This document shows positions 1 to 64,000 of a stretch of 64,000 nt of DNA, piece after piece (position 1 is the stretch's first letter; each line of letters opens with the position of its first letter). The stretch is from contig JAFTEJ010000004.1 in NCBI GenBank assembly GCA_017453725.1, positions 711 to 64,710 of the forward strand. Direction: 5' to 3'. This DNA comes from Clostridia bacterium (lineage in GTDB: Bacteria; Bacillota; Clostridia; Oscillospirales; RGIG8002). Under the pieces are notes generated by a model, which was not told the DNA's origin, did not search any database, and worked only from the letters and a program-made list of their open reading frames with translations. Position numbers and translations under genes: made by a program.

Positions 1-414
1 TCGGCGTTCTTTTATATCTGCGGCAGGGACGCTCCCGCGCTGATGAAGCTCCCGACGCGATTAAAACGCGATATTTACGGCGTTTTCGGCGTTCTCGACT
101 CGCTGCCGCCGCCGAATAGAAGCGGCGTAAAACGCGCGATGAGCCGTTTCTCCGCCGCCGCGTTCGCTTCGGCGGCCGAAATTGCCGAAAAGCTTTACGG
201 AGCGCCGAGCGAACACGCCGCGCTATGCCGCGCTGTAACCGAAAGCGGAGAGCCCTACCGCGTATCCGACCTCGCCGTCAACGGCGCGGACCTGATCAAG
301 GCCGGCGTCCCCGAAAAAGAGATAGGCGCGGCGCTGGAACGCCTGCTCGACGCGGTTATCGACGCTCCCGAACTGAATGACCGCAAGTCTCTCATGGCAA
401 TAATAACGAAATAA
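1..414 (+). CDS. 3' end of a CCA-adding enzyme / tRNA nucleotidyltransferase-like gene (5' end outside window)
   Basis: Frame 1 is open from nt 1 with no stop before the listed ATG at 43; stop at 412-414. The tail ...VSDLAVNGADLIKAGVPEKEIGAALERLLDAVIDAPELN... resembles the C-terminal domain of Firmicute CCA-adding enzymes. This is recalled from memory, not searched. Confidence 0.45.
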   Translation, partial: SAFFYICGRDAPALMKLPTRLKRDIYGVFGVLDSLPPPNRSGVKRAMSRFSAAAFASAAEIAEKLYGAPSEHAALCRAVTESGEPYRVSDLAVNGADLIKAGVPEKEIGAALERLLDAVIDAPELNDRKSLMAIITK

Positions 415-464
415 TGCCGCAAACCTCCCCGACCCGTCATAGAATGGGATGAGGAGGTTTTGTT

Positions 465-1241
465 ATGTATAAAACAACCGATATAGCGGTCGTCGGAAGC
501 GACCCGCGCCTTTACTACTGCGTTGAGCGGCTGCGTTCAAAAGGAATACCCGCCGTTCAGTACGCCGAAAGCGCCATCCCGGACGGCGCAAGCTGCTACT
601 TATTCGCGCCCCCGTTTTCGGCTGCAAGGCTCACGAACACCGCTTTCGCAAAAAACGGAGCGACCGTCTTCGCCGGCGCCGCCGACGATGAGGCGAAAGC
701 TCTCATAACTTCGCGCGGAGCGGCGCTGATCGACTACTGCGAAAGCGAGTTTTTCGCCGCCGAAAACGCCGACCTGACGGCGGAAGCGGCGATAACTGTT
801 TACACCGGCGCTTCGGCAACCTCGCTTAAAGGCGCAAAAGTTCTCGTTTCCGGCTTCGGCAGGATCGGCAAGGCACTCGCGCCGCGCCTTCGCGCCTTCG
901 GCGCGGACGTGACCGCGTCCGCGAGAAAAATCGCCGATATAGAGCTTATCCGCGCCTGCGGCTGCACGCCGCTCGAAACGGCGGCGATACGCGGCGATTA
1001 CGACGTCATATTCAACACGGTACCCGCGAGGGTATTCACGCGGGATATAACCGACCGCACGAAAACCAAATACTATATCGAGCTCGCGTCCGCGCCTTTC
1101 GGTACAGAAAGCCAAGCCGTTTGGAGCGCCGGAACAAAGGTCATACGCGCTTCCGGACTGCCCGGAAAGGTGCTTCCCGTTTCCGCCGGAAGGCTTATCG
1201 CGGACGCGGTATGCACGATTCTTGAGGAGGCGCGAATATAA
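465..1241 (+). CDS. dpaA: dipicolinate synthase subunit A (SpoVFA)
   Basis: 258 aa. GAGGAGG RBS about 7 nt upstream of the ATG. NAD-binding motif KVLVSGFGRIGKALAPRL is typical of DpaA. It is directly followed by dpaB. Confidence 0.85.
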   Translation: MYKTTDIAVVGSDPRLYYCVERLRSKGIPAVQYAESAIPDGASCYLFAPPFSAARLTNTAFAKNGATVFAGAADDEAKALITSRGAALIDYCESEFFAAENADLTAEAAITVYTGASATSLKGAKVLVSGFGRIGKALAPRLRAFGADVTASARKIADIELIRACGCTPLETAAIRGDYDVIFNTVPARVFTRDITDRTKTKYYIELASAPFGTESQAVWSAGTKVIRASGLPGKVLPVSAGRLIADAVCTILEEARI

Positions 1242-1274
1242 TGGTAACAAACGTATACCGAAAGGAAATCCACT

Positions 1275-1850
1275 ATGGAAAAGATACGCGTCGGATTCGC
1301 GCTCTGCGGCTCTTTCTGTATGCTCCGCAAGACTCTCGAGCAACTGCCGCGGCTGACCGGATCCGGATTTGATATAATCCCGATAATGTCGGAAACCGCT
1401 TACAATACCGATACCCGTTTCGGCGCCGCCGGGGAGTTCAGAAGAATACTGACCGAGACAACGGGAAAGGAAATAATCCGCACGGTAGCTCAAGCGGAGC
1501 CGATAGGCCCGAAGAAGCTGCTCGATCTGCTAATCATCGCGCCCTGTACCGGCAACACGCTCGGCAAGCTCGCGGGCGGCATAACCGACACTGCGGTAAC
1601 GATGGCGGCAAAGGCGCACCTGCGAAATAAGCGGCCTTTGCTTATCGCCGTCTCGACAAACGACGCGCTCTCGGCGTCAGCGAAAAATATCGGCGTGCTG
1701 CTGAACACGAAAAACGTCTTCTTCGTCCCGATGAAGCAGGACGACCCCGAAAACAAGGAAACGTCCCTCGTCGCCGATATGAGCCTGCTTCTCCCCGCCT
1801 CCCTTGCCGCGCTTGAAGGCAGACAGCTTCAGCCGGTGCTTCAACAATAA
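1275..1850 (+). CDS. dpaB: dipicolinate synthase subunit B (SpoVFB, flavoprotein)
   Basis: 191 aa. N-terminus RVGFALCGSFCMLRK and IAPCTGNTLGKLAGGITD are flavoprotein/DpaB-like motifs. Gene order is dpaA-dpaB. Confidence 0.85.
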   Translation: MEKIRVGFALCGSFCMLRKTLEQLPRLTGSGFDIIPIMSETAYNTDTRFGAAGEFRRILTETTGKEIIRTVAQAEPIGPKKLLDLLIIAPCTGNTLGKLAGGITDTAVTMAAKAHLRNKRPLLIAVSTNDALSASAKNIGVLLNTKNVFFVPMKQDDPENKETSLVADMSLLLPASLAALEGRQLQPVLQQ

Positions 1851-1856
1851 TAACAA

Positions 1857-1882
1857 CGCCGGACCGCACTTGCGATCCGGCG
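1857..1882. terminator. hairpin between convergent dpaB and the AAA+ gene
   Basis: CGCCGGA (1857-1863) pairs with TCCGGCG (1876-1882) and is followed by ATTATTAT. It lies between two convergent stop codons. Confidence 0.45.
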
Positions 1883-1899
1883 ATTATTATATGAGGAGT

Positions 1900-3840
1900 T
1901 CAGAACCCTATTCGCTTTTTCTGCTCAAGCTTTTCGCTGAACTCTTTTTCGGAACTGGCAGCTATGAAATCATCCCTGGATAGGGCAATTCTGTTCACCC
2001 CGGCAAGCGACGCCCGAAGCGCCGCCTTCGACCAGGTGCGTTCGTAAAGATTGCGAACAAAACGCGCGTTCGCGAACTCGCGCGACGAAAGCAATTCATC
2101 CGACAGCGAGCGAAAATACTGATGCACTTCGTTTTCAAGCTCCGGCGTATAGTCAAAATGCTTCTTTACCATCAGCATAAATATGTCGAACAGCTGCTCC
2201 CGGGTATAATTTTCAAAAGTAATTGCATAAGGCATGCGGCTGCGCAGACCGGCGTTCCCTTTCATAAGCGTTTCCATATCGTCCGTGTACCCTGCCATTA
2301 TGACGAGCATATCATCCCTGTGATTCTCCATTTCGGAGATAAGCGTCGTCAGCGCTTCCTTGCCGTAATCATTGGTATGAGTGTCGTCCTGATACAGAGC
2401 GTACGCCTCGTCAATGAACAATACGGAGCCATATGAATCGCGGCAAACCGCGGCAGTCCTTGCCGCCGTCTGACCAACGTATTCGGCGCAGAGCGAACGA
2501 GCGGTGTACTCCATAAACGCACCCTTACGCAATAAGCCTTCCTCACGGAATATCTGTCCGATTATACGCGCGACGGTCGTCTTGCCGGTGCCGGGAGAAC
2601 CGATGAAACGCATATGTATACAAGGTCTGTCGAGACGTTCATCTGCTGCCGCGAGCTTCACCTGTGAAACGATCTCCTTGACGCGCTCGGCTATATTTTC
2701 CATACCTATCAGCTCATACAGCTGTTCGTATCCGTCTTTATCCTTTTTCTTGACGGCGGTAAAGCCGGAGACGTCGTCCGGCGAAATGGTCAAACGATCG
2801 ACGGCGTTACCTTTCGCTTCTTCCTCGGAATCATGCGCAGCCTTTTGAAGCACGATTTCCTGCGCTATCTTTTCGGCAGTCTTGAAACCGTAGAAACGCC
2901 CGTCGCGCTTCTCGGCGCGCACTCTTTCAAAGAATGTTTCCGCAAGAGATTCGCCCATATTGTATCCGTGCTTTTTCAGAACGTCGTAAAATCGTTCCGC
3001 AAGCACCGCATCGTGAAGCGGCGCTATCTGAACAGTCTTCAGTAAAGCAACGTCAGACAGAACTGAAGCGACGTCGTCAAGCGCTTTCTTCTCCAGAAAC
3101 GGAATGCGGAAAAAGAAGATATAATCATCCTGCATTACGTCAATACGTTTTATAAAAGAGCGAAGTTCGTCGAATTTCCCGTCGCCGAGGAAATAGCTGA
3201 TATCGAGGCCGATGACGTTATAAACATTGTTCGAGAGATTATCCCTGAGGTCATTGACGGTGTCCGCCGCACTGACAAAACCGTTCTCCGTCTCGGCGGC
3301 GAGCTTGTATTCGCAGTAGTTTTTCCGCTTCCCCTCCTTGTCATCGTCGTATACTTTCATACGGCTCAGATAATCCCCGAAAGAAGAAAGCATAGTTGTA
3401 AAACCGCAACCCGAGTCGATAGCGATAAGATAGTTTTGTCTGCGCAAAGCACCGAGCGCTCCCCTTTCACGGAGAAGCGGTATCTCAGACGCGAGCTCGG
3501 TAGTCATTTGCTGGTACGGAAGTATACCATAGTAGCCATTATATATCGCAGCCATAAGCTCCTTCACGTCGCCGCCGACATCCGGAGTTACAATAAAGCT
3601 AATATCCTCCGCGTTTTCCGGAAAGAGCTCATTCCATACGGACGAAAGATCCTCAATACACTTGCTTCGCGATTCGGCTTCAACGCGCAGCACACAGAAG
3701 GTGTAACGCAGCATCAGACGCCCAACCGCCATTCTTTCACGCAGCAACGCGTAATAATCGTCAAGCTGATTCCCGCCCGAGACTATACAATCGTATGCAA
3801 ATGAATTACTCAGATTCGCACGAACAATAAACGCCTGCAT
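1900..3840 (-). CDS. long SpoVK/CbxX-family AAA+ ATPase
   Basis: The ORF runs 1900..3855. The second ATG (3840) has a GAGG RBS about 7 nt upstream. C-terminal AAA+ module: Walker A GSPGTGKTTVARIIG, Walker B VLFIDEAYAL, and LVIMAGY...LRSRMPY as in the SpoVK/CbxX family. The ~400-aa N-terminal region is unassigned. Confidence 0.75.
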   Translation of the reverse strand: MQAFIVRANLSNSFAYDCIVSGGNQLDDYYALLRERMAVGRLMLRYTFCVLRVEAESRSKCIEDLSSVWNELFPENAEDISFIVTPDVGGDVKELMAAIYNGYYGILPYQQMTTELASEIPLLRERGALGALRRQNYLIAIDSGCGFTTMLSSFGDYLSRMKVYDDDKEGKRKNYCEYKLAAETENGFVSAADTVNDLRDNLSNNVYNVIGLDISYFLGDGKFDELRSFIKRIDVMQDDYIFFFRIPFLEKKALDDVASVLSDVALLKTVQIAPLHDAVLAERFYDVLKKHGYNMGESLAETFFERVRAEKRDGRFYGFKTAEKIAQEIVLQKAAHDSEEEAKGNAVDRLTISPDDVSGFTAVKKKDKDGYEQLYELIGMENIAERVKEIVSQVKLAAADERLDRPCIHMRFIGSPGTGKTTVARIIGQIFREEGLLRKGAFMEYTARSLCAEYVGQTAARTAAVCRDSYGSVLFIDEAYALYQDDTHTNDYGKEALTTLISEMENHRDDMLVIMAGYTDDMETLMKGNAGLRSRMPYAITFENYTREQLFDIFMLMVKKHFDYTPELENEVHQYFRSLSDELLSSREFANARFVRNLYERTWSKAALRASLAGVNRIALSRDDFIAASSEKEFSEKLEQKKRIGF

Positions 3841-4033
3841 TTCTACGCCTCGCATTCATATCCAGTATATCATTATTCTATCACAACATCTTATTTATTA
3901 CAAGTTCTTTTCGCAAGCGAACGTATTATTGTCGCACGCATCAAAAACTGTTGCACCGCACACAGATGTGTGATAGAATATCATAATGATAATAAGCAAG
4001 CGTGACTTTCGCCGCCGAAGAGGAAGTGAAATA

Positions 4034-5755
4034 ATGGGTAAATCAGAAGATAAGCGCTGTATCAAGTCTAAAGCGGATAGTATAAAGCTATCGCCGATTG
4101 CTCCGATCGCGGTCTTCTTTCTGTCATTTTTATCAGTCGGCCTGTTCCATGAAGTTCATTCCGCCGTCTTTTCAGCCGCTCTTTGCGTTATTATAACTAT
4201 AACTGCCGTAAAGAAGAAGGAGCTGACGATATATATTAATCCAGCTTCGGTTTCGGTATTTTTAATATCGGCATCTTATCTGCTCGTTACGTTATGGGCA
4301 AACGATAAAGGCGAAGCGTTGATCGGGTTCTTTAAGTTCCTTCCCGCTCTGCTGTTCATGATACTGATAATGCAGTATGAAGGCATTAAAGATAAGCTGC
4401 TTGAACTCTTACCGCATTTCGCCGCGGGTTCCGTTATCGTTACCGCTTTGCTTATGCAAATACCGCCGCTGAAAAGCTATTTCAGCGTTGCCGGACGTCT
4501 TTCCGGCTTCTTCGAATACCCGAACACCTTCGCTTTATTCACGCTTATTGCGCTGCTGATCATCCTGACAAAGAAAGAAATCGACATAACCGGTTATATC
4601 GAATGCGCCGTGCTGACGTTCGGTATCATCTATTCGGGAAGCCGATTCATATTTGTTTTGTCAGTCATTTCGGTTTTTCCCGCGCTTTTTATAAACCGCG
4701 GAAAAAAGAAAACTTTGTTTTCCCTGCTTTCCGTCGGCATACCCGCCGTCGGGCTCATAACATACGGTCTGATTGCCGGCAGACTTGATTCGCTTACGCG
4801 ATTTCTTTCAACTTCATTCGAATCAAGCTCACTGCTGGGCAGGGTCCTGTATTGGATAGACGCGCTTCCGGAGATACTGTCGCATCCGTTCGGCCACGGC
4901 TATCTTAACTATTATCTTACGCAAAGCACGTTCCAGAGCGGCGTATACTCTGTGCGGTATATGCACAACGACGTCCTGCAATTCGCGTTCGACATCGGCT
5001 GGATACCCGCTCTGTTTTTTATTTCGCTCTTATTTTATCATGTCTTCAGGAAAGCAAGCAAACACGAAACAAGACTGATACTGGCTGTTTTCTTCGCTCA
5101 TCTTCTTTTTGATTTTGATATTCAGTTTACGGCCATGTTTATGCTGCTGATTCTTTTTCTCGATACGGAATCCGGAAAAACGGTCACTCTCGAAAATGTT
5201 TTTACTACGAGAATACTGCCCGTAACTCTGGCGTTGATAAGCGTGTATATCATGTCTTCACTCGCCTTTTCCCTCGCCGGCAATCACGCAGCTGCGGCAA
5301 AAATATATCCTGCAAATACAGAGAATAACGTCAATATGATGTTGGAAGCGAATGAAAACGACAAAGAAGCGATTGCGGACAGAATAATAGCCTCAAACAG
5401 TGAAGTATACTCCGCGTACATGGTGAAAGCGACGGCGAGCTTTTCAAAGGGCGATTTCCTCGAGGTTATAAAAAACGGTAAAAAAGCGCTTGAACTCGCG
5501 CCGTATGATTACGAACAGTACACCTATCTTTCATCCATGCTGATATACGGCGTATCGCTGTACGAACAGAACGGAGATATTAGCAGCGCCGACTATTGCA
5601 GGCGCTCAGTAATTGAAATTGCCGATATGTATCAAAAGGCAAAAACCGGACTTCATCCGATCGCTTACAAGATCGACGATTCTTTCAAAGAATCGCTGCC
5701 GGAAGACCTTGAAGCGGTTATTGCCGAGTATAAACACGATCTATCAGGCAACTGA
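4034..5755 (+). CDS. O-antigen ligase/polymerase (Wzy_C)-like polytopic membrane protein with a TPR-like C-terminal tail
   Basis: The ORF runs 3986..5755. The ATG at 4034 is preceded by GAGGAAGTG. The protein has many hydrophobic helices. The motif GHGYLNYYL...YMHNDVLQFAFDIGW is typical of the O-antigen-ligase family. The last ~170 aa are helical-repeat-like. Confidence 0.7.
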   Translation: MGKSEDKRCIKSKADSIKLSPIAPIAVFFLSFLSVGLFHEVHSAVFSAALCVIITITAVKKKELTIYINPASVSVFLISASYLLVTLWANDKGEALIGFFKFLPALLFMILIMQYEGIKDKLLELLPHFAAGSVIVTALLMQIPPLKSYFSVAGRLSGFFEYPNTFALFTLIALLIILTKKEIDITGYIECAVLTFGIIYSGSRFIFVLSVISVFPALFINRGKKKTLFSLLSVGIPAVGLITYGLIAGRLDSLTRFLSTSFESSSLLGRVLYWIDALPEILSHPFGHGYLNYYLTQSTFQSGVYSVRYMHNDVLQFAFDIGWIPALFFISLLFYHVFRKASKHETRLILAVFFAHLLFDFDIQFTAMFMLLILFLDTESGKTVTLENVFTTRILPVTLALISVYIMSSLAFSLAGNHAAAAKIYPANTENNVNMMLEANENDKEAIADRIIASNSEVYSAYMVKATASFSKGDFLEVIKNGKKALELAPYDYEQYTYLSSMLIYGVSLYEQNGDISSADYCRRSVIEIADMYQKAKTGLHPIAYKIDDSFKESLPEDLEAVIAEYKHDLSGN

Positions 5756-5771
5756 TACATTTATAAAACAC

Positions 5772-5803
5772 AAACAGACCGCCGTTAAAACGGCGGTCTG
5801 TTT
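5772..5803. terminator. bidirectional rho-independent terminator
   Basis: A perfect 10-bp stem CAGACCGCCG/CGGCGGTCTG (5775-5784 / 5791-5800) with loop TTAAAA, flanked by AAA on the 5' side and TTT on the 3' side. It lies between the ligase-like gene stop and the tRNA 3' end. Confidence 0.7.
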
Positions 5804-5806
5804 GTG

Positions 5807-5883
5807 TGGTCGGAGTGACGGGACTTGAACCCACGGCCTCTTGGTCCCGAACCAAGCGCTCTACCAAACTGAGCTACACCCCG
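5807..5883 (-). tRNA. tRNA-Pro: tRNA-Pro (anticodon CGG), CCA encoded
   Basis: The reverse complement reads CGGGGUGUAGCUCAGUUUGGUAGAGCGCUUGGUUCGGGACCAAGAGGCCGUGGGUUCAAGUCCCGUCACUCCGACCA. It has a 7-bp acceptor stem, a D-loop AGCUCAGUUUGGUAGAGC, an anticodon stem CUUGG/CCAAG with loop UUCGGGA, and a T-arm GGGUUCAAGUCCC. Confidence 0.9.
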
Positions 5884-5912
5884 ATCGGCCGTTGCGTGAC
5901 GCAACAGTTGAT

Positions 5913-5941
5913 ATTATGACAAATTTGAAACAAAAAGTCAA
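5913..5941 (-). promoter_or_regulatory. sigma-A-type promoter for tRNA-Pro
   Basis: On the minus strand: TTGACT (5941-5936), a 17-nt spacer, then CATAAT (5918-5913), about 30 nt upstream of the tRNA 5' end. Confidence 0.45.
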
Positions 5942-6054
5942 GTGGTTTTTCTATTTTTTCGAAAAAGCGTAAAGAGTTTTCTCTCCGGCTCCCGCTGTTT
6001 TTCAAAAAAGCGCGGATGTTTCGGGAGTTTTCGCACACTCGGCGCGATTATTCC

Positions 6055-6083
6055 TTGAACTTACATGCAAAAGGTGCTATAAT
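6055..6083 (+). promoter_or_regulatory. sigma-A-type promoter of the CDF transporter gene
   Basis: TTGAAC (6055-6060), a 17-nt spacer, TATAAT (6078-6083), with TG at 6075-6076 (extended -10). Confidence 0.55.
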
Positions 6084-6107
6084 CACCTCATATCGGAGGT
6101 GTCGCTC

Positions 6108-7277
6108 ATGACGGCTTTGCTTTCAAGATTATTCATAAAGGACAGAGACAACGTCGCTTCCCCGAAGGTCAGAGGAGCATACGGTATGCTTTTCGGCGCG
6201 GTAGGGATATTCCTCAATATAATACTCTTCGGTTTCAAGCTCGCCGCCGGACTGATAAGCGGCTCCATCGCGATAACCGCGGACGCGCTCAACAACATCG
6301 CGGACAGCGGTTCATCCGCGGTGACCCTCATCGGCTTCAAGCTCGCCGGGAAGAAGCCCGATCCGACGCATCCTTTCGGTCACGGAAGGATGGAATATAT
6401 ATCCGGCCTCATTGTTTCCATGGCGATACTGCTGATGGGGTTCGAGCTCGGGATTACGTCCGTACAAAAGATCTTCAACCCGAGCGATATAGATTTCAGC
6501 GTTATCATCATAATAATTCTCGCTGTCTCGATACTCGTAAAGCTCGCTATGTTTTTCGACGGCCTGCACACAGCAAAGCTCATTGACTCCCCCGCGATCA
6601 AAGCGACTGCAAAAGACAGCGTTAACGACGCCGTGACGACGACCGTCGTGCTCATCAGCACCGTTCTTTCGCACTTCACCGACTTCAACGCGGACGCTTG
6701 GGGCGGCTGCATCGTCGCGCTTTTCATACTCTACTCCGGCTTCGGAGCGGCAAAAGACACTATAAGTCCCCTGCTCGGACAGAAGCCGGACGAAGCCCTC
6801 GTTAAAAGCATAAACGCCATCGTGCTGTCGAGTCCGGCGGTGCTCGGAGTTCACGATCTGATCGTTCACGACTACGGACCCGGCAGAATGATAGTCTCCC
6901 TCCACGCCGAGGTTTCCGCTTCAGCCGACATACTCGAAACGCACGATATAATAGATAACATCGAACGCGAACTCGCCGAAAAGCTCGGCTGCCACGCCGT
7001 TATTCATATGGACCCGATCGTCACGGACGATGACTCGGTAGCGGAAACGCGGGACAAGGTCGCCGCGCTGCTGAAGGAGCATATCGACGCGAGACTGAGC
7101 ATCCACGATTTCAGAATGGTCGTCGGGCCGACGCACACCAATCTGATTTTCGACGTCGTAGTGCCGTTCGATATAAAGATCAGCGACGGCGAGCTCGAGC
7201 GCGAAATCAGCGTCCTGATAAAGACGCTTGACGAAAACTACTTTGCCGTCGTCGACTTCGACAGAGCTTACGCGTGA
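6108..7277 (+). CDS. cation diffusion facilitator (CDF) family metal efflux transporter
   Basis: The listed ORF starts at GTG 6099. The ATG at 6108 sits 8 nt after GGAGG. The protein has six TM helices, the motif SIAITADALNNIADSGSS, HPFGHGRMEY, and a C-terminal cytoplasmic domain (HDLIVHDYGPGRMIVSLH). Confidence 0.85.
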   Translation: MTALLSRLFIKDRDNVASPKVRGAYGMLFGAVGIFLNIILFGFKLAAGLISGSIAITADALNNIADSGSSAVTLIGFKLAGKKPDPTHPFGHGRMEYISGLIVSMAILLMGFELGITSVQKIFNPSDIDFSVIIIIILAVSILVKLAMFFDGLHTAKLIDSPAIKATAKDSVNDAVTTTVVLISTVLSHFTDFNADAWGGCIVALFILYSGFGAAKDTISPLLGQKPDEALVKSINAIVLSSPAVLGVHDLIVHDYGPGRMIVSLHAEVSASADILETHDIIDNIERELAEKLGCHAVIHMDPIVTDDDSVAETRDKVAALLKEHIDARLSIHDFRMVVGPTHTNLIFDVVVPFDIKISDGELEREISVLIKTLDENYFAVVDFDRAYA

Positions 7278-7286
7278 GGTGTTGAT

Positions 7287-7475
7287 ATGACCGAAAAAGC
7301 AAAACGCGTCGGCGAACGCTTCACTTCGCTTGTGCGTGAGGGAAAAATCGAAAACGCCGTCGCGTTTTTCGAACGCGAAGCGGTATTCGGGGATAACGAA
7401 AGCGCCGTCCGCCCGGAAATACGCAATCCCCGCACACCTCCGATGAACGAGCTTTACAAAGGAATAAAAGACTGA
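7287..7475 (+). CDS. small hypothetical protein (62 aa)
   Basis: GAGGTG RBS 5 nt upstream of the ATG, 10 nt after the CDF stop. I recognise no family. Confidence 0.3.
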   Translation: MTEKAKRVGERFTSLVREGKIENAVAFFEREAVFGDNESAVRPEIRNPRTPPMNELYKGIKD

Positions 7476-7484
7476 CAAAAACGC

Positions 7485-7517
7485 AAGCGCCCGAAGGAGC
7501 AAAGCCTTCGGGCGCTT
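7485..7517. terminator. strong terminator closing the long minus-strand block (also follows the + strand CDF operon)
   Basis: A 13-bp perfect stem AAGCGCCCGAAGG/CCTTCGGGCGCTT with a 7-nt loop. On the minus strand it is followed by GCGTTTTTG. Confidence 0.7.
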
Positions 7518-7536
7518 GATTATGCCGTTATTGTTA

Positions 7537-9906
7537 TTACGCTAATCCGCATTCGGCGCGGAGGGCGATAAGCGCGTCGGCAACGTCAACCTTGCCGTCG
7601 CCGTTGAGGTCGCCGTTCTCAACCGTACCGAGCCCGGCGGCGGCGCGGAGTATCGAAAGCGCGGAGGGCGCTTCCGGTCTCGCGGATTTGACGGGAGCGT
7701 TCGAAAGAAGTTCAACTCCGTCGATGCGTACGACCGCGCCTATAGAGGCGTTGATGAATTCAAGCTTCATGCCCGTCACATTGGCGTCCGGAAGCGCAAA
7801 ACAGAAATTGCCGTCAGAGATTATCGCTCTTTCAACAGTTTCCTCAACTTCACCTTCGGCTGTCGTGAAGGTCAGCTTCACAGCAAATTCACCGGCTGTG
7901 AAATCTGGATAAAGCGTGCTGAAACGGAAGCGTATCGCGCCGTAAGAGCCGGCTGTTTCGGGAAGTTTTGCAAATATTACAGAAGCGTCAGCGGAGCCGC
8001 AGAAAACGTCAAGCGCGCCGTCGTTCAAAGCAATCGCAACGGAAGAAACGCCAAAGGAATCGGCATTCTCGGCAATAATGCCAAACGGTTCAGCTGCCAG
8101 CGGAATCGCGGCAAGCGCATTAATCTTCGCAAGCAGGTCGAGCTTCGCGGCGTATCTGTCAGCCCGCGTAACAGCGGCCTTGTAAGTTTCGAAAGAAGCC
8201 GAGAAATCCGCAAAGCTGGAAGATGTATATTCATATGGATCCTTGCCGTACGCAAGACCCAGGACTTCATAGTAATTCAATCCCGCATCAACTTTGTACG
8301 CATGAATCGAATCGATTTTGAGCGTCGATTTCACGGAGCAGCCGTCCGTCGAAAATCTGAAGGTGTCAAGACCCACTGCGTTTTCAGAGGTTATAGCGGG
8401 CTCGAAGCTCGAGAACGGAAGGAGTATTTCGTTATACTCATTCTTCATATCCTCAGTTACGGTAACGGAGGCGGAGAAGCTGTTCCCCTTCCCGACGCCG
8501 ATGGTAAATTCGTTATCAGCGAATCCGGAGGCGCTGATCACAAATCCGTCATAAGCGGAAAGATCCGTGCTGCCGCCGCTCTTGAGCTTGAACGGAGTCG
8601 CGAGCGGGGTCGTGACCGTGAGGTTGAAGCCCACTTTGGCGTTCGCCATTACTACCAGCGCTCCCTTTGAGACCATCGCGGTCACCGCGGTGTTGTTTGA
8701 AGAAGTGGTGGTAAGAGTTATGCCGTTGACGCTGCTGTTCTTCCTGATATTTGTAAACGACCAGGAGGAGAAGGAGTTAAGATCGGTCACGATATAATCG
8801 TCCGCGAAGGACATCGGCGCGGTATCGAGCGCGAAATCGCGAAGTCCCATTGACGCAGCTATGAACTTCGGAACTTCAATGCTCGCGTGATCCCCGGTGA
8901 ACGCGGAAGCGTTCTTCCCGTAGGTGTAGAGCGCGGAATTCAGCGAGCTGGTTCCGTATCTCTTGAAGCACGAGTTCGTCGTGTTGCCCGAATTGGGACG
9001 GTCGGCAAGCTTAAGCTCGCCCGCCTCGACGTCGCCGACGACCACGAGAAGCGTATCCGGATGCGCGTCAACATACGCCATGGCCGTGCCGACGGCTTCG
9101 TCAAACTTGACGAGTTCATTGACCATACCGGTCATATTTCTCTCAAAGCAATACTTATCGATAAGTCCGCCCTCGGCAACAATGAAGAAGCCGTTATCGT
9201 TATCGAGCAGCTCCGTCGCTTTGGAAAGCATAGCGGAAAGCGTAGGCACCTGATAGCCGGTATCGAAGGAATAATTGCTGAACGCGCCGAAAATCTTTCC
9301 GCCGGGCGTAAGACCGGAAAGCCTGCCGGGCGAAGTGACGTAGTCATATCCGGCGGCGAGCATATCGGCTCTGTAATTATCGAAATACTTTGAACCGCCG
9401 CCGAGGAAAAGATCGATACCGCTGGCGATTTCCTGACGCGCTACGCCGTAAAGATCGGACTTGAGCGGATTATGCACGGCGAAAGCGGCGGGCGTGGCGT
9501 CGTTGAGGTACTTATCGGTGATTATACCGACCTTTTTGCCCGCGTTCCGCATAGCCTCGGTAATAAGCTGAACCTCGTTGCCGTCTTTATCGATGCCGAG
9601 GTTATAGTTCAGCGTCTTTTTGCCGGTGGAAAGCGCAGTCGCGGCAGCCGCCGGATCCGCTATGGCGTTATCCGAGTTTGTCGTGATCAAAGAACCGGAA
9701 TACTCCAGATTCAGCAGGTTGAGCTGCTTTCCGGACTTGATCTTCGCGGCGGTAACGTGCGCCGGACTGATTCCGCTGCCGATGAGCAGAATGACGTTCT
9801 TCGCAGCGAGATCCGCCTGCGGAGCTTCCGCGTATACGCCTATACCCTCAAAGAGCGAAAGCACAAGCGCGAACGCGATGATGATTGAGGCGATTCTTTT
9901 AAGCAT
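7537..9906 (-). CDS. secreted alkaline-phosphatase-fold protein (probably catalytically inactive) with an unassigned ~400-aa C-terminal region and a single dockerin-like repeat
   Basis: AGGAGG RBS. Signal peptide MLKRIASIIIAFALVLSLFEGIGVYAEA. PhoA-like motifs are present but altered: NVILLIGSGIS, ADPAAAATALSTGKKT, NDATPAAFAVH, FFIVAEGGLIDK (see finding). The C-terminus reads DLNGDGKVDVADALIALRAECGLA. Confidence 0.75.
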   Translation of the reverse strand: MLKRIASIIIAFALVLSLFEGIGVYAEAPQADLAAKNVILLIGSGISPAHVTAAKIKSGKQLNLLNLEYSGSLITTNSDNAIADPAAAATALSTGKKTLNYNLGIDKDGNEVQLITEAMRNAGKKVGIITDKYLNDATPAAFAVHNPLKSDLYGVARQEIASGIDLFLGGGSKYFDNYRADMLAAGYDYVTSPGRLSGLTPGGKIFGAFSNYSFDTGYQVPTLSAMLSKATELLDNDNGFFIVAEGGLIDKYCFERNMTGMVNELVKFDEAVGTAMAYVDAHPDTLLVVVGDVEAGELKLADRPNSGNTTNSCFKRYGTSSLNSALYTYGKNASAFTGDHASIEVPKFIAASMGLRDFALDTAPMSFADDYIVTDLNSFSSWSFTNIRKNSSVNGITLTTTSSNNTAVTAMVSKGALVVMANAKVGFNLTVTTPLATPFKLKSGGSTDLSAYDGFVISASGFADNEFTIGVGKGNSFSASVTVTEDMKNEYNEILLPFSSFEPAITSENAVGLDTFRFSTDGCSVKSTLKIDSIHAYKVDAGLNYYEVLGLAYGKDPYEYTSSSFADFSASFETYKAAVTRADRYAAKLDLLAKINALAAIPLAAEPFGIIAENADSFGVSSVAIALNDGALDVFCGSADASVIFAKLPETAGSYGAIRFRFSTLYPDFTAGEFAVKLTFTTAEGEVEETVERAIISDGNFCFALPDANVTGMKLEFINASIGAVVRIDGVELLSNAPVKSARPEAPSALSILRAAAGLGTVENGDLNGDGKVDVADALIALRAECGLA

Positions 9907-10759
9907 TTTCTTTTCCTCCTTGGATTATTGCTGCATTGATTGTGTTCTTTAACAACATCACCCTTGTCATCGGGCCTACTCCGCCCGGGACGGGTGTGAT
10001 AAACGAGGCTTTTGCGGCGCAGGAATCAAAATCGCAGTCGCCGCGAAGTTTGCCGTCTTCGCATCTGTTGATGCCGACGTCGATAACGACGGCTCCTTCT
10101 TTTATCATATCTCCGGTCACGAAACCGGCTCTGCCGATCGCGGCGACAAGTATATCCGCGCGGCGCGTTATATCAGCGAGGTTCACAGTGCGGGAATGGC
10201 AGACGGTAACGGTCCCGTTCTCCTGCATCAGCAGCATCGCCATCGGCTTGCCGACGATGTTGCTCCTGCCGATGACCACGCAGTTTTTGCCTTCGACGGC
10301 AACGCCGGAAAGCTTTATCAGCTCCATGCATCCCGCCGGCGTGCACGGCACGAAGGAATAATCGCCCGTCATTATCCTGCCGACGTTATAATACGAAAAC
10401 GCGTCAACGTCCTTTTCCGGAGCGATGAGCTGCGTTATCTCGGTTCCGTCGAGTCCGTCCGGCAACGGAAGCTGAACGAGTATGCCGTGAACCGAAGAAT
10501 CGGCGTTGAGCGATTTTATAATGCCGGTCAGCTCTTCCCTGCCCGTATCCGCCGGAAGCGTTATGCTCTGAGATATGATCCCGACCTCTTCGCAATCGCG
10601 CTTTTTGTTGCGGACGTATACCTGCGACGCGGGATCGTCTCCGACAAGTATAACGGCGAGCTTCGGCGCGACGCCTTCGCCTTTCAGCGCGGCGACCTGT
10701 TCTTTTATATCTTCTTTCAGCTTTGCGGCAAGCACCTTTCCGTCAAGAATAACAGCCAC
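9899..10759 (-). CDS. folD: bifunctional methylenetetrahydrofolate dehydrogenase / methenyl-THF cyclohydrolase
   Basis: 286 aa. MAVILDGKVLA..., VYVRNKKRDCEEVGI, HGILVQLPLP, VVIGRSNIVGKPMAMLL and PVPGGVGPMT are canonical FolD motifs. GTG start; its last 8 nt overlap the downstream gene's start. Confidence 0.9.
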   Translation of the reverse strand: MAVILDGKVLAAKLKEDIKEQVAALKGEGVAPKLAVILVGDDPASQVYVRNKKRDCEEVGIISQSITLPADTGREELTGIIKSLNADSSVHGILVQLPLPDGLDGTEITQLIAPEKDVDAFSYYNVGRIMTGDYSFVPCTPAGCMELIKLSGVAVEGKNCVVIGRSNIVGKPMAMLLMQENGTVTVCHSRTVNLADITRRADILVAAIGRAGFVTGDMIKEGAVVIDVGINRCEDGKLRGDCDFDSCAAKASFITPVPGGVGPMTRVMLLKNTINAAIIQGGKENA

Positions 10760-11679
10760 TATTCCTCGTCCTCCGTCGGTATGTCTATAACAAGCGCGTC
10801 TTCATCGTCCGAAGCCGAAGACGCCTTGTGCTTGCCGCGCTTTTTGATTCGGAAAACTATGATCAGCACAACCGCGGCAATAAACGTTGCGGCGGCTATG
10901 ACCTGAGAAATACGGACGTTTCCGAACAGTATCAGGCTGTCGGTACGCAAGCCTTCGACAAACATACGTTCAAAGCCGTACCAGGCGCAGTACATAAGCG
11001 CGATCTCGCCGTCGAACTTTTTGAGTTTTTTATAGCACAGCCAAAGGACGAGGACTCCGAGCAGACACCAGAGCGATTCATAGAGGAAGGTCGGATGCAC
11101 GGGCTTCGACGAATCAAGGATTATCCCGAAGCGCTCCTTGACGTCCGCCGCTTCGCTGCGGATGTTTTCGGCGATGATGTTGCCGGTCATACCCCACGGC
11201 AAATCCGTATTGACGCCGAAAGCCTCCTGATTGAAGAAGTTGCCCCAGCGTCCGAGCGCCTGTCCGATAAGTATCGCAGGCGCGGCGATGTCCGCAAGCT
11301 TCAGGAACGGCTGCTTTTTTACGCGGCAGTACACGAACGACGCGAGCACGGCGAATATGACTCCGCCGTATATCGCGAGTCCTCCGTTCCAGATATACAG
11401 AATGCTGACGGGGTCCGCGAGATACTGATCCAGTCGGAAAAGCACGTAATACAGCCTTGCTCCGATGAGTCCGAAAACCATGGCGATTATAGCAATGTCG
11501 ATGAACGTATCGCTTTTGAACCCCCGCTTCTTGCCCTGAACGAGCGCATAAACGATTGCCAGCGCGAATCCGAGCATAATGCAGAGCGCGTACCACTTGA
11601 TCTCGATCGAGCCGATCTTGAACGCGGTAGGCGAAACGTTCACCGTTATTCCGAGCTTCGGAAAGCTTATATAGTCCAT
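10759..11679 (-). CDS. lgt: prolipoprotein diacylglyceryl transferase
   Basis: The ORF runs 10759..11706. The ATG at 11679 (MDYISFP) is preceded by GGAGGAG. Motifs IKWYALCIMLGF, GARLYYVLF, GGLAIYGGVI and GRWGNFFNQEAFG are present. The tail is acidic. Confidence 0.9.
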   Translation of the reverse strand: MDYISFPKLGITVNVSPTAFKIGSIEIKWYALCIMLGFALAIVYALVQGKKRGFKSDTFIDIAIIAMVFGLIGARLYYVLFRLDQYLADPVSILYIWNGGLAIYGGVIFAVLASFVYCRVKKQPFLKLADIAAPAILIGQALGRWGNFFNQEAFGVNTDLPWGMTGNIIAENIRSEAADVKERFGIILDSSKPVHPTFLYESLWCLLGVLVLWLCYKKLKKFDGEIALMYCAWYGFERMFVEGLRTDSLILFGNVRISQVIAAATFIAAVVLIIVFRIKKRGKHKASSASDDEDALVIDIPTEDEE

Positions 11680-11724
11680 TATAACTCCTCCGGAGAAAAA
11701 TATCAACTAAAAACTATATGCCGA

Positions 11725-12795
11725 CTAAAATGTGTCTATGATCCGCGCGATATAGCGCATGATAATCAGCACGTCGGAAACGGTTACGACTCCGTCGCCG
11801 TCGACGTCGGCGGCTTTGCGCTGGTTAGTAGTGGGCTTCTTCAAGCCGAGCGAATAGCGAAGCGCGAGGAGCGCGTCCTCGATATCGGTCGCGCCGTCCT
11901 TGTTCGGATCGCCGAGCGTGTACGCCGGAGTCACGACCGGCAGCTTTATATCAGCTATTAGCGGCCAGTGGTCGGACGCTGCCCTGATCGCCTGATCCCT
12001 GACCTGCGCGGTGTAAAGGCAGGTCGCTTCGACGCTGCAGAAGATATGATCGACGCAGCCGGAAATCGGGTTCGGGTCGACGTCGAACAGAACGTTGCTG
12101 TTCGCTATGGTCTGATACGGAACCTCGTCTATGGTGGCGTTCATATCGCCTGTGGAAATAAACGGGCACTTGTTCTTGCTCAGCCACGTCTGCGCTTTTT
12201 TAACGAGCTCTCCCGCCTGAATAGTCCTCTGCGGGGTGTTATCGCCGCCGGAGCCTTCCCAACCGGAATTCAGATGCGTCGAGCTGACAGCAAACTTCCT
12301 TCCGTCGGCTTTATTCTGGAAAAGAGCTATAGCCATGTGGCGCATCTGTATGCTGTTGGAAACGGAGTATTTATAGAGCTCGGTCTTTACAACGTCATAC
12401 TTCGTCTTATCATACAGAAGAAGAGAGCAGTTTTCATCGTCGCCATCGGCCGATATATCGGGAAAGATGAACTCATACTTATCGCCGAGCAGCTCGCGAA
12501 TCGCAATATGCCAAAGCTTGGAGCATTCCTGAAGCCCTATAACGTCCGGCTTATAATAATTCACAAAATCGGCGAAAAGCTGCGGACGGTTGCCAAGCAC
12601 CCACGGACTCCAGCTGAAATCCTCCTGCGCGACGAGCACGTTATACGAAATGATTCGTATATCCGCGCCTTCGACGAGCTGCTCAGGATACGTGCCGACG
12701 TATCCGTCCGCCGCGGCGCTGAATGAAACCGCCGCCGGAAACGCCGTCGCAAGCACGGTCAACGTGAGCAGTAAAGCTGTCAATCTTCTTTTCAT
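11725..12795 (-). CDS. secreted EEP-family (endonuclease/exonuclease/phosphatase) hydrolase with C-terminal dockerin
   Basis: Signal peptide MKRRLTALLLTLTVLATAFPAAVSFSAAA. EEP catalytic motifs are intact: IISYNVL, IGLQEC, VSSTHL, TGDMNAT, ASDHWPL. Dockerin duplicated Ca loops: DPNKDGATDIEDA and DVDGDGVVTVSDV. Confidence 0.75.
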   Translation of the reverse strand: MKRRLTALLLTLTVLATAFPAAVSFSAAADGYVGTYPEQLVEGADIRIISYNVLVAQEDFSWSPWVLGNRPQLFADFVNYYKPDVIGLQECSKLWHIAIRELLGDKYEFIFPDISADGDDENCSLLLYDKTKYDVVKTELYKYSVSNSIQMRHMAIALFQNKADGRKFAVSSTHLNSGWEGSGGDNTPQRTIQAGELVKKAQTWLSKNKCPFISTGDMNATIDEVPYQTIANSNVLFDVDPNPISGCVDHIFCSVEATCLYTAQVRDQAIRAASDHWPLIADIKLPVVTPAYTLGDPNKDGATDIEDALLALRYSLGLKKPTTNQRKAADVDGDGVVTVSDVLIIMRYIARIIDTF

Positions 12796-12833
12796 AATAT
12801 ACCTCCAAAGATAAAGTCAGGAAGGATACGCGG

Positions 12834-15800
12834 CTATTCGGCAAAACCCGCAGCTCTGCGGAGAATCCGCAGCGCGTCGGAAACCGTTATCACGCCGTCG
12901 CCGTCGAGGTCCGCGGACAGGCTCTGGTAGCCTTCCGGCTCCGCGAGCCCTACGGAAATACGCAGCGCGGCAAGCGCGTCCGCTACGGTTATCTCGCCGT
13001 CGTCATCGACGTCTCCCATCGTATAAGGAGGCGGCGTGGTGTCAACAACGGTAAAGCGAACGGTCGTTGAATACTCATCGTATCCGTTTATGACAATAAG
13101 CTCGTATTCACCGGGTTCGGTGACGTCCGTCTCGTAATAGCGCCGCTCGCCGTTAAGATAGGCGATGTGGCCGCAGTTCCATGAAGTGCGGATCTCATCT
13201 GTGTAAAGGTCGTACGTCGCGCCGTCCTCAACGCCGGTGACGACCGGAGCGACGAGCGGTACGAACTCGAACTTAGTCGGATTGCTTTCCGCGAACGTCT
13301 GGGCGTAAGAGCCCTCTACGCCGTAGAGCTTGACAGTTTTCATATTATTGCTGAAAAGGCTTCCGCTTATTGACGTCACGCTTTCGGGGATATAGACGGA
13401 TTCCATAATATACTGTGTGCCGAGATTGGCGCTGACGCTTGTCGTGCCGTTTCTGACAATGAGCTCGCGGGCGCGGTAGTCGCCGCTCAGCACGGTAGAC
13501 GAAAACGTCGATCCGCTTCCGATTATCACGGTGCCGACGCCGGTATTGCGGAACGCGTAAGAATTGACCGACGCGCCGTCCGGGATATCGACCGTACCGA
13601 GCAGCTTGCAGTCGTTGAATGCGTACTGCCCTATCGTTTTAAGCGACGCCGGGAACTCGATCTCACGCAGCGAACTGCAGGCGTTGAATGCGTACTGATC
13701 GATCTTCGTAAGCGTTGACGGCAGTTTGACGGTCATATGATGCACCGTTCTGCCGTATCCGGCGAAAGCGTATTGCCCTATCACAGTCACGGGATACCCT
13801 TCTATCTCATCGGGGATGACGACGTCGCGCAGACCGGAGATGCAGTTTGTGATCGTTACTTCGCCGTTGTTTACGGAATAAAGGAATTCGTCCGTCGCGG
13901 TCTTCGTTCCGTCGACCGTGAACTGCGCGGTCTCAAACGATTGCCCGGAAGCCTCGTCAATGAGCTGAACGCGATAGCTCCCACCCTCCGGAACGCGTAT
14001 CCTGATCAAACGCTTGATATAGAGGTAATCGCTGTCCGTCACAACCGAAAGCAGATTGTCCTTATCAAGCGCGGTTACGGTTTCCGTGCCGTCGCCGAGA
14101 TTTTTGACACGCACCGAGGGATGCTCGTAATAAGGCGAGTTCGTAGTTTCGATGTATATGAATCCGTTGCGGTTGATCGCCGCGGTATCAGCGAACTGAT
14201 GCCCGTCGGCGGAAACCTTTATGGAATCATATATGACCGTCGGTCTCGGAGTAACTGCGGTAAGCGCCCTGTCTATCATATGAGGAGTCGCGTATTTCAT
14301 CCCGGCGATCTTTGAAACGACTGTATACATCGGCGAGGACGGGTCGAGCCGCGCGACGGCCTCCCGAAGCGCGCTCTTGTCATACTCCTTCGGAAGCGCC
14401 CACTTCTGCAGCGAATGCGGATAAGTGCGTTCGGCAAAGAAAACGTACGAGCTGTCCGGCGTAAACTTAATGCGCGAAACGATATAGCCTTCGAGGTTGG
14501 CGTCCGTCTCGCCCGCCTTCAGCGTTTCGAGGTAGGTTCCGTCGGCGGCAAACAGCTTCGCGCCTCCGTCGTAAGCGGCGACAACGATGTATTTCCCGTC
14601 CGGCGAATACGCGGCTTCTCTGATAACGTTCCCGAAGCCGCCGAGCAGCGAAATCAGCTCGCCGCTCTCGACGTCAAAGAGTCTCGCGGCGCCGTAGGTG
14701 GAGGTGCAAAGCAGATTCTTATCGTCCGGCGAGAAGACTATGCGCCTTACAGAACCGGTGTTGACGTTATTGACGGCGGTTATTATCGTTTTGCTTTCGA
14801 CGTCCCAGATATTAACGACGCCGTTGTCGTCGGAGGTAACAAGCAGTCTGCCGTCCGATGAGAAATCCGCGCCGCGGATCGCTCTGACGTGGCCTTCTGT
14901 GAGGTGGGCGTACTCAGTCCAGTCAGAAGTGTTGTATAAGAACGCGCCGTTGCTTGTGGTCGTTACCGCGAGCATCGCTCCGTCGTCCGAAAGCGCGATA
15001 TAGCGCGGGTCGCTGCCGACGTCTATCTCCTGCAGCTTAACGCCCGTCGTTGCGTCGAACACACGGAAGCGCCATTTACCGCTGCCGGAAGAATACTTCT
15101 GCGAGCCGCCGTTGAAGCCGCCGACTATCAGAGCGCTGCTGTCTTTTGTGAAGAGAACGTTCTCCTGGATTACCGCGCCGTTCGAAATCCTTCTCGGCGT
15201 TTTTGAGTAATCCGAGGTGTCGAAAACCGCGATATTGCCCTGCGTCGAAGCGACGGCAAGCTTGCTGCCGTCGGGAGAATAGACGACGCGGAGCGCTCTG
15301 TCGAAACCGGTCGAGAGAATCGCCTTCGTCACATTCGTGACCGGGTCCATAATGTAGACTTTCTTCATATGGTCGGCGGAAGCGATTTCCGTGCCGTCCG
15401 GCTTGACGTCGGTAGCGAAATTGATGTCCCAATAGTCGTTTATGGCGACGGCGTTGAGACCTGTCGAATAATTCACGCTTTCTTCGGTCGTGAAATCGTC
15501 GGTATTATCCGTCAGCTCGCCCGCCTCGAGGTAGCAGCGGACGTAATCGACGTTGATAACGTACTCGTCCTCCGCGCCCCATGCTTCATCGACGATGTTG
15601 TTCGGATATCCGTCGCTTTCCGGCGTCCTCGCGCGCGGCGTGTTATTGAAGACTATATATCTCGCCGTATCGCCGAAGGCGAACTTCTTGCCTTCGCTGT
15701 TATAAAGGAGCGACATATACTGCATTCCGTCGAAGTAGTATCTGATCATATCGCGGTCCATTTCAAGACCGTAGGTGTGGTACTCGTCGCTCAGGTACTT

Positions 15801-17549
15801 TTCGCCGTAGCCGTAGTTGTCCATATAAATGACCTTGGCCCACTCCTTTTTGCCCTCGTCGTCCGTCCAGTGAACGGTGCCGATGACCGTGCCGTTGGCC
15901 TTTATATCGTTCTTGACGACCATTTCCATAATATCGACTTCGCCGGCGCCCATATTCATCATATCGGTAGGCATAAGCCAGAACGCCGGGAACTGCCCCG
16001 TTCCGTAAGCGAGCTTTGCGCGTATCTCGATCTTTCCGTAGCCGAACGCGAACTTGCCGCTCGTGTTCATGTACGTACCGGACATTTCATAAGCGTCGTA
16101 TCTGCCGTATCTGCCTTTGAAGTTGAGGTTGCCGTCGGAGACGTCTATGAGGTCCTCGTCGTCTGGATAAACGGCGCCGTCGGAATAGCCGTCGTAAACG
16201 TTCCACTTTGTGCGGTCTAGGGAGTCGCCGTCAAATTCATCGCTCCAACTCTGAACATACTCTTCCTCAATGACGCGGTAAAGATAAAACTTTTTATAAG
16301 CAGTGCCGGTCGTTGCTTTGACGGTTTCGCCGGCGGTCGTCAGCTTGCCGACGTTTCTGACCTGAATCGTGGCTTTGCCGCCGGAAATGCTGATAGACCA
16401 TTCCTGGCGGGTATTATTGAGATTAGGCTCCTTCGCTTCAACGCTTGCGCCGGACTCGGCAATCGTAAGCACGTTGGTGCTTGACTTATTGATGATTCTG
16501 AAGGTGCCGTTGCCGGAGGGCGACGGCGAAAGCTGCCACATTTGAGTACGGTCGCCTTCAACGTTTTCTTCGAGCGAATACTTCAGCGCGCTGTCTTCGA
16601 TGGCGAGGGTATTATCTCCCCATCTTATCGCGGTCTCCGAAACGGGAGGTCCGAGCGTAATCGCCTTTCCGCCGGAGCTCTCTATGATTTTATAGTAGGC
16701 GTTATCAACGATCTGGCTGCGCGAGGTCACCTGCGTCTCGGAATAAGGCGTAGCCGCGCCGCTCTCAAGGATCTCGTTATACGCGTTCAGATCGGCGACG
16801 CAGAGCGAAGCACCTTTTGCCGCTATACGAATATAATTCATACTGCCGTCTTTTGCAAGCGGTCGGTCGCTTGTCGACGTAAAGTATTCAAACGGGATAT
16901 AGACGTATCCGATCCCGTCGGAGACAATCCCGGACGCGGTGTATGTGTAATTGTCAACGCCGGAGCGAAGTCCGATTGTGACGTCGAGCACGGCGCCGCC
17001 AGCTACCCACATCTTAATGCCGTCTGCCTTCAGCATATCAAGCCCGAACGGAGACTGCCCCGCAACACCGCTTCTGGAAGCGCCGTTGGAAAGAACCGCC
17101 CCGTTTTCGTCACCTGTTACGGAAACGGAGAACTCAACGCCGTCCGGCTTCAGATCCCTGTCGAAAACGGGAGTCGAAGAGGATTCGATCATAGCCTTAA
17201 GATCCTCATCTGTCCAACCGTTGAAGCCGTTAAGCGGAATAATCTCAACGTCGTTCATCGGCTTGAGCATACTCTCGGCGTATTTGAGTTCTTCAAACGC
17301 GGCCTGAAACTCTTCGTCGGTCGCAAGATCGTTATACGCTGCAAAAGTCGCTTCCCATCTCTCGATGCGGTCGGCGAGATACTTTCTCGACTGCTCGCTG
17401 TAGCCCTTGAAGAGAAGGGATTTCGCGTACGCAAGCTCATCTATCGCCTTCGGATTACCATCCGCTCCAACGGTTATCACCGATGACAGCGGCAGCATCG
17501 AAATCGCAAGCGCCAGCGTAAGCAGTATTGCGGTGAGTTTTCTTTTCAT
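12834..17549 (-). CDS. 1571-aa secreted multidomain protein (paralogue A1): FIVAR-like helix, beta-sandwich, ricin-type lectin, GH16, WD40/PD40-like propeller, BspA-type LRR, Ig-like domain, dockerin
   Basis: A signal peptide is present. Q-x-W lectin motifs QMWQL and QEWSI. GH16 catalytic motif GEVDIMEMV with WSDEFDG and FPAFWLMP. Six or more SPDG/SDDG-type propeller blades, including VVNIWDVES. LRR_5-like repeats (IGQYAFAG..., IDQYAFNACSSLREIEFP, IGQYAFNDCKLL). Dockerin loops DVDDDGEITVADA and DLDGDGVITVSDA. Confidence 0.8.
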   Translation of the reverse strand: MKRKLTAILLTLALAISMLPLSSVITVGADGNPKAIDELAYAKSLLFKGYSEQSRKYLADRIERWEATFAAYNDLATDEEFQAAFEELKYAESMLKPMNDVEIIPLNGFNGWTDEDLKAMIESSSTPVFDRDLKPDGVEFSVSVTGDENGAVLSNGASRSGVAGQSPFGLDMLKADGIKMWVAGGAVLDVTIGLRSGVDNYTYTASGIVSDGIGYVYIPFEYFTSTSDRPLAKDGSMNYIRIAAKGASLCVADLNAYNEILESGAATPYSETQVTSRSQIVDNAYYKIIESSGGKAITLGPPVSETAIRWGDNTLAIEDSALKYSLEENVEGDRTQMWQLSPSPSGNGTFRIINKSSTNVLTIAESGASVEAKEPNLNNTRQEWSISISGGKATIQVRNVGKLTTAGETVKATTGTAYKKFYLYRVIEEEYVQSWSDEFDGDSLDRTKWNVYDGYSDGAVYPDDEDLIDVSDGNLNFKGRYGRYDAYEMSGTYMNTSGKFAFGYGKIEIRAKLAYGTGQFPAFWLMPTDMMNMGAGEVDIMEMVVKNDIKANGTVIGTVHWTDDEGKKEWAKVIYMDNYGYGEKYLSDEYHTYGLEMDRDMIRYYFDGMQYMSLLYNSEGKKFAFGDTARYIVFNNTPRARTPESDGYPNNIVDEAWGAEDEYVINVDYVRCYLEAGELTDNTDDFTTEESVNYSTGLNAVAINDYWDINFATDVKPDGTEIASADHMKKVYIMDPVTNVTKAILSTGFDRALRVVYSPDGSKLAVASTQGNIAVFDTSDYSKTPRRISNGAVIQENVLFTKDSSALIVGGFNGGSQKYSSGSGKWRFRVFDATTGVKLQEIDVGSDPRYIALSDDGAMLAVTTTSNGAFLYNTSDWTEYAHLTEGHVRAIRGADFSSDGRLLVTSDDNGVVNIWDVESKTIITAVNNVNTGSVRRIVFSPDDKNLLCTSTYGAARLFDVESGELISLLGGFGNVIREAAYSPDGKYIVVAAYDGGAKLFAADGTYLETLKAGETDANLEGYIVSRIKFTPDSSYVFFAERTYPHSLQKWALPKEYDKSALREAVARLDPSSPMYTVVSKIAGMKYATPHMIDRALTAVTPRPTVIYDSIKVSADGHQFADTAAINRNGFIYIETTNSPYYEHPSVRVKNLGDGTETVTALDKDNLLSVVTDSDYLYIKRLIRIRVPEGGSYRVQLIDEASGQSFETAQFTVDGTKTATDEFLYSVNNGEVTITNCISGLRDVVIPDEIEGYPVTVIGQYAFAGYGRTVHHMTVKLPSTLTKIDQYAFNACSSLREIEFPASLKTIGQYAFNDCKLLGTVDIPDGASVNSYAFRNTGVGTVIIGSGSTFSSTVLSGDYRARELIVRNGTTSVSANLGTQYIMESVYIPESVTSISGSLFSNNMKTVKLYGVEGSYAQTFAESNPTKFEFVPLVAPVVTGVEDGATYDLYTDEIRTSWNCGHIAYLNGERRYYETDVTEPGEYELIVINGYDEYSTTVRFTVVDTTPPPYTMGDVDDDGEITVADALAALRISVGLAEPEGYQSLSADLDGDGVITVSDALRILRRAAGFAE

Positions 17550-17600
17550 AACAGACCCTCCGTTTCTTTGTCTGAAAAAAGACGGGGTGATAATCGCGTG

Positions 17601-20600
17601 TTATTGTTCAAAAACGTCAAGCTTCGCGGCAACGCGAAGGATTCGCAGCACGTCGGAAACGGTTACTGCGCCGTCCTTATCGACGTCGCCCGCTTCGGCC
17701 TGGTAGCCTTCCGGCTCGGCAAGCCCGAGCGCGATACGAAGCGCGGCAAGCGCGTCCGTAACGGTAACCTCTCCGTCATCGTCAAGGTCGCCGTAGGCGT
17801 AAGGCAGAGTCGTGTCAACAACCGTGAAGCTGACGGTGGTCGAATAATCGTCGTAGCCGTTGACGACCTTCAGTTCGTATTCGCCCGGCTCGGTTATCTC
17901 CAGCGGCCTGTATTCTCCCGGCTCATCGATACGGAATGCTCTGTTATAGACCTTGCCGTTCAAGTAGGCGACGTATCCGTTGTCCCAGGAAACGCTGACC
18001 TGCTGCGTTTTAAGGTCATAAGTCTCGCCTTCCGCGACGCCGGATATGACCGGCTTAGCAAGCGGCACGAACTCATAAACGGCCGGATACTTCTCGGCGT
18101 AGGTCTGCGCGTAAGTCCCGGGATGGCCGTAGAGCTTGACGGTTTTTCTGTTGCTGCCGTGATTGAAGAAGGTTCCGCTGATGCTTGTCACGCTTTCGGG
18201 AATATAGACGGATTCGATAAGATACTGAGTGCCTGTGCTGAAATTCGAAATCGTCTGAATACCTTCTTCAAATATGATCTCTCTGACGCGGTATCCGGTG
18301 CCCGAGAATGCGCTTCCGGTAATGCCTGTCAAAGTCTTGAGCCTTATCGTGCCGACTCCCGCTCCGCTGAACGCGTTGGAGGCGATAGCCGTTCCGGCGG
18401 GCACGTCGACGACCGCAAGCAGGCGGCAATCCTTGAACGCGTTGGCGTAAATATTCGTAAGACTCGCCGGGAACTCAAGCTCTCTGAGCGACCAGCACTT
18501 ATTGAACGCATAGTTGCCTATGGTTTTCAGCGTATCCGGAAGCTTCAGCGTCATATGCGTAACGTTTGTTCCGTAACCGGAGAAAGCATAGTTGCCTATG
18601 GCGGTGACCGGATAACCCTCGATCTCGTTCGGGATAACGACGTCGCGTTTGCCGGATATCCCGTGAGTTATCGTGACCTGGTCATTGCTTATCGTATAAA
18701 GGAAATCGCTTGTAGCGGATCTCGATGGATCGACCGAAACGGAGCCCGAAGCGAGCGCCGCGCCGGTATCCGCGTTCACGATTCCGACGGCGTATTCCCC
18801 GCCCTCCTCGATCTTTATCTTCATAACCCGCTCGACGTTGTCGCAATTATCGGACAAAGTCAAGGAGAGAAGATTATCAAATGAGGGATAAATGTGCGTC
18901 GCTCCGCCTTTCGCGGAATCGGTTATCCTGACGGCGACGTTTTCAACGGAAGGCGCTACTCTTGATTTCACATAGATAAACCCGCCGCGCATAATCGAAG
19001 CCGCGTTGGAGAAGGAGTATCCGTCAGCGGATATCTCAACGGAATCACGCGCCGCCGGAGAAATACCGAGCAGGTCGTAATACGCCTTGCTGACCATACG
19101 CGGGGTCGCGTATTTGAGCGAAGCGACCTGAGCGGCGTACTGATACTCGGCGGTGAGCGAAGGACGCACGGTATCGAGCAGCTCGTTGAGCTTGGTCTTA
19201 TCGGTTTCCTGCGGAAGCTCCCACTTGTGCACTCCTTTCGGAGCGGTTCTGGTGGAGAAGAAGACGTAGCGGCTGTCCGGAGAGAACTTGATGCGGGAGA
19301 GTATGAAGCCCTCGTCGTTTTCGTCCTTCTCGCCCGCCTTCAGCGTTTCGAGATAAGTCCCGTCGGCGGCAAAGACCTTCGCGCCGCCGCCGTAAGCCGC
19401 GACAACGATGAACTTGCCGTCCGGCGAATACGCCGCTTCCCTGATGACGTTGCCGAAGCCGCCGAGCAGCGAAACGAGTTCGCCCGTCGCGGCGTTGAAG
19501 AGCCTCGCCGCGCCATAGGTGGAGGTGCAGAGTATATTCTTATCGTCCGGCGAGAAGACGACGCGTCTTACTGAGCCGGTGTTGACGTTGTTAAGCGTGT
19601 TTCTCAAGGTGAGGTCGGCAACGTTATATATATTGACAACTCCCCTGTCGTCCGAGGTCACGAGCAGACTGCCGTCGGAGGAGAAGTCAGCGCCGCGGAT
19701 AGCTCCGATGTGGCCTTCGGTTATGTGTCCGTATTCGCTCCAGTCGGAGGTGTTATAGATGAACGTGCCGTTGCTCGTGGTCGTCACCGCGACCTTCGAG
19801 CCGTCGTCGGAGAGCGCGATGAAGCGCGGGTCGCTGCCGACGTTTATCTCCTGCATCTTCGCGCCTGTGGAGGCGTTGAACACGCGGAAGCACCACTTTT
19901 CGGTGAGCGGCGAATACTTCTGCGAGCCGCCGTTGAAGCCGCCGACTATCAAAGCGCTGCTGTCTTTTGTGAACAACACGTTCTCCTGAATGACGCAGCC
20001 GTTGGTTATCCTTCTCGGAGATTTGCTGTAGTCGGACGTATCGTATATTATCAGATTGCCCTGCGTCGTCGCGACGACGAGCTTGCTGCCGTCGGGCGAA
20101 TACAGCACGCGGAGCGCTCTGACCGCGGGGTCGAGGTTGAGCCACTGCTTCGTCACGTTGGTTACGGGATCGAAGATATAAAGGTTGCTGAGGTGGTCGG
20201 CGGCGGCGCCTTCGGAACCGTCCGGCTTGATGTCCATCGGGAAGTTGACGTCCCAGGCGTCGTAGGTGGTCACCGCGTCTATTCCGGCGGAATAAACGAC
20301 GCTGTCTTCGCTCGTGAAATCGGCGGTGTTATCGCTTATTTCCCCGGCGTCAAGGAAGCAGCGGACGTAATCTATCTGCGTTTCGTACTGTTCCTCTACT
20401 CCCCAGTCAAAATTGACCGTGTTGTAACCGTCTCCTTTTGTGGAGTTGTTGATGATTATATATCTCGCCATATCGCCGAAAGCGAACTTCTTGCCGTCGG
20501 TGTTGAGAATAAGGGACATATACTGCATACCATCGAAATAGTATCTGATCTGATCCTTGTCCAGCTCGACGCCGAAGGTGTGGAATTCATCGCTCAGATA

Positions 20601-22355
20601 CTTTTCGCCGTAACCGTATATCTCCATGAAATGGACCTTCTGCCAATGCGTGCCGCCGTCGTCGGAAGTCCAGTGGAGAGTGCCTATCTGTTCGCCGTTT
20701 TTCTTGATATCGTCGGTCACGACGATCTCCATGATATCGACTTCGCCGCCGCCCATATTCATCATATCGGTCGGCATCATCCAGAACGCCGGGAACTGTC
20801 CGTTGCCGTAAGCGAGCTTGGCGCGGATCTCGACCTTGCCGTAGCTGAACGCGAAGCGGCCGCTGGTGCTCATATAAGTACCCTTGACTTCGTTCGAGCC
20901 GTATCTGGCGGGAGTCGCGGTCAGGTTGAGCATACCGTCGGAAACGTTGAGCTGATCGCCTTCGTCGTCGGTATGAATTGTGGAGACGCTGCCGCCGAAC
21001 CAGAAGCCGTCGTCGACTACCCACTTCGTGCGGTCGAGCTTGTCGCCGTCAAATTCATCGCTCCAGCTCTGGACGTATTCGTTCTCTACGACCTCGTAAA
21101 GATAGAACTTTTTATACGAAGTCCCGGTCGTTGCCTTAACGGTTTCGCCTGCGGTCGTCAGCTTGCCGACGTTCCTGACCTGGATTGACGCTTTGCCTCC
21201 GGAAATGCTTATTGCCCATTCCTGATAGGTATTGTTAAGCTCTGTTTTTTTCGCTTCAACGTTGACGCCGCTCGCGGTGATCGTCATGGCGTTCGAGCAG
21301 GATTTGTTTATCAGACGGAACGTCCCGTTTCCCGACGGCGACGGGGAAAGCTGCCACATCTGGGTGCGGTCGCGTTCCCTGTTTTCTTCGAGCGTGAAAC
21401 TCATTCTTGTATCCACCAGGGCGACGTGTTCGGCGGAATCGATTTGAGTTTCGGTTGTTTCGGGGCCGAATGTTACGGCTTTTTCACTTGTTGTTTCGAT
21501 TATTTTATAGTAGGAATTGTTCTTGATTCCGGCGCGGCTCGTCACCTTCGTCTCGGAATAAGCGGTTTTTGTGCTTCCCTCAAGTATCTCGTCGTACGCG
21601 TTGAGATCGGCGAACCTGAAGGAATCGGCCTGAGTCGTTCCGATGCAAAGATAGCCGAGGTCTGCTTCTTCGTTCACAGCCACGCCTTCAACGGTCGAGA
21701 AACTGTCAAACGGGATAAATACGTAACCGGCGCCTTCAGCCCAAAAGCTCGCGTAAAACATACGGCTCATATCGGAAGCGCCGACGCAAATATCGAACTC
21801 AGCCGGAGCGTCGACGGAGATCCAGAGATTGAATCCGTCGGCGCGTGTGATATCCGTCCCGAACGGCGGCGCGGCGACAATGCCGTCGCCCGCCGCGTTC
21901 GAGTTTGAAATGTAAGGCGAATTCCCGCTGACGCTTACGGAGAAATCAACTCCGTCGGGTTTGTTTTCGGTATCGACGGAATGAGAAGAAGCATACTCGT
22001 TCATCTGCGCGAGAGCGGCTTCGTCCCAGCCGGAAACGCCGGTCAGCCCTATCAGGCTGAAGCCGTACATCTGCGCAAGAGAATCCTCCGCGGCGCGAAG
22101 AGCGTCAAGCGCGGCGTCGACCTTTTCCTGAGGCGCGGCTTCGTCGAAGAATACCGCCTCGGCTCTTTCGACGCGGTCGGCAAGATACTTGCGCGACTGC
22201 TCGCCGTAGCCCTTATTCAGCAAGACATTTGCTGCCGTTATCTCCGCGGCGAGCGCGGAGGTGTCCGAGGCCGACGCGGGGACAAGCCCTGCTATCGGCA
22301 GCAACGACGCCGCGAGAGCGAGCGTGAGGATTAACGCGATGATCTTTTTTCTCAT
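17601..22355 (-). CDS. 1584-aa secreted multidomain protein (paralogue A2), same architecture as A1
   Basis: Collinear with 12834..17549 and shares long identical peptide runs (QMWQLSPSPSGNGTFR, IQVRNVGKLTTAGETVKATTGT, LFTKDSSALIVGGFNGGSQKYS). GH16 motif GEVDIMEIV. Dockerin loops DLDDDGEVTVTDA and DVDKDGAVTVSDV. Confidence 0.8.
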   Translation of the reverse strand: MRKKIIALILTLALAASLLPIAGLVPASASDTSALAAEITAANVLLNKGYGEQSRKYLADRVERAEAVFFDEAAPQEKVDAALDALRAAEDSLAQMYGFSLIGLTGVSGWDEAALAQMNEYASSHSVDTENKPDGVDFSVSVSGNSPYISNSNAAGDGIVAAPPFGTDITRADGFNLWISVDAPAEFDICVGASDMSRMFYASFWAEGAGYVFIPFDSFSTVEGVAVNEEADLGYLCIGTTQADSFRFADLNAYDEILEGSTKTAYSETKVTSRAGIKNNSYYKIIETTSEKAVTFGPETTETQIDSAEHVALVDTRMSFTLEENRERDRTQMWQLSPSPSGNGTFRLINKSCSNAMTITASGVNVEAKKTELNNTYQEWAISISGGKASIQVRNVGKLTTAGETVKATTGTSYKKFYLYEVVENEYVQSWSDEFDGDKLDRTKWVVDDGFWFGGSVSTIHTDDEGDQLNVSDGMLNLTATPARYGSNEVKGTYMSTSGRFAFSYGKVEIRAKLAYGNGQFPAFWMMPTDMMNMGGGEVDIMEIVVTDDIKKNGEQIGTLHWTSDDGGTHWQKVHFMEIYGYGEKYLSDEFHTFGVELDKDQIRYYFDGMQYMSLILNTDGKKFAFGDMARYIIINNSTKGDGYNTVNFDWGVEEQYETQIDYVRCFLDAGEISDNTADFTSEDSVVYSAGIDAVTTYDAWDVNFPMDIKPDGSEGAAADHLSNLYIFDPVTNVTKQWLNLDPAVRALRVLYSPDGSKLVVATTQGNLIIYDTSDYSKSPRRITNGCVIQENVLFTKDSSALIVGGFNGGSQKYSPLTEKWCFRVFNASTGAKMQEINVGSDPRFIALSDDGSKVAVTTTSNGTFIYNTSDWSEYGHITEGHIGAIRGADFSSDGSLLVTSDDRGVVNIYNVADLTLRNTLNNVNTGSVRRVVFSPDDKNILCTSTYGAARLFNAATGELVSLLGGFGNVIREAAYSPDGKFIVVAAYGGGAKVFAADGTYLETLKAGEKDENDEGFILSRIKFSPDSRYVFFSTRTAPKGVHKWELPQETDKTKLNELLDTVRPSLTAEYQYAAQVASLKYATPRMVSKAYYDLLGISPAARDSVEISADGYSFSNAASIMRGGFIYVKSRVAPSVENVAVRITDSAKGGATHIYPSFDNLLSLTLSDNCDNVERVMKIKIEEGGEYAVGIVNADTGAALASGSVSVDPSRSATSDFLYTISNDQVTITHGISGKRDVVIPNEIEGYPVTAIGNYAFSGYGTNVTHMTLKLPDTLKTIGNYAFNKCWSLRELEFPASLTNIYANAFKDCRLLAVVDVPAGTAIASNAFSGAGVGTIRLKTLTGITGSAFSGTGYRVREIIFEEGIQTISNFSTGTQYLIESVYIPESVTSISGTFFNHGSNRKTVKLYGHPGTYAQTYAEKYPAVYEFVPLAKPVISGVAEGETYDLKTQQVSVSWDNGYVAYLNGKVYNRAFRIDEPGEYRPLEITEPGEYELKVVNGYDDYSTTVSFTVVDTTLPYAYGDLDDDGEVTVTDALAALRIALGLAEPEGYQAEAGDVDKDGAVTVSDVLRILRVAAKLDVFEQ

Positions 22356-22440
22356 AATGATCCCTCCGTTATTTCAGCTTTCAGATACGATCGGGGGCTT
22401 CCCCGGTGTCAAATCGGTCCGGCTTGATCCGCCGGGCAAA

Positions 22441-25400
22441 TCATTCAAGTCCCGCAGCCTTGCGGAGAATGTGAAGCGCATCGGAAACGGTGATCTCGCC
22501 GTCGCCGTCAACGTCGGCGGCGGAGAATGTGTTTCCTTCGGGAGCATCGGCAAGTCCGACAGATACGCGAAGAGCTATCAAGGCGTCTCCGACAGTGATT
22601 TCGTCATCGCCGTCGATGTCGCCGGGCGTGTAAAGCGCGGGCATCTCGGTGAGTTTGAAATCGGCGATGAGCGGATAGTGGTCGGAAGTGCCCTGGAGGT
22701 CGGAGTCCGTTACACGCGCGGTGAACAGGCATTCAGTGCCGACGGAATGGAAGATGTGGTCGACAACTCCGGGCGCCGGATGAGCGTCCGCGTCAACGAG
22801 AACGCCGCTGTTCACGATGGTGTTATAGGGAACGTCGCCCGCCGGGCAGTTCATATCGCCGGTGGAAATATAGGGGCAGTTCCACTGAGAGATATACTCT
22901 CTCGCCTTCCTGACGAGCTCGCCCGCCTGGACGTTTCTCTCGTAAGTCTTATCTCCGCCGTCGGAGCCTTCCCAGCCGGGATCGAGGTGCGTGGAGCTGA
23001 CGATGAATCTTCTGCCGTCGCTGATGCGCTCAAAGACGCCGATGTCGATAAGGCGGAATCTCGGACTGTTGCCGATGGTGTAGGAATAGACCTCGCTTGC
23101 GATAACGCGCACCTTGGTCTTATCGTAGATTATCGGGCTGCAGTTCATATCGGCCTGACCGCCGAAGTCGGGGTTGAGGAACTCATAGGTATCGCCGAGA
23201 AGCTGCTTTATACCCTCATGCCATTTCTCAGAGCACTCCTGCAAGCCTACGACGTCGGGCTTGTAGTAATCGATGAAAGCCTTGAACTTGTTGGGTCTGT
23301 CGCCGATGACCCAGGGACTCCAGCTGAAGTCCTCCTGCGCGACAAGCACGTTGAAGGATACGATTCTGATATCGGCGCCGTCAACGAGCTGTTCAGGATA
23401 TTCGCCGTAGTAACCGCTGCCTTCTCTGTGAATAATCTCTACGTCGTCGATATAAATCGCGCTGCCGTCGGGCGCACTGCCCGCGGAGAAGTTGATGTAC
23501 CAGTCGGCGTAATCGCCGCTGTTGAACGCGATAGCGTAGCGTCTCCACTCATCGGTAAGAGCGATGGAGTTCGAGCAAATCTTCTCCTTGTCGCCGAAAA
23601 TGTAGCTGTGATACTGCTTCGTTCCGCCGGAAGCCGAATCCCACTTCGCCCAGAAGACGAGGATGTACTCGGTGTTCTTCGTAAGTATCAGACCGGTCTG
23701 CTTGGCAACGCTCTGATAATAGGTGCTGCCCATAAGGCGGAGCGAATGATCGCCCTCGTGCGCAACGTCGCTGAGAGCGGTGGTGCCGCCGGTGGTCCAG
23801 GGAGAGTAGCCGTTCTCTTCAAATCCGCCGTTTCTGATAAGGATCTCGTCGGGCTTCTCTTCGAGCACGACGTCGTCGATGATCAGAGCGGCTCCGTCGG
23901 GCGAGCTGGACGCCGAGAAGTTGACGTAGCAGGAGGTAACGTCTCCGCTGTTGAAGGAAATGGTGTAGAAGGTCCATTCAGCGGGTATGCCTATATATTC
24001 GCTTACGATTTTAGTGCTGCCCGAGTCATAGACGCCGACGTGATAGCCCTTCGAGCCCTGAGCGTCCGGATCGCCCTTCGCCCAGAAGCAAAGCATATAA
24101 TCGGTGTTGGGCTTGATGGTTATGCCCGTCTGTCTCGCGGCCTTCCCGTATGAACCCGTGGCGAGAAGGCGGAGCGCCTGACTGCCGGCGTGAGCGTCCG
24201 CTGTAAGCGCGGTGCTCTCATAAAGCGTCCAGGGATCTGCAGTCGCGGCTTCAAAGTTGCCGTTCTTGATAAGCGTTGTGTCTGCGAAAACTTCCATAGC
24301 GAAATCGTCAACTACCACGGCGCTGCCGTCGGGCGAGCTGCCGGCTGAAAAATGGATGTAACACTCGGTAAAATCACCGCTGTTGAATCTGACGGTATAG
24401 AGCGTCCATTCGTTTGTTATATCGATGGCCTTATCGGTAAACTTGTTATCCTGTCCGCTGCTTCCGCCGAAAACGTACGCGTGATAAGATTTTGCTCCGG
24501 TGCTGTTCTCGGCAGCCTTCGCCCAGAAGGTGTAGACATAATCCGTATTCGGCTCGATCTTAAGTCCCATCTGTCTGGCGACCTTCGCGTAATAACTGGT
24601 ACCGGAGAGAATCAGCGCCTTGCTTCCGGTGTGAGCGTCTGAGGTTATCGCGCTGCTGCCGAAGATTTCCCACGGATCGACGCTCGTGTTCTCGAAGCCG
24701 GGGTTCTTGATAATGCCGTCGGTGTTTTCCGGCGCGACCTCGAGCAGCACATCGTCAATAAGGATAGCGCCGCCGTCCGGCGAGCTCCCGCAGGAGAAGT
24801 TAACGTAACCGAATGTATACTCGCCGCTGTTGAACTCGAGAGTATAAAGGGTCCAATCATTTGAAATGGTTATGGTGTTGCTCTTGAGCTGGTTATGATA
24901 ATCGCTCCCGCCAACAACATAGGCGTGATAGCCCTTCGAGCCGGGATTATTCGGATCGCCCTTCGCCCAGAACGAAAGGACATAATCGGTGTTTGGCTCG
25001 AAAACTACGTTATTCTGTCTTGCGGCAGAGCCGTAGCTTCCGGTAGAGAGAGCGCGGAGCGCGTAGCTGCCTTCGTGCGCGTCCGTAACGATAGAACTGC
25101 CGCTGTTAATAACCCAAGGATCGGCGTTTCCGGTCTCGAAGCCGCCGTTCTTTATGAGAGCGTCGTCAACCTCTGCAACCGCCTCCATATAGAGATCGTC
25201 GATAACTATCGCGGTGCCGTCGGGCGAGCTGCCGGTGGAGAAATTGATAAAGCAGGATGTGTAGTCACCGCTGTTGAACTCTATGGTGTACTGTCTCCAG
25301 TCGGATGTGGGAGAGAAGGAATTATCCGCAAGCTTATTACTGCCGCTACTGCCGCCGAAAACGTAAGCGTGATAACCCTTCGAGCCGGTGTTGTCGGAAG

Positions 25401-26157
25401 CGGCCTTCGCCCAGAAGGTGAAGACGTAATCGGTGTTCGCCTCGAGAGCGATGTTTTCCTGCCTCGCGACCTTGGTGTAGTTCGAGGAGCCCGAAGGAGC
25501 AAACAGACGCAGCGCCTTGCTGCCTTCGTGCGCTTCGGTCGTCAGCGCGGTTTCGGAATAAATGAGCCACGGATTGATGCTCGAGGCTTCAAATCCGCCG
25601 TTCTTTATCATAGCCGTATCGGGTTCCTCAACCTTAAGAAGAACAGCGTCGTCAATAACGGCAACGCCGCCGTCCGGCGCGCTGGGAGTTGTGAAATTGA
25701 CATAGCATTCGGTAAATTCGCCGCTGTTGAACTCGATGGTATACTGACCCCAGGCAGAGGTTATTCCGAAATACACGTTACCCAGCTTCGTTTTGCCGGT
25801 CGAGTCATAAACGTAGGCGTGGAAGCCTTTGGTGCCGGTAGAATCGGCCGCGCCCTTTGCCCAGAATGTGAAGACATAGTCGGTATTCGCTTCAAGCGCG
25901 ATACCTTCCTGTCTCAGGACCTTCGCGTATTTATCGGCGGCGGAAATGCTCACGGCGCCTGTGCCTGAATGAGCATCGGTCGAAATCGCCGAATCGGCGT
26001 AGATCAGCCAGCCGTCCAAACCGTTTTCAAAACCGCCGTTGACTATCAAATTGTCTTCGGTGGTAGCTGCCGACGCCGGAAAAGCGACGACGTATGACGT
26101 TGCGATCATTGCAAACGCGAGGATCGCGGCAATGATACTCTTGATTCTTGACTTCAT
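22441..26157 (-). CDS. 1238-aa secreted protein: six tandem CBM_4_9-like modules + EEP-family hydrolase + dockerin
   Basis: Signal peptide ending FPASA. Six ~146-150-aa repeats each carry the (I/V)xNGGFE...W...DAH.G...NTDY...FWAK...YH.Y...W..Y...FNSG...SPDG...IDD pattern. The EEP motifs are intact (IVSFNVL, VGLQEC, VSSTHL, TGDMNCP, TSDHYPL). Dockerin loops DIDGDDEITVGDA and DVDGDGEITVSDA. Confidence 0.8.
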   Translation of the reverse strand: MKSRIKSIIAAILAFAMIATSYVVAFPASAATTEDNLIVNGGFENGLDGWLIYADSAISTDAHSGTGAVSISAADKYAKVLRQEGIALEANTDYVFTFWAKGAADSTGTKGFHAYVYDSTGKTKLGNVYFGITSAWGQYTIEFNSGEFTECYVNFTTPSAPDGGVAVIDDAVLLKVEEPDTAMIKNGGFEASSINPWLIYSETALTTEAHEGSKALRLFAPSGSSNYTKVARQENIALEANTDYVFTFWAKAASDNTGSKGYHAYVFGGSSGSNKLADNSFSPTSDWRQYTIEFNSGDYTSCFINFSTGSSPDGTAIVIDDLYMEAVAEVDDALIKNGGFETGNADPWVINSGSSIVTDAHEGSYALRALSTGSYGSAARQNNVVFEPNTDYVLSFWAKGDPNNPGSKGYHAYVVGGSDYHNQLKSNTITISNDWTLYTLEFNSGEYTFGYVNFSCGSSPDGGAILIDDVLLEVAPENTDGIIKNPGFENTSVDPWEIFGSSAITSDAHTGSKALILSGTSYYAKVARQMGLKIEPNTDYVYTFWAKAAENSTGAKSYHAYVFGGSSGQDNKFTDKAIDITNEWTLYTVRFNSGDFTECYIHFSAGSSPDGSAVVVDDFAMEVFADTTLIKNGNFEAATADPWTLYESTALTADAHAGSQALRLLATGSYGKAARQTGITIKPNTDYMLCFWAKGDPDAQGSKGYHVGVYDSGSTKIVSEYIGIPAEWTFYTISFNSGDVTSCYVNFSASSSPDGAALIIDDVVLEEKPDEILIRNGGFEENGYSPWTTGGTTALSDVAHEGDHSLRLMGSTYYQSVAKQTGLILTKNTEYILVFWAKWDSASGGTKQYHSYIFGDKEKICSNSIALTDEWRRYAIAFNSGDYADWYINFSAGSAPDGSAIYIDDVEIIHREGSGYYGEYPEQLVDGADIRIVSFNVLVAQEDFSWSPWVIGDRPNKFKAFIDYYKPDVVGLQECSEKWHEGIKQLLGDTYEFLNPDFGGQADMNCSPIIYDKTKVRVIASEVYSYTIGNSPRFRLIDIGVFERISDGRRFIVSSTHLDPGWEGSDGGDKTYERNVQAGELVRKAREYISQWNCPYISTGDMNCPAGDVPYNTIVNSGVLVDADAHPAPGVVDHIFHSVGTECLFTARVTDSDLQGTSDHYPLIADFKLTEMPALYTPGDIDGDDEITVGDALIALRVSVGLADAPEGNTFSAADVDGDGEITVSDALHILRKAAGLE
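23428..26055 (-). repeat. six tandem coding repeats (~440 nt period) encoding the CBM-like modules
   Basis: I counted residues by hand in the 1238-aa translation. The modules fall at about aa 35-178, 181-329, 331-477, 480-625, 627-768 and 770-910. Confidence 0.75.
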
Positions 26158-26215
26158 TTGATTCCCTCCAAAATTTGAGAATATTTATTAACGCCGACGG
26201 AACGGCAAGAATAAA

Positions 26216-26983
26216 CTAACAACCGCCGAGTACGAAATCGGCAAAAAGCGGCAGATGATCTGACGCGCCGCGCGTGTTCTCGTCATCTACGACCGCGACG
26301 CGAAGCGAACGAACGCCGTCGGTGCGGAAGATGTGATCAACGATATTCGGAAGCGGCGCTTGGTCGGCGTCTGTGAAAACGCCGTTTTGCGTCAAAGCGC
26401 GGTATTCCGGCTTATCAGGCGTTATGTTCATATCTCCGGCGGAGATGAACGGACAACCGTATCCGGCGTTATACCGTTCTGCGGTTTCGATAAGCTCGCC
26501 TATCTGTATCAGCCGCTCCGGGGTTCTGTCGCCCGGATAGTCGGAATCGAGGTGAGTGCTCGAAACTGCGAAGCGCCTTCCGTCGGCGATGCGCTCGAAA
26601 ACCCCGACGTTGACAAGCCGCATACGGTCGCAGTTTGATACGGAATAAACGGCGACTTCACCGGCGACCGGTCTGACTTTGCGCACATTATATATAAGCG
26701 CGGTGTTGACGTAGTCTTTCTCGCCTTTGAAATCGGGGTTGAAAAACTCATATTCGCCGTAAAGCAGCTCGCGGAACGCCGCAAACCAGCCCGTGCTCGC
26801 CTCCTGAAGCCCAACGACGTCGGGAGAATAGTGTCTCAGGCACTCAACCGCGCCGGTCGGACGCTCTCCGAGCGGCGTTCCCCAGTCGTAGTCGTCCGAG
26901 TCGACGAGCAGGTTATACGACATAACGCGGATATCAGCGTCATCGCGGCTCACAAAGCTTCCGACTCTGTCGATATATGACAT
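26216..26983 (-). CDS. EEP-family hydrolase with no signal peptide and no dockerin (cytoplasmic paralogue)
   Basis: 255 aa with a GGAGGTG RBS. Motifs VMSYNLL, VGLQEA, VSSTHL, AGDMNIT and ASDHLPL are present. It is collinear with the EEP domains at 11725..12795 and 22441..26157. Confidence 0.75.
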   Translation of the reverse strand: MSYIDRVGSFVSRDDADIRVMSYNLLVDSDDYDWGTPLGERPTGAVECLRHYSPDVVGLQEASTGWFAAFRELLYGEYEFFNPDFKGEKDYVNTALIYNVRKVRPVAGEVAVYSVSNCDRMRLVNVGVFERIADGRRFAVSSTHLDSDYPGDRTPERLIQIGELIETAERYNAGYGCPFISAGDMNITPDKPEYRALTQNGVFTDADQAPLPNIVDHIFRTDGVRSLRVAVVDDENTRGASDHLPLFADFVLGGC

Positions 26984-27061
26984 TTATCCCGTTTCACCTC
27001 CGCGAACAGATGGACCATAGTCAACTTCATGCGGTTGACAACAGCCGTTCCCTTCGCATTA

Positions 27062-28183
27062 TTATTTGTTCCGCATAAGGTAGTACAGTCCGACGGCAAC
27101 TGCAATGCCGATAAGAACGGCAATGGCAACGCGGAGCGGAGAAATCGGAGACTTTCCGCCAACCTTGCCGGTTTCGCCGTTGACCATAAACTGGAATATC
27201 TTCTCTTTGTATCTGAACGAAGACAACCACACCGGCAAAAGGAGATACTTATACTTAATATCAAAGTACTGTGTCGACATTCTGACGTTGTTGACGTGGT
27301 CGGCGTTATGCGCTCTGCGGACGTTATCCGAAATATCGGATTCGAGCTTTGAGGATATGTAGCCTTTACCCTTCTCCCAAGCGTCGTTAAGTCCGATCGA
27401 GTAGCGCTCTGAAATGAATCCGGCGATGTATTCGGGCTTGTACTTTTTATTATTCTCCGTATCATACGGCTCTATCGAGCGAAGGGCCTTTTCGTCGTAT
27501 CTGTTAGTGCCGCAGACGGGCTGATCGTTTATAAAACAGGAGTAATGCCCGGAGGTATTATACCAGGTTGTGGTGGTATGCGTATTCCCCTCGCTGTCGG
27601 TATACGTATGATCGATGCCGTAGCGCGCGGTATAATCGGTTTCGGTCTGAGAATCGAAGGTCCAGTAAGGCAGATACACGCCCTTGAAGGCGTCCGGACG
27701 CGCGCTCTTCTTCGCCTTGCTCGGGCAGAAGAGCTTTTTCTTTATCCATGCGGTGAATCTTTCGCCCGCGGTCTTCGCGTCGATCCTGAACGGGCATACG
27801 CCGCCGGGAGCGAGCGTATCGACACCCTTTTCCTCCATAACCTGATTGGAGCCGCAGTAGGGACAGACGTCGGCTATCTGAAGCGCGTCGTAAATGGATT
27901 CGCCTCCGCATGATTTGCAGATGACGGTCTTCTTCTCGGCGCCCCAGTCGCAGTTCCCTCTTTCCGCAGCGGAGAAGAAATCCTGCTCCAGACAGCGTTC
28001 ATCGTCCGGATCCTTATGCACTATTTCCTGCTGATGACCGCAGTACGGGCAGAGCAGTCCGCCGGAAACCGGGTCAAAATCCATAGTGCCGCCGCAGGAA
28101 GGACACTTTTTATCCGTCTCTTCCCTGGTGGTTGTTCGCTTGATTTCTTCGTAACCGTTGTTGTAATCGTTGAGTTCGCTCAC
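27062..28183 (-). CDS. double zinc-ribbon protein with a C-terminal transmembrane anchor (function unknown)
   Basis: GTG start 7 nt after GGAGGT. Two CxxC...CxxC pairs (CPSCGG...CPYCGH and CKSCGG...CPYCGS). The only hydrophobic helix is at the extreme C-terminus (VAIAVLIGIAVAVGLYYL). There is no signal peptide. Confidence 0.6.
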   Translation of the reverse strand: MSELNDYNNGYEEIKRTTTREETDKKCPSCGGTMDFDPVSGGLLCPYCGHQQEIVHKDPDDERCLEQDFFSAAERGNCDWGAEKKTVICKSCGGESIYDALQIADVCPYCGSNQVMEEKGVDTLAPGGVCPFRIDAKTAGERFTAWIKKKLFCPSKAKKSARPDAFKGVYLPYWTFDSQTETDYTARYGIDHTYTDSEGNTHTTTTWYNTSGHYSCFINDQPVCGTNRYDEKALRSIEPYDTENNKKYKPEYIAGFISERYSIGLNDAWEKGKGYISSKLESDISDNVRRAHNADHVNNVRMSTQYFDIKYKYLLLPVWLSSFRYKEKIFQFMVNGETGKVGGKSPISPLRVAIAVLIGIAVAVGLYYLMRNK

Positions 28184-28215
28184 AAAGAATACCTCCAGTA
28201 ATTATTAGATTAGTA

Positions 28216-31200
28216 TCAAAGCCCCACGGCTCTTCTGAGAATCGCAAGTGCATCCGCCACGGTGATCTCTCCGTCCCCGTCAATATCGATCGCGGCGGTA
28301 ACCTTTTCGGTCGGGGTGTAAAGCCGCGCCGCGGCACGCAGAGCCAAAAGCGCGTCAGAGACAGTGATGACACCGTCGCCGTCCGCGTCTCCCTCAAGAG
28401 GCGTTGTATCCACCACGGTAAAGTTGACCTCGGTGGTGAATTCATCGTATCCGTTTACGACCTTGAGCGTGTATTCGCCGGGCTTGGTAATCGGCTTCCC
28501 CGCGTCGTAATACTCTCCGTTGAGATACGCGACGTGACCGTCGTTCCAGGTCGCGGCGACCGCGCCGTCATAGAGATCGTAGGTCTCCCCTTCCTCAACT
28601 CCGCTTATTATCGGAGCGGCAAGCGGCACGAACTCGAGCTTGGAGCTTGTCGCCGCGTAGGTTTCCGCAGCGGTGCCGGGATAACCGTAAACCTTGACGT
28701 TGTAATAAGGATTGCGCAGGCAGCTCGCGTTGACCGTCGTAGCGCTGCGCGGAATATAAACGCGCTCAAGAAGATACGCGGAGTCGGAAACATTCGAATT
28801 GATCTTCTCGACGCCTTCCGCAAAAATGAAACATCTGTTCCCTATCGTTGACGGGAAGGTCGTTTGCGGCACCGTGGTCATACCGCCGCCTATCTTTATG
28901 TATCTTGTTCCGCGAACGTAGCGGAACGCGGACGTCGAAATCGTCTTGACGCTGTCGGGAATATCAACGTATATAAGGCTGAGACATCTCTCAAAAGCGG
29001 AAGTACCGATATACTCAAGCCCGTCCGGCAGCTCGAGGACCTCGAGGGACGCGCACTCGCTGAACGAGTAGTTGCCTATGCGCTTCAGCGTTGAAGGCAG
29101 ACGCAGCTTCATATGGCGGACGGTCCTGCCGTAGTTCGCAAAGGCGTAATCCGCTATTTTCGTTACGGGGTAGCCGTCGATGTAATCCGGTATGTAGAGA
29201 TACTCCGCTCCTGTCTTGCAGGAGTTTATCGTGACGGTTTCATCGGCGTTTACCGTATACAGGAAATCGCGGGTCGTGGCGTTTTCATCAACGGTAACGG
29301 CAACCGCCGCTGAGACCTCGCCGGTATCGGCGTTGACAAGGCGGATCCTGCAGCTCCCCGCTTTTTCGATATACGTACGCATAAGCGTGCTTTCGTAAGG
29401 CGCGTCGAGCGTTTCGACGCCCATCTTGAGCTGACTTACCGGTATTCTGACGCTGCTTTCTTCGGAGGTGTTGAGTATCTCGACGAAGACGTTATCCGCG
29501 AGTATCGAAACCTCCGCCTTGATATAAATCCAGCCGTCGCGGAAAACTTCCGCGGAATCGGCGTAGGTGTCGCCGTCTGCGGAAATCGAAACCGCACGGA
29601 ATGAAGGCTCGGCGCTTTCTCCGGTAAGCTCGGCGAGCGCCGCCGAGACCATAGTGCTCGTAGCATATTTCAGCGAATAGACCTTCTTTGCGTTTTCGAG
29701 CTTTTCGTCTTGATCGACGTATTCTTCTATCGCCGCTTTGAGCGCGGATTTATCTACGCTCTCGGGCAGCTCCCAGCGGTTGATACAGTTCGGCAGCGAG
29801 ATCTCCGCTGCCAATACATACCTGCTGTCCGGAGTGAAGCAGATTCTTGACGAAATATGCCCCTCGGAGCGGAGATCCTCCTTCTGCAGGAGAGTGCTGA
29901 TATACGTGCCGTCCGCCGCGAAAAGCTTCAGCGTGTGATCGAGCGACGCGACGACTATATACCTGCCGTCCGGAGAATAAGAGGCGTCGTTTATGATTCC
30001 GGAGAATCCGCCGAGCAATGATACGCATCTGCCGCTTTCAACGCTGTAAACGCGCGCGGCGGTATCGTTGCTGTTCGTGACGATGTATTTGCCGTCCGGT
30101 GAGAACGCGAGCGTTCTTATCGAGCTTTCGTTGACGGTATCAAGACGACTGACGGCGTTTTTGCCTGCAACACTCCAGAACACGACCTCACCGAGCTCAT
30201 CCGCGGTCGCGAGCAGAGCGCCGTCCGGAGAAAAGAGACAGCGGTTGATGGCTTTCGTATGCTCCGAAGTGAAGCGGGCGTATTCGCTCCAGTCCCCGGT
30301 GTTGAAGATGAAGACGCCGGCGCTTGTGGTTGTTACGGCAAGCTTCGTTCCGTCAGGCGAAAGGTCGATGGAAAGCGGATCGCTTTCAACAAATATTTCA
30401 TAAGACTTTGCGCCCGACGTCGCATTGAAGACTCTGACGTAATGGGGTTCTGTTACGGAGTTGTTTATGGGATTCTTGAGTGTCTGCGCGCCTCCGTTGA
30501 AGCCTCCGGTCACTATATACTGACTGTCGGCAGTGAAGCAGAGCGAATACTGCATGGTCGCGCCGTTATGTATCTTGACCGGCGCTTTCGAGAAATCCGA
30601 GGTATCATATATGATAATCGAACCGGTCATAGTCGCAGCGGCAACCTTTTTGCCGTCCGGCGAATAAGCGACGGAAAGGAAGGCGTTGTACTTTTCCGTC
30701 GATACGGTATCGAGCAGTTCGTTGGTACGCGGGTCATACACGCATAGGAAGCCCGCCTGATCCGCCATTACAGCCTGCGTGCCGTCCGGGGAGATCGCCA
30801 TCGGGAAGTTATACATAAAGCTGTTGTAATTCTTCCCCATATACTCGACCGTGCTCGCTCTTTGCACAGACGAGGCGGCCGTAAAGTCGGGAGTTTCATC
30901 GGTGAACTGCTCCCTGCGGACGGAAACGCGGACGTAATCGACGACCATTTCCCTGTCGTAATACTCGTACTGCGGGTAAATAACGCAGGAGCCGTCGCCC
31001 TGTATACCGCCGGATGAAAGAATGATATATCTCGGAACGTCGCCGTAAGCGAACTTTATGCCGTCGTTAACGAGATTGAGCGTAACGATCAGCGCGCCGT
31101 CAAAGTACATCCTTACCTGATCGTTATCTATCTCAACGGCGTAATCGTGGTAATCCTGATCGAGGGAAATTTTATTTTCGGAATAGATATAAAGCGGCTT

Positions 31201-32967
31201 CGCCCATTGCGACTTCCCGTCCGCATCGGTCCAGTGGAACGTTGCTATCTGCTGACCGTAAAGATCGTCGCCGTATTGCTGATAGTCTTTGTGCTGAACG
31301 GGCATCTCCATTAGATCGATCTCGGAACGCGCCATATTCATGGAATCGACCGGCATAAGCCAGATTGCGGGCCACATTCCCATACCCTTCGGCATCTTGG
31401 CGCGAATCTCGAATTTGCCATAGCTCATCGCGTATTTGCCGTTGGTCTTGAGATGCGGAGCTTTTGACTGGTAGCCGTTATAGTCGCCGGCATAAGTGCG
31501 CAGGATAAGGTTACCGTCCTCGAGGAAGGCGGTGTCGTCCGAATCGACGTAAAGGGCGCTGTTGCCGCCGCCGAAGAAGAAGCCGCTGTCCGCCTGCCAG
31601 ATCGAATCATCAAGCTTATCGCCGTCGAATTCATCGCTCCAGGTGCTGACGTATTCGCCGTCGTTCACCTTGACGAGAATGAACTTTTTATATGCAGTCG
31701 AGCTTGTTACCTTAAGCGTAGTGCCGGTATAGGTAAGCCTGCCGACGTTTCTCACCTGAATGGTAAACTCTCCCCTCGCGGCGGAAAGCGAAAACTCTTC
31801 GTAAATATCGTTATAATCGACTTGAGCGAACTCAAGCGAAGCCGCCGAAGGCATTCTCATCGCGCAGGCGCTCGCCTTGCTTATTATTCTCAACGTGCCG
31901 TTGCCGGAAGGGTCGGGAGAAAGCTGCCAGAGCTGGGTCAGAAGACCCTCCTGACTCGGCTCGATGCTGAAGCTCATATTCTGATCGACCGTGGCAACGT
32001 TGCCCGTGTGAGGCGGCCAAAGGAGAGCGGTCTCGTCCGGAATCGGGCCGAGAGTGATCGCCTTCGGGGAGTCGGTGCCGTAAGAATCGACAGTATAGAT
32101 TTTGTAATAAGCGTTATCAACGATAGCGCCTCTGGTGTTTATTTTCTGCTCAGAATACGCGACGCGCTTCGACACATCGACAGCTTCGCGGTATGCGCAA
32201 AGCCCGGCGATACGGAGCAATGACGTACCGTCGCATTCGACGCGGATATAGTTCATAAGTCCGTTGGTTTCGATTTCCGCGACGTCCGTATCGGGGATGA
32301 AGAAGTAATACGGAACGGTGATATAGCCTTCGTCGCTTACGGGAATATCGGAAACGGTAAGAGAATAGTTATCCGAAGCCGAGCGCTTGCCGACCGTCAG
32401 CGAAAGCCTTGACGGCGCGTCGACGCTCACCCAAAGCCGGAGCCCGTCCGTATCCGACATATCCATTCCGAAGGGAGATGCACCTGCAATACCTCCGGTC
32501 ACGCCGTTATCATAAACGACAACACCGTCTCCGGTCACTTCAACGGACTGCGCGGCGTCTTCCGGCTTGTGCTCCGGATCAAGGCGCAGTGTACCGACCG
32601 ACGACGTCATAAGCGCCGTATCCTCCGCAGTCAGAGTATCGAACGAAAGCAGCCTGACGTCCTCGCTTCCCTTCATAGGCGCGAGAAGCTCAACACCCGA
32701 GGAAAGCTCCGCGATAACGGCGTAAAGCTCTTCATCCGTGGCGAATTGATCATATATCGCCGCTTCAGCGCGAAGATACCTGTCGTAAAGATACTTTTCC
32801 GTCTGCTCGGTATTGTCTTTGAAGAGCAGCGGACGCGCTGACTCCATAACCTCCGAAAGCTGCAGACGCAGCTGATCGGTCCGTATCTCCGCGGTAATGA
32901 CCGCCGCCGGAAGCAGCGACACAGAGAACGCGAAAAGCACAAGCGTGGTTATGACTCTCTTGAACAT
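28216..32967 (-). CDS. 1583-aa secreted multidomain protein (paralogue B1): lectin + GH16 + propeller + LRR + dockerin
   Basis: Domain order matches the A pair, but the sequence is more divergent. GH16 motif SEIDLMEMPV with WSDEFDGD and WPAIWLMP. Propeller blades include YSPDGKKVA, LSPDGTKLA, FSPDGALLA, FSPDGKYIV and YSPDGRYIV. LRR_5-like repeats (IADYAFANYG, IGNYSFSECASLEVLELP, IGTSAFERCLSL). Dockerin loops DADGDGVITVSDA and DIDGDGEITVADA. Confidence 0.8.
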   Translation of the reverse strand: MFKRVITTLVLFAFSVSLLPAAVITAEIRTDQLRLQLSEVMESARPLLFKDNTEQTEKYLYDRYLRAEAAIYDQFATDEELYAVIAELSSGVELLAPMKGSEDVRLLSFDTLTAEDTALMTSSVGTLRLDPEHKPEDAAQSVEVTGDGVVVYDNGVTGGIAGASPFGMDMSDTDGLRLWVSVDAPSRLSLTVGKRSASDNYSLTVSDIPVSDEGYITVPYYFFIPDTDVAEIETNGLMNYIRVECDGTSLLRIAGLCAYREAVDVSKRVAYSEQKINTRGAIVDNAYYKIYTVDSYGTDSPKAITLGPIPDETALLWPPHTGNVATVDQNMSFSIEPSQEGLLTQLWQLSPDPSGNGTLRIISKASACAMRMPSAASLEFAQVDYNDIYEEFSLSAARGEFTIQVRNVGRLTYTGTTLKVTSSTAYKKFILVKVNDGEYVSTWSDEFDGDKLDDSIWQADSGFFFGGGNSALYVDSDDTAFLEDGNLILRTYAGDYNGYQSKAPHLKTNGKYAMSYGKFEIRAKMPKGMGMWPAIWLMPVDSMNMARSEIDLMEMPVQHKDYQQYGDDLYGQQIATFHWTDADGKSQWAKPLYIYSENKISLDQDYHDYAVEIDNDQVRMYFDGALIVTLNLVNDGIKFAYGDVPRYIILSSGGIQGDGSCVIYPQYEYYDREMVVDYVRVSVRREQFTDETPDFTAASSVQRASTVEYMGKNYNSFMYNFPMAISPDGTQAVMADQAGFLCVYDPRTNELLDTVSTEKYNAFLSVAYSPDGKKVAAATMTGSIIIYDTSDFSKAPVKIHNGATMQYSLCFTADSQYIVTGGFNGGAQTLKNPINNSVTEPHYVRVFNATSGAKSYEIFVESDPLSIDLSPDGTKLAVTTTSAGVFIFNTGDWSEYARFTSEHTKAINRCLFSPDGALLATADELGEVVFWSVAGKNAVSRLDTVNESSIRTLAFSPDGKYIVTNSNDTAARVYSVESGRCVSLLGGFSGIINDASYSPDGRYIVVASLDHTLKLFAADGTYISTLLQKEDLRSEGHISSRICFTPDSRYVLAAEISLPNCINRWELPESVDKSALKAAIEEYVDQDEKLENAKKVYSLKYATSTMVSAALAELTGESAEPSFRAVSISADGDTYADSAEVFRDGWIYIKAEVSILADNVFVEILNTSEESSVRIPVSQLKMGVETLDAPYESTLMRTYIEKAGSCRIRLVNADTGEVSAAVAVTVDENATTRDFLYTVNADETVTINSCKTGAEYLYIPDYIDGYPVTKIADYAFANYGRTVRHMKLRLPSTLKRIGNYSFSECASLEVLELPDGLEYIGTSAFERCLSLIYVDIPDSVKTISTSAFRYVRGTRYIKIGGGMTTVPQTTFPSTIGNRCFIFAEGVEKINSNVSDSAYLLERVYIPRSATTVNASCLRNPYYNVKVYGYPGTAAETYAATSSKLEFVPLAAPIISGVEEGETYDLYDGAVAATWNDGHVAYLNGEYYDAGKPITKPGEYTLKVVNGYDEFTTEVNFTVVDTTPLEGDADGDGVITVSDALLALRAAARLYTPTEKVTAAIDIDGDGEITVADALAILRRAVGL

Positions 32968-33018
32968 AGTATCCTCCGATCCGAACGCATAGCGTTCACA
33001 AATTTGCGGTTAATCCTT

Positions 33019-36000
33019 TTATAGTCCTACGGCCATCCTGAGTACGTCGAGAGCGTCCGCGACGGTAATCTCGCCGTCGGCGTCAAGGTCGATCGCGGCG
33101 GTTACTTTCGCGGTCGGCGCGTAAAGCTTCGCGGCAGCCCGCAAGGTCAGAAGCGCGTCGGAAACCGTGACAACGCCGTCGCCGTCCGCATCGCCTTTAA
33201 CCGGCGTTGTATCGACAACGGTGAAGCTCACCTCTGTTGTGAACTCTTCGTATCCGTTAATAACTTTGAGCGTATATTCCCCGGGCTCCGTTACGGCTCC
33301 GCCCGCGTAATAAGTCTTGCCGTTCAGATACGCTATATGTCCGTCGTCCCAGGAGGCCGCGACGGGTCCGTCGAAAAGGTCGTACGTTCCGCCGTCCTTA
33401 ACGCCGCTGATAACGGGAGCCGCAAGCGGCACGAACTCAAAAGAAGCGTTGTTTGCGGCGAATGTTTCGGCGTAAGTGCCGGGGTAACCGTAAAGCTTCA
33501 CGGTACCGAGCATACTGACGGCAAAGCTTCCGTTGATGCTCGTTACGCTGCGCGGAACATAGACCCTGCCCAGCAGTCTTGCCGGATAGGATATATAAGA
33601 CGAAATCGTCTTTACTCCCTCGTCGAATATGAAGCAGCGGTTGCTGACGGTCATATAAAACGTATAGCCGGGAACGTTAGCGAGTCCGCCTCCGACTCTT
33701 ATATAGGACGTGCCGCGGGCGTAATAGAACGCGTCGCTTCCTACCGTCTTCACGCTTGAAGGAATATCTATGTGCGATAGAGACAGACATCTTCCGAAGG
33801 CGTAAGCGCCTATCGATTCCAGCCCTTCCGGAAGATTGAGTTCTTCAAGCGACGTGCATTCGTAGAAAGCGTAGTTGCCTATCGACTTCAAAGTACGCGG
33901 AAGACTGAGCTTCATATGCAGCACGGTCTGACCGTAATTCTGGAACGCGTAATCCCCTATCGCAGTTACGGGGTAACCGTCTATGTAATCGGGTATATTC
34001 ACGCTTTCACCGCCGCATTTCGCGCCGGTTATCGTGACCTTGCCGTCCGAAACGGTGTAAAAGAAATCGCGCGTGGTCGAAACATCGCTGACGAAGACGG
34101 ATGCGCTTTCCGAGACATTGCCTTCGGAATCGGTGAGATAAACCGTGTATTCTCCGCCTTCGTCCGGATGCAAGCCCAGCAGGTGCCTGATATAACCGCC
34201 GCCGGCATCCTCGGACGAAAGCTTTATACTGTCGATCGGGATTATGCTCGGATCGTCAAGCCCCTTCTTGACGGCCAAGAATGCGGAAGAAGCGCGCGAA
34301 ACCTCGACGGTGACATAGAGCCGGCCGTTGCGGTAAATCGAAGCCGAATTGCCGAACGCGACTCCGTCGGCGGAAACGGCTATCGCGCCGAAAGGAGCCG
34401 GGAGCGGTTCTCCCGTAAGCGCCGCGACCGCTTCGGCTGCCGCTTTGGCGGAAGCGTACTTCATAGCGTAAACCTTCCGCGCGTTATCGAGCGCGGGCGT
34501 CTTTCCGGCGCAGGCGTCTATCGCCGCCTTAAGCGCGGACTTGTCCGTTTCAGCGGGCAGCTCCCACCTGTTGACGCAGGACGGGAAGGAATAGCTTGAC
34601 GCGTAAATATATCTGCTGTCGGGCGTGAAGCATATTTTAGATGAAATATGCCCTTCCGAATACGTATGCGAACCGAGGAGCAGCGTGCTGACGTAAGTCC
34701 CGTCCGCGTAATAAAGCTTCATCGTGCGGTCGAGAGAAGCGGCGGCGACGAATCTGCCGTCCGGCGAATACGCGACCTCGTGTATCTGCCCGGCAAAACC
34801 GCCGAGCAGCGATACACAGCGCCCGCTTTCAACGCTGTAAACTCGCGCCGCGCTGTCGGTGCTTGTGGTAACGATACGTTTTCCGTCCGGCGACCAGGCG
34901 AGCTTTCTTACGGAGCTTTCGTTGACCGTGTCGAGGCGGCGCACCGCGTTCTTGTCCGCTACGCTCCACAGAACGACCTCCCCGGCTTCATCCGACGTCG
35001 CTAGCAGCGAGCCGTCCGGAGAAAAACGGCAGAACTGAACGGTGTTCACGTGCTCGGTGGTAAAGTGAGCGTATTCGCTCCAGTCTGCGGTGTTGAAGAT
35101 GAACACGCCGGCGCTTGTCGTGGTGACCGCAAGCTTTGTTCCGTCGGGGGAAAGATCCGCCGATAGCGGATCGCTCTCGATAAAGAGCTCGTTTTCCAAC
35201 GCTCCGGTATCGGCGTTGAAGACTCTGATGTAATGCGCCTTTGTGACGGAGCTGTTGTTGGGGTTTTTCAGCGTCTGCGCTCCGCCGTTGAAGCCGCCGG
35301 CTATAAGATGTCCGCCGTCCTTTGTGAACGTCAGGCAGTAATGCATGGTCGCGCCGTTGTTTATCCTGACAGGCGCCTTGGAAAAGTCGGAAGTGTCATA
35401 TATGAGAACGGAACCGTTCATAGTGCCGGCGGCAAACTTACCGCCGTCCGGCGAATAGGTCGCCGTGATGAAGGATCTGTAGCTTGTCGTCGTCGGAACC
35501 AGCTGCAGAGTTTCACCCGTGCGCGGGTCGTATACGCAGAGTATGCCTGACTGATCGGCCATTACTCCCTGCGTTCCGTCGGGCGAAACATCCATCGGGA
35601 AGCTCGACATAAAGAAGTTGGAATCCCTGCCGAGATACTCGACTCCCCTTGAGCCGACCACCGAATACTCGCTGGTGAAATCGGGCGTATCGTCCGTCCC
35701 CTGCTCGGAACGGATATAAGCGCGGACGTAATCGACGCGCATCTCTCTGTCGCCGTAATACTCGTTGGGATCGAGAACGGCGTTGGTTATGCCCTCGATA
35801 CCGCCGGAGGAAAGAATAATATATCTGGCGACGTCTCCGTAAGCGAACTTCTTGCCGTCGTCGTCGAGATTGAGCGACATAATAAGCGCACCGTCAAAGT
35901 ATAAGCGCACCTGATCGGTATCCAGCTCGACCGCGTAAGTATGATAGTCGTTCGATAGAGCCTCATAGTTTTCCGAATATATGTCAACACGCTTGTCCAT

Positions 36001-37710
36001 ATATTCGGTGCCTGCCGGATTAGTCCAGTGCAGGGTACCGATCTGGCGGGCGTAGAGCTTATCGCCCATACCGCCGTATTCGCTCGCGGTGACAGGCATC
36101 TCCATGAGGTCGATCTCTGAACGCGCCATATTCATCGAATCCACGGGCATCATCCAGATTGCGGGCCACATACCGAACCCGTGCGGCATCTTCGCGCGGA
36201 TCTCCACGCGTCCGTAGCTTATCGCGTACTTACCGCTCGAGAGAATATGCGGAGCGACGGATTCATATCCGTTGTGATCTTTGTTCAGCGTTCTGAGGAC
36301 GAGATCGCCGTCCTCAAGGAAAGCGGTCTCCTCGGAATCTATATAAAGCGAGGTGTTCGTGCCGCCGAAGAAGAAACCGGTATCGGCGCGCCATATGTTG
36401 CTGTCGAGCTTGTCGCCGTCGAACTCATCGCTCCATGTCTGAATATAATCGCCGTCGTTGACCTTGCATACGACAAACTTCTTGAAGGTGTTGGACGCCG
36501 TGCCTTTCACGGTCGAGCCGGCGTAGGTCAGCTTCGCGACGCCGCGCACCTGCAGAGTAAACTCCCCTCTTGACGCCGTGAGCGCAAATTCCTGCGTCGA
36601 ATCATTGTAATCAAGCTCCCCGTAAGTGAGTATCGTCGAAGAGTTACCCATCTCCATCGCGTAACCGGTAGATTTATTAACGATTCTGAACGTCGAATTT
36701 CCCGACGGATCCGGAGTGAACTGCCAAAGCTGCTTCAGGTCGCCCTCAACTGCGCTTTCGAGCGTAAACGTCGTTGCGTTCTGTCCGTAAGTCATCGTAA
36801 CGGCCTTGGGGTCGTCGGTGCCGTAGGAGTCGACGGAATAGAGTTTGTAATATACGTTATCGATGATGCCTCCGCGGCTCGTGACGCGTTCCTCGGAATA
36901 AGGCGTACGCCCGGAAACGTCGACCGTTTCGCGATACGCGTGAAGATCTGCGACGCGCAGAACGCCCGCGCCGGAACACTCGACGCGGATATGGTTCATC
37001 AGGCCGTTGGTGTTGATTTCGGCGCCGTCGGCGTCGGGTATGAACATATAGTAAGGTATCGTCAGATACCCTTCATCAGAGACGGGAATGTCCGAAGCGG
37101 TAAGCGAGAACGACTCGCCGTCGGAGAGTTTACCGATGGTCAGAGAAAGCGTACACGGCGCGTCGGGACTTACCCAGAGGCGCAGTCCGTCGGTGTCGAA
37201 CATATCCATCCCGAAGGGAGACGCGCCGACGATCCCGTTCCCGGCGGAGTTGTCATAAACGCAATCGCCGTCGGAAGCTATCGCCAGCGACTGCTTCGCG
37301 GTCTGCGGCTTGTTCTCCGTATCGACGCTTACAACGCCGACGTTGTTCGTCATCAACGCGACGTCATCGGCGGTGATATAATCAAACGACATCAGCTGAA
37401 CGCGCTCGCTCCCCTTCATCGGAGCGAGGAGATCAACCGCGTGACAAAGCTCGTCCGCAAGCGCGAAAAGCGTTTCCGCGTCAGCGTCCGCTTCAAACAG
37501 AGCGGCTTCCGCGCGGAGAACTCTGTCGTAAAGATACTTTTTCGTCTGCTCGCTGTTGTCCTTGTAGAGAAGCGGCCGCGCGTATTCCGTAAGCTCGGCA
37601 AGCTGCGCCAGGAGCGCGGCTGTATCGCCCTCCGCGGTTATCCACGCCGAAGGAAGCAGCGACACTACCATCACAAGTATTACAAATGCGGCAATCGTTT
37701 TCTTAAGCAT
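33019..37710 (-). CDS. ~1563-aa secreted multidomain protein (paralogue B2), same architecture as B1
   Basis: The ORF is listed to 37719 (GTG), but the ATG at 37710 (MLKKTIAAF) sits 5 nt after AAGGTGG. It is collinear with 28216..32967. GH16 motif SEIDLMEMPV. Dockerin loops DADGDGVVTVSDA and DLDADGEITVADA. Confidence 0.8.
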   Translation of the reverse strand: MLKKTIAAFVILVMVVSLLPSAWITAEGDTAALLAQLAELTEYARPLLYKDNSEQTKKYLYDRVLRAEAALFEADADAETLFALADELCHAVDLLAPMKGSERVQLMSFDYITADDVALMTNNVGVVSVDTENKPQTAKQSLAIASDGDCVYDNSAGNGIVGASPFGMDMFDTDGLRLWVSPDAPCTLSLTIGKLSDGESFSLTASDIPVSDEGYLTIPYYMFIPDADGAEINTNGLMNHIRVECSGAGVLRVADLHAYRETVDVSGRTPYSEERVTSRGGIIDNVYYKLYSVDSYGTDDPKAVTMTYGQNATTFTLESAVEGDLKQLWQFTPDPSGNSTFRIVNKSTGYAMEMGNSSTILTYGELDYNDSTQEFALTASRGEFTLQVRGVAKLTYAGSTVKGTASNTFKKFVVCKVNDGDYIQTWSDEFDGDKLDSNIWRADTGFFFGGTNTSLYIDSEETAFLEDGDLVLRTLNKDHNGYESVAPHILSSGKYAISYGRVEIRAKMPHGFGMWPAIWMMPVDSMNMARSEIDLMEMPVTASEYGGMGDKLYARQIGTLHWTNPAGTEYMDKRVDIYSENYEALSNDYHTYAVELDTDQVRLYFDGALIMSLNLDDDGKKFAYGDVARYIILSSGGIEGITNAVLDPNEYYGDREMRVDYVRAYIRSEQGTDDTPDFTSEYSVVGSRGVEYLGRDSNFFMSSFPMDVSPDGTQGVMADQSGILCVYDPRTGETLQLVPTTTSYRSFITATYSPDGGKFAAGTMNGSVLIYDTSDFSKAPVRINNGATMHYCLTFTKDGGHLIAGGFNGGAQTLKNPNNSSVTKAHYIRVFNADTGALENELFIESDPLSADLSPDGTKLAVTTTSAGVFIFNTADWSEYAHFTTEHVNTVQFCRFSPDGSLLATSDEAGEVVLWSVADKNAVRRLDTVNESSVRKLAWSPDGKRIVTTSTDSAARVYSVESGRCVSLLGGFAGQIHEVAYSPDGRFVAAASLDRTMKLYYADGTYVSTLLLGSHTYSEGHISSKICFTPDSRYIYASSYSFPSCVNRWELPAETDKSALKAAIDACAGKTPALDNARKVYAMKYASAKAAAEAVAALTGEPLPAPFGAIAVSADGVAFGNSASIYRNGRLYVTVEVSRASSAFLAVKKGLDDPSIIPIDSIKLSSEDAGGGYIRHLLGLHPDEGGEYTVYLTDSEGNVSESASVFVSDVSTTRDFFYTVSDGKVTITGAKCGGESVNIPDYIDGYPVTAIGDYAFQNYGQTVLHMKLSLPRTLKSIGNYAFYECTSLEELNLPEGLESIGAYAFGRCLSLSHIDIPSSVKTVGSDAFYYARGTSYIRVGGGLANVPGYTFYMTVSNRCFIFDEGVKTISSYISYPARLLGRVYVPRSVTSINGSFAVSMLGTVKLYGYPGTYAETFAANNASFEFVPLAAPVISGVKDGGTYDLFDGPVAASWDDGHIAYLNGKTYYAGGAVTEPGEYTLKVINGYEEFTTEVSFTVVDTTPVKGDADGDGVVTVSDALLTLRAAAKLYAPTAKVTAAIDLDADGEITVADALDVLRMAVGL

Positions 37711-37752
37711 ATCAACCACCTTACAAGAAGCTATCCGGATGTCAGAGCAAGA

Positions 37753-38499
37753 CTACTCACACCTGCCGTAGATATCGCAGGCTTTATGTATACAGTCGCG
37801 GAGTACAGCGAAATCTTCGTCGGAAATGTTATCGGGCTTGAATGTCGAATCGTGGATCGAACCGCCGGTGACCACCTCAAAGAAGGCGCCGCCGGCAAGA
37901 TACTGCCCCTTGGAGTTAGCGTGGAACCCGTCCTCGCATAGGGTATCGCCGATGGAGGACGCTCTCGCAAGCTGGAACGCCTCGCCGGACGGAACGATAT
38001 GCTTTGCGCCTATCGCGTCTGCGGCGAGATAATACGCTTCCTTGATGCACTTGAACATATAATCCTGATCGCAGTTGAAATCAGGAAAATGCTCGTGGGT
38101 CGAGTCGTGCTGATACGCCCATGTCTGATGAATGATTATTTCGGCGTTCGGAACACGCTTGTGGACATAGTTGTATACGTAATCCAGAAACGGCTGGTAC
38201 GTATTGAAATTTCCGGCAAGACCGCTGACCTGCTGTATGGAAATATGCGTCCAGTCGTCGCTTTCGAGCGCGGTGTTTATATCGCAGGAGCCGTTGCTCT
38301 TTCTGCGGGTGTGCTCGTATCCGTAAACCTCGGCGCCCGCCTCGAAAAAGTTCTTGTGCATTTCCAGACTGCACCCGCCGTAGCAAAGATCGCCCACCTT
38401 AAGCTTCATCGGACTGCTGTCCGCTATGCTCTGCAGGTATGTGTAAGCGTTCCAGGAAAAGCTGTTTCCGATCATCAAAAGTTTTCTTTCTCTCATCAT
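37753..38499 (-). CDS. SGNH-like hydrolase, DUF4886-like
   Basis: 248 aa. N-terminal LLMIGNSFSWNAYTYL (a GDSL/SGNH block-I-like Ser) and C-terminal EDGFHANSKGQYLAGGAFFE (D-x-x-H block), as I recall for DUF4886. There is no signal peptide. Confidence 0.55.
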   Translation of the reverse strand: MMRERKLLMIGNSFSWNAYTYLQSIADSSPMKLKVGDLCYGGCSLEMHKNFFEAGAEVYGYEHTRRKSNGSCDINTALESDDWTHISIQQVSGLAGNFNTYQPFLDYVYNYVHKRVPNAEIIIHQTWAYQHDSTHEHFPDFNCDQDYMFKCIKEAYYLAADAIGAKHIVPSGEAFQLARASSIGDTLCEDGFHANSKGQYLAGGAFFEVVTGGSIHDSTFKPDNISDEDFAVLRDCIHKACDIYGRCE

Positions 38500-38550
38500 T
38501 TGCCCCCATTAAGACATCTTTTCGCATAGTTATACTCCTATACATTGTTT

Positions 38551-38579
38551 ATTATATCACGACGCCCGTCGATAATCAA
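38551..38579 (-). promoter_or_regulatory. candidate sigma-A promoter heading the long minus-strand block
   Basis: On the minus strand: TTGATT (38579-38574), a 17-nt spacer, TATAAT (38556-38551), about 50 nt upstream of the 38499 start. Confidence 0.45.
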
Positions 38580-38667
38580 GCATATATTTGCAGTTTTTTC
38601 AAAAAACGCTCCGCAAATAACCGCCGCCGGAGCGGTTGCGAAAAACGCCGCCTCACCGGGCACGATA

Positions 38668-38700
38668 CGAAAAGAAAACGCCCCGGTCCGAAACGACCGG
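38668..38700 (-). terminator. terminator after the giant glucan-synthase-like gene
   Basis: CCGGTC/GACCGG stem (38683-38700). On the minus strand it is followed by GGGGCGTTTTCTTTTCG. Confidence 0.5.
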
Positions 38701-38722
38701 AGCGCCCGCTTTTACAATTGGC

Positions 38723-41700
38723 TCAATACTCAACCTCGACCCGCTTCTCACCGCCGTCAAGAGAAACATATTCCACGTCTCTCCCGTCGACGCGTACGCC
38801 GGAACGCCCGGTACGGCGGGCGGTAATGCTCAATCTTGTGCCGTCAAGCACGGCGCTGATCTCAAAATCCCGCCATGATGACGGAACGGATGGAGCGATA
38901 TAAAGCTTTTTGCCGCGTTTTTTCAAACCGAGAAGCTCTTCAACGGCCACGCGAAAGTACCATCCGGCGGCGCCGGTATAGATAGTCCATCCTCCCCTGC
39001 CCGCCGCCTGACGCGCCGTGTAGATGTCGGCGGAAAGGAAATACGGCTCCGTCTTATAGGCTTTTTCAAAAGAGTGCGTCACAGGGCTTATCATCCCGAG
39101 AATATCGAAGCCGTCGTCGACTCTGCCGAGCCTCAGCGCCGCGGACGCAAGCCACACGGCGGCGTGGGTGTACTGCCCGCCGTTTTCTCGTATTCCGGCC
39201 GGATAGCGCTTTATATAGCCGATATTCTTCTTCACCGACTGATACGGCGGAGTAAACAGCTTGACGATGTTCCTTTCCTTATCGACGAGGTGTTTCATAG
39301 CGGTATCAACGGCGAGCTCCGCGCGGTCGCGCCGCAGACCGGCGAAGACGGAAAAACTCTGCGGCAGACTGTCGACGCAGCACTCGGAGCAGCCGGCGGC
39401 GCCGAGCGCTTCGCCGTCGTCGTGGTAGCCGCGAATATAACGATCGCTGTCCCAGCACTTTTCAAGAGCCTCCTTCAGAGAAGCGCACCTTTCTCGCAGA
39501 GTCTGAGCGAAAACACGGTCTCCCGTCGATTCCGCGACAGCGATAAATCTATCCATTACAACGCAAGCGAACATCGACAGCCACACGCTTTCTCCCTTGC
39601 CCTTTACTCCTACTCCGTTCATCCCGTCGTTCCAGTCTCCGGAGCCGAATAATAGCAATCCGTGCCGCCCGACCCTGTAGCCTCTGTTTAAGGCACGCTT
39701 ACAGTGTTCATAAACGCTCGCAAATCCGGAAACAACAGGCGAGATATATCTCTCGGTCTCGCCGGATAAAAGATTGTCACCCGATATGAAGTTGACGTTT
39801 TTCGAGAGTATTTCGTTATCATCCGTTACCGAAACATACTCGCATACGGCGTAAGGAAGCCAAAACAGATCGTCAGAGCAGCGCGTTCTGACGCCCTTGA
39901 ATCCCCCGGAAACACCCGGCGGCTTATGCCACCAGTGCAGCACGTCCCCTTCCTCAAATTGAGCGGACGCGGCTTTCAGGATATGGTATTTAGCGAGATC
40001 CGGATCGGAATACAAAAGCGCGCAGACGTCCTGAAGCTGATCCCTGAATCCGTACGCACCGGAGTTCTGAGAAAAACCGGTGCGCCCCAGAACCCTCGAA
40101 ACCTTCGCCTGATACGGAAGGTAAAAGTTGATAAGCCTGTCGAGATTTTCCGAAGGAGTTCTGATACGGATGGCGGACTCCTCCGCGTTGGCGGTATCCC
40201 GGCAGAGCGCCGGGTTTGCCGAAAACAGCCTGTGCGGATACGCGGCGCCCCTTTCGCTCAAGCCCGCGGAGAGGAAAAAGAACACTTCCTTCTTTTCTCC
40301 GGCGTCAAGCGCCACGTCGGTAACGGCCGCGGCGCAGTACTGTTCGCCCGGCGCTCTTTCCGCCTCCCACATGCCCGAAAAGAAGCTGTCTTTCCCCGTC
40401 ACGTAAACCGCGTCGCAGGAGCAGGAAAGGCATGAACGCGTACCGCCGCGGCCGTCTCTGTATCTGTTGACGGCGAACAGCAAGCCCTCGCTTTCATACG
40501 CGTACGTCATATTCTGCGACGAGGAGTCAGGCAGCGGCTCGGTATAGTAAGCAAGCCTGAGTCCGACGCGCTTTTCGGAACGGTTGCGCAGAGACACCCT
40601 CACGATTTTCACAGGAAGCTTACCGTGGACTCTGACCTCCGTTTCAGATTCAACCGCCCCGTTTTTGACATGGTATTCCGCGTACCCTTTCCCGAAACGC
40701 GCAAGGCTCCCCCGTATCAGATCCCTGTATTCCCCGTCAAACTCCGCGTAAAGCCTTTCGCCGCGGTTGTCGCTCATATAATCGTTGCTCCACGGCGTAA
40801 TCTGATTCAGCCTCGAATTTAGGTAGTAGCTGAATCCGAGCGACGAGTCGGAAACGAGCGTACCGAAAGATCTGTTCGCGAGCGGAAAACACCACGGGAG
40901 CGGACTGCTGCTTTTTTCCGAAACGGCAACGAAAGCGTCCTTTTCAAACGCACCGCCCGGAACGTATGATTCAGCACTCACCGTTTCCGCAAGCGGCTCT
41001 CCGGGAATGACCTCAAATGCTTTCGCAGCGCCCCGTTCCCCTTCGTTTTTCGTCCCGCATATCTCGCAGTATACGCTTGCCGCGATCAGCAGTTTGATTC
41101 TGTCTTCGCCGTACTTTTCCGCGTCTATCAGATACACACCGCTCTCTCCGCGTTTCATAAGCGCCTTCAAGGAAGAACATATACCGGCGTCATAAGCGCC
41201 GCCCTCGCGGAAAATAACGCACAGGTCGTATTCCGCTCCTTTGACGGCCGCGGCGCGGTGAGCGACAATATGACTTCGCGCGCGTTCGATATCGCATTCA
41301 CCGGCAATTACGCAGGTAACGATAGGTTTATCGCCTGATACCGACATGCTCCAGAGTTCATTTACGCCGAGCGCGTTTGTTTTAACGGCTTCGGCGGTCG
41401 GGATGGTTTTAGGACACTCAAAATACAGGCGCGGAATTATGGAATTGAGAAGTCTGTTCTCCTCCGCTCCGCAATTGATCGACGCCGACATATTCCCCGC
41501 CGTTTCCCACGAAGACTTCATCATACCGTACGCGCTCTGCTTCCTGATAAGCATAAAACGCGCGAGCGCCTCGTCGCAATTCCTTCCCGCGCACTGAATG
41601 AAAACGGCGGTTTTGTTTTCGCCTCCGCGAAGTGAAAACCTTGTCCTGATCGCGGCGCATGGTATCACCGGAGTGCCGCAGGACGACGAAAACTCCTTAT

Positions 41701-44700
41701 CAAAAGCGCCTCCGAGCGAAAACACACCCTCCGCCTTATTCAGCACCTCGCTTCTGTCGGTCTCAAAACCGAACGCGATACCGGCGTCCGCGAATCCGTA
41801 AGCGACGCACGCCTCCTGCCCGACGTCTCCCCGCCTCCACACAAGAAGGCACCTCTCCGCTTCTCTGTATTCGCACATAATGAACAAGTCCGAAAACGCC
41901 GGGTGCGCGGAATGGTCTTTGAAATGCGCAAGCACGGGCTCCGCATAAAACAGCACCTCCGCGTCTTTCCTGCGGCGCTCTGTGTTTCCGATTTTCACAA
42001 CGCGTATCTCCGCGGGTATCCGACCGTGCACGCTGACGCTCATAGCGGCTTCAAGCCCGCCTTGCACGGCGGTAAAAACCGCGGACGCAGCCGTAAACTC
42101 AGCTCTTCTTAAAGCGCTGCCGCGGACCGGGTCCGCCGTGACGGAAAACGCCGGCTTCTTCTCCTCCTTCAGAAAAACGTAAACGCCGGCCGGATCGGTG
42201 CGCAAATCGCGCTTGCGCCTGCTCAGATCGATGCAGTTCCACATCGAAAAGCCGCTACCGCCGTCTGTTATGACGGTCGAAAACTCACCGTTTGAAAGAA
42301 GAAGCGCGCGCGGGTACGCGGGATCGAACTCGCGGCAGACCGTGCCTTCCTCGGGAAGCCTCCTCGTCTTGAATTTCACATCGGTCGTCACTACGCCTTT
42401 ATACAGCGCCGCCCCGTCGTAAACCGCTTCTTCAAGCAGTTTCTGCGCCGTTCGCATGTCGGCGTCTCTTATGAAGCGCTTTTGCATAACGTTGTCAAGC
42501 AGACAGTTTACTATTGAGACGAGCGACATCCCCATATGGTGAGCCATATAGCTTTTAACTACCGCGAATCCGCCTCCGGTGCGCGACGCCGTAAAGTCGA
42601 TAGCCTCGTACAGACCGAACTCTCCGTTAATGCCGAGATTGATAAGCCTTCTCAGGTTGGCGATCGCGCCGGCGGGCGCGAACGGCAGCGCGAGAAAGGT
42701 CGAATACGGCGAAACGACCAGCTCGTCATCCAGCCCGCGCTTCAACCCCAGCTTCTGCACACCGAAGGCCTTGTACCGGTAGTTCTGACCTATATCCAAA
42801 GAGCAGAACCCGCTTTCCGAAACTCCCCACGGCAGCTTCAAGGGATCCGTTCGCTTTTTCTGGCAATACAGCGCGTATTTCAGCGCTTCATCTGTAAGCG
42901 AATCGGAAACCACCGGAAGAAGCAGATGCGGCATAAAATACTCAAACATCGTGCCGGTCCAGGATAGCGGTCCGACGTAGCCGTTTGAGCCCGCGAACAG
43001 TCTGCCGAGCGTTCCCCAGTGTCGTTTATCCGCAACCTTTTTTGCTATCGCGTAATAGCTCGTCATTCTCGCTTCGCTCATCAGAATATCATACATATTG
43101 TTTCCGAAGGAGCCGCTCGAAACGTCATATCCGATATAAAACAGCCTCCGGCGCTCGTTATACAGCGCCGAAAGATCCGCATTGTTGAGTATTTCCCGGC
43201 AGGCTTCCGCGACCTCCTTCAGTCCGGCGCATTCCCATGCGTATTCCGCTACGCCTTCCTTCAGCGCCGTAAGGCAGCACAAAAGATTTCCGCTGTCAAC
43301 TGTTGAAACGTATTCAGGCTCAAGCGGCGCAAGAGTCTTCAGGTCGTACCAGTTATAAAGATTCCCGTTCCACGTATCGAGCTTTTTAATAACGGCAATC
43401 GAATCGGAAAGCCGCGCGCAAAGCTCGGCGCTGTCTATAAATCCGAGATCTCTCGCGGCAAGCGCGCATATAAGATATAGCCCGATATTCGTCGGCGACG
43501 TGCGCATCGCGACCCGATACGGCATATATTGCACGTTATCGGGCGGCAGATGATTCGTCTCAGCGGTCACGTAATTATCAAAAAAACGCCACATAGAAGC
43601 CGCAAAAGAGTATAACAGTTCCTCGTCATCCTCATCAAGCGAGGCTTTTTTGCCGACATAAGGGCGGGACATTTCGCAGAAAACCGCCGGCGCTATGACC
43701 CACAACGCGCCGAGCACAGCGAGAGACAGTATCCCGCTGAACAAACAAGCGACCCCGAGCACCGCCGTGAAGCGAAAATACAGATAGTAATCCGTTACCG
43801 AGTTTTTCCCGGCGTTTTCCGCCTCCGCCGCCGTCACCCATTCGAGCATATTGCGGCGCGTCACCAGCACGCGCCACACAACCTTGCAAAGCTCAATAAA
43901 GGAAACCGCCGCGAGCTGCGGGAGCAGCATAACGTTCACCGCGATTCTCAGACATCCGCCGAGAAACGCGGTAACGCCGCGCGTTATATACCTCCTGAAC
44001 ACAATACGCGGCTTGAAGAGGCTCCTGACCGTCGCGACGGTCTCGCCGGCCGAAGCGGACGCGAGAACAAGAGCCAAAAGCGGCAGCCGGTAACCGCCCG
44101 TAGCGAACGCACACGCCGCAGCTGACGCAAAAACAAAAACGGGATTGAGCGCACGTCTGATATTATCAAACAGCTTGAACCTGTCGGAATAAGAGAAGGC
44201 GTTCTTCACGACCTTCCCGTTTGCGTTTTTCCTCTTCTCGCGCAGGAAGAAAGCGTTCTGATAATCGCCTCTTATCCAGCGCCCCTGTCGTACCAGCCAC
44301 GCCTTCACAGTCGTCGGGAAGGAATCGGAAAGCTCCGTTTCGGAAACCGAACAGGCTCGGAGCACGCACCCTTCGATAATATCGTGACTGAGAACGCGGT
44401 TATCCGGCAGCGCCCCGTCAAGGACTGCCGAAAAAGCCTTCACGTCTATCAGCCCCTTGCCGGTAAAAAGCCCGTCGCCGAAAACGTCGCGGTAAAGATC
44501 GGCGCCCGCGCCGCCGTAGCTGTGCAGCCCTCCGGCGCCGGCGAAAACGCGCGAAAACAAGCTCCGCGATGATGATTCGATATCGTTCGTCAGCCTCGGA
44601 ACCGCTATTCCGTAACCGCGCACGACAGCGCCTCCCTCAACTACAGCCTTATTCATCGGATGCTCGAGGACCGCTGTCAGTTCGGCGGCGGCGTTTATCG

Positions 44701-46159
44701 AAAGCGTAGTGTCCGCGTCGAGCGCGAGCAGGTAATCGCTGCCGACGACGCCTCTCAGGTCGCCCGTAATCGAAGCAAAATCGCATTCGCCGGTATTCAT
44801 ATACCTGATAAGCTCGTTTATCGCTCCCCTTTTGCGCTCTCGCCCCATATATTTGCCTTCGCTTGCCGAAAAGCTCCTCTTGCGCACCAACGCGAAGAAG
44901 CCCCCGCCGAACTCGTCGTTGAGCTTCCGTATCTCTTTTTCAAGTACAGAAAGAAGATGAGCGTCCTCGGGCTTTGACAGAGTATCGCTCTCCTTAAAAT
45001 CAGCCAGAAGACCGCACCGCTCCACCCTTCCCGAAAGCCTCACCTGCGTCAGGTTTTTGGCAAGCTTTTTGATCTGATCCGAAGACGTTATAAGACAAGA
45101 AATCGCGACAGTCGCGCATGTATCCGGAGACAGCTTCGCGGGGTCGAGCGAGCAAACGAATCTTCTTTTCACAACAGCGGAGGCGATGTTTTCCTGCACC
45201 GCGTACCATAAGCTCCATAACGGAACCGCCGTCAGCGCCGAAAGCATCACATTACCCGTCAGAACCGCAATAAGCGCGAACAAGACGAGCGGCGCCGAAT
45301 AGTAGAACGCCGGAAATAATTTCCCGACGCTCTTTTTATGCTCGGGGATGATATATTTTCCTATGTGCTTATCGAAGCGCGTCCCGCCCGCGTTTTCCGC
45401 GCTTTTCAGAGCTCTTTCAGCAAACTCCGCTTCGCTTATCCCATCACGTCGCGCGCCGAGTTCGACGCAATACCTGTAATACCTTTTCGTTTCCTCGCTC
45501 ATATCCGGATAAACGCCGGATGGATCGCGCGTCAGAAGCGCCTCAGAAACGCTCAGCCTCTCTATGCACAGCGACATATCGGCACCGGACATAACGCGCA
45601 GAGTTCCGATAAGCCGCGACATTTTTCCGGCGTCGCCTCCGGACTCGGATTCGATACTTTCACACTCCTTCGCCAGCGCGTCGACGACCGCCGCCGTAAG
45701 CATATCCTTGAATACCGAAAGCTCGGTGTTTGAAAGCGTATACCCCTCCTGGACGCCCGACAGGAAGGCTTCAAGTTTCTCGGCATCCACCGCGCCGACC
45801 TCGGTTAACAAAGCGCGAGCGATACAGTAAACAATCGGCATTTTATCGGGAGACGCCGGGAGCCTTTGCTTGCTCTTCAGTCCTGCCGCCGCCGTCCTGC
45901 CTTCTCTGTCGATCATGTAATAGTTATCACAAAGCCATTCACGCGCAGCGGCGTTTTTTGATGGCGGGAGCGCGGCGAGAGAAGCCTTCTTGCAGGCCGC
46001 TTCAATGCGTTTCATATTATTTGAAATCGACTTTATAACAGCGCGAGTTCCGACAGTCACGCCCTCGGCTTTGATAATACACAGCTTTTTTCCCGCAGTA
46101 TAAACACCGCTGTAATCCATTTTTCTCAACACGCTCCGTATCCGTTCAGAATCACTCAA
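38723..46159 (-). CDS. 2478-aa cyclic beta-1,2-glucan synthase-like protein (membrane GT domain + glucoamylase-like linker + GH94-like phosphorylase domain)
   Basis: The listed TTG start at 46159 lacks an RBS; an alternative ATG is at 46120. GT motifs LALDADTTL and RQGRWIRGD are flanked by hydrophobic segments. The mid-region carries MRTSPTNIGLYL. C-terminal GH94-type motifs: DVLHWWH, GSGDWNDGMN, GGQYTHAAVW. Confidence 0.8.
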   Translation of the reverse strand: MSDSERIRSVLRKMDYSGVYTAGKKLCIIKAEGVTVGTRAVIKSISNNMKRIEAACKKASLAALPPSKNAAAREWLCDNYYMIDREGRTAAAGLKSKQRLPASPDKMPIVYCIARALLTEVGAVDAEKLEAFLSGVQEGYTLSNTELSVFKDMLTAAVVDALAKECESIESESGGDAGKMSRLIGTLRVMSGADMSLCIERLSVSEALLTRDPSGVYPDMSEETKRYYRYCVELGARRDGISEAEFAERALKSAENAGGTRFDKHIGKYIIPEHKKSVGKLFPAFYYSAPLVLFALIAVLTGNVMLSALTAVPLWSLWYAVQENIASAVVKRRFVCSLDPAKLSPDTCATVAISCLITSSDQIKKLAKNLTQVRLSGRVERCGLLADFKESDTLSKPEDAHLLSVLEKEIRKLNDEFGGGFFALVRKRSFSASEGKYMGRERKRGAINELIRYMNTGECDFASITGDLRGVVGSDYLLALDADTTLSINAAAELTAVLEHPMNKAVVEGGAVVRGYGIAVPRLTNDIESSSRSLFSRVFAGAGGLHSYGGAGADLYRDVFGDGLFTGKGLIDVKAFSAVLDGALPDNRVLSHDIIEGCVLRACSVSETELSDSFPTTVKAWLVRQGRWIRGDYQNAFFLREKRKNANGKVVKNAFSYSDRFKLFDNIRRALNPVFVFASAAACAFATGGYRLPLLALVLASASAGETVATVRSLFKPRIVFRRYITRGVTAFLGGCLRIAVNVMLLPQLAAVSFIELCKVVWRVLVTRRNMLEWVTAAEAENAGKNSVTDYYLYFRFTAVLGVACLFSGILSLAVLGALWVIAPAVFCEMSRPYVGKKASLDEDDEELLYSFAASMWRFFDNYVTAETNHLPPDNVQYMPYRVAMRTSPTNIGLYLICALAARDLGFIDSAELCARLSDSIAVIKKLDTWNGNLYNWYDLKTLAPLEPEYVSTVDSGNLLCCLTALKEGVAEYAWECAGLKEVAEACREILNNADLSALYNERRRLFYIGYDVSSGSFGNNMYDILMSEARMTSYYAIAKKVADKRHWGTLGRLFAGSNGYVGPLSWTGTMFEYFMPHLLLPVVSDSLTDEALKYALYCQKKRTDPLKLPWGVSESGFCSLDIGQNYRYKAFGVQKLGLKRGLDDELVVSPYSTFLALPFAPAGAIANLRRLINLGINGEFGLYEAIDFTASRTGGGFAVVKSYMAHHMGMSLVSIVNCLLDNVMQKRFIRDADMRTAQKLLEEAVYDGAALYKGVVTTDVKFKTRRLPEEGTVCREFDPAYPRALLLSNGEFSTVITDGGSGFSMWNCIDLSRRKRDLRTDPAGVYVFLKEEKKPAFSVTADPVRGSALRRAEFTAASAVFTAVQGGLEAAMSVSVHGRIPAEIRVVKIGNTERRRKDAEVLFYAEPVLAHFKDHSAHPAFSDLFIMCEYREAERCLLVWRRGDVGQEACVAYGFADAGIAFGFETDRSEVLNKAEGVFSLGGAFDKEFSSSCGTPVIPCAAIRTRFSLRGGENKTAVFIQCAGRNCDEALARFMLIRKQSAYGMMKSSWETAGNMSASINCGAEENRLLNSIIPRLYFECPKTIPTAEAVKTNALGVNELWSMSVSGDKPIVTCVIAGECDIERARSHIVAHRAAAVKGAEYDLCVIFREGGAYDAGICSSLKALMKRGESGVYLIDAEKYGEDRIKLLIAASVYCEICGTKNEGERGAAKAFEVIPGEPLAETVSAESYVPGGAFEKDAFVAVSEKSSSPLPWCFPLANRSFGTLVSDSSLGFSYYLNSRLNQITPWSNDYMSDNRGERLYAEFDGEYRDLIRGSLARFGKGYAEYHVKNGAVESETEVRVHGKLPVKIVRVSLRNRSEKRVGLRLAYYTEPLPDSSSQNMTYAYESEGLLFAVNRYRDGRGGTRSCLSCSCDAVYVTGKDSFFSGMWEAERAPGEQYCAAAVTDVALDAGEKKEVFFFLSAGLSERGAAYPHRLFSANPALCRDTANAEESAIRIRTPSENLDRLINFYLPYQAKVSRVLGRTGFSQNSGAYGFRDQLQDVCALLYSDPDLAKYHILKAASAQFEEGDVLHWWHKPPGVSGGFKGVRTRCSDDLFWLPYAVCEYVSVTDDNEILSKNVNFISGDNLLSGETERYISPVVSGFASVYEHCKRALNRGYRVGRHGLLLFGSGDWNDGMNGVGVKGKGESVWLSMFACVVMDRFIAVAESTGDRVFAQTLRERCASLKEALEKCWDSDRYIRGYHDDGEALGAAGCSECCVDSLPQSFSVFAGLRRDRAELAVDTAMKHLVDKERNIVKLFTPPYQSVKKNIGYIKRYPAGIRENGGQYTHAAVWLASAALRLGRVDDGFDILGMISPVTHSFEKAYKTEPYFLSADIYTARQAAGRGGWTIYTGAAGWYFRVAVEELLGLKKRGKKLYIAPSVPSSWRDFEISAVLDGTRLSITARRTGRSGVRVDGRDVEYVSLDGGEKRVEVEY

Positions 46160-46248
46160 ACAGAGAGTTATGCATTGAGATTATTTTGTGAAATAATCGC
46201 CGAATAATACCGATGTTCGTAAGCGAAGGAAAAGAAGACAGAATTCTA

Positions 46249-46277
46249 TTGACATATTTTCGCAAAAAGTGTATAAT
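46249..46277 (+). promoter_or_regulatory. near-consensus sigma-A promoter of the SPT-like/SDR operon
   Basis: TTGACA (46249-46254), a 17-nt spacer ending in TG, TATAAT (46272-46277), 28 nt upstream of the ATG at 46306. Confidence 0.6.
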
Positions 46278-46305
46278 CAACGCATAAATTCACGGAGGTC
46301 ACGCT

Positions 46306-47490
46306 ATGCCGTTATTCAAAAAGTGCAGGGATTTCCATTTAGTCAAAGACATCAAGGAGATGGGCATATACCCTTACTTCCACGAGCTCGAATCAAAGCA
46401 GGATATCGAAGTAATGATGGAAGGCAAGCGCCGTATTATGCTCGGTTCCAACAACTACCTCGGACTCACCGTACATCCCGAGGTCATAGAGGCGGGCGTA
46501 AAAGCACTTGAAAAATACGGCTCCGGATGCTCCGGTTCCCGCTTCCTGAACGGCACCCTCGATTTGCACAATCAGCTCGAACGCGCTCTCGCCGAGTTCA
46601 TCGGCAAGGAGGAGTGCGTCACTTTCTCCACCGGGTTCCAGTCCAATCTCGGCATTATTTCCGCGATCGCCGGCAAGGGCGACTACATATTCAACGACCG
46701 CGAAAACCACGCCAGCATTTACGACGCCTGCAAGCTCAGCTACGCCGAGACGATCAGATACAAGCACAACGACATGGCGAGTCTCGAGAAGAAGCTCAGC
46801 GAAGTCCCGCTTGAAGCAGGAAAGCTGATCGTTACCGACGGCGTTTTCAGCATGAGCGGAGATATGTGCAAGCTCCCGGAGATCGTTGCGCTCGCCGAAA
46901 AATACAAGGCCCGCGTTATGGTCGACGACGCGCACGGACTCGGCGTTATCGGCGAAGGCGGCCGCGGCACGGCGAGCTACTTCGGACTTACGGACAAGGT
47001 CGATATTATTATGGGCACGTTCAGCAAATCGCTGGCGAGCCTCGGCGGATATATGGCGGCAAGCAGCGAGGTCTGCGAATTCGTAAGACACAGCTCCCGC
47101 CCCTTCATTTTCAGCGCGTCCATACCCCCGGCGTGCTGCGCGACAGCGATAAAGGCGCTTGAAATAATGAAGCGCGAGCCCGAACGCGTCAAGCGCCTCG
47201 GCGACCTCGCGGAGTATCTTCGCAACGGTATGAAGAAGCGCGGCCTTGCGATACGCGACGCGGACAACAAGCGCGTACCGATAGTCCCCTTCTACACCTA
47301 TGAACAGATCCGCACGCTGACGATAGGCAAGATACTCTTCGACGAGGGCGTTTACGTCAACCCCGTTCTGCCGCCGGCGACAACTCCCACGGAGTGTCTG
47401 CTCCGCACCAGCCTTATGGCGACGCATAACGAGGAGATAATCGACGAAGCGCTCGATATTATAAAGAGAGTGGTCGAAGAAAATGAGTAA
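46306..47490 (+). CDS. alpha-oxoamine synthase, serine-palmitoyltransferase-like (PLP-dependent)
   Basis: 394 aa. Motifs IYPYFHELES, LGSNNYLGL, GSRFLNGT, DGVFSMSGD, PLP-lysine motif GTFSKSLASLGGY, and a C-terminal YVNPVLPPATTPTECLLRTSLMATHN that is closer to SPT than to Kbl/BioF as I remember them. Confidence 0.8.
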   Translation: MPLFKKCRDFHLVKDIKEMGIYPYFHELESKQDIEVMMEGKRRIMLGSNNYLGLTVHPEVIEAGVKALEKYGSGCSGSRFLNGTLDLHNQLERALAEFIGKEECVTFSTGFQSNLGIISAIAGKGDYIFNDRENHASIYDACKLSYAETIRYKHNDMASLEKKLSEVPLEAGKLIVTDGVFSMSGDMCKLPEIVALAEKYKARVMVDDAHGLGVIGEGGRGTASYFGLTDKVDIIMGTFSKSLASLGGYMAASSEVCEFVRHSSRPFIFSASIPPACCATAIKALEIMKREPERVKRLGDLAEYLRNGMKKRGLAIRDADNKRVPIVPFYTYEQIRTLTIGKILFDEGVYVNPVLPPATTPTECLLRTSLMATHNEEIIDEALDIIKRVVEENE

Positions 47491-48289
47491 CGTAAAGGTC
47501 GCCGCCGTCACCGGCGCTTCGAGCGGGATAGGCCTTTCCGCCGCGAAGATGTTCGCCGACCGCGGATACAATGTTTACTGCCTCAGCCGCACCGCTCCGA
47601 ACGACGGGCGCGTTACGCACATACCGACCGACGTATCCGACGAAAACGCCGTTACCGCCGCTTTTGAACGCATAAAAAGCGAAGCGGGACGCCTCGACGT
47701 TCTCGTCAACAACGCGGGGTTCGGAATTTCCGGCGCTACCGAGCTGACCGATACCGCCGAAGCAAAGCGCCTTTTCGACGTCAACTTCTTCGGGCAGTTC
47801 ATCTGCGCTAAACACGCCGCCCCCCTGCTGCGCGAAACGCGCGGCGCGATCGTCAACGTAAGCTCCGCGGCGGCGATATTCTCGATTCCATATCAGGCTT
47901 TCTATTCAGCCTCAAAATCCGCGATAAACTCCCTCACACTCGCGATGAGAAGCGAGCTCAAGCCCTTCGGCGTCCGAGTCAGCGCCGTTATGCCCGGCGA
48001 CGTCCGCACCGGCTTCACCGCCGCGAGGATAAAGGACGACGGCGAAAAAACGCTCTATTCCGATACGGTCAAGGCTTCCGTCGCCGTTATGGAAAAGGAC
48101 GAGATAAACGGTATGCCGCCGGAAAAGGTCGCGAGAATCATCGTGAAACTCGCCGAGAAGCGCGACCCGAAGCCCCTGACCGTCGCCGGCGGCAAATACA
48201 AGGTCTTCGCCCTGCTGAACAAGCTCCTGCCGACCGGGCTCGTCAATTCCATAGTCGGGTCGATGTATATAAAAAGCGAAAAGAAATAA
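47483..48289 (+). CDS. classical short-chain dehydrogenase/reductase (candidate 3-keto-amine reductase)
   Basis: 268 aa. TGASSGIG cofactor motif, NNAG, and the catalytic S...YSASK triad. Its ATG lies 8 nt inside the upstream ORF (AATGAGTAA). Confidence 0.8.
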   Translation: MSNVKVAAVTGASSGIGLSAAKMFADRGYNVYCLSRTAPNDGRVTHIPTDVSDENAVTAAFERIKSEAGRLDVLVNNAGFGISGATELTDTAEAKRLFDVNFFGQFICAKHAAPLLRETRGAIVNVSSAAAIFSIPYQAFYSASKSAINSLTLAMRSELKPFGVRVSAVMPGDVRTGFTAARIKDDGEKTLYSDTVKASVAVMEKDEINGMPPEKVARIIVKLAEKRDPKPLTVAGGKYKVFALLNKLLPTGLVNSIVGSMYIKSEKK

Positions 48290-48300
48290 TATCGCCAAAC

Positions 48301-48325
48301 GGAGACCGCCAAAGCCGCGGTCTCC
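48301..48325 (+). terminator. hairpin after the SDR gene
   Basis: A 9-bp stem GGAGACCGC/GCGGTCTCC with a 7-nt loop. The T-tract is weak, so it may be only a partial terminator. Confidence 0.4.
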
Positions 48326-48352
48326 GACTTACTATGCGAAAGAGGCAGCCGA

Positions 48353-50803
48353 ATGTCGTTAACTATCCACAGTCCGACTTGTGAATACCGAATACACGCG
48401 CTCGGCGTCGGAACTCCGAACCCTGTCATGGGGTGGAAACTTTCCGGCGAAAACGGAGCGCGGCAGACCGCCTACCGCGTCGAGGTCTTTGACGAAGGCG
48501 GCAACGCCGTTTGGGATTCCGGCAAGGTCGCCTCCGACCGGCAGTTCGGAATCGAAATCAACCCCGAAACGCCGCTAAAACCGATGAGCGAATACAGATT
48601 CACAGTGACGGTGTGGGACGAAAACGGCGACCCGTCGCAGCCCGCCGAATCGCGCTTTGTGACAGGATTTTTCAAGTCGCACCAATGGCGCGGAGACTGG
48701 CTTCGCATCTGGCACTACGGCGGCGTTCACTTCTTCAGACGCGAATTCATGCTTGAGAACGTATCCGATATACGCTATGCTTACGCTTTCATCGGCGCTT
48801 TCGGCGACAAGGGCAACTCCTGCGTTCCGTTCCTCAACGGCGCGAGGATCGGCGACGCACCGCTTTTCCCCGGCGCTTCCGAATACTTCACCGCGCAGTA
48901 CGTTTGCCGCGACGTAAAGCCCTTGCTCATGAACGGCGCGAACGCGGTCGGGCTTATGCTCGCGCGGACAGCCTCGATGATACTAAAAATCAAATACCAC
49001 GACGGCTCCGAGCTCTTCATAGACTGCAAACGCGACGAATGGAAAGCAAAGTCCGGCGGCGGATACAGGCTCGGCTATGAGGATAGCATGCAGCACGGCA
49101 AATTCGAGGAGTTCGACGCACGCGAAGCGTTCCGCGGCTGGGCGGAGCCCGGCTTCGACGATACCCTCTGGGAACAGGCCGGCGAAGCGCGCCCGATAAT
49201 CGACCTCGCTCCGCTGTTTCTGCGTCCGCAGCTTTGCGCGGCGAAGACTGGCGGTATTGCTCAGCCCGTTAAAGTATCCGCCGTCAGCGGCGGCTATATC
49301 GCCGATTTCGGCAATAATCTCGCAGGCTTCGCGGCGATTCGTATGAAAGGAAAAGCCGGAGAGACAGTCACGCTCCGCTACGCCGAAAAGCTCGACGAAA
49401 ACGGCGCCCCCGTCTTCCCCGACCGGCGCGGCGCTTATAACAAATACACCTTCGCGACTGACGAAAGCGAAGAGTATTCGCCGCTCTTTATGTATACCGG
49501 ATTCCGCTACGTAGGCGTGTCCGGCAACGCCGAGCTCGAATCGATAACGGCGTATCCGATACACAGCGACGTTATTAACTCCTCCGGCTTCGACTGCTCC
49601 GACGACGCGATCCGCGCAATATACAATACCGCGAGAAGAAGCTTTCTTTCAAACCTCGTCAACATCCCCACCGACTGCCCCGAGCGCGAACGCCGCGGCT
49701 GGACAGCCGACGCGTACGCGGTATGCGAAGCGGAATGTACGACCTTTGACGCTCACACATTCTACGCGCAATGGCTCGAAAGCATGCGAGACTGCCGGCG
49801 CGGGAACGGCTGGATACCGGTGGAGCTTCCGCTTTCCACCGACGACTGTATCGACGTAAACTGGCCGGCGGCGGCAGTATTTATTCCGTTCACGCTTTAT
49901 CGGCAATACGGCGACCTGCGTCTCGTCAAAAGGCATATGCCTATGATGAAGGCGTGGCTGGCGCTGCTTGAGGAGCTATGCGACGAGAATTATGAGATAG
50001 CGGAATGCTATATGAGCTACAAGGATTGGATCGCGGCGGAACCCGCGAGCCCGCGCTTCCTTTCGGCGCTTTACTTTTTCAGATGCGCTCATCTGCTCGC
50101 CCGGCTTGCCGAAGCCGTCGGAGAAACAAACGACGCCGCGTACTGCTCCGCGCTCGCGCAAAGGATACGCGACGCGATAAACGCAAACCACCTCACCGTC
50201 CGCGGCGCGGAAGCGTATTACGATAACGGAAGCCAGAGCTCAAACGCGCACGCGCTATTCTTCGGCGTCTGCCCGGAGGAGCTGCGCCCGGCGGTCACCG
50301 CGCACCTCGTCAACGACATCGAGCAAAAGCAAACCTCCACCTGCGGCTTTATGGGCACGGCGTGCATACTCGAAGCGCTCTCGGAAAACGGCAGAAGCGA
50401 CGTCGCCTACCGCCTGATAAAAAACCGCAGCCGGGGCGGCTGGCTCTACCTCATCGAGAACTGCGGCGCGACGACCTTCCCCGAGCATTTCAACGGCGGC
50501 GGCTCGCAAAACCACGCCTTCCTCGGAAGCGCGCCCGCGCTGTGGGTATATAAGCATCTTGTCGGGATCTCCCCGCTGCTGCCGGGTTACAAGCGCGTTC
50601 GCGTCGAGCCGTATATCCCCGATGATATTGAATGCGCCTCTGCGACGACGGATACCCTGTACGGCGAGATTTCGGCGGGCTGGAAAAAGGAAAACGGCGC
50701 GGTAAAGCTCTCGGTCACACTGCCGCCGAACGTTTCGGGAACAGTCGTTTTCGGCGGGCATTCTTACGAGATCGGCTCCGGAGCTCACAGCTTTTCGGCA
50801 TAG
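48353..50803 (+). CDS. GH78 alpha-L-rhamnosidase (intracellular, no signal peptide)
   Basis: 816 aa. An N-terminal bacterial rhamnosidase domain pattern, NIPTDCPERERRGWTADAY (the GH78 catalytic-region motif), and a six-hairpin C-terminal region. Confidence 0.8.
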   Translation: MSLTIHSPTCEYRIHALGVGTPNPVMGWKLSGENGARQTAYRVEVFDEGGNAVWDSGKVASDRQFGIEINPETPLKPMSEYRFTVTVWDENGDPSQPAESRFVTGFFKSHQWRGDWLRIWHYGGVHFFRREFMLENVSDIRYAYAFIGAFGDKGNSCVPFLNGARIGDAPLFPGASEYFTAQYVCRDVKPLLMNGANAVGLMLARTASMILKIKYHDGSELFIDCKRDEWKAKSGGGYRLGYEDSMQHGKFEEFDAREAFRGWAEPGFDDTLWEQAGEARPIIDLAPLFLRPQLCAAKTGGIAQPVKVSAVSGGYIADFGNNLAGFAAIRMKGKAGETVTLRYAEKLDENGAPVFPDRRGAYNKYTFATDESEEYSPLFMYTGFRYVGVSGNAELESITAYPIHSDVINSSGFDCSDDAIRAIYNTARRSFLSNLVNIPTDCPERERRGWTADAYAVCEAECTTFDAHTFYAQWLESMRDCRRGNGWIPVELPLSTDDCIDVNWPAAAVFIPFTLYRQYGDLRLVKRHMPMMKAWLALLEELCDENYEIAECYMSYKDWIAAEPASPRFLSALYFFRCAHLLARLAEAVGETNDAAYCSALAQRIRDAINANHLTVRGAEAYYDNGSQSSNAHALFFGVCPEELRPAVTAHLVNDIEQKQTSTCGFMGTACILEALSENGRSDVAYRLIKNRSRGGWLYLIENCGATTFPEHFNGGGSQNHAFLGSAPALWVYKHLVGISPLLPGYKRVRVEPYIPDDIECASATTDTLYGEISAGWKKENGAVKLSVTLPPNVSGTVVFGGHSYEIGSGAHSFSA

Positions 50804-50833
50804 TCGAACGGCAGATAAAACGACACAACAATA

Positions 50834-50861
50834 CGCCCTTCCGCGGCATTGCGGAAGGGCG
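50834..50861. terminator. bidirectional terminator between GH78 and tcdA
   Basis: An 11-bp perfect stem CGCCCTTCCGC/GCGGAAGGGCG with loop GGCATT, followed by CATACTTTT. Confidence 0.65.
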
Positions 50862-50876
50862 CATACTTTTAACGGA

Positions 50877-51584
50877 TTATTTCGCTATTCTCTTTATGAC
50901 CTCGCCCGCCATTATCAGGCCTGCGACCGACGGTACGAACGAAACGCTCGCGGGAGCGGGTCTGCCGCTTTCGCGCTTCTCGCCGTCCGCATCCGGAGCC
51001 TTCGGCTCCTCTTTCGAGTATACGACGGGCAGCGATTTTATGCCGCGCTTTTTCAGCTCATAGCGCATAACGCGGGCGAGCGGACAGACGGAGGTCTTGT
51101 AGATATCCGCGACCTCGAACCGCGTGGGGTCGAGCTTGTTTCCGGCGCCCATACAGCTTATGACCGGAACTCCGGCGGCGTTCGCGCGGCAGATAAGCTC
51201 GATTTTCGACGAGACGGTATCGATGCAGTCGAGAATGAAATCATAGCGGTCGAGCCGGAAGGAATCCGCGTTTTCGGCCGAGTAAAACGCGGTCACGGCC
51301 TCGATCTCCGCCTCGGCGGAAACGCGTTCGGCGCGTTCCTTCATAACCTCGGCTTTGCTTCTGCCTATCGTTCCGCGGTCGGCGACGAGCTGGCGGTTTA
51401 CGTTTGATTCGGCGACGGCGTCGCCGTCAACGAAGGTGAGTCTGCCGACTCCCGCGCGGACGAGCGCCTCGGCGGCGAAGGAGCCTACCCCGCCGACGCC
51501 GAACACGGCGACGGAAGCGTTATTCAGCTTTTTCACCGCGTCGTCGCCGAGCAGCGAACGCGTCCTTATCTGCCAGTCGCTCAT
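50877..51584 (-). CDS. tcdA: tRNA threonylcarbamoyladenosine dehydratase (ThiF/E1-like)
   Basis: 235 aa. VAVFGVGGVGSFAAEALVRAGVGRLTFVDGDAVAESNVNRQ and DCIDTVSSK are as in TcdA/CsdL. Its ATG overlaps the upstream stop (ATGA). Confidence 0.8.
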   Translation of the reverse strand: MSDWQIRTRSLLGDDAVKKLNNASVAVFGVGGVGSFAAEALVRAGVGRLTFVDGDAVAESNVNRQLVADRGTIGRSKAEVMKERAERVSAEAEIEAVTAFYSAENADSFRLDRYDFILDCIDTVSSKIELICRANAAGVPVISCMGAGNKLDPTRFEVADIYKTSVCPLARVMRYELKKRGIKSLPVVYSKEEPKAPDADGEKRESGRPAPASVSFVPSVAGLIMAGEVIKRIAK

Positions 51585-54500
51585 ATTATCCCCGCCGCCT
51601 TTTTCATTATCCGCAGCGCGTCGCTGACGGTGATCGAGCCGTCGGAATCCATATCCGCGACGTCCGCCGCGTCACGCGTCGGCGCGAGCCCGACCGCGAT
51701 ACGCAGCGCGGCGAGCGCGTCGACGACCGTGACTTCGCAGTCGGCGTCTATATCTCCCTCGATGATTTCGTCATACTCGTGGAAACCGCCGAGAAGCTCA
51801 ATCTCCCCTATCTGGAAGCTGCCGGAGCCCGACAGCTCAAGGCGGTAATGCTTATACTCAGCGGGCTCCGCTACCTTGAACGGACGAACGTACTGCGCCC
51901 ACTGATAATCCACACCCTGCTCGCTGATAAGCTCCTTATAGCTTCCGCTTTCGCCGGTTTCGGAGCCGTACAGCTTTATGTTTACAGTCATATTCTGCGT
52001 TCTGCCGGAGGCGACCGTCAGCAACTCGACCTTCTTCGGCTCGGCAAAGGTGAAGTTTACGGTTCCGGTCCCGTTGACCGTCGCGCAGGACGAGGAATTA
52101 TCGACGAAGAGATTTGAGCCGGAGGTGACGCCGCTGTACGTCTTGGCCGCCTCGCCGGTATAATCATCGGCGGTGTTCAGCTTTTCGCGTTTGCCGGTGA
52201 CGGAAGCGAAGTCGCTGCCGACGCCCCAGCAGGATGGCTCGCTGCCCATAACGAAGGTTATCTCCTTCGCCTTCAGCAGGTCATCGTGCGAAATAAAGCA
52301 GTCGTAATACGGAACGCCGTCTATCTTCATAGACTGAATGTAAACGTTATCGGCGCTGTTGTTTTCCGCCGTGACGACGAGGTCGCCGGTCGGCAGGTGC
52401 AGCGTGTATTTCTCATAGAGCGGCGAGGTTATCGCGTACTCGCCGGAGCCCATGTTCAGCGGATAGAAGCCGAGCGCGGTCATAATGTACCACGCGGACA
52501 TCTCGCCGTTGTCCTCGTCTCCGATATAGCCCTGCCCGAACCTGTTGCCGACGAATAAGCGCCCGAGCGCTTCGCGGGTAAGCTCCTGCGTTCTGTAAGG
52601 CTGATCGGCGTAGTTGAACATATAGAGAATGTGGTGCGACGGCTGATTGCTGTGCTGATACTGTCCCATACGCACCTCGCGGGCTTCATACATCTCGTGC
52701 TGCCAGTAATATGACCCGGGCTCCCATCTTGTGGAAGCGCAGAGAAGCTCCTCAAGCTTCGCCGCGAGCCCGTCCTTGCCGCCGTAAAGCCGCGCAAGCC
52801 CGTTGCCGTCCTGCGTTACGGAGAAGGCCGTGCCCCAGCCGTTCGTTTCGATATACCCCTGCGACCAGTCGTAAGGGTTGTACGTATCCGAGTTATAGGA
52901 AAACTCGCCGTATCTGTATTTGACAAAGAAATCGAGCTCGGAGCAGAAGTCGTTCATATAGTCTTTTGCGCGGTCCGAGTAATACTCGTATTCCGCGTCG
53001 AGCCCGAGCGACTTCGCGAGCTGAGCGATGCCGTAATCGTTTATCGCGCTCTCGAGATGCCAGCAGAGGTTGCCGTAATTGTCAACGCCGGCGAAGGGGT
53101 TGACGTTCACGTTCGGACGCCCGAAGTTGCCGGACGCGGGGGTCGAAGCGTTGCGGACGGCGGAAAGGAAGGCTCCTTCCCTGTCGAATTCGATGCCCTT
53201 GACGGCGGCGTCGCCGAAGATGACGTCAGAGCTCGTGCCCGCCATCGCGTTGACCGCGCCGGGATTCAGCCAGCGCCCCACCCATCCGGCGTCGTAATAG
53301 TGAGCGACGAGCCCGTCGAGCAGGTCACCGTCGAGCTCCGGAGTGAGCAGCGCGTAAGCCGCCCAGGCGGTACGGTATGTATCCCAGAAGCCGTTGGTGG
53401 TATATATGGGGCCGTCCTTTCGGACCGGATTATCAAACGCGCTGTGATAAAGGTCGATATGCGCGATCTGCGGCTCGTCGGCGGTGCCGACGTTCTCGCT
53501 CATATTCGTCGGGAAGACGTTGAGTCTGTAAAGGTTGGAGTATAGGGCGACGGTCTCCTCTTCGTTCATTCCCTCGGCTTCAACGACGCCGAGGATCTCG
53601 TTCCAGAGCTCCGCTCCTCTCTCTTTGATGTCCTCGAGCGTATCGGTATCGGCGATCTCGAGGCGCAGGTTTTTCTCCGCCTGCGCGGCGCTCAGATAGG
53701 ACGTCGCAAGGCGCATAACGACCTCGGTCGTGCCCTCCGCAAAGGTCACGGCGCCGATGTCGCGCCCCGAAGCGGTGGTCACGACGCCGCTTGCCGGAGA
53801 CTGATCGAAGCAGCCGTAAAGATACATACGCGGATAGTAGGTGTCAAGCTTCGTCGAGCCGTAATCGATGACGGCGGAAAAACTCCTGCCGCCGTCCGCC
53901 AGCGTAAGCGACCACGACGCCTCCATACCGTCCAGCCCGGTATAAGAGCAGACGGAATCGAGAAGCACGTTTACGTTCGCGGCGTCCGCCGGAAAGGTGA
54001 ATCGCACTATTCCCGCGTGATCGGTCGGCGCGATCTCGACGCGCACTCCGCTCGCGGGAGTTCCCTCGTCAAGCACGACGGAATAGTAGTTCGCGTGGCA
54101 GATCTCGTTATCGCGGCTGAAGGCGCACTTTCTCGAAGCGCAGCTCAGCCCGCCCTTTGAGGGATTGTTCACCGAAGTATTCGGCATAAACATAAACGCG
54201 GCGTAATCGAACAGATGGAAGCTCGCCTGATGCGTTATCATAAAATGCTGTATCGGATACGCCGGATGGTATCTGTAAAGCTCCCTGTGGCCGTCATTGG
54301 TCGAAGGCGTCCAGAGATTGAAGGCGTGCGGAACGCAGACCGCGGGATATGTCAGTCCGCGGTTGGTCTGCGCGGCGCCGTCGTTGCTTCCGCGGCGCGG
54401 GTCGGTGTAGTCGACGAGACTTTCGCACACAAGCGAAGCGCGGTCGCATATCTTCACGTCGTCGATATAGGCGATGGGATTCTTACCGCCTTCGTTGGAG

Positions 54501-55666
54501 GGCTTGTCATAAACGACAACGAGCTTGTCTATCGTCTTGCCCGCCGCCCGGTCGCCGACGCGGGTCTCTATCATATTCCAGTTGCGCGTATAAAGCGCCT
54601 TCGTCTCGCCCTGAGCGCGCGCGGAAATGCCGTGTCTGTTCTGATCGACGGCGCCGAGGTCGCTCAGATACGTCCCGTCGGTAAAGAGCAGGTCGAGCGC
54701 GACGTACTGGCTCGTGTATTCATAGTCGTAGTTATCCTCCGGCTTCGCGTCGGGGATATTCTCAAAATCCGGGAAGATATTGTAGCTGAAATACGTGTTC
54801 TCGGTCACGGGGATCATAAGGTGATCGAAAACGTACGCGTTGGAGTATCCCCTGCCGGCGCCGTTATGCGCGCCGGTCACGCGCATGCAGTGAGTGCCGT
54901 TCCACGGCTCGTTGTTAACGCCGATGAAGGACTCGGCAGGCCCGCCTTCGACGATTTCCGCGAGCAGAGCGCCGGTGGAAAGCGTATTCGCGCCGGAGTT
55001 CTCGCGAAGCGTGAAGTCAGAAAACTGCAGCGTGCCGGAGGTCTCTTCTCCGGCTTTTTTCGTTATTACCATACGGTAATAGCCGTAGTAGCTCTCGTTT
55101 TCAAACGAATACTTCTTCGTCTGCGAGCGCTTCGTGAAGGTCTGCCCCTCGACCGTGTGAAGCACCGTCCATTCTTCGCCGTCGAAGGAGCCCTCGAGCT
55201 TCCAGTCCATAGGCGCGTTGGTGTTGTAGTTGTTGGTGGAGGTGACGGAATAAACGACGCCCTTCGCGGGCTCGCGCATTTTGTAGCTGATGACTATCGG
55301 GAAGGCGGCGTTCGTCATATAGCTTGTAGCGGAGTCGCCGTCCGTGAGGTTCTCCGGAACGCGGGTCGCCGGAGTCGGCGCGGGCGCGGAAACGCTCTCC
55401 ACCATAAGCATCATCCAGTTGTTCGACACGGATGTGTAGACGTTTTCGGCACGCGCGCTGTCGTAGTAACCGCGCATCGGGATGCCGAAGTAGTTTTCGC
55501 CGTTCACGGCGCCCATATCGAATGAAGTGTAAAGCGCCGTATACTCGTTTATCTCCTCCGCGCCGCCCGCGGAAGCTGACGGAACGACCGACGGTATAAA
55601 CGCAAACAGTCCGCCCGCGAGACAAACCGCAAGCAGAACGGCAAGCGCCTTTCTGAAAGTTTTCAT
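51581..55666 (-). CDS. secreted GH92 alpha-mannosidase-like enzyme with N- and C-terminal discoidin (F5/8-C, CBM32-like) modules and a dockerin
   Basis: The listed ORF reaches 55723, but that ATG lies inside the -10 box. The ATG at 55666 (MKTFRKALAVLLAV...) follows AGAGGTG. GH92-type motif GYIGDEDNGEMSAWYIMTALGFYP. Discoidin-like segments PMDWKLEGSFDGEEW and HYRLELSGSGSFQIGEIELLG. Dockerin loops DIDADCEVTVVDA and DMDSDGSITVSDA. Confidence 0.8.
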   Translation of the reverse strand: MKTFRKALAVLLAVCLAGGLFAFIPSVVPSASAGGAEEINEYTALYTSFDMGAVNGENYFGIPMRGYYDSARAENVYTSVSNNWMMLMVESVSAPAPTPATRVPENLTDGDSATSYMTNAAFPIVISYKMREPAKGVVYSVTSTNNYNTNAPMDWKLEGSFDGEEWTVLHTVEGQTFTKRSQTKKYSFENESYYGYYRMVITKKAGEETSGTLQFSDFTLRENSGANTLSTGALLAEIVEGGPAESFIGVNNEPWNGTHCMRVTGAHNGAGRGYSNAYVFDHLMIPVTENTYFSYNIFPDFENIPDAKPEDNYDYEYTSQYVALDLLFTDGTYLSDLGAVDQNRHGISARAQGETKALYTRNWNMIETRVGDRAAGKTIDKLVVVYDKPSNEGGKNPIAYIDDVKICDRASLVCESLVDYTDPRRGSNDGAAQTNRGLTYPAVCVPHAFNLWTPSTNDGHRELYRYHPAYPIQHFMITHQASFHLFDYAAFMFMPNTSVNNPSKGGLSCASRKCAFSRDNEICHANYYSVVLDEGTPASGVRVEIAPTDHAGIVRFTFPADAANVNVLLDSVCSYTGLDGMEASWSLTLADGGRSFSAVIDYGSTKLDTYYPRMYLYGCFDQSPASGVVTTASGRDIGAVTFAEGTTEVVMRLATSYLSAAQAEKNLRLEIADTDTLEDIKERGAELWNEILGVVEAEGMNEEETVALYSNLYRLNVFPTNMSENVGTADEPQIAHIDLYHSAFDNPVRKDGPIYTTNGFWDTYRTAWAAYALLTPELDGDLLDGLVAHYYDAGWVGRWLNPGAVNAMAGTSSDVIFGDAAVKGIEFDREGAFLSAVRNASTPASGNFGRPNVNVNPFAGVDNYGNLCWHLESAINDYGIAQLAKSLGLDAEYEYYSDRAKDYMNDFCSELDFFVKYRYGEFSYNSDTYNPYDWSQGYIETNGWGTAFSVTQDGNGLARLYGGKDGLAAKLEELLCASTRWEPGSYYWQHEMYEAREVRMGQYQHSNQPSHHILYMFNYADQPYRTQELTREALGRLFVGNRFGQGYIGDEDNGEMSAWYIMTALGFYPLNMGSGEYAITSPLYEKYTLHLPTGDLVVTAENNSADNVYIQSMKIDGVPYYDCFISHDDLLKAKEITFVMGSEPSCWGVGSDFASVTGKREKLNTADDYTGEAAKTYSGVTSGSNLFVDNSSSCATVNGTGTVNFTFAEPKKVELLTVASGRTQNMTVNIKLYGSETGESGSYKELISEQGVDYQWAQYVRPFKVAEPAEYKHYRLELSGSGSFQIGEIELLGGFHEYDEIIEGDIDADCEVTVVDALAALRIAVGLAPTRDAADVADMDSDGSITVSDALRIMKKAAGII

Positions 55667-55722
55667 ATCGCACCTCTTTCTATGTAAATGAAAAACTATC
55701 CACAACTTTAATACTACTCTCA

Positions 55723-55751
55723 ATTATACTTTACGGCAATATCGATGTCAA
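55723..55751 (-). promoter_or_regulatory. consensus sigma-A promoter of the GH92-tcdA unit
   Basis: On the minus strand: TTGACA (55751-55746), a 17-nt spacer, TATAAT (55728-55723). Confidence 0.65.
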
Positions 55752-55753
55752 GT

Positions 55754-55786
55754 AAAATCACGGAGCCGCTACGGGCGACTCCGTGA
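55754..55786 (-). terminator. terminator after the DUF624 gene
   Basis: TCACGGAG...CTCCGTGA stem (55758-55786). On the minus strand it is followed by TTTTA. Confidence 0.6.
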
Positions 55787-55791
55787 CAGTT

Positions 55792-56628
55792 TTATTTATC
55801 GGCATCCCTTCTGCTATCCTTAAAAATCGGCTCGTCTGAAGGCTTGTCGCCGTCCGACTCCTCGGCGATCCGCGCCTGCTCCTCTTCATACGGTCCGACG
55901 ATATGCTTATAGACGACGGCGAAAGAGTTGTAGTTGATGAGATAGCCCCGGAATCCGACGACGATAAGCGGCGTTATGACGATCACTATACCTATCCCGA
56001 CGCTGCTGCCTATCGTCGCGATGAAATAAAGCACGACGACGATCAGCAGACGGACAAGCACGACGAACAGGTTTCTCAGGAATCCGAGACAGGCAAGATA
56101 AAAGGCGTTTTTGAAAATCTTGACATAGCCGAAATCGAAGGACACAAGCTGCATATACGTATACATACGCATCATCGTGTATATCGCGGCGAAGGCAAAA
56201 ACGACTCCGAAGCCCATAAGATAGAAGAAGCTCGGCTGCGCGAACACCCCTTCGTAGATTATCAGCCCGCCCATAATGCCGTACCAGCGCATCGCAATGA
56301 ACGACAGCGCGTAGACGACGAGGTCGGCGATCCCGAGCGGAAGCGACTTCCAGAAATACTTCGTGAAAGTCTCGACGAAATCGCTCCAGAGGAAAACGCC
56401 CTTTTTGCGCACCATATTGCGTATGACGTAAACGAAAGCGCAGGTCGCCGCCGGCATCGTAACGACCGGTATAGAAAAGAGCAGCCACATCAACCCGAGC
56501 AGCGTCAGCTTCCAGAAGTTGGTCGTATAGACGTCGAAGAAGTTGAAAAGGCCTTTGTCCCGCAGGTCGTCCTTGGATACGCCTTTACCCTCGCGCGTCT
56601 GATCGTAGTATTTGCTTAAAAATCCCAT
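55792..56628 (-). CDS. YesL-like (DUF624) polytopic membrane protein
   Basis: 278 aa with an AAAGGAAG RBS. N-terminal FFDVYTTNFWKLTLLGLMWLLFSIPVVTMPAATCAFVYVIRNMVRK resembles DUF624. Several TM helices and an acidic tail. Confidence 0.55.
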   Translation of the reverse strand: MGFLSKYYDQTREGKGVSKDDLRDKGLFNFFDVYTTNFWKLTLLGLMWLLFSIPVVTMPAATCAFVYVIRNMVRKKGVFLWSDFVETFTKYFWKSLPLGIADLVVYALSFIAMRWYGIMGGLIIYEGVFAQPSFFYLMGFGVVFAFAAIYTMMRMYTYMQLVSFDFGYVKIFKNAFYLACLGFLRNLFVVLVRLLIVVVLYFIATIGSSVGIGIVIVITPLIVVGFRGYLINYNSFAVVYKHIVGPYEEEQARIAEESDGDKPSDEPIFKDSRRDADK

Positions 56629-56665
56629 TTGAACTTCCTTTCAGAATCGAATTCCCCGTCGCCGC

Positions 56666-57310
56666 TCACCCCATCGCCGGCATAAGTATCCTCACGCCGA
56701 GACAGTGAACGAACGCTCCGAGCGCGGCGGTCGACGACGAAATAAACAGCTTCACAAAGTATCCGCGCAGACGCCCGGAATTGACGCCGGAAACGTCTCC
56801 GGCGAAGAGAAAGCGCGTCAGCGAGCCGGATATGAGCACGGCGTCCATCGAAAGAACGCAGAGCGAAACGACGGTTATCGCCGCGTAAGGCGCGACCGCA
56901 ACGACGCAGACGAGCGCGCCCTTGAGGTCGAACGCGGAATATATCCCCGTCATCATCACGCCGAAGCCGATCCCGCGGAACGCGGGGACAGCGTAGATCA
57001 CCGGCGCCGCGGCGGCGGTAAAGCCGAGAGCGAATACTATCGCGACCGTCGTCATACAAAGCGCGAAGCATTCCAGAAAATAGCTCCCGAATTCAAACGT
57101 CTCCGCGCCGGAGAGTATCGCCGCGAGACGGGTCGCGCCGCCGAGAAAATCCGGCAGCTTCGCGAACCCGCTGATAAAGCAGCCGGCGACTATACCGGCA
57201 AGGAACAGGAAATATCCGTTTGTAAGATACCTCGCAAAGGGATTGTCTTTTGTGCTTTTGCGCTTCGCCACGCGCGGAGTGAAGATAATTTGCGGCAGTT
57301 TCCTTTTCAT
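56666..57310 (-). CDS. polytopic membrane protein, tentatively SpoIIM-like
   Basis: The ORF runs to 57322 (GTG). The ATG at 57310 follows AAGGTGG. The ~214-aa length and five-TM topology are reminiscent of stage II sporulation protein M. The sequence match is only impressionistic. Confidence 0.35.
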   Translation of the reverse strand: MKRKLPQIIFTPRVAKRKSTKDNPFARYLTNGYFLFLAGIVAGCFISGFAKLPDFLGGATRLAAILSGAETFEFGSYFLECFALCMTTVAIVFALGFTAAAAPVIYAVPAFRGIGFGVMMTGIYSAFDLKGALVCVVAVAPYAAITVVSLCVLSMDAVLISGSLTRFLFAGDVSGVNSGRLRGYFVKLFISSSTAALGAFVHCLGVRILMPAMG

Positions 57311-57364
57311 TGCTCGTCCCACCTTTTGTAAAAGGTATGTCGGGACGGGCGGGTATATTCTTAT

Positions 57365-58162
57365 TTATTTCAGATCGAGCTCTTCCGCGCGGCGCGTGCA
57401 GGCTTCCATCCCATCGATCACGGCGTCGTGTACGCCGCGCTTATCGAAGACGTTGACGGCTTCGATCGTCGTGCCGCCCTTTGAGCAGACGCGGTCAATG
57501 AGCTCCTCCGGCGTTATGCCGGAATCGGTCAGCATTTTCGCGCTGCCCTCCAGCACCTTCGCGAAAAGGCGAAGGGCGGTTCCGCGCTCTATCCCCTGCT
57601 TTTCGGCGCCGTCGGCAACGGCTTTCGCAAGGTAATAAACGTAAGCCGGACTGCTGCCGTTGACGCTGATGACGGAATTCATCATATCCTCGCCGACCTC
57701 CTCGACTATCCCGGAGGAGGCGAAAAGCGTCTTGACAAACTCGAATTCCTCGACGCCGACAGGTTCGCTGCGGGAGATCGCGGTAGCGCCCAGCCCCATA
57801 AGCAGCGATGTGTTCGGCATCACGCGCACGACCTTTGCGTCGTAGCCGAGGAAGCGCTTGACGCTCGCCACGCTGACGCCGGCGGCGATGGAAACGTATA
57901 CGGCGTTTTCGCTGCAGGCGCCGAGCTTTTCGAGCAGCGGCTTCATCACCTGCGGCTTGACGGCGAGGACGACGAAGTCGCTGTTTTCCGCGACGCCGAT
58001 TTCGTCCGCGCGGACGAGCGCGCCGCGCTCGCCGAAGGCGCGCGCTTTCTGCGCGTCGATGTCGAATACGTTTATGAGCGCCGGGTCGTATCCGGTCTTG
58101 ATTATTCCGCCGAACATAGCGGAAGCCATATTTCCGCAGCCGATAAAGCCTATGCGTTTCAT
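57365..58162 (-). CDS. proC: pyrroline-5-carboxylate reductase
   Basis: 265 aa. MKRIGFIGCGNMASAM (Rossmann), VRVMPNT, and SSPAYVYYLAKAVADGA...GGTT motifs. Confidence 0.85.
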   Translation of the reverse strand: MKRIGFIGCGNMASAMFGGIIKTGYDPALINVFDIDAQKARAFGERGALVRADEIGVAENSDFVVLAVKPQVMKPLLEKLGACSENAVYVSIAAGVSVASVKRFLGYDAKVVRVMPNTSLLMGLGATAISRSEPVGVEEFEFVKTLFASSGIVEEVGEDMMNSVISVNGSSPAYVYYLAKAVADGAEKQGIERGTALRLFAKVLEGSAKMLTDSGITPEELIDRVCSKGGTTIEAVNVFDKRGVHDAVIDGMEACTRRAEELDLK

Positions 58163-58176
58163 ATCATACCTCCGGA

Positions 58177-59556
58177 TCAGAATTCAACGTGAGCGCCCGC
58201 TTCCGCCGCCTTCAGCAGCAGAGCGCATTCAAGGCGCTTTTTCTGCATAAAGCACGCCTGCTCGTTCGGCGAGTCTATGCCGCCGCCGTAGAAGACGTTA
58301 CCCGCGGCGCATCCGCCGCTGCAGTTGTATTTTGCGAAGCAGCCGGCGCACTTGGGTTTCGACATTATGCTCGACTGCGCGAATATCCTGCGGATGTCGT
58401 CGCGGACAACGCCCTCGTCGAGCGAGCCTATTCTGTATTCCTCCATACCGACGAACTGGTGGCAGGGATAAATGCTTCCGTCGGGGGCGATCGCGGCGTA
58501 TTCGTTGCCCGCGCCGCAGCCTTTCAGCCGCTTGACCGCGCAGGGCCCGCCGTCGAGGTCGACCATAAAGTGGAAGAAGTTGACTTTTTTGCCTTCGGCG
58601 CGGAGCTTAAGGATGATATTCGTCAGCCTCTCGTATTCCTCCGCTATGCGCGGCAGATCCTCGTCGCGAAGCGCGTAGCTTTTATCGGCCGGCGCGGTTA
58701 CCGGCTCGATGGATATTTCATCGAAGCCGAGCCCGTATATGTGCTCGAAGTCGGCGGCGAAGTCGAGGTTTTCGCGCGTAAACGTACCGCGCAGATAGTA
58801 GCTCTTATCGGGGCCGCGCTTTTCAAGCAGCTTTTTGAACTTCGGCACTATGACGTCGTAGGAGCCGGAGCCGTCAACGCATTTGCGCATTCTGTCGTTG
58901 ACAATGCGCCTTCCGTCGAGCGAAAGCACGACGTTGCTCATCTCCGCGTTTATGAAGTCGATGTTCTCATCGTTGAGCAGCAGACCGTTTGTGGTCAGTG
59001 TGAAGCGGAAGTTCTTCCCCCGCTCCTTTTCGACGCTTCTGGCGTACGCGACGGTCTCCCTGACGGTCTTCATAGCCATCGTTGGCTCGCCGCCGAAGAA
59101 GTCGATCTCGATATTCCTCATACCCTTTGAGGCGGCGGTTATGAAGTCTATCGACTTTCTGCCGGTCTCGGGCGACATTATGCCCCGGGCGCCGTGATAG
59201 TCGCCCTGCGAAGCGAAGCAGTAGCCGCAGCGCAGATTGCAGTCGTGCGCGACGTGCAGGCATACGGCCTTTATCGGCATAAGCGAGGAATACACCGGCG
59301 CGGGTATCTGCTCCGGCAAAGTGTAAAGCATATCGTCGGCGGCAAGCTCCGCCAGCTCCGCGACCGCCTCGCGCACGGCGGCTTCGCCGAAGGACGCGCC
59401 GAGCTTTTCCGCGGCTTCATCCGCCGTCGGAAGCCTGTCCGGATACGCGGAAAGCACGGCGTATGAAACGTCGTCCGGCAGATGCACCGCTCCGCTCTCA
59501 ACGTCGAGCGCGATATTAAGTCCGTTTTGTCTGAAAGTGTGTACCAATTCTATCAC
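58177..59556 (-). CDS. scfB: radical SAM/SPASM thioether-forming SCIFF peptide maturase
   Basis: 459 aa with a GTG start. The CNLRCGYC radical-SAM cluster motif, C-terminal SPASM cysteines (CGAGNEY...CHQF...CAGCFAKYNCSGGCAA), and the N-terminus HTFRQNGLNIALDVESGAVH are all typical of SCIFF maturases. It lies directly downstream of the SCIFF peptide. Confidence 0.85.
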   Translation of the reverse strand: MIELVHTFRQNGLNIALDVESGAVHLPDDVSYAVLSAYPDRLPTADEAAEKLGASFGEAAVREAVAELAELAADDMLYTLPEQIPAPVYSSLMPIKAVCLHVAHDCNLRCGYCFASQGDYHGARGIMSPETGRKSIDFITAASKGMRNIEIDFFGGEPTMAMKTVRETVAYARSVEKERGKNFRFTLTTNGLLLNDENIDFINAEMSNVVLSLDGRRIVNDRMRKCVDGSGSYDVIVPKFKKLLEKRGPDKSYYLRGTFTRENLDFAADFEHIYGLGFDEISIEPVTAPADKSYALRDEDLPRIAEEYERLTNIILKLRAEGKKVNFFHFMVDLDGGPCAVKRLKGCGAGNEYAAIAPDGSIYPCHQFVGMEEYRIGSLDEGVVRDDIRRIFAQSSIMSKPKCAGCFAKYNCSGGCAAGNVFYGGGIDSPNEQACFMQKKRLECALLLKAAEAGAHVEF

Positions 59557-59633
59557 CCATAAGGAAATACGGGCGGACAGCGCCGAAGGGCTTACGCTCC
59601 GTATGTAATAGCTTTATTGAATCAAACCGAAAC

Positions 59634-59657
59634 GGGCACCGCCTTTGCGGCGATGCC
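59634..59657 (-). terminator. hairpin between precursor peptide and maturase (possible attenuator)
   Basis: The minus strand reads GGGCAUCGCCGCAAAGGGGUGCCC (about 9 bp with one bulge), followed by GUUUCGGUUUG. Confidence 0.35.
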
Positions 59658-59667
59658 CTCTCGCGCT

Positions 59668-59812
59668 CTTATTTCTTGTTCTCGCACTTCTGATTGCCGA
59701 CCGTGCAGGACGTCTTGCAGGCGGACTGACAGGAGGTCTGGCATTCTCCGCATCCGCGGGTATCGCGATTCTTCTTGAGAGTGCCTTCGGCGATGGTTTT
59801 GATGTGTTTCAT
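59668..59812 (-). pseudogene. scfA: SCIFF (six-Cys-in-forty-five) ribosomal peptide precursor, split by a 1-nt frameshift in the sequence as given
   Basis: AAGGAGA RBS 8 nt upstream of the ATG at 59812. Frame A encodes MKHIKTIAEGTLKKNRD. The canonical core (T)RGCGECQTSCQSACKTSCTVGNQKCENKK* (stop at 59668-59670) lies in the +1 frame. The junction is GATAACCCGCGG (59753-59764 on the plus strand). Confidence 0.75.
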
Positions 59813-59840
59813 TTTTAAAATCTCCTTTATGTTAATATTC

Positions 59841-60233
59841 TTATCTGCGATTTACTCCGACGATCCCGCCGATAACGGCGAAAGCGACGGATATTCCGGC
59901 GCTGAGGGCCATCCGGTCCGCGCCGGGAACTGTCCTGCCGGCAATCAGTCCGGCAAGAAAAGCGACCGCGAATATCGCCGCGCCTGCCGCGGTTCCGAAC
60001 TTCAGCCCCTTGCTTCCCGCGAGAACTCCGCTGACGAAGCCGCCCGCGAACGCGCCGAGCGCCGTCGCCGCGTAAGCGAACACGGTCGCCCAGACCGCCG
60101 GCAGCGAAAGCCAAAGCATAAGCCCCGCGAAAAGAAGCGTCAGCAGCGCGCTTGTCAGAAGTCCCGCCAAAACGCCTTTCAGCGTGATCTTCAATCCGGC
60201 GGCGGAAAACAGCCGCGCGGTATTACCGTCCAT
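59841..60233 (-). CDS. small glycine/alanine-rich 4-TM membrane protein (TIGR04086-like, tentative)
   Basis: The ORF runs to 60242 (GTG). The ATG at 60233 follows GGAGGTG. It has four hydrophobic helices rich in G and A. From memory, this family often neighbours yajC and SCIFF in Clostridia. Confidence 0.5.
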   Translation of the reverse strand: MDGNTARLFSAAGLKITLKGVLAGLLTSALLTLLFAGLMLWLSLPAVWATVFAYAATALGAFAGGFVSGVLAGSKGLKFGTAAGAAIFAVAFLAGLIAGRTVPGADRMALSAGISVAFAVIGGIVGVNRR

Positions 60234-60299
60234 AGAACCCACCTCCGGAACATCTTATTCCGAAAGCGGACAAATTATGACGGAGCGCCGCTTATCAGA

Positions 60300-60704
60300 T
60301 CAGTTGCTCTCGTGTACTACCTTCTCCTGGACGGCCCATCTCTTGACTCTGAACTTCGTCCTGTCGACGCCGGATTCGATAACGAAGCCGTCGTCCTTGA
60401 CCTGGACTATTCTTCCGACGACGCCGCTGATGGTGACTACTTCGTCGCCGACGGTCAGCGTCTTGAGCATTTCTTTGGCTTTTTTCTCTTTCTTTCTCTG
60501 CGGCCTGATAAGGAACAGCCACATAAGCACGATAAAGAGTATCGGAACGAGAAGGGTCAGATAGCTGGTCCAGCCCGGCTGCTGAGCCTGAGCCTGCGAG
60601 CCCTGGGCGGCCTGCTGCTGCGCCGCGGTCCCGTAGCCGAAGCATCCGGAGAGCCCGAGCATAAGCATTCCGAGCGTTAACACAAGAATCAATACTTTTT
60701 TCAT
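60300..60704 (-). CDS. yajC: preprotein translocase subunit YajC with an N-terminal lipoprotein-type extension
   Basis: The ATG at 60704 follows GGAGGT. The YajC core is LVPILFIVLMWLFLIRPQRKKEKKAKEMLKTLTVGDEVVTISGVVGRIV. It is preceded by MKKVLILVLTLGMLMLGLSGC (a lipobox) and a Q-rich linker. Confidence 0.85.
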   Translation of the reverse strand: MKKVLILVLTLGMLMLGLSGCFGYGTAAQQQAAQGSQAQAQQPGWTSYLTLLVPILFIVLMWLFLIRPQRKKEKKAKEMLKTLTVGDEVVTISGVVGRIVQVKDDGFVIESGVDRTKFRVKRWAVQEKVVHESN

Positions 60705-60834
60705 TGGTACCTCCAAATACGGATTTAGGCATTGAATACCATATCATAGTTATTATATAATCACGTCGTTCATTTTGCAAGTAATTTTTTCAATTTGACA
60801 AAAAAAATAAAGCCGCGCATTTCACGCTTTGCTA

Positions 60835-60863
60835 TTGACATTCAGCGGAAGCTGTAATATACT
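60835..60863 (+). promoter_or_regulatory. sigma-A promoter driving the FMN riboswitch-ribU unit
   Basis: TTGACA (60835-60840), a 17-nt spacer, TATACT (60858-60863). Confidence 0.55.
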
Positions 60864-60872
60864 ATGTACCGT

Positions 60873-61010
60873 AAATCTTTGGGGCGGGGTGCGATTCCCC
60901 ACCGGCGGTGAAAGTCCGCTAACTCCGGCGCTCCCGGAGCCGACACGGTGGAATTCCGTGACCGACGGTGTTGACCGCAGGCGGTCTTCAGTCCGGATGA
61001 GAAAGGATTT
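60873..61010 (+). promoter_or_regulatory. FMN riboswitch (RFN element) aptamer
   Basis: Conserved RFN blocks are present: GGGGCGGGGUGCGAUUCCCCACCGGCGGU, GGUGGAAUUCCGUGACCGACGGU and AGUCCGGAUGAGAAAGGAU. P1 forms between AAAUCUUU and AAAGGAUUU. It lies upstream of a riboflavin transporter gene. Confidence 0.85.
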
Positions 61011-61027
61011 ATTTCTCCGCAGAAGTT

Positions 61028-61057
61028 ATGCCCCGGTTTACGCGGGCATTTCTTTAT
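61028..61057 (+). terminator. riboswitch expression-platform terminator
   Basis: An ATGCCCCG...CGCGGGCAT hairpin followed by TTCTTTAT, just upstream of the ribU RBS (GGAGG at 61060-61064). Confidence 0.6.
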
Positions 61058-61070
61058 ATGGAGGCACAAT

Positions 61071-61625
61071 ATGAACAAAAAGAGCCTGAAGCTTCAGACG
61101 GTAGCCGTGCTGGCGATGTTCGCCGCGATCTCGATAGTGCTTGTGTATCTGATACACATTCCGATATTCCCGTCCGCGCCGTATCTCGAATACGATCCCG
61201 CCGATATTATGATATTCATCTGTTCGCTAGCGATATCGCCGCTCTGGTCGCTCGTGCTGACCGCAGTCGTTTCGCTCGTGCAGGGACTTCTCATAAGCGG
61301 CTTCAACCTCGGCATAATAATGCACATAGCCGCGACCGGGACCGCCGCGTTCATCTGCGGCGGCATATACAGAAGGCGCCGCACGCTCGTTTCAGCCGTA
61401 ATAGGACTCGCGGCCGCCGCGCTCGCCGCGACCGCCGTTATGGTGCCGATGAACATCATTTTCACGCCGATTTATACCGGGATGGCGCGTTCGATAGTCG
61501 TAACTCTGCTGCCCTTCCCAATCATACCGTTCAATCTTGTCAAATTCGGCATAAACGCCGTTATTACCGGTTTGCTTTTCAAGCCCATGATGCTTATACT
61601 CCGCAAAACCGGTGTAACAGACTGA
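61071..61625 (+). CDS. ribU: riboflavin transporter, ECF S-component
   Basis: 184 aa with six hydrophobic helices and an N-terminus LQTVAVLAMFAAISIVLVYL. It is controlled by the FMN riboswitch. Confidence 0.75.
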   Translation: MNKKSLKLQTVAVLAMFAAISIVLVYLIHIPIFPSAPYLEYDPADIMIFICSLAISPLWSLVLTAVVSLVQGLLISGFNLGIIMHIAATGTAAFICGGIYRRRRTLVSAVIGLAAAALAATAVMVPMNIIFTPIYTGMARSIVVTLLPFPIIPFNLVKFGINAVITGLLFKPMMLILRKTGVTD

Positions 61626-61641
61626 TATTTGAGGTGAAAAC

Positions 61642-62127
61642 TTGGTAGACGCGATAAAGACGTTCTTTACAGATACGTTCCCGCCGCAGCTCGCGGTCTT
61701 CTTCTGCTCGATGATACCGATAATCGAGCTGCGCGGAGCGATACCGCTCGGATGCCTGCTCGGACTGCCCTTCTGGCAGTCTTTCGGCATCGCCGTTATC
61801 GGGAACCTCATCCCCGCGCCGTTCATTCTGCTTTTCATTCACAAAATCATCGGCTGGCTGAAGCGCTTCAGGCTCACGCGCAAAATGGCGCTCTGGGCGG
61901 AACGCCGCGCAGAGGTCAAATCCGAAAAACGCGAGAATCTGTCCTTCCTCGGGCTGACGCTCTTCGTCGCAATTCCGCTGCCCGGGACCGGCGCGTGGAC
62001 CGGCTCACTCGTCGCCAACTTCCTCGGCATACGCTTCAAAAAGGCGTTTCTCGCCGTGATCGTCGGAGTTCTCGTCGCCGGAGTCGTCGTGACCTGCATT
62101 TCTTACGGGATAGCCGGTATTTTTTGA
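61642..62127 (+). CDS. small multidrug-export-like membrane protein (COG2426/PF06695-like)
   Basis: TTG start 5 nt after GAGGTG. Motifs IPIIELRGAIPLG and GNLIPAPFILLF match what I recall for this family. Confidence 0.55.
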   Translation: MVDAIKTFFTDTFPPQLAVFFCSMIPIIELRGAIPLGCLLGLPFWQSFGIAVIGNLIPAPFILLFIHKIIGWLKRFRLTRKMALWAERRAEVKSEKRENLSFLGLTLFVAIPLPGTGAWTGSLVANFLGIRFKKAFLAVIVGVLVAGVVVTCISYGIAGIF

Positions 62128-62128
62128 C

Positions 62129-62157
62129 TTGACATCGGGCGCAATATGTTGTAATAT
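62129..62157 (+). promoter_or_regulatory. sigma-A promoter of metK
   Basis: TTGACA (62129-62134), a 17-nt spacer, TAATAT (62152-62157). Confidence 0.5.
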
Positions 62158-62208
62158 ATTTTTATGGATACCACAATATATCTATTTCAACATACAGGAG
62201 GTATAATT

Positions 62209-63381
62209 ATGAGCAGATATCTGTTTACCAGCGAATCGGTTACCGAGGGGCATCCCGATAAGGTCTGCGACCGCATATCGGACTCCGTCCTCGACGCGAT
62301 AATCGCGAACGACCCCAACGCGCGCGTCGCCTGTGAAACCACCGCCACCACCGGCGTCGTCAGCGTTATGGGCGAAATAACCACCACTTCCTACGCCGAC
62401 ATCCCCGGCATCGTCAGAAAGGCGCTCCGCGATATAGGCTACACCAGCGCGTGCGGCTTCGACGCGGACACCTGCGCGGTCGTCACATCCATAGACGAGC
62501 AGTCTCCGGATATAGCCATGGGCGTCGATAAGTCCCTCGAGGATAAGTCCGACAGCGAAAACATCGGCGGCGGCGCCGGCGATCAAGGCATTATGTTCGG
62601 CTACGCCTGCGACGAAACGCCCGAGCTTATGCCGCTCGCCATTTCCCTTGCCCACAAGCTCGCCAAGCGCCTTACCGCCGCGAGAAAGAGCGGCGTTCTG
62701 CCCTACCTTTTCCCCGACGGAAAGACTCAGGTCACGGTCGAATATGTCGACGGCAAGCCGACCAGAATCGACACCGTCGTCGTTTCTTCGCAGCACACGG
62801 CGGACGTCTCGCTCGACACGCTCCGCCGGGGCATTATCGAGAACGTAATCCGCCCGACTATCCCCGCGGATCTCATCGACGATAACACCCGTATCTTCAT
62901 CAATCCGACCGGACGCTTCGTCGTGGGCGGACCCGTCGGAGACTCGGGACTTACCGGCAGAAAGATCATCGTCGATACCTACGGCGGCTACGCCAGACAC
63001 GGCGGCGGCGCCTTCTCCGGAAAGGATCCGACGATGGTCGACCGCAGCGCCTCCTACGCAGCCCGCTACGCCGCGAAGAACGTCGTCAAAGCGGGGCTCG
63101 CCTCCAAGTGCGAGATCGAGCTCGCCTACGCCATCGGCGTCGCGCGTCCGGTCTCCGTCTTCGTCGACACCTTCGGCACCGGAACGATACCGGACGAGAA
63201 GATCTCCGAGATCATCTGCAAGGTATTCGACTTCACTCCGGACGGCATAATAAAGATGCTCGACCTGCGCAAGCCCATTTACGCGCAGCTCGCCGCCTAC
63301 GGCCACATGGGCCGCGAGGACCTCGGCGTGCGCTGGGAGGACACCGACAAGGTCGACGAGCTTCTTGCTCTCGCCAAGTGA
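62209..63381 (+). CDS. metK: S-adenosylmethionine synthase
   Basis: The listed ORF starts at 62164, but the ATG at 62209 follows AGGAGG. Motifs [32 protein letters not shown] and [17 protein letters not shown] are canonical. Confidence 0.9.
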
Positions 63382-63433
63382 TACCATACACACGAACGAC
63401 CGGTACCGAGTATAATATTACCGAGGTGATATT

Positions 63434-63682
63434 ATGCCGGCGCCGGTCTTGTTGTATATGCTCGTCTTCTTTGCCGCTTTCGGATTCTTCGAATTTATTT
63501 CCGTTATTCTTTGCATTTTGAGGTTGAGAAGCGGCGCGGAATATGATAGAATAGTACTCAAACAACGACCGGAGATAACAACAGATGGAAACGGAGACCC
63601 TGAAAGGCACCGTCAACTCGGTGATATACGTCAACGAGCTGAACAGGCACACGATACTGAAGCTGCTGACCGACAGCGGTGA
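63434..63682 (+). CDS. possible small membrane protein (uncertain)
   Basis: GAGGTG RBS 5 nt upstream of the ATG, with a hydrophobic N-terminus LLYMLVFFAAFGFFEFISVILCIL. However, the last ~33 codons overlap recD2 out of frame and look like noise. Confidence 0.2.
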   Translation: MPAPVLLYMLVFFAAFGFFEFISVILCILRLRSGAEYDRIVLKQRPEITTDGNGDPERHRQLGDIRQRAEQAHDTEAADRQR

Positions 63683-64000
63683 GATCACCGTCGCCGGCAC
63701 GTTTGCGGACGTCAACCCCGGAGAGACGCTGACTCTCAAGGGCGGTTTTTCCGTACACCCGAAATACGGCAGGCAGTTCAGCGCCGTTTCCTACGAAAAG
63801 GAGCTTCCGGACAACGCAGACGTTATTATGAAGTACCTCGCCTCCGGCGTCATCAAGGGCATCGGACCCGTTACGGCAAAGGCGATCGTCGAAAAGTTCG
63901 GCGACGAGACGCTCGATATTATCGAAAACCACCCGGACAAGCTCGCGACAGTGCGCGGGGTTACAAAGGCGAAGGCAAATCAGTTCTCGTTCGAGTTCGC
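63585..64000 (+). CDS. recD2: 5' part of RecD2-type ATP-dependent DNA helicase (3' end outside window)
   Basis: This ORF is not in the track because it has no stop before the window edge. My manual translation gives METETLKGTVNSVIYVNELNRHTILKLL...GETLTLKGGFSVHPKYGRQFSAVSYE...MKYLASGVIKGIGPVTAKAIVEKFGDETLDIIE. That matches the RecD2 N-terminal domain and HhH region. Confidence 0.75.
   Translation, partial: METETLKGTVNSVIYVNELNRHTILKLLTDSGEITVAGTFADVNPGETLTLKGGFSVHPKYGRQFSAVSYEKELPDNADVIMKYLASGVIKGIGPVTAKAIVEKFGDETLDIIENHPDKLATVRGVTKAKANQFSFEF

Follow-up and report, generated by a model that had tools for sequence, protein, structure and literature searches.

Clostridial cellulosome clusters, such as cip-cel of Clostridium cellulolyticum, comprise about 12 co-directional genes with short gaps over more than 25 kb. 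The scaffoldin gene, encoding the cohesins, is the first gene of such clusters and is accompanied by genes for dockerin-bearing enzymes, namely cellulases and hemicellulases. In the rumen bacterium Ruminococcus flavefaciens, approximately 220 dockerin genes are scattered and located apart from the scaffoldin cluster, some of them in head-to-tail paralog arrays (PMC2930009). The 222 dockerin proteins of strain FD-1 include 28 LRR, 5 GH16 and 155 unknown modules (PMC2930009). In Bacteroides, BT3783 acts together with a GH92 enzyme on phosphorylated yeast mannan (PMC4978465).

The window analysed here, a stretch of 64,000 nucleotides, is part of a 69-kb contig of a ruminant-gut "Clostridia bacterium" MAG. 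It harbors a block of twelve consecutive minus-strand ORFs, extending over approximately 31 kb from 38499 down to 7537 (Table 1). The synteny of the block is conserved in three genomes, and the block is a real, conserved, lineage-specific cluster in uncultured ruminant-gut Clostridia. The best explanation, to which a probability of roughly 0.6 is assigned, is a lineage-specific cluster of secreted, dockerin-tagged multi-module surface proteins that would be displayed via cohesins and trim glycans.

Table 1. Features of the block and its surroundings, from the upper to the lower end (all on the minus strand; the GH92 gene lies outside the block).
Feature	Coordinates	Strand	Dockerin	Evidence
GH92 alpha-mannosidase-family protein with dockerin	51581..55666	-	51584-51757	Pfam GH92 E = 6e-116
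Intrinsic terminator after upstream GH94 gene	38676..38707	-		13-bp stem, 8 GC pairs, then T-run
Promoter candidate, sigma-70-type	38551..38579	-		TTGATT, 17-nt spacer, TG-extended TATAAT; promoter scan
DUF4886 protein, 248 aa (first block gene)	37753..38499	-		Pfam DUF4886 E = 2e-68
Giant G4, 1563 aa	33019..37710	-	33022-33198	Pfam matches; EIDLME motif; gene call confirmed by L044
Giant G3, 1583 aa, G4-like architecture	28216..32967	-	28219-28395	Pfam matches
Double zinc-ribbon protein with C-terminal transmembrane tail, 373 aa	27062..28183	-		Weak Zn-ribbon matches
EEP-family phosphoesterase, 255 aa	26216..26983	-		Pfam Exo_endo_phos E = 5.7e-14
CBM-EEP-Doc, secreted, 1238 aa	22441..26157	-	22450-22626	Six CBM_4_9, EEP, dockerin
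Giant G2, 1584 aa	17601..22355	-	17622-17795	Pfam matches; EVDIME motif
Giant G1, 1571 aa	12834..17549	-	12846-13016	Pfam RicinB_lectin_2, GH16, WD40, LRR_5, Dockerin_1; EVDIME motif
EEP-Doc, secreted EEP phosphoesterase with dockerin, 356 aa	11725..12795	-	11749-11916	Pfam EEP; Dockerin_1 45.5 bits
lgt, prolipoprotein diacylglyceryl transferase, 306 aa from ATG	10759..11679	-		Pfam LGT E = 6e-80
folD, methylene-THF dehydrogenase/cyclohydrolase	9899..10759	-		Pfam THF_DHG_CYH and its C-terminal domain
Secreted pseudo-alkaline phosphatase (AP-like), 789 aa	7537..9906	-	7540-7665 (half-dockerin)	AP domain E = 1e-38
Intrinsic terminator at lower end of block	7484..7518	-		14-bp stem, 10 GC pairs, then T-run

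All twelve genes are preceded by a GGAGG-type Shine-Dalgarno site, and the intergenic gaps are, from bottom to top, -8, -1, 45, 38, 51, 85, 58, 78, 32, 51 and 42 nt. The start of lgt was set at the ATG corresponding to Met10 of the longest ORF; the resulting length agrees with the gene call in GCA_016648615.1. Upstream of the first gene, the promoter-like site, whose -10 box is TG-extended, matches at 10 of 12 positions. When aligned with the corresponding intergenic region at the orthologous locus of a related species (L001), its -35 and -10 boxes stand out as conserved islands. The terminator behind the co-directional GH94 gene sets this gene apart from the block and marks the upper boundary. 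The original prediction had described this layout, i.e. twelve co-directional genes with gaps of at most 85 nt, lgt and folD embedded with overlapping codons (1 nt for lgt/folD, 8 nt for folD/AP-like), a good promoter candidate at the top and a strong terminator at the bottom, and it is confirmed in each of these points.

The C-terminal tails were scored with Pfam Dockerin_1 (PF00404; gathering score 22.9 bits), and a dockerin was taken as two segments of about 22 residues, each consisting of a 12-residue Ca loop (D-x-D/N-x-D-G-...-D/E) followed by a helix. As predicted, seven of the twelve genes end in a dockerin, six of them in a full one (45.5, 29.9, 34.8, 32.0, 33.7 and 28.9 bits), with both Ca-binding loops present and the repeat starts 34-35 residues apart. 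The tail of the AP-like protein is the single repeat that had been claimed: it scores 17.0 bits, under the threshold, and consists of the second loop and a loop-less first helix. This half-dockerin is kept in all four family clusters, and single-repeat dockerins can function (PMC12270676). The GH92 protein carries the eighth dockerin of the window, again as predicted (25.6 bits), with a cysteine at position 6 of the first loop. In an AlphaFold2 model, the C-terminus of G3 adopts a three-helix dockerin fold (pLDDT about 85-92), which superimposes on the type I dockerin 2ccl_B with a TM-score of 0.87 and an rmsd of 1.2 Å over 60 residues. Most repeats show V-(S/A/T/G) at positions 10/11 and L-R at positions 17/18; exceptions are I-E in repeat 1 of EEP-Doc and V-V in repeat 1 of GH92 at the former, and M-R (EEP-Doc) and M-K (GH92) in the second repeats at the latter positions. 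Judged by these residues, the eight dockerins of the window belong to a single type. Each of the seven dockerin proteins of the block has a recognisable signal peptide. Not every ortholog carries the dockerin tag, since one CBM-EEP ortholog has a Big_3 domain and no dockerin on record.

G1 to G4 are four paralogs of approximately 1,570 aa each (G2 and G1 share 59% identity), composed of lectin, GH16, WD40, BspA-type LRR, Ig-like and dockerin modules. In G4 the order is signal peptide, unannotated N-terminal region, ricin-type lectin, GH16, WD40 propeller, LRR_5, Ig-like and dockerin; for about 310 N-terminal aa of each giant, no Pfam match was obtained. The catalytic GH16 motif ExDxxE, which in this family belongs to the beta-jelly-roll, is intact in all four (EVDIME in G1 and G2, EIDLME in G3 and G4) and follows a WPA(I/F)W-type strand in each case. 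The top PDB matches of the giants' GH16 are all endo-beta-1,3-glucanases (3azx, E = 1e-24; 4dfs, 4crq, 3iln and others), and the module is predicted to be catalytically intact and of the laminarinase type. The LRR_5 region matches BspA-like LRR proteins by sequence and predicted fold. For residues 1030-1583 of G3, which is identical to the database protein P0001 ('MAG: leucine-rich repeat protein [Clostridia bacterium]'), the AlphaFold2 model (pLDDT 84) gave Foldseek matches to LRR, Ig-like and dockerin structures. Only 22 database clusters, all aligning over at least 97% of the query length, show the combination of lectin, GH16, WD40, LRR_5 and dockerin, which is confined to one narrow clade.

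The catalytic residues of EEP hydrolases include a C-terminal SDH motif and a Mg-binding Glu. Three EEP phosphoesterases are encoded in the block, and the SDH motif is present in each. In the family alignment, E90, H174, D217, N219, D267, S274, D275 and H276 are invariant or near-invariant. The best PDB matches of the family profile are 3g6s (3e-18), 3mpr (7e-15) and 4c1r (BT3783 mannosyl-6-phosphatase, 1e-14), followed by weaker ones to Nocturnin (6e-12), TDP2 (6e-7) and sphingomyelinase (7e-4). By this profile comparison the block EEPs are closest to Bacteroides glycan phosphatases, the value of 1e-14 for BT3783 being reached only with the profile and that of the single EEP-Doc sequence being E = 0.006. 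CBM-EEP-Doc matches Pfam CBM_4_9 over six stretches (E = 4e-74) and Dockerin_1 with 32.0 bits. In this genome the 255-aa EEP lacks both signal peptide and dockerin, and in-frame stops are located upstream; its L001 ortholog has an N-terminal transmembrane segment. In distant relatives, the EEP domain is joined to CBM_4_9 and CE2 esterases, and DUF4886 adjoins such CBM_4_9-EEP-CE2 genes in two distant relatives (L045 and L046). The DUF4886 protein of the block contains an SGNH-like GNSF motif and, having no signal peptide, is probably cytoplasmic. Matches of the zinc-ribbon/transmembrane protein to Zn-ribbon families are weak in both Pfam and NCBIfam, and an ortholog is kept in L001. The GH92-dockerin gene, called at 1361 aa in L049, is 13 kb away from the block. 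The clustering of dockerin genes is mainly due to tandem paralogy (four giants and three EEP genes) and not to independent co-location of unrelated genes.

The AP-like protein comprises an AP domain, approximately 440 aa of beta-sandwich and helical modules without Pfam match, and the half-dockerin. Active alkaline phosphatases (PF00245) have the catalytic Ser in D-S-A-A-S/A and metal ligands in GDGMG (Asp), EGxxIDxxxH (His) and ADHET (Asp-His). At these positions the window protein reads ADPAAA, GSGIS, EGGLIDKYCF and VGDVEA, with other residues in place of the catalytic Ser and of three metal ligands, while the AP fold is retained. Similar degeneration is seen in the other three full-length family clusters, in contrast to the catalytic-type relatives examined, of which 35 out of 35 keep the motifs (two exceptions at the His position). 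Its sequence marks the protein as a pseudoenzyme, and the earlier designation as a pseudo-phosphatase stands. In an ortholog from a related MAG, a CBM_4_9 match falls within the region that has no Pfam match here.

The lgt-folD-pseudoAP trio is found with the same translational coupling in distant relatives, in which the pseudo-AP is only 45-48% identical; the folD of the block shares 78% identity with the L047 folD upstream of the pseudo-AP. Since the trio is kept even in distant relatives, the block is probably a composite and not a unit built for a single purpose, and the embedded housekeeping genes, pointed out in the original prediction, belong to an older conserved trio. A further step would be to split the block into at least two abutting transcription units, an array from DUF4886 to EEP-Doc and the older lgt-folD-pseudoAP unit, instead of one operon. 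This is considered somewhat short of an even chance. It would agree with the conserved coupling of the trio, with the housekeeping function of lgt and folD, whose expression is needed whatever the substrate, with several internal sigma-70-like sites on the minus strand (e.g. 32120..32092 and 17216..17188), and with an excess of promoter-like sites between 7 and 27 kb (25 found, 11 expected). However, the terminator scan of the minus strand from 38499 to 7537 revealed no convincing terminator, the gap between EEP-Doc and lgt is just 45 nt, the sole strong promoter-like match at this gap overlaps the lgt start codon, and the adjacency of array and trio is also kept in GCA_016648615.1. Expression of the upper nine genes probably depends on the conserved promoter (38579-38551); the remaining three form the older unit that the array abuts, and read-through may join the whole block into one long transcript.

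As stated in the original prediction, no cohesin is found in the window (Pfam Cohesin, all ORFs of 200 aa or more over 64 kb). Nor is one recorded for the Pfam-annotated genes that are called on the same contig beyond the metK-side end of the window. A search with a dockerin profile yielded nothing but dockerin fragments. The implied view that a missing neighbouring cohesin is odd is not supported: in the best-studied rumen systems, the scaffoldin genes are located in a cluster of their own and about 60-220 dockerin genes are dispersed, so absence within 64 kb is normal in such systems and says little. Neither is the cargo the departure from CAZymes that had been implied, as GH16 is itself a CAZyme, predicted here to be intact and of the laminarinase type; nor is it unusual, LRR, GH16 and unknown modules being documented in R. 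flavefaciens FD-1 (PMC2930009). The genome might nevertheless lack cohesins altogether, as in Ruminococcus albus 8, with the dockerins bound to another tether (a cell-wall polymer or protein) or serving as Ca-dependent stabilising tails. R. albus strains encode 58-90 dockerin proteins and 0-1 cohesin (PMC4081043), and in one survey 9 of 25 dockerin-bearing rumen MAGs contained dockerins only (PMC9763041), which, together with the negative searches of the window and of the called contig genes, favors such orphan dockerins. Still, they are rather unlikely: the complete Ca loops and uniform recognition residues of the eight dockerins, in both repeats, suggest selection for a specific partner, ruminococcal cohesins often escape HMMs, with divergent ones discovered in HMM-negative ruminococci (bioRxiv 10.64898/2026.02.05.704116), and MAG incompleteness gives false absences. 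The same evasion of HMMs could hide a divergent cohesin inside the block, either in the N-terminus of the giants or in the central part of the pseudo-AP, in which case the latter would act as an adaptor scaffoldin that carries a half-dockerin; both regions are without Pfam match, and one truncated (group 2) dockerin of R. flavefaciens is joined to a cohesin-like module (PMC12270676). This is very improbable, given that profile searches of both regions against all PDB sequences, many cohesins included, returned nothing at E <= 10, that no cohesin is among the top 50 matches of the G3 model (Ig-like and LRR folds), and that the related pseudo-AP has its CBM_4_9 match in the middle region.

For the preferred reading, a cohesin-displayed cluster, the cohesin would be part of a scaffoldin or of a cell-anchoring protein whose gene lies at another genomic locus, as is the case in Ruminococcus. 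Since the eight dockerins are of one type, all of them probably plug into the same cohesin, by which the proteins would be displayed together on the cell surface. The putative cargo consists of the four paralogous adhesin-glucanases, the catalytically dead AP-like protein with its half-dockerin, and two secreted EEP phosphoesterases of the glycan-phosphatase type known from Bacteroides, one of which has six CBM_4_9 modules in front of its EEP domain. Their likely task is to bind and trim beta-1,3-glucan-containing, phosphate-decorated glycans, a substrate deduced from the remote homology between EEP-Doc and BT3783. Fungal or yeast walls are a plausible best guess for the target, with cereal beta-glucan as the alternative. 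More speculative, and doubtful, is the proposal that the cluster and the nearby GH92-dockerin protein form a dockerin-displayed machine against rumen fungal and yeast cell walls and not plant fibre. In such a machine, the beta-1,3-glucanase adhesins would grip via their WD40, LRR and lectin modules, the alpha-mannosidase and the EEP glycan phosphatases would strip phosphomannan, and the dead alkaline phosphatase would be reused as a phosphate-ester-binding module. If true, a cohesin-dockerin system would have been turned on other microbes.

Compared with the known systems, the cluster shares most features with R. flavefaciens and R. albus: a rumen Clostridia host, signal peptides, C-terminal type I two-repeat dockerins with a truncated single-loop variant, multi-module cargo with LRR, GH16, CBM and many unknown modules, head-to-tail dockerin paralog arrays, and scaffoldin genes not adjacent to the dockerin genes. 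It differs in the short dockerin linker (34 residues between repeat starts), in that no cohesin is known for the lineage, and in the lectin/GH16/WD40/LRR_5/dockerin cargo restricted to the 22 clusters. EEP and pseudo-AP are absent from the modules tabulated for R. flavefaciens FD-1 ('phosphatase' appears nowhere in PMC2930009). The BspA-like LRR_5 proteins (TpLRR, PcpA and the Bacteroides/Faecalibacterium structures 4fs7 and 4gt6) resemble one module of the giants in sequence and predicted fold; here this LRR is built into an enzyme-adhesin fusion of ~1,570 aa that has a dockerin as its anchor. The long co-directional run of about 12 genes over more than 25 kb, with short gaps and dockerin-bearing secreted proteins, resembles cip-cel, whereas the scaffoldin is absent, the first gene encodes a DUF4886 protein, housekeeping genes are included and the cargo is different. 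With the yeast-mannan PULs of Bacteroides thetaiotaomicron, the locus shares an EEP phosphoesterase of the same subfamily co-encoded with GH92, and glycan decorations are apparently removed in both. The cellular organisation is wholly unlike, with SusC/D-based PULs in a Gram-negative and putative dockerin display in a Firmicute. The similarity to BT3783 is remote, mannan enzymes of GH76, GH125 and GH99 are absent here, and the main glycosidase of the locus is a beta-1,3-glucanase-type GH16.

The ORF map places twelve minus-strand genes in an unbroken series from 38499 down to 7537, to which Pfam gives the assignments tabulated below. The genes are separated by short gaps (-8, -1, 45, 38, 51, 85, 58, 78, 32, 51 and 42 nt), and all start codons are preceded at 6–10 nt by a GGAGG-type ribosome-binding site. 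The original prediction had described such a block with a promoter candidate at its top and a strong terminator at its bottom, both of which were recovered by scans, and as an observation it was borne out in every part.

Features of the twelve-gene block and its borders, in the direction of transcription
Feature	Position	Strand	Basis or detail
Terminator, block versus upstream GH94 gene	38707..38676	minus	scan
Promoter-like site	38579..38551	minus	scan; 10/12 positions matched, TG-extended -10
DUF4886 protein	37753-38499	minus	Pfam
Giant G4	33019-37710	minus	Pfam
Giant G3	28216-32967	minus	Pfam
Zn-ribbon protein, C-terminal TM tail	27062-28183	minus	Pfam
EEP phosphoesterase, 255 aa	26216-26983	minus	Pfam
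CBM-EEP-Doc, 1238 aa (six CBM_4_9, EEP, dockerin)	22441-26157	minus	Pfam
Giant G2	17601-22355	minus	Pfam
Giant G1	12834-17549	minus	Pfam
EEP-dockerin protein (EEP-Doc), 356 aa	11725-12795	minus	Pfam
lgt		minus	Pfam
folD		minus	Pfam
AP-like protein, 789 aa	7537-9906	minus	Pfam
Terminator closing the block	7518..7484	minus	scan; 14-bp stem

The block gene order recurs in two further genomes, a water-buffalo rumen MAG (Clostridia bacterium RGIG8183, locus L001) and GCA_016648615.1. L001, with a nucleotide identity of about 70–74% to the window, carries GH94, DUF4886, G4, G3, the Zn-ribbon protein, EEP, CBM-EEP-Doc and a further giant in this order, and the dockerins are kept on the orthologs. The -35 and extended -10 boxes of the promoter-like site stand out as conserved islands in the L001 alignment, the rest of the intergenic region being diverged, which supports a real promoter. 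Between 7000 and 26999, 25 sigma-70-like hexamer pairs were found versus 11.0 ± 3.1 expected in shuffled sequence; this approximately twofold excess concerns both strands and lies largely within coding sequence. GCA_016648615.1 shows the order CBM-EEP, two giants, EEP-Doc, lgt, folD and AP-like, followed by a convergent cation-efflux gene. Its CBM-EEP ortholog is on record with a Big_3 domain and without a dockerin, and its AP-like ortholog is longer (937 aa) with a CBM_4_9 match, so that the C-terminal module content varies among close relatives. A horizontally acquired island was considered and rejected, since GC content is uniform over the block and its flanks (0.53–0.58), no integrase or transposase was found and synteny is conserved.

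Several features flank the block. Co-directional and immediately upstream, a gene for a 2478-aa protein (38723-46159, minus) encodes Glycoamylase, GH94 supersandwich and GH94 catalytic domains and is found at the same place in L001 and another database locus (L044); we take it to resemble cyclic beta-1,2-glucan synthase-type proteins. An FMN riboswitch (60871-61012, plus; 87 bits) lies upstream of the S component of an ECF-type riboflavin transporter (61071-61625, plus). A SCIFF peptide gene (47 aa; 59669-59812, minus) is followed by a radical-SAM/SPASM maturase gene (58177-59487, minus), according to the gene calls of locus L049. The long ORFs at 59775-60680 and 61028-61648 (both plus) are spurious frames overlying real genes. 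A tRNA-Pro (CGG) gene (5807-5883, minus) is located between an O-antigen-ligase-like gene and a cation-efflux gene of the window, and GC content at 2001-6000, where AAA ATPase and Wzy_C/O-antigen-ligase-like genes are encoded, is 0.45–0.49 compared to about 0.55 elsewhere.

The four paralogous giants form two pairs (G1/G2, 59% identical; G3/G4, 62% identical) with approximately 42% identity between the pairs. Each begins with a signal peptide, about 310 aa without Pfam match, a partial ricin-type beta-trefoil (above threshold in G1 and G4 with 32 and 26 bits, below it in G2 and G3) and a GH16 domain, and continues with a WD40 propeller, a helical linker, an Ig-like domain, BspA-type LRR_5 repeats, a second Ig-like domain and a dockerin. 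The GH16 motif ExDxxE is intact (EVDIME or EIDLME), and the nearest solved structures are all endo-beta-1,3-glucanases or laminarinases (e.g. 3azx, 4dfs, 4crq, 3iln, 2hyk and 2vy0), with no lichenase-type enzyme among the closest. The AlphaFold2 model of G3 residues 1030-1583 (mean pLDDT 84.4) resembles TpLRR and BspA-like LRR structures and Ig-like domains in Foldseek, and this predicted structure matches the Clostridium thermocellum type I dockerin 2ccl_B with a TM score of 0.87 (rmsd 1.2 Å). Full-length relatives were restricted to 22 clusters among 5.8 billion (40–100% identity, at least 97% of the query aligned), all named ones being "Clostridia bacterium" MAG proteins; outside these clusters the giants match by single modules only. 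The literature search retrieved no paper combining dockerin, WD40, LRR and glycoside hydrolase. The N-terminal region of the giants showed no relation to the CBM_4_9 protein in HHalign (probability 0.8%).

Dockerin_1 was scanned on the C-terminal 100 residues alone, where all six full dockerins of the block exceeded the gathering score of 22.9 bits (45.5, 29.9, 34.8, 32.0, 33.7 and 28.9). The AP-like tail, with its single repeat, reached 17.0 bits, and the GH92 protein encoded at 51581-55666 adds a further dockerin (25.6 bits). Most repeats of the eight dockerins carry V-(S/A/T/G) at positions 10/11 and L-R at 17/18; exceptions are I-E in EEP-Doc repeat 1 and V-V in GH92 repeat 1 at the former, and M-R and M-K in the second repeats of EEP-Doc and GH92 at the latter. 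The two repeats share 10–14 of 22 residues in the giants, CBM-EEP-Doc and GH92 and 7 of 22 in EEP-Doc. This pattern fits a single specificity class, possibly with a dual binding mode, and thus a common partner.

No such partner was found nearby. Pfam Cohesin matched no window ORF of at least 200 aa, in agreement with the absence of a cohesin noted originally, and none of the top 50 Foldseek matches of the G3 model was a cohesin. The classified folds cover the giants and the AP-like protein apart from the N-terminal 310 aa of the former and the middle 380 aa of the latter; profile searches with these unannotated regions against all PDB sequences (E ≤ 10) detected neither cohesins nor CBMs. The search for scaffoldins with a profile built from the seven full dockerins yielded short dockerin fragments from contig ends only, and no cohesin-bearing protein. 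The G3 sequence recurs with 100% identity in the database as "MAG: leucine-rich repeat protein [Clostridia bacterium]", whose gene is on the ENA scaffold XIEF21-1_SAMN15829944_METAG-scaffold_1817 (69,439 bp). Beyond the metK-side end of the window, this contig encodes a RecD2-type helicase, a ComF-like protein, MreB and an amidohydrolase, with no cohesin among the genes called there. The exact-protein look-up gave no record for EEP-Doc, MetK and the AAA ATPase, probably due to different start calls.

The catalytic residues of the EEP proteins are conserved, including the SDH motif. Their family alignment profile is nearest to Bacteroides EEP structures (3g6s, 3e-18; 3mpr, 7e-15; 4c1r, 1e-14) and scores more weakly against nocturnin, TDP2, sphingomyelinase and exonuclease III. 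Both 4c1r and 3mpr are BT3783, a phosphatase, which together with a GH92 alpha-mannosidase processes phosphorylated yeast high-mannose glycans in B. thetaiotaomicron (PMC4978465). Distant members of the EEP subfamily in two other loci (L045, 435-11266; L046, 2129-7850) are fusion proteins with CBM_4_9 and CE2/GDSL esterase modules, encoded next to DUF4886 and GDSL-like genes. The association of EEP, CBM_4_9 and DUF4886 thus predates the clade and is carbohydrate-linked, and the arrangement suggests a conserved gene set for deacetylation plus dephosphorylation. The 255-aa EEP has no N-terminal TM or signal segment, which is present in its L001 ortholog (15896-16738, 280 aa). Since the upstream frame (26984-27061) is closed by stop codons, the location, cytoplasmic or membrane, differs between the two species. 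The neighbouring double zinc-ribbon protein was rejected as an RsgI-like anti-sigma sensor, as it is tail-anchored and has no extracellular module.

The AP-like protein is a pseudoenzyme. Compared with the Shewanella alkaline phosphatase 3a52 and with 35 relatives of the catalytic type, it has GSGIS, ADPAAA, EGGLIDKYCF and VGDVEA in place of the motifs GDGMG, TDSAA, EGxxIDxxxH and ADHET, at the cost of the nucleophilic serine and three metal ligands. The fold search with its model (pLDDT 62.7) was dominated by alkaline phosphatases. Only three other full-length clusters (P0201–P0203; 45–52% identity) emerged when 1.84 billion representatives were searched exhaustively. Degenerate sites with loss of the same metal ligands are common to all four, and so is the half-dockerin, in which a first helix lacking its loop (ALxILRAAAGL) precedes a single complete Ca loop and helix; this half-dockerin is therefore a conserved form and not decay in the window genome. 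Group-2 dockerins of R. flavefaciens, which have one Ca loop only, are functional, binding the ScaE cohesin (PMC12270676). The nearest catalytically intact relatives (P0204, P0208) are large secreted proteins with CBM26 starch-binding modules, which may point to a broader class of extracellular phosphatases associated with glycans. In L047, folD is followed by the pseudo-phosphatase gene with the identical 8-nt overlap, and the order lgt, folD, pseudo-phosphatase is kept in L048 and GCA_016648615.1. Throughout this small family the pseudo-phosphatase genes show translational coupling to folD, with lgt upstream. The two housekeeping genes, originally seen as embedded in the block, hence belong to an older conserved trio, which the paralog array abuts. 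A role of lgt as lipoprotein link was rejected: no signal peptide has a lipobox cysteine, leaving lgt without obvious functional tie to the block proteins.

Most probably, the block proteins are secreted and attach through their dockerins to a scaffold or anchor that carries the cohesin and has its gene elsewhere in the genome; they would act jointly on phosphate-carrying glycans with beta-1,3-glucan. Given the laminarinase-type GH16, the EEPs resembling BT3783 and, close by, a GH92 that shares the dockerin, the fungal or yeast cell wall is the most coherent guess for the target; cereal mixed-linkage glucan and other phosphoglycans are possible alternatives. If the fungal wall is the target, the proteins would form a cellulosome-like complex for bacterial turnover of rumen fungal and yeast biomass, an enzyme set open to testing and relevant to yeast feed additives; it would also matter for the digestion of fibre, in which anaerobic fungi act as key degraders. 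Read as an ordinary dockerin system, the block would be another case of rumen Clostridia extending dockerin display far beyond cellulases, and annotation would gain the clade-restricted multi-domain architecture and the small conserved pseudo-phosphatase family, which are the most distinctive details.

The interpretation in the original prediction is supported only in part, because what it implied to be odd, the missing cohesin and the non-cellulase cargo, is normal for such organisms. GH16, moreover, is itself a CAZyme family. Among the 222 dockerin proteins of R. flavefaciens FD-1 are 28 with LRRs, along with 5 GH16 modules, 16 peptidase-type modules and 155 unknown modules, and its head-to-tail arrays of dockerin paralogs are regarded as probable operons (PMC2930009). 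The cohesins of FD-1 sit apart in the sca cluster. R. albus strains encode 58–90 dockerin proteins versus 0–1 cohesin (PMC4081043), 9 of 25 dockerin-bearing genomes in a rumen MAG survey were without Pfam cohesin (PMC9763041), and many ruminococcal cohesins are missed by HMMs (bioRxiv 10.64898/2026.02.05.704116). Non-cellulase cargo without a nearby cohesin is therefore the expected state.

Follow-up and report, generated by a model that had tools for sequence, protein, structure and literature searches.

We analysed a 64,000-nt stretch of gut Clostridia DNA (the window) and identified, from open reading frames and their translations, three genes for EEP-family hydrolases (Exo_endo_phos, PF03372), all on the minus strand. 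A tblastn search of the whole window returned exactly three EEP copies. The Pfam scores of the three proteins, which we call EEP_A, EEP_B, and EEP_C (39.1, 30.7, and 52.8 bits), all exceeded the PF03372 cut-off of 24.5 bits; the cut-off for Dockerin_1 (PF00404) was 22.9 bits. The genes and their domains are as follows.

11725..12795, minus strand: EEP_A, secreted EEP hydrolase of 356 aa carrying a type I dockerin at its C-terminus (ORF, PF03372 at E 8.9e-10 and PF00404)
12709..12795, minus strand: EEP_A signal peptide, about aa 1-29, MKRRLTALLLTLTVLATAFPAAVSFSAAA (Kyte-Doolittle 15-mer maximum 2.16)
11968..12648, minus strand: EEP_A catalytic domain, aa 50-276 (PF03372 profile positions 2-225 of 225)
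11749..11916, minus strand: EEP_A dockerin, aa 294-349 (Dockerin_1, E 6.5e-11, 42.7 bits)
22441..26157, minus strand: EEP_B, secreted, 1238 aa, in which six CBM modules are joined to an EEP domain and a dockerin (ORF and Pfam)
26068..26157, minus strand: EEP_B signal peptide, about aa 1-30, ending in AFPASA (Kyte-Doolittle maximum 2.35)
23392..26049, minus strand: six tandem CBM_4_9-type modules of EEP_B, aa 37-922 (Pfam, six stretches, E 4.3e-74)
22678..23358, minus strand: EEP_B catalytic domain, aa 934-1160 (PF03372, 30.7 bits)
22468..22626, minus strand: EEP_B dockerin, aa 1178-1230 (Dockerin_1, 26.8 bits)
26216..26983, minus strand: EEP_C, a 255-aa leaderless EEP hydrolase (ORF, Pfam PF03372 only)
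26255..26923, minus strand: EEP_C catalytic domain, aa 21-243 (PF03372, 52.8 bits)

The span 22441-26983 holds EEP_B and EEP_C only, and EEP_A lies 9.6 kb off. The architectures given by Pfam and hydrophobicity analyses agree with those of the initial annotation, namely a signal peptide, EEP domain and dockerin in EEP_A, six CBMs, an EEP domain and a dockerin in EEP_B, and the EEP domain alone in EEP_C. The N-termini of EEP_A and EEP_B are strongly hydrophobic with AxA-like sites at their ends, the cleavage site of EEP_A being placed by eye. Two calcium-binding D-x-D/N-x-D-G repeats were read from the translation of the EEP_A dockerin, and the corresponding duplicated segments were present in that of EEP_B. 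EEP_A and EEP_B, which had been described as very similar, indeed share 57% identity over 324 aa with the dockerin counted in, and EEP_C is 45-47% identical to each of them. The EEP domains are acidic (pI 4.6-4.9). EEP_A, EEP_B, and EEP_C are recent paralogues in a Clostridia-restricted clade of the Mg2+-dependent EEP superfamily.

EEP_B is 100% identical to MBQ9557011.1 (P0023), a 'carbohydrate binding domain-containing protein' from a Clostridia MAG. Its six modules scored 247.8 bits with CBM_4_9 (PF02018), are 144-151 aa each, and show pairwise identities of 38-59%. A profile built from them matched the CBM16 modules of ManA (3e-9), and an AF2 model of a module (pLDDT 74) gave a Foldseek probability of 1.00 to CBM16, CBM4, CBM61, and CBM22. 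By homology, the modules are thus assigned to the CBM4/9/16/22 type with a putative role in carbohydrate binding. EEP_C has no hydrophobic N-terminus (Kyte-Doolittle 15-mer maximum 0.19) and no hydrophobic stretch along the whole protein. Its start codon, the ATG at 26983, is preceded by the ribosome-binding site GGAGGTG, and since an in-frame TAA lies immediately upstream, the start can be no further up.

The residues N24, E61, H144, D184, N186, D216, D242, and H243 (numbered as in the 255-aa copy) were invariant in 18-20 aligned relatives. H217 was invariant in the 18-sequence alignment and was Tyr or Phe in three of 20 sequences, which are the more distant relatives. These columns, together with the Pfam scores, bear out the view that three paralogous EEP domains keep the catalytic signature. 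From the canonical EEP mechanism, we take Glu61 and Asn24 to be the Mg2+ holders; His243 of the SDH motif presumably activates the attacking water, and Asp184, Asn186, and His144 are assumed to serve in phosphate positioning and stabilisation. The motifs of the clade align with NxL, QE, THL, GDxN, and SDH of nocturnin and BVU_0621, and its VDH motif aligns with LDY and IDF of these proteins.

An AF2 model of EEP_C (pLDDT 88, pTM 0.89) adopts the four-layer alpha/beta-sandwich EEP fold. Foldseek returned 198 PDB matches to it at E <= 0.001, and the 50 matches listed were all EEP proteins with a TM of ~0.7. The top match was 4c1r (BT3783; 8.4e-16, probability 1.00), with nocturnin and TDP2 within about two orders of magnitude of it. 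When the clade profile was compared with solved structures, the best match was BVU_0621 (3g6s, 2.9e-21), followed by nocturnin (5e-18) and, slightly below both, the BT3783 structures 3mpr and 4c1r (1e-16 and 2e-16). PDE12 (6e-13) and TDP2 (4e-10) matched more weakly and ANGEL2 was also a neighbour; BT3783, nocturnin, PDE12, and TDP2 are ranked within only a few orders of magnitude of one another, with identities of ~20%. Beta-hemolysin of S. aureus (2e-8, limited to positions 154-269 in the C-terminal half of the profile), exonuclease III (3e-4), and sphingomyelinase C (4e-3) followed, and DNase I, APE1, and CdtB were unmatched by the clade profile among solved structures. Membership in the sphingomyelinase family was rejected, the profile match being partial and far weaker than that of the BVU_0621/BT3783 group. 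Membership in ExeM/NucH (NCBIfam NF033681) was likewise rejected, with 26.6 bits (E 2.7e-6) and 18.2 bits where the cut-off is 300.

The EEP genes belong to a co-directional array, and the following neighbours were identified in the window.

7537..9906, minus strand: alkaline-phosphatase-family protein, 789 aa, secreted, with a dockerin-like C-terminus (PF00245, E 1.4e-38)
12834..22355, minus strand: two paralogues of ~1575 aa, at 12834-17549 and 17601-22355, between EEP_A and EEP_B (Pfam)
28216..37719, minus strand: two more GH16-WD40-LRR-dockerin paralogues, at 28216-32967 and 33019-37719, upstream of EEP_C (Pfam)
37753..38499, minus strand: leaderless DUF4886 protein with GNSFS...DGFH motifs, the first array gene (Pfam E 2.1e-68)
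51581..55723, minus strand: secreted GH92 alpha-mannosidase-family protein with a C-terminal dockerin (Pfam GH92, E 6e-116)

A promoter/terminator scan placed a promoter-like site at 38579-38551, before the DUF4886 gene, whose product matched PDB 4i8i (3e-40), and a strong terminator at 7518-7484, after the alkaline phosphatase gene. The latter gene closes the array and has a dockerin-like tblastn match at 7543-7665. The two giant paralogues between EEP_A and EEP_B each contain RicinB, GH16, a WD40 propeller, BspA-LRR, and a dockerin. Of the upstream pair, 28216-32967 retains an intact GH16 motif, EIDLME, and both dockerins were confirmed by tblastn. Counted from Met20, the N-terminus of the GH92 protein resembles a signal peptide, and tblastn matched its dockerin at 51587-51757 (E 1e-16); the gene is 25 kb from the EEP genes, outside the array. 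Neither GH76 nor GH125 was seen in the window; within the array, the partners of the EEP genes are of family GH16. Eight dockerin-bearing proteins, including the GH16 and GH92 proteins, are encoded in the window, dockerins on other window proteins amounting to six full copies and one partial, dockerin-like copy; no cohesin was found in the 64 kb.

The array, with its four dockerin-tagged GH16 proteins, is syntenic in two other MAGs. GCA_016648615.1 shares the order CBM-EEP, giant, giant, EEP-dockerin, Lgt, FolD, alkaline phosphatase, and its alkaline phosphatase orthologue bears a CBM_4_9 module. In L001, the shared segment extends from the giants over the zinc-ribbon gene, EEP_C, and CBM-EEP as far as the next giants. 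Since lgt, folD, and the gene of a widely conserved zinc-ribbon protein, all of the housekeeping type, also occur in the array, co-location is weak evidence for a common function.

In a neighbour-joining tree, the triad is sister to a clade in which two to three CBM_4_9 modules, an EEP domain, and a CE2_N/GDSL carbohydrate esterase are joined in one polypeptide, found in three different MAGs (L002, L004, and L005). Neighbouring genes in this sister clade encode, among others, a CBM-CE2 esterase, a DUF4886 protein, and a further EEP that is anchored to the surface, and the DUF4886 gene adjoins the CBM-EEP-CE2 gene in L002. Fusion partners were surveyed in the best 77 family representatives of an exhaustive search. 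They were dockerin (4), CBM_4_9 (3), CE2 plus GDSL (3), F5/8-type C (2), choline-binding repeats, MucBP, and GH20b. No nucleic-acid-binding domain (LTD, OB-fold) was above threshold in the three proteins or in the best 77 representatives. A distant relative, L079 (23% identity), combines EEP and RicinB with a weak, sub-threshold hit to the lamin-tail domain (LTD), a domain of the kind found in secreted nucleases. No conserved glycan-utilisation neighbourhood was seen around the more distant family members.

Glycosidases are blocked by the phosphate decorations that occur on mannans of yeasts and fungi, on N-glycans, and on many surface polymers of bacteria. With moderate confidence, we propose from the sequence features that the EEP trio cleaves phosphate mono- or di-ester decorations of extracellular glycans or glycopolymers. 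EEP_A and EEP_B are exported and would be attached through their type I dockerins to a cohesin-bearing surface scaffold, and EEP_B would be directed to the polysaccharide by its six CBM4/9/16-type modules. Candidate substrates are fungal or yeast wall glycans of the phosphomannan type and phosphodiester-linked bacterial wall or capsule polymers. Removal of the decorations would allow the glycosidases of the window to proceed, namely the four dockerin-tagged GH16 proteins and the dockerin-tagged GH92 protein 25 kb off, and phosphate would be freed jointly with the dockerin-tagged alkaline phosphatase that ends the array. The initial annotation had preferred a glycan-linked phosphate to DNA as the substrate. 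The evidence that favours phosphate removal from polysaccharides over DNA cutting is circumstantial (the nearest structures, the CBM-EEP-CE2 fusions, the CBM_4_9 on the phosphatase orthologue, and GH92), so that this preference gains support while the substrate class itself is still inferred.

It is conceivable, though we consider it rather unlikely, that EEP_A and EEP_B act outside the cell as nucleases or nucleotide phosphodiesterases and that the CBM-like modules merely tether the enzyme to a surface. Such enzymes, acting with the alkaline phosphatase that ends the same co-directional array, would use DNA or RNA outside the cell as a source of phosphate and nucleosides, or would remodel the biofilm matrix. 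A DNase or phosphate-scavenging role is possible because EEP specificity is not readable from sequence. The EEP superfamily is rich in nucleases, a secreted Bacteroides member (BT3563) being a proven DNase (PMC8851478), and the profile neighbours nocturnin, PDE12, and TDP2, listed with ANGEL2, act on nucleotides or nucleic acids. The weak ExeM/NucH match and the LTD hit on L079 point the same way, but the former falls far below its cut-off, and neither LTD, OB-fold, nor another nucleic-acid-binding domain was reported in the clade or the best 77 representatives, whose fusions go instead to the CE2 esterase and CBMs. The acidic EEP domains, the lack of matches to DNase I and APE1, and the weak match to exonuclease III also argue against nucleases, and the alkaline phosphatase orthologue itself bears CBM_4_9. 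If the enzymes were nucleases, the result would be an ordinary one, phosphate scavenging by dockerin-displayed enzymes. Far more improbable is a sphingomyelinase- or phospholipase-C-like action on head groups of phospholipids or lipoteichoic acids, in other microbes or host membranes. Although the clade profile matches beta-hemolysin and sphingomyelinase C and one relative carries choline-binding repeats, these matches span the C-terminal half of the profile only and rank well under the BT3783/BVU_0621/nocturnin group, the fusion to CBM and CE2 suggests a polysaccharide rather than a lipid, and the repeats are more simply explained as a cell-wall anchor standing in for the dockerin.

The initial annotation also suggested that EEP_C, taken as cytoplasmic, could process imported phospho-sugars. 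This phosphatase would act on phospho-sugars or phospho-oligosaccharides imported after the action of the secreted copies. The well-supported start, the lack of a signal peptide or hydrophobic segment, and the intact catalytic residues fit such a role, as does the leaderless form in P0001 and P0002 (88-89% identity to EEP_C) and in P0011; about 10% of the wider EEP family look truly leaderless. However, orthologues at 66-69% identity (P0004-P0009 and L001) have an N-terminal transmembrane anchor, predicted from flanking charges to be N-in, C-out, and the equivalent stand-alone paralogue of L002 (Acutalibacteraceae MAGs) combines a signal peptide with a membrane anchor at the C-terminus. A hydrophobic N-terminal segment is present in 83% of the wider family, and EEP_C is nested in the tree within an otherwise exported clade. 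No transporter, including sugar-phosphate transporters, kinase, or PTS component was found in the 64-kb window, and the upstream neighbour, the widely conserved zinc-ribbon protein, is of the housekeeping type and not a specific partner. We therefore regard the cytoplasmic role as unlikely; EEP_C derives from an ancestrally surface-anchored paralogue.

Returning to glycan dephosphorylation, we tentatively extend it to the clade as a whole, which may be an unrecognised carbohydrate-active phosphoesterase module that, by cellulosome-like display or CE2 fusion, removes mono- or di-ester phosphate as well as acetyl groups from polymers of hexoses. Candidates for these polymers are the phosphomannan of fungi or yeasts and wall glycans of microbes with phosphodiester links. 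No EEP-CBM-CE2 enzyme was found in literature searches, which returned only BT3783 and BT2630 of Bacteroides as biochemically characterised glycan-phosphate EEP enzymes. If the proposal is true, it adds a new auxiliary activity to Gram-positive gut polysaccharide degradation, extends glycan-phosphate EEP activity to Gram-positive, dockerin-based systems of the gut or rumen, and provides a new type of accessory module for the classification of carbohydrate-active enzymes. It would also give a handle on how bacteria use phosphorylated microbial and fungal glycans and recover phosphate from them.

Among known systems, the CCR4/nocturnin/PDE12/TDP2 branch gives the next-best profile and fold matches to the clade. 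Its members are eukaryotic, intracellular enzymes with nucleotide or nucleic-acid substrates, and they are without export signals, CBMs, and dockerins. Nocturnin is a phosphomonoesterase acting on NADP(H); the title of its PDB entry 6NF0 reads 'with bound NADPH substrate'. BVU_0621 (PDB 3G6S, Bacteroides vulgatus), which is uncharacterised, is the best profile match over the whole domain, with every motif aligned, but is a single-domain protein, unlike the multidomain EEP_A and EEP_B. The plant enzymes SEX4 and LSF2 are CBM-bearing glucan phosphatases and offer a functional analogy only, since their fold is that of dual-specificity phosphatases and not EEP. The architecture of ExeM and Xds includes LTD/OB modules; ExeM, NucH, and Xds are secreted or surface-exposed bacterial EEPs like those described here, whereas the LTD and OB modules of these nucleases are absent from the clade. 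The same exposure applies to BT3563, an EEP lipoprotein and extracellular DNase of B. thetaiotaomicron (PMC8851478). Multidomain CBM-CE2 carbohydrate esterases follow the same logic as EEP_B, a decoration-removing enzyme being tethered to polysaccharide by CBMs, and CE2 is itself fused to the clade (L002, L004, and L005), although it takes off acetyl groups and not phosphate.

The pairing of EEP phosphatases with GH92 enzymes in Bacteroides, which the initial annotation had mentioned for yeast-mannan loci, is real (BT3783, BT2630, and BT2629; PMC4978465). Cuskin et al. 2015 (PMC4978465) assayed whether BT3783 and BT2630 free phosphate from sugars that carry it, and tested BT3783 together with the GH92 enzyme BT2629 on a phosphorylated high-mannose N-glycan. 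BT3783 is a mannose-6-phosphatase, and the construct comprised mature residues 27-314 without a CBM or dockerin (PMC4978465). These enzymes of B. thetaiotaomicron yeast-mannan PULs (4C1R, 3MPR) have the superfamily, the fold, and all catalytic positions in common with the clade and, like the secreted EEPs described here, are extracytoplasmic and encoded near glycoside hydrolases including GH92. In contrast to BT3783, to which identity is ~20%, the present enzymes are Gram-positive and dockerin-displayed, one has six CBMs, and relatives are fused with CE2; their genes are not in a Sus-type PUL and GH92 is not adjacent. By analogy, BT3783 and BT2630 are a biochemical precedent for EEP action on glycan phosphate beside GH92, and the EEP trio represents a known type of enzyme in an architecture not described before.

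ORF calls placed three genes of the endonuclease/exonuclease/phosphatase (EEP) superfamily (Pfam PF03372) on the minus strand exactly where the initial annotation had put them, and tblastn found exactly three EEP copies in the 64 kb (GC content ~55%).

EEP genes of the window and their Pfam assignments
11725-12795, minus strand: EEP_A, Exo_endo_phos and Dockerin_1
22441-26157, minus strand: EEP_B, 1238 aa, six CBM_4_9 stretches, Exo_endo_phos and Dockerin_1
26216-26983, minus strand: EEP_C, Exo_endo_phos alone

The span 22441-26983 that had been assigned to the triad holds two of these genes, while EEP_A falls outside it. The domain layouts and the catalytic signature were borne out by the Pfam assignments and by alignment, in which the catalytic Asn, Glu, His, Asp-x-Asn, Asp, and Asp-His are invariant in 18-20 relatives. 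EEP_A and EEP_B share 57% identity over a 324-aa stretch that includes the dockerin, and EEP_C is 45-47% identical to each. Hydropathy of the N-termini revealed classic hydrophobic leaders on EEP_A and EEP_B. The six CBM modules of EEP_B are 144-151 aa long, with a mutual identity of 38-59%. MBQ9557011.1, an NCBI protein from a 'Clostridia bacterium' MAG, is 100% identical to EEP_B and is generically annotated as 'carbohydrate binding domain-containing protein'. EEP_C was described as having neither signal peptide nor dockerin, and the sequence agrees; no hydrophobic leader was found along the entire protein. Its ATG is served by a GGAGGTG ribosome-binding site, with an in-frame stop directly upstream. 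The 78-nt spacer upstream of EEP_C contains no membrane-anchor relic in any frame.

The immediate EEP subfamily is tiny: a search of 5.8 billion proteins gave 21 clusters at E <= 1e-5. The wider family, reached by an exhaustive profile search, has 327 representatives at 1e-30, rising to 4089 at 1e-10. A hydrophobic N-terminal segment was present in 83% of the 166 wider-family members inspected and a lipobox in 62 of them; many members are lipoproteins ~580 aa long that have two alpha/beta domains at the N-terminus. The same exhaustive search revealed three to seven tandem EEP domains within single lipoproteins (P0022, 1108 aa; P0024, 3270 aa). The domains fused to EEP in the best 77 representatives were dockerin, CBM_4_9, CE2_N with a GDSL esterase, F5/8-type C, choline-binding repeats, MucBP, and a GH20b-like domain, and no nucleic-acid-binding module was present among these above-threshold partners. 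Two or three CBM_4_9 modules, an EEP domain, and a CE2 carbohydrate esterase form one polypeptide in two Acutalibacteraceae MAGs (loci L002 and L004) and a goat-caecum MAG (L005), where Big_3 and choline-binding repeats follow CE2. In L002 and L004 this gene adjoins a CBM-CE2 esterase gene and a second, stand-alone EEP gene, and in L002 also a DUF4886 gene; the stand-alone EEP of L002 has, besides its signal peptide and a linker rich in Thr, a membrane anchor at the C-terminus. In an NJ tree, the window copies formed one clade, ((A,B),C), whose sister comprises the CBM-EEP-CE2 and anchored EEP proteins, and all members kept the catalytic residues. The sole role known for CE2 esterases is to remove ester decorations from polysaccharides. 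Because the EEP domain is covalently fused to such an esterase, it may also act on a polysaccharide decoration, and this fusion is the strongest argument available here for such a substrate.

The nearest related loci belong to ruminant-gut Clostridia and Acutalibacteraceae MAGs. At 18 Clostridia loci encoding less closely related family members, the 54 neighbouring proteins were products of heterogeneous housekeeping genes, without enrichment for glycan or nucleic-acid functions. A distant relative with ~23% identity, locus L079, encodes two large proteins (L079:1053-4514 and L079:7049-10777) in which RicinB lectin repeats and a sub-threshold lamin-tail-domain match are combined with an EEP domain at the C-terminus; an N-terminal dockerin is present on one of the two. 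Both may belong to a nuclease-like branch within the wider family.

The EEP genes lie in an array running from a promoter-like site (38579-38551) to a strong terminator (7518-7484), in which every gene is encoded on the minus strand, no gap exceeds 85 nt, and the scan detected no other strong terminator. Its order is DUF4886, two giants, a zinc-ribbon protein, EEP_C, EEP_B, two more giants, EEP_A, lgt, folD, and a secreted protein of the alkaline-phosphatase family whose tail is dockerin-like.

Neighbouring genes
12834-17549, 17601-22355, 28216-32967, and 33019-37719, minus strand: the four giants, paralogous secreted proteins of 1566-1584 aa
7537-9906, minus strand: alkaline-phosphatase-family protein, 789 aa, signal peptide, dockerin-like tail
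37753-38499, minus strand: DUF4886 protein, leaderless, GNSFS and DGFH motifs
51581-55723, minus strand: GH92-family protein, 25 kb from the EEP genes, signal-peptide-like N-terminus and dockerin

Eight genes in the 64 kb bear dockerins by tblastn (two EEPs, the four GH16 giants, GH92, and the alkaline phosphatase), and no cohesin was found within the window. Each giant consists of an N-terminal region without assignment, RicinB lectin, GH16, a WD40 beta-propeller, BspA-type LRR, and dockerin, an architecture that is unusual for a bacterial glycoside hydrolase. The GH16 motif EIDLME is intact in the one giant inspected for it, and the counterparts of the giants in two further MAGs are 40-80% identical. 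The GH92-family protein has ~420 aa of N-terminal and ~150 aa of C-terminal sequence without assignment; its signal-peptide-like sequence begins at Met20, and the TTG listed as its start probably lies too far upstream. In the alkaline-phosphatase-family protein, ~450 aa of C-terminal sequence are without assignment. The nucleophile region reads NDATPAA where the E. coli enzyme has DSAASAT, and the nucleophile may therefore differ. The DUF4886 protein matches PDB 4I8I ('hypothetical protein') at 3e-40, and its motifs suggest an SGNH-type esterase. The gene at 38723-46159 (minus strand), with its own strong terminator at 38707-38676, encodes a 2478-aa protein whose N-terminal region is glycosyltransferase-like and contains DxD (LALDADT). 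The protein further has several hydrophobic segments, one 'Glycoamylase' domain, a pair of GH94 supersandwich domains, and the catalytic domain of GH94. This layout resembles that of cyclic beta-1,2-glucan synthases, which is unexpected in a Clostridia MAG.

Parts of the array are conserved. A water-buffalo rumen MAG (L001) keeps the order giants, zinc-ribbon protein (86% identity), EEP_C (68%), CBM-EEP (60%), and giants, and GCA_016648615.1 keeps CBM-EEP, two giants, EEP_A-dockerin, Lgt, FolD, and an alkaline phosphatase of 937 aa that bears a CBM_4_9 module. Since lgt, folD, and the zinc-ribbon gene are of housekeeping type, co-location was treated as weak evidence of shared function. A promoter-like match (11/12) at 11706-11678 may split the array and leave lgt, folD, and the alkaline phosphatase gene as their own transcription unit; its -35 hexamer coincides with the listed TTG start of lgt (10759-11706, minus strand), so that the true start is probably downstream. 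The zinc-ribbon protein (27062-28183, minus strand; 373 aa) has two N-terminal zinc ribbons and is tail-anchored by one transmembrane helix at its extreme C-terminus. It was rejected as a specific partner of EEP_C, since its family is very widespread among Clostridia and evolves slowly (2908 homologues, of which the best 120 are 56-88% identical). Its adjacency to EEP_C is probably incidental, as is that of lgt and folD to EEP_A. A 171-aa ORF (26950-27465) overlapping both the EEP_C start and this conserved gene was dismissed as spurious, with a low-complexity translation and no family match.

The initial annotation had proposed that EEP_C processes imported phospho-sugars. Its orthologues (P0004-P0009 and that of L001, 66-69% identity) carry a conserved N-terminal transmembrane helix, whose flanking charges suggest an N-in, C-out topology with the catalytic domain outward, and the equivalent paralogue in L002 is predicted to be surface-anchored. 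EEP_C is nested within an exported clade in the NJ tree, and the window contains no transporter, PTS component, or kinase. These observations argue against the proposal. Leaderless forms recur in three relatives (P0001, P0002, and P0011) and in ~10% of the wider family, and an intracellular role for EEP_C is therefore possible.

None of the three EEP proteins is named by a curated family; NCBIfam gave no family-level assignment, its sole match being ExeM/NucH, far below threshold (26.6 bits, where the cut-off is 300). Foldseek searches of the PDB with a confident AF2 model of EEP_C (pLDDT 88) ranked BT3783 (4C1R, 3MPR) and the Bacteroides vulgatus protein BVU_0621 (3G6S) first, with nocturnin, TDP2, and CNOT6L close behind. 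As a proxy for a phylogeny with characterised EEP subfamilies, a clade profile was searched against all PDB sequences and bit scores were compared. It matched BVU_0621 (E 2.9e-21), nocturnin (5e-18), BT3783 (1e-16 and 2e-16), PDE12 (6e-13), TDP2 (4e-10), beta-hemolysin (2e-8), and exonuclease III (3e-4); DNase I, APE1, and CdtB were unmatched. By this ranking the clade does not cluster with classical non-specific DNases or sphingomyelinases, the grouping that the initial annotation had set against its glycan reading, and we regard a lipid-headgroup hydrolase as highly improbable. The separation of BT3783 from the nocturnin and TDP2 group, which acts on nucleotides or nucleic acids, appears small at ~20% identity. 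A nuclease or phosphodiesterase serving phosphate scavenging would accord with these nucleotide-acting structural neighbours, with the adjacent alkaline phosphatase, and with the precedent of BT3563, an EEP DNase (PMC8851478), whereas the acidic pI of all three EEP domains (4.6-4.9) speaks weakly against DNA binding; we consider this explanation unlikely, but well ahead of lipid hydrolysis. To the reading we prefer we give an even chance: EEP_A and EEP_B would be Mg2+-dependent phosphoesterases that are displayed through their dockerins and attack phosphate mono- or diester decorations of extracellular glycans or glycopolymers. The CBM array would direct EEP_B to its target, both enzymes would act together with the GH16, GH92, and alkaline phosphatase proteins encoded alongside them, and catalysis is assumed to follow the canonical EEP mechanism.

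We found no description in the literature of the six-CBM, EEP, and dockerin architecture or of its sister with CBM, EEP, and CE2, and a literature search returned no dockerin- or CBM-linked EEP enzymes. EEP_A and EEP_B open a testable way towards a new accessory activity in the breakdown of glycans by Gram-positive bacteria. The kind of enzyme is already known, as EEP phosphoesterases include a glycan-phosphate precedent. BT3783, among the first Foldseek matches of EEP_C, is the mannose-6-phosphatase of Bacteroides thetaiotaomicron. The pairing of a Bacteroides EEP phosphatase with GH92 mentioned in the initial annotation proved accurate. In Cuskin et al. (2015), phosphorylated sugars served as substrates in phosphate-release assays of BT3783 and BT2630, and a phosphorylated N-glycan of the high-mannose type was used to test BT3783 together with the GH92 enzyme BT2629 (PMC4978465).

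Follow-up and report, generated by a model that had tools for sequence, protein, structure and literature searches.

Organization of the locus

The 64-kb stretch of DNA analyzed here (the window) carries a gene for an alpha-oxoamine synthase (AOS) that resembles serine palmitoyltransferase (SPT), followed by a gene for a classical SDR; the features of this two-gene unit are collected in Table 1. The initial annotation of this DNA had pointed out that the AOS stop overlaps the ATG of the SDR gene and that a near-consensus promoter lies upstream, and both observations hold. The overlap suggests that the two genes are translationally coupled, and many related loci have overlaps of the same or a similar short length (-8, -4). 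The promoter hexamers and the GGAGG motif are identical in the locus of a related MAG (L029), where the spacer and the upstream DNA have diverged.

Table 1. Features of the two-gene unit (positions in the window).
Feature	Position	Strand	Details
Promoter, sigma-70-type	46249..46277	+	TTGACA, 17-nt spacer, TATAAT; consensus match 12/12
Ribosome-binding site GGAGG	46294..46298	+	7 nt 5' of the AOS ATG; read from sequence
SPT-like AOS gene	46306..47490	+	394 aa; PLP lysine Lys241
AOS/SDR gene overlap	47483..47490	+	8 nt, ATGAGTAA; SDR start codon within the end of the AOS gene
Classical NADPH-type SDR gene, putative 3-ketosphinganine reductase	47483..48289	+	268 aa
Hairpin 3' of the SDR stop	48300..48326	+	10-bp stem, 7-nt loop, no U-tract

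A hairpin had also been proposed to close the unit. A stable hairpin is indeed present (dG -22.3 kcal/mol; z = -3.1 vs shuffled sequences) and is partly kept in L029, with a T-richer tail there, but in the window it lacks a U-tract and was not called by a terminator scan. Moreover, the next gene on the same strand starts only 64 nt past the SDR stop, which makes the 3' boundary of the unit a soft one. An Rfam scan of positions 45800-48700 identified no riboswitch, its sole match being a chance CRISPR repeat (E 0.51). A 392-aa ORF on the minus strand (46393-47571), antisense to the SPT gene, was rejected as a shadow ORF.

The window also encodes dipicolinate synthase A/B, a SpoVK-like protein, a SCIFF maturase and dockerins. 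Its sporulation genes, together with the SCIFF maturase, assign the window to Clostridia, so that the Firmicute host assumed in the initial annotation for the SPT-like pair stands; the host is a genuine spore-forming rumen Clostridia bacterium. Our literature search found no report of an SPT from Firmicutes or Clostridia. Acholeplasma axanthum makes ceramide phosphoglycerol.

The synthase is related to serine palmitoyltransferases

The AOS had been assigned to SPT rather than to BioF or Kbl on the basis of sequence motifs. All the quoted motifs (GSRFLNGT, GTFSKSLASLGGY and YVNPVLPPATTPTECLLRTSLMATHN) are found in the protein, and the Sphingomonas SPT string with which they had been compared is an exact match to PDB 2jg2. 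Our profile searches agree with the assignment: the best NCBIfam model is SerpalmtaseCFB (NF047600) with 549.3 bits, a score below the curated equivalog cut-off of 640 bits, against 381 bits for Kbl and 374 bits for BioF. The best PDB match is the SPT from Sphingobacterium (3a2b, 424 bits), an enzyme that itself scores at most 290 bits against any other solved AOS. The full-length identity is about 50% to the SPTs of the CFB group (Sphingobacterium multivorum 3a2b and 8guh, Bacteroides/Prevotella), which like the window protein are soluble AOS enzymes of the homodimer type with about 394 aa, 41–43% to the Sphingomonas SPTs and 37% to E. coli Kbl.

A neighbor-joining (distance) tree of 83 sequences with 100 bootstraps, with E. 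coli Kbl and BioF as the only outgroups and built without SulA, groups the window AOS with proven SPTs. The protein falls into a separate, mainly Bacillota clade (99% bootstrap), which is joined as a sister group to the clade of the Sphingobacterium multivorum enzyme (SmSPT) and other CFB SPTs (99%), and all SPTs are set apart from E. coli Kbl and BioF (93%). Together with the residues described below, these results support the classification of the window AOS as SPT-like and not as BioF, Kbl or SulA.

The residues of the active site were mapped from published studies (PMC10196870, PMC9304779). Lys241 (the PLP lysine), His135 (the stacking His), Asp207 and His210 (contacts to pyridine N1 and O3') and Arg367 (carboxylate-binding) are invariant in the clade. 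Out of 18 active-site residues listed for SmSPT (PMC10196870), 16 are identical in the window AOS, the exceptions being Ala79 -> Ser and Met271 -> Ile, and all 18 positions are clade-invariant. The side-chain contacts to serine and the wall lining the long acyl chain are kept (Asn49, Gly77, Ser78, Ser240, Tyr22, Tyr24, Phe25, Phe80, Leu81 and Phe269). Tyr22, Tyr24 and Phe25 of the acyl wall are invariant in the clade, whereas Kbl has Phe, Glu and Glu at these positions and BioF has Leu, Arg and Arg.

The changed position 79 bears on the possibility that the pair carries out the same chemistry on other substrates and makes a non-canonical amino-alcohol lipid in place of sphinganine, for instance a 1-deoxysphinganine-like base from alanine or glycine, or a base whose chain is unusually long, short or branched. 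The clade stands apart as a sister group of the characterized CFB SPTs, with about 50% identity to them and a score under the equivalog cut-off, and the position of SmSPT Ala79, which makes a water-mediated contact to the substrate side chain, is invariably Ser in it. Yet proven SPTs themselves differ at this position, with Ala in the S. multivorum enzyme, Asn in that of S. paucimobilis and Thr in that of S. wittichii, and the SmSPT contacts to the serine hydroxyl (Asn52, Gly80, Ser243 and Lys244) are all kept, so we regard a departure from the canonical substrates as rather improbable. As SPTs also take alanine and glycine with low efficiency (PMC10196870), the amino-acid specificity is not fixable from sequence; serine as the amino acid, as well as the length and the carrier of the acyl chain, are inferred by us.

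A capnine-like sulfonolipid pathway, which the initial annotation had raised as an alternative, would combine a cysteate acyltransferase with a 3-ketocapnine reductase. SulA and CFAT are relatives of SPT within the AOS fold with an almost identical active site, they share the logic of condensation followed by 3-keto reduction, and several SDRs reduce 3-ketocapnine (PMC9304779, PMC11211663). We tested for SulA by its published Lys281 discriminator, a position that is Ala in Spt, and by PDB bit scores. The position of the diagnostic Lys281 is occupied by Ala (Ala271 in the window AOS) in 57 out of 57 clade members, by Asn in E. coli Kbl and by Thr in E. coli BioF. Since the AOS has Ala in place of this Lys, the sulfonolipid alternative is disfavored; the scores against the SulA (7u7h, 236 bits) and CFAT (28eh, 229 bits) structures are far under the 424 bits for SPT, and there is no cysteate synthase gene near the pair. 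Capnine synthesis is therefore a very unlikely function of these genes.

Just as unlikely is a Kbl acting with an SDR-type threonine dehydrogenase in threonine catabolism, or a BioF serving biotin synthesis, even though the E. coli kbl-tdh operon has the same layout (an AOS gene, then a dehydrogenase gene) and public annotations label relatives as 8-amino-7-oxononanoate synthase. The SPT model outscores those of Kbl and BioF by about 170 bits, and the latter do not reach their own cut-offs (NF005394 and TIGR01822 for Kbl, 381 vs 460 and 309 vs 493 bits; TIGR00858 for BioF, 374 vs 426 bits), the tree separates the clade from both E. coli enzymes, and the residues of the acyl wall and the discriminator position differ. 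Furthermore, E. coli Tdh belongs to the zinc-dependent MDR enzymes and acts catabolically, while the partner in the window has the signature of an NADPH-type, biosynthetic SDR. A biotin or threonine-degradation context that could explain the AOS was sought in the 64-kb window, and neither bioA, bioB, bioD nor tdh was found there.

An AOS step with a dehydrogenase step after it is also the logic of CAI-1 synthesis, which brings to mind a synthase of the CqsA/LqsA type that would make an alpha-hydroxyketone or aminoketone signal and act before a reductase. However, the window protein matches the CqsA model with 212 bits and the CqsA structures with 127 bits, scores that belong to the weakest of its AOS matches, and such a role appears extremely improbable.

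The reductase

The best NCBIfam model for the SDR is that of the bacterial 3-ketodihydrosphingosine reductase KdsR (NF049977), the family of the Bacteroides thetaiotaomicron enzyme BT_0972, which is likewise a classical SDR and about 267 aa long. The match to the model runs practically end to end (positions 3-267 of 267), but with 218.3 bits against a curated cut-off of 400 bits and with a small margin over generic models (201 bits for the next SDR model). It nevertheless matches 49 of the 50 SDR orthologs with E <= 1e-30, and no other family reaches as good an E-value in this set. The TGASSGIG motif, Arg36, Ser128, Tyr141 and Lys145 are conserved, the TGxxxGxG pattern and the Ser-Tyr-Lys triad being invariant; the Pfam match is adh_short (161 bits). 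Arg36, which follows beta-strand 2, is an NADP(H)-type signature and suggests the use of NADPH. In an AlphaFold model of the SDR, predicted from an alignment of database proteins (pLDDT 90.9), the highest TM-scores were obtained for the lipid-binding 17beta-HSD1; Foldseek searches with this model returned generic SDRs and 17beta-HSD1 and did not discriminate the family, and a PDB sequence search returned generic SDRs only. Based on the KdsR match and the pairing with SPT, we propose a putative role of the SDR in the reduction of 3-ketosphinganine. The initial annotation had read the gene order as condensation followed by 3-keto reduction, with which the best matches of the two proteins (SPT models for the AOS, the KdsR model for the SDR) are in agreement.

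Conservation and distribution of the gene pair

We found 57 loci with an SPT-like gene of the window clade, carried by Clostridia and Izemoplasmatales, with Paludibacteraceae nested among them. The SDR adjoins the SPT-like gene in 50 of these: directly downstream on the same strand in 47, divergently upstream in two, and as a non-orthologous SDR 304 nt downstream in one. This pairing is far beyond chance, and an adjacent SDR is absent from the 24 CFB-type loci examined. The topology of the SDR tree is broadly like that of the SPT tree, the Paludibacteraceae group included. The pair occurs in dozens of uncultured Firmicutes from gut and rumen, and every host that we identified is an uncultured MAG.

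Clustering of the ORFs within about 6 kb of the 57 loci revealed the SPT and SDR families as the only common ones; no ceramide synthase, ACP, lipid kinase, bCerS or CerR gene is conserved within this distance. Loci without an adjacent SDR have unrelated neighbors (ABC transporter, transglutaminase-like, radical SAM, LexA). A PlsC-type acyltransferase was observed as the neighbor in another locus of this kind (L038).

Between the window and L029 the SPT proteins are 96% identical, while the products of the flanking genes are 67–82% identical, which makes SPT the most conserved protein in the neighborhood. Of the nucleotide differences between the two SPT genes, 173 out of 196 are at third codon positions, and the gene is under purifying selection. 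For one exact protein variant (P0014), the assembly collection records 2,298 blocks, pig gut samples among them.

Comparison with known sphingolipid gene sets

The proteobacterial spt-acp-acs-bcerS-cerR cluster (Caulobacter, Sphingomonas) shares with the window an SPT homolog and, in a single sister lineage (L001, L002, L083-L087), an AMP-binding, long-chain fatty-acid-CoA-ligase-like gene directly after the pair. It differs in that no ACP, bCerS or CerR gene is conserved near the pair. The reductase genes of Bacteroidota are dispersed and do not form a cluster with the gene of the condensing enzyme (PMC11211663), unlike the overlapping and presumably coupled SDR gene of the window. Reduction by KDSR directly after SPT is the order of steps in eukaryotes and has been proposed for Bacteroides, in contrast to acylation before reduction (PMC10865984, PMC11087976). 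The order in the window pair resembles the former, because its reductase is a classical SDR that best matches KdsR.

Proposed function and significance

We predict, with a probability of roughly three in four, that this two-gene operon performs the two initial steps in the synthesis of sphingoid bases. The prediction draws on what was observed, namely the family placement, the conservation of residues for catalysis and substrate contact, the organization as an operon, the recurrent pairing of the genes and purifying selection. In the first step, the PLP-dependent synthase would condense L-serine with a long-chain acyl thioester (acyl-CoA or acyl-ACP) to 3-ketosphinganine and CO2; in the second, the presumably coupled NADPH-type SDR would reduce the 3-keto group to yield sphinganine (dihydrosphingosine). 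Sphinganine, the backbone of sphingolipids, is thus the likely product of the pair. No genes for later steps (N-acylation, head group) lie near it.

We tentatively suggest, at somewhat less than even odds, that the pair is a horizontally mobile, self-contained cassette, which would allow monoderm and wall-less Bacillota to make free sphingoid bases, would have moved also into rumen Paludibacteraceae (Bacteroidota), and would make Firmicutes an unrecognized source of sphingoid lipids in the gut and rumen. Its carriers include uncultured Clostridia and Izemoplasmatales that are abundant in gut and rumen. As no known ceramide synthase travels with the cassette, its end product might be a long-chain base that stays free or is modified in an unusual way, or else a new enzyme might carry out the N-acylation.

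Gut bacterial sphingolipids affect host immunity and lipid metabolism and are attributed to Bacteroidota (e.g. PMC10865984). If our prediction is true, an SPT-reductase operon in widespread Firmicutes would represent a second, unrecognized source of these lipids, and the pair, being just two genes, offers a compact target for heterologous expression. The names given to these genes by NCBI are a generic aminotransferase and SDR, and one relative is called 8-amino-7-oxononanoate synthase in a JGI record; with such names, the current database annotation misses the SPT-like pair.

The synthase of the gene pair

Profile and tree analyses identify the α-oxoamine synthase (AOS) encoded in the window as a serine palmitoyltransferase (SPT)-like enzyme. 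The initial annotation had preferred SPT to BioF or Kbl, and the NCBIfam models support this choice: the CFB-type SPT model scored 549 bits (cut-off 640), the beta-proteobacterial SPT model 401, Kbl 381, BioF 374, the alpha-proteobacterial SPT model 350 and CqsA 212 bits. Against solved structures the scores were 424 bits for Sphingobacterium multivorum SPT (SmSPT), 303–309 for the Sphingomonas SPTs, 236–276 for the Thermus AOS and Kbl enzymes, 236 for Alistipes SulA (7u7h), 229 for the cysteate acyltransferase CFAT (28eh) and 192 for E. coli BioF. Since SmSPT reaches at most 290 bits with any other solved AOS, the window synthase is its closest relative among those compared (identity 49.6%, versus 42.5% to Sphingomonas paucimobilis SPT, 36.7% to Kbl and 30.2% to BioF). 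An AOS phylogeny, a check proposed in the initial annotation, likewise groups the enzyme with SPTs. In a neighbor-joining tree of 83 sequences (100 bootstraps; a distance method with few outgroups, E. coli Kbl and BioF, and without any SulA sequence), a "Bacillota-type" clade of 57 proteins including the window's has 99% support, its union with the CFB-type clade that holds SmSPT also 99%, and the separation of all SPTs, Sphingomonas included, from Kbl and BioF 93%. A Kbl-Tdh pair and a BioF enzyme thus fail on both the model scores and the tree, and a CqsA-type enzyme fails on its model score.

We mapped residues from the SmSPT crystal structures (PMC10196870) onto the window synthase. Asn49, Tyr51, Gly77, Ser78, His135, Ser182, Asp207, Ala209, His210, Thr238, Ser240, Lys241 (which binds PLP) and Phe269 match SmSPT and do not vary within the clade; the sole substitutions among the mapped residues are Ser in place of Ala79 and Ile in place of Met271. 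The conserved AOS arginine, Arg376 in SulA (PMC9304779), corresponds to Arg367 and is also invariant, as is the acyl wall of Tyr22, Tyr24 and Phe25 (SmSPT Tyr25, Tyr27 and Phe28), unlike the equivalent Phe, Glu, Glu of Kbl and Leu, Arg, Arg of BioF. A sulfonolipid pathway, with SulA and a 3-ketocapnine reductase, is disfavored by the single residue said to tell cysteate acyltransferases from SPTs, Lys281 in SulA and Ala in Spt (PMC9304779): this position is Ala271 in the window synthase and Ala in 57/57 clade members (Asn in E. coli Kbl, Thr in BioF).

Organization of the operon

The overlap of the synthase gene with that of a short-chain dehydrogenase (SDR), proposed in the initial annotation, is confirmed and amounts to 8 nt, ATGAGTAA. 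Of the proposed bounds of the two-gene unit, the promoter stands, whereas the hairpin is present but lacks a U-tract and was not flagged in a terminator scan. A GH78 rhamnosidase gene starts on the same strand 64 nt beyond the SDR stop codon, so read-through is possible. An Rfam scan of the region returned no significant family.

Features of the window and of related loci
Feature	Position	Strand	Remarks
Promoter, TTGACA / 17 nt / TATAAT	46249-46277		12/12 vs consensus
Ribosome-binding site, GGAGG	7 nt 5' of first ATG		sequence reading
SPT-like AOS gene	46306-47490	+	ORF, 394 aa
SDR gene	47483-48289	+	ORF, 268 aa
Hairpin, 10-bp stem	48300-48326		3' of SDR stop; dG -22.3 kcal/mol, z = -3.1
Shadow ORF	46393-47571	-	392 aa, antisense to SPT gene
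SCIFF thioether-forming radical SAM peptide maturase	58177-59556	-	606 bits vs curated cut-off 425
GH16/WD40/BspA-LRR paralogues	12834-17549, 17601-22355, 28216-32967, 33019-37719	-	ORFs, ~1570-1584 aa
EEP proteins	11725-12795, 22441-26157, 26216-26983	-
GH94 protein	38723-46159	-	2478 aa
ThiF/TcdA-like gene	50877-51584	-
AMP-binding enzyme (L083-L087)	12117-13913	+	top matches: long-chain-fatty-acid-CoA ligase models
PlsC-type acyltransferase (L038)	4674-5849	-

The syntenic locus L029, from a Clostridia MAG of water-buffalo rumen, has the same promoter hexamers and ribosome-binding site, and conservation of the hexamers amid diverged spacer and upstream DNA is the footprint of a working promoter; the hairpin is kept there in part, followed by a T-richer tail. 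Amino acid identity between the two loci is 96% for SPT and 87% for SDR, compared with 67–82% for flanking proteins, and 173 of the 196 nucleotide differences in the SPT gene fall at third codon positions, which indicates strong purifying selection on both genes. The ORF antisense to the SPT gene was rejected as a gene; similar ORFs in related loci simply reflect conservation of the SPT gene.

The giant protein encoded divergently from the operon combines a GH94 catalytic domain, supersandwich domains and a glucoamylase-like region, and has a syntenic counterpart in L029 (67% identity). The ThiF/TcdA-like gene, between the rhamnosidase and GH92 genes, is apparently absent from L029, where its place is only a ~340-nt gap.

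The SDR partner and the proposed reactions

The SDR is of the classical type (TGASSGIG, Ser128, Tyr141, Lys145), and Arg36, directly after beta-strand 2 and nearly invariant among orthologues, suggests NADP(H) as cofactor by established SDR rules. Its top NCBIfam model is KdsR, the bacterial 3-ketodihydrosphingosine reductase, covered end to end (218 bits, cut-off 400; next-best, generic model 201). Of the 50 SDRs next to SPT genes, 49 match this model at E ≤ 1e-30, and no other family reaches as good an E-value among them. A PDB search returned generic SDR relatives only. The AlphaFold model (pLDDT 90.9) gave top TM-scores of 0.85–0.88 to human 17beta-HSD1, an NADP(H) SDR acting on a lipid substrate; this likeness would fit a 3-keto reductase and is non-discriminating.

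Most likely, the synthase would condense L-serine with a long-chain acyl thioester to 3-ketosphinganine, which the SDR would reduce with NADPH to sphinganine. Such an SPT-then-KDSR order is one of two routes proposed for Bacteroidota (PMC10865984) whereas in Caulobacter reduction follows acylation (PMC11087976). Alternatively, the amino acid or the acyl substrate of the pair may be a non-canonical one. Our literature search found neither an SPT nor sphingolipid synthesis reported for Clostridia or Firmicutes, and in Bacteroidota the reductase genes are unclustered with the condensing enzyme (PMC11211663). We therefore rate the pair as putatively carrying out the known first two sphingoid-base steps, in a new phylum and a new coupled-operon arrangement. 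In NCBI records the relatives of the window's proteins carry only the generic names PLP aminotransferase and SDR, and one relative is entered by JGI as 8-amino-7-oxononanoate synthase.

Distribution and probable transfer of the pair

Relatives are encoded in 204 stretches of the GTDB species representatives scanned, and among the best 80 of these 56 loci show at least 61% identity. They come from Clostridia MAGs (Christensenellales, Oscillospiraceae, Acutalibacteraceae, Clostridium sp. CAG:138 and others), Izemoplasmatales and "Bacillales UBA" MAGs, and rumen Paludibacteraceae. With the window included, an SDR adjoins the SPT gene in 50 of 57 loci, in 47 immediately downstream in the same orientation, with frequent overlaps of 4 or 8 nt; in two Clostridiaceae loci it lies upstream and divergent, and in L033 the neighbor, 304 nt downstream, is an unrelated SDR. 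No SDR adjoins SPT in any of 24 more distant loci (Cloacimonadota, Flavobacteriales, Prevotellaceae and others). Neither a ceramide synthase nor any further common gene family accompanies the pair within about 6 kb in the 57 loci.

Paludibacteraceae SPTs are nested within the Clostridia clade (outside it in 0/100 bootstraps) and their SDRs cluster together (98% support) amid Clostridia SDRs. This nesting in both trees implies cross-phylum transfer of the cassette, which appears to travel as a unit, here from Bacillota to Bacteroidota (Paludibacteraceae/Bacteroidales MAG loci L032, L039, L041, L043, L045 and L049).

The sister lineage nearest to the window and L029 (L001, L002, L083-L087) has, directly after the pair, a gene for a 598-aa AMP-binding enzyme, which would fit a requirement for activated long-chain acyl groups; the window contains no such ligase-like gene. 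In the assembly collection, 2,298 blocks contain the exact SPT variant of this lineage (P0014). A single Clostridia locus without an adjacent SDR (L038) instead carries a divergently oriented gene for a PlsC-type acyltransferase beside the SPT gene, and this enzyme may act as an N- or O-acylating partner.

The host and other genes of the window

The initial annotation was right to call the genome "Clostridium-like": dipicolinate synthase subunits A and B (the latter above cut-off), a SpoVK-like AAA protein, the SCIFF maturase and many dockerin-bearing proteins indicate a spore-forming Clostridia host. Four paralogues each combine GH16, a WD40 beta-propeller and a BspA-type LRR region, an architecture unusual among cellulosome-type proteins, and at least two carry a type I dockerin among the Pfam matches listed. 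Two of three endonuclease/exonuclease/phosphatase (EEP) proteins also bear dockerins, one together with six CBM4_9 modules; the EEP superfamily includes sphingomyelinases.
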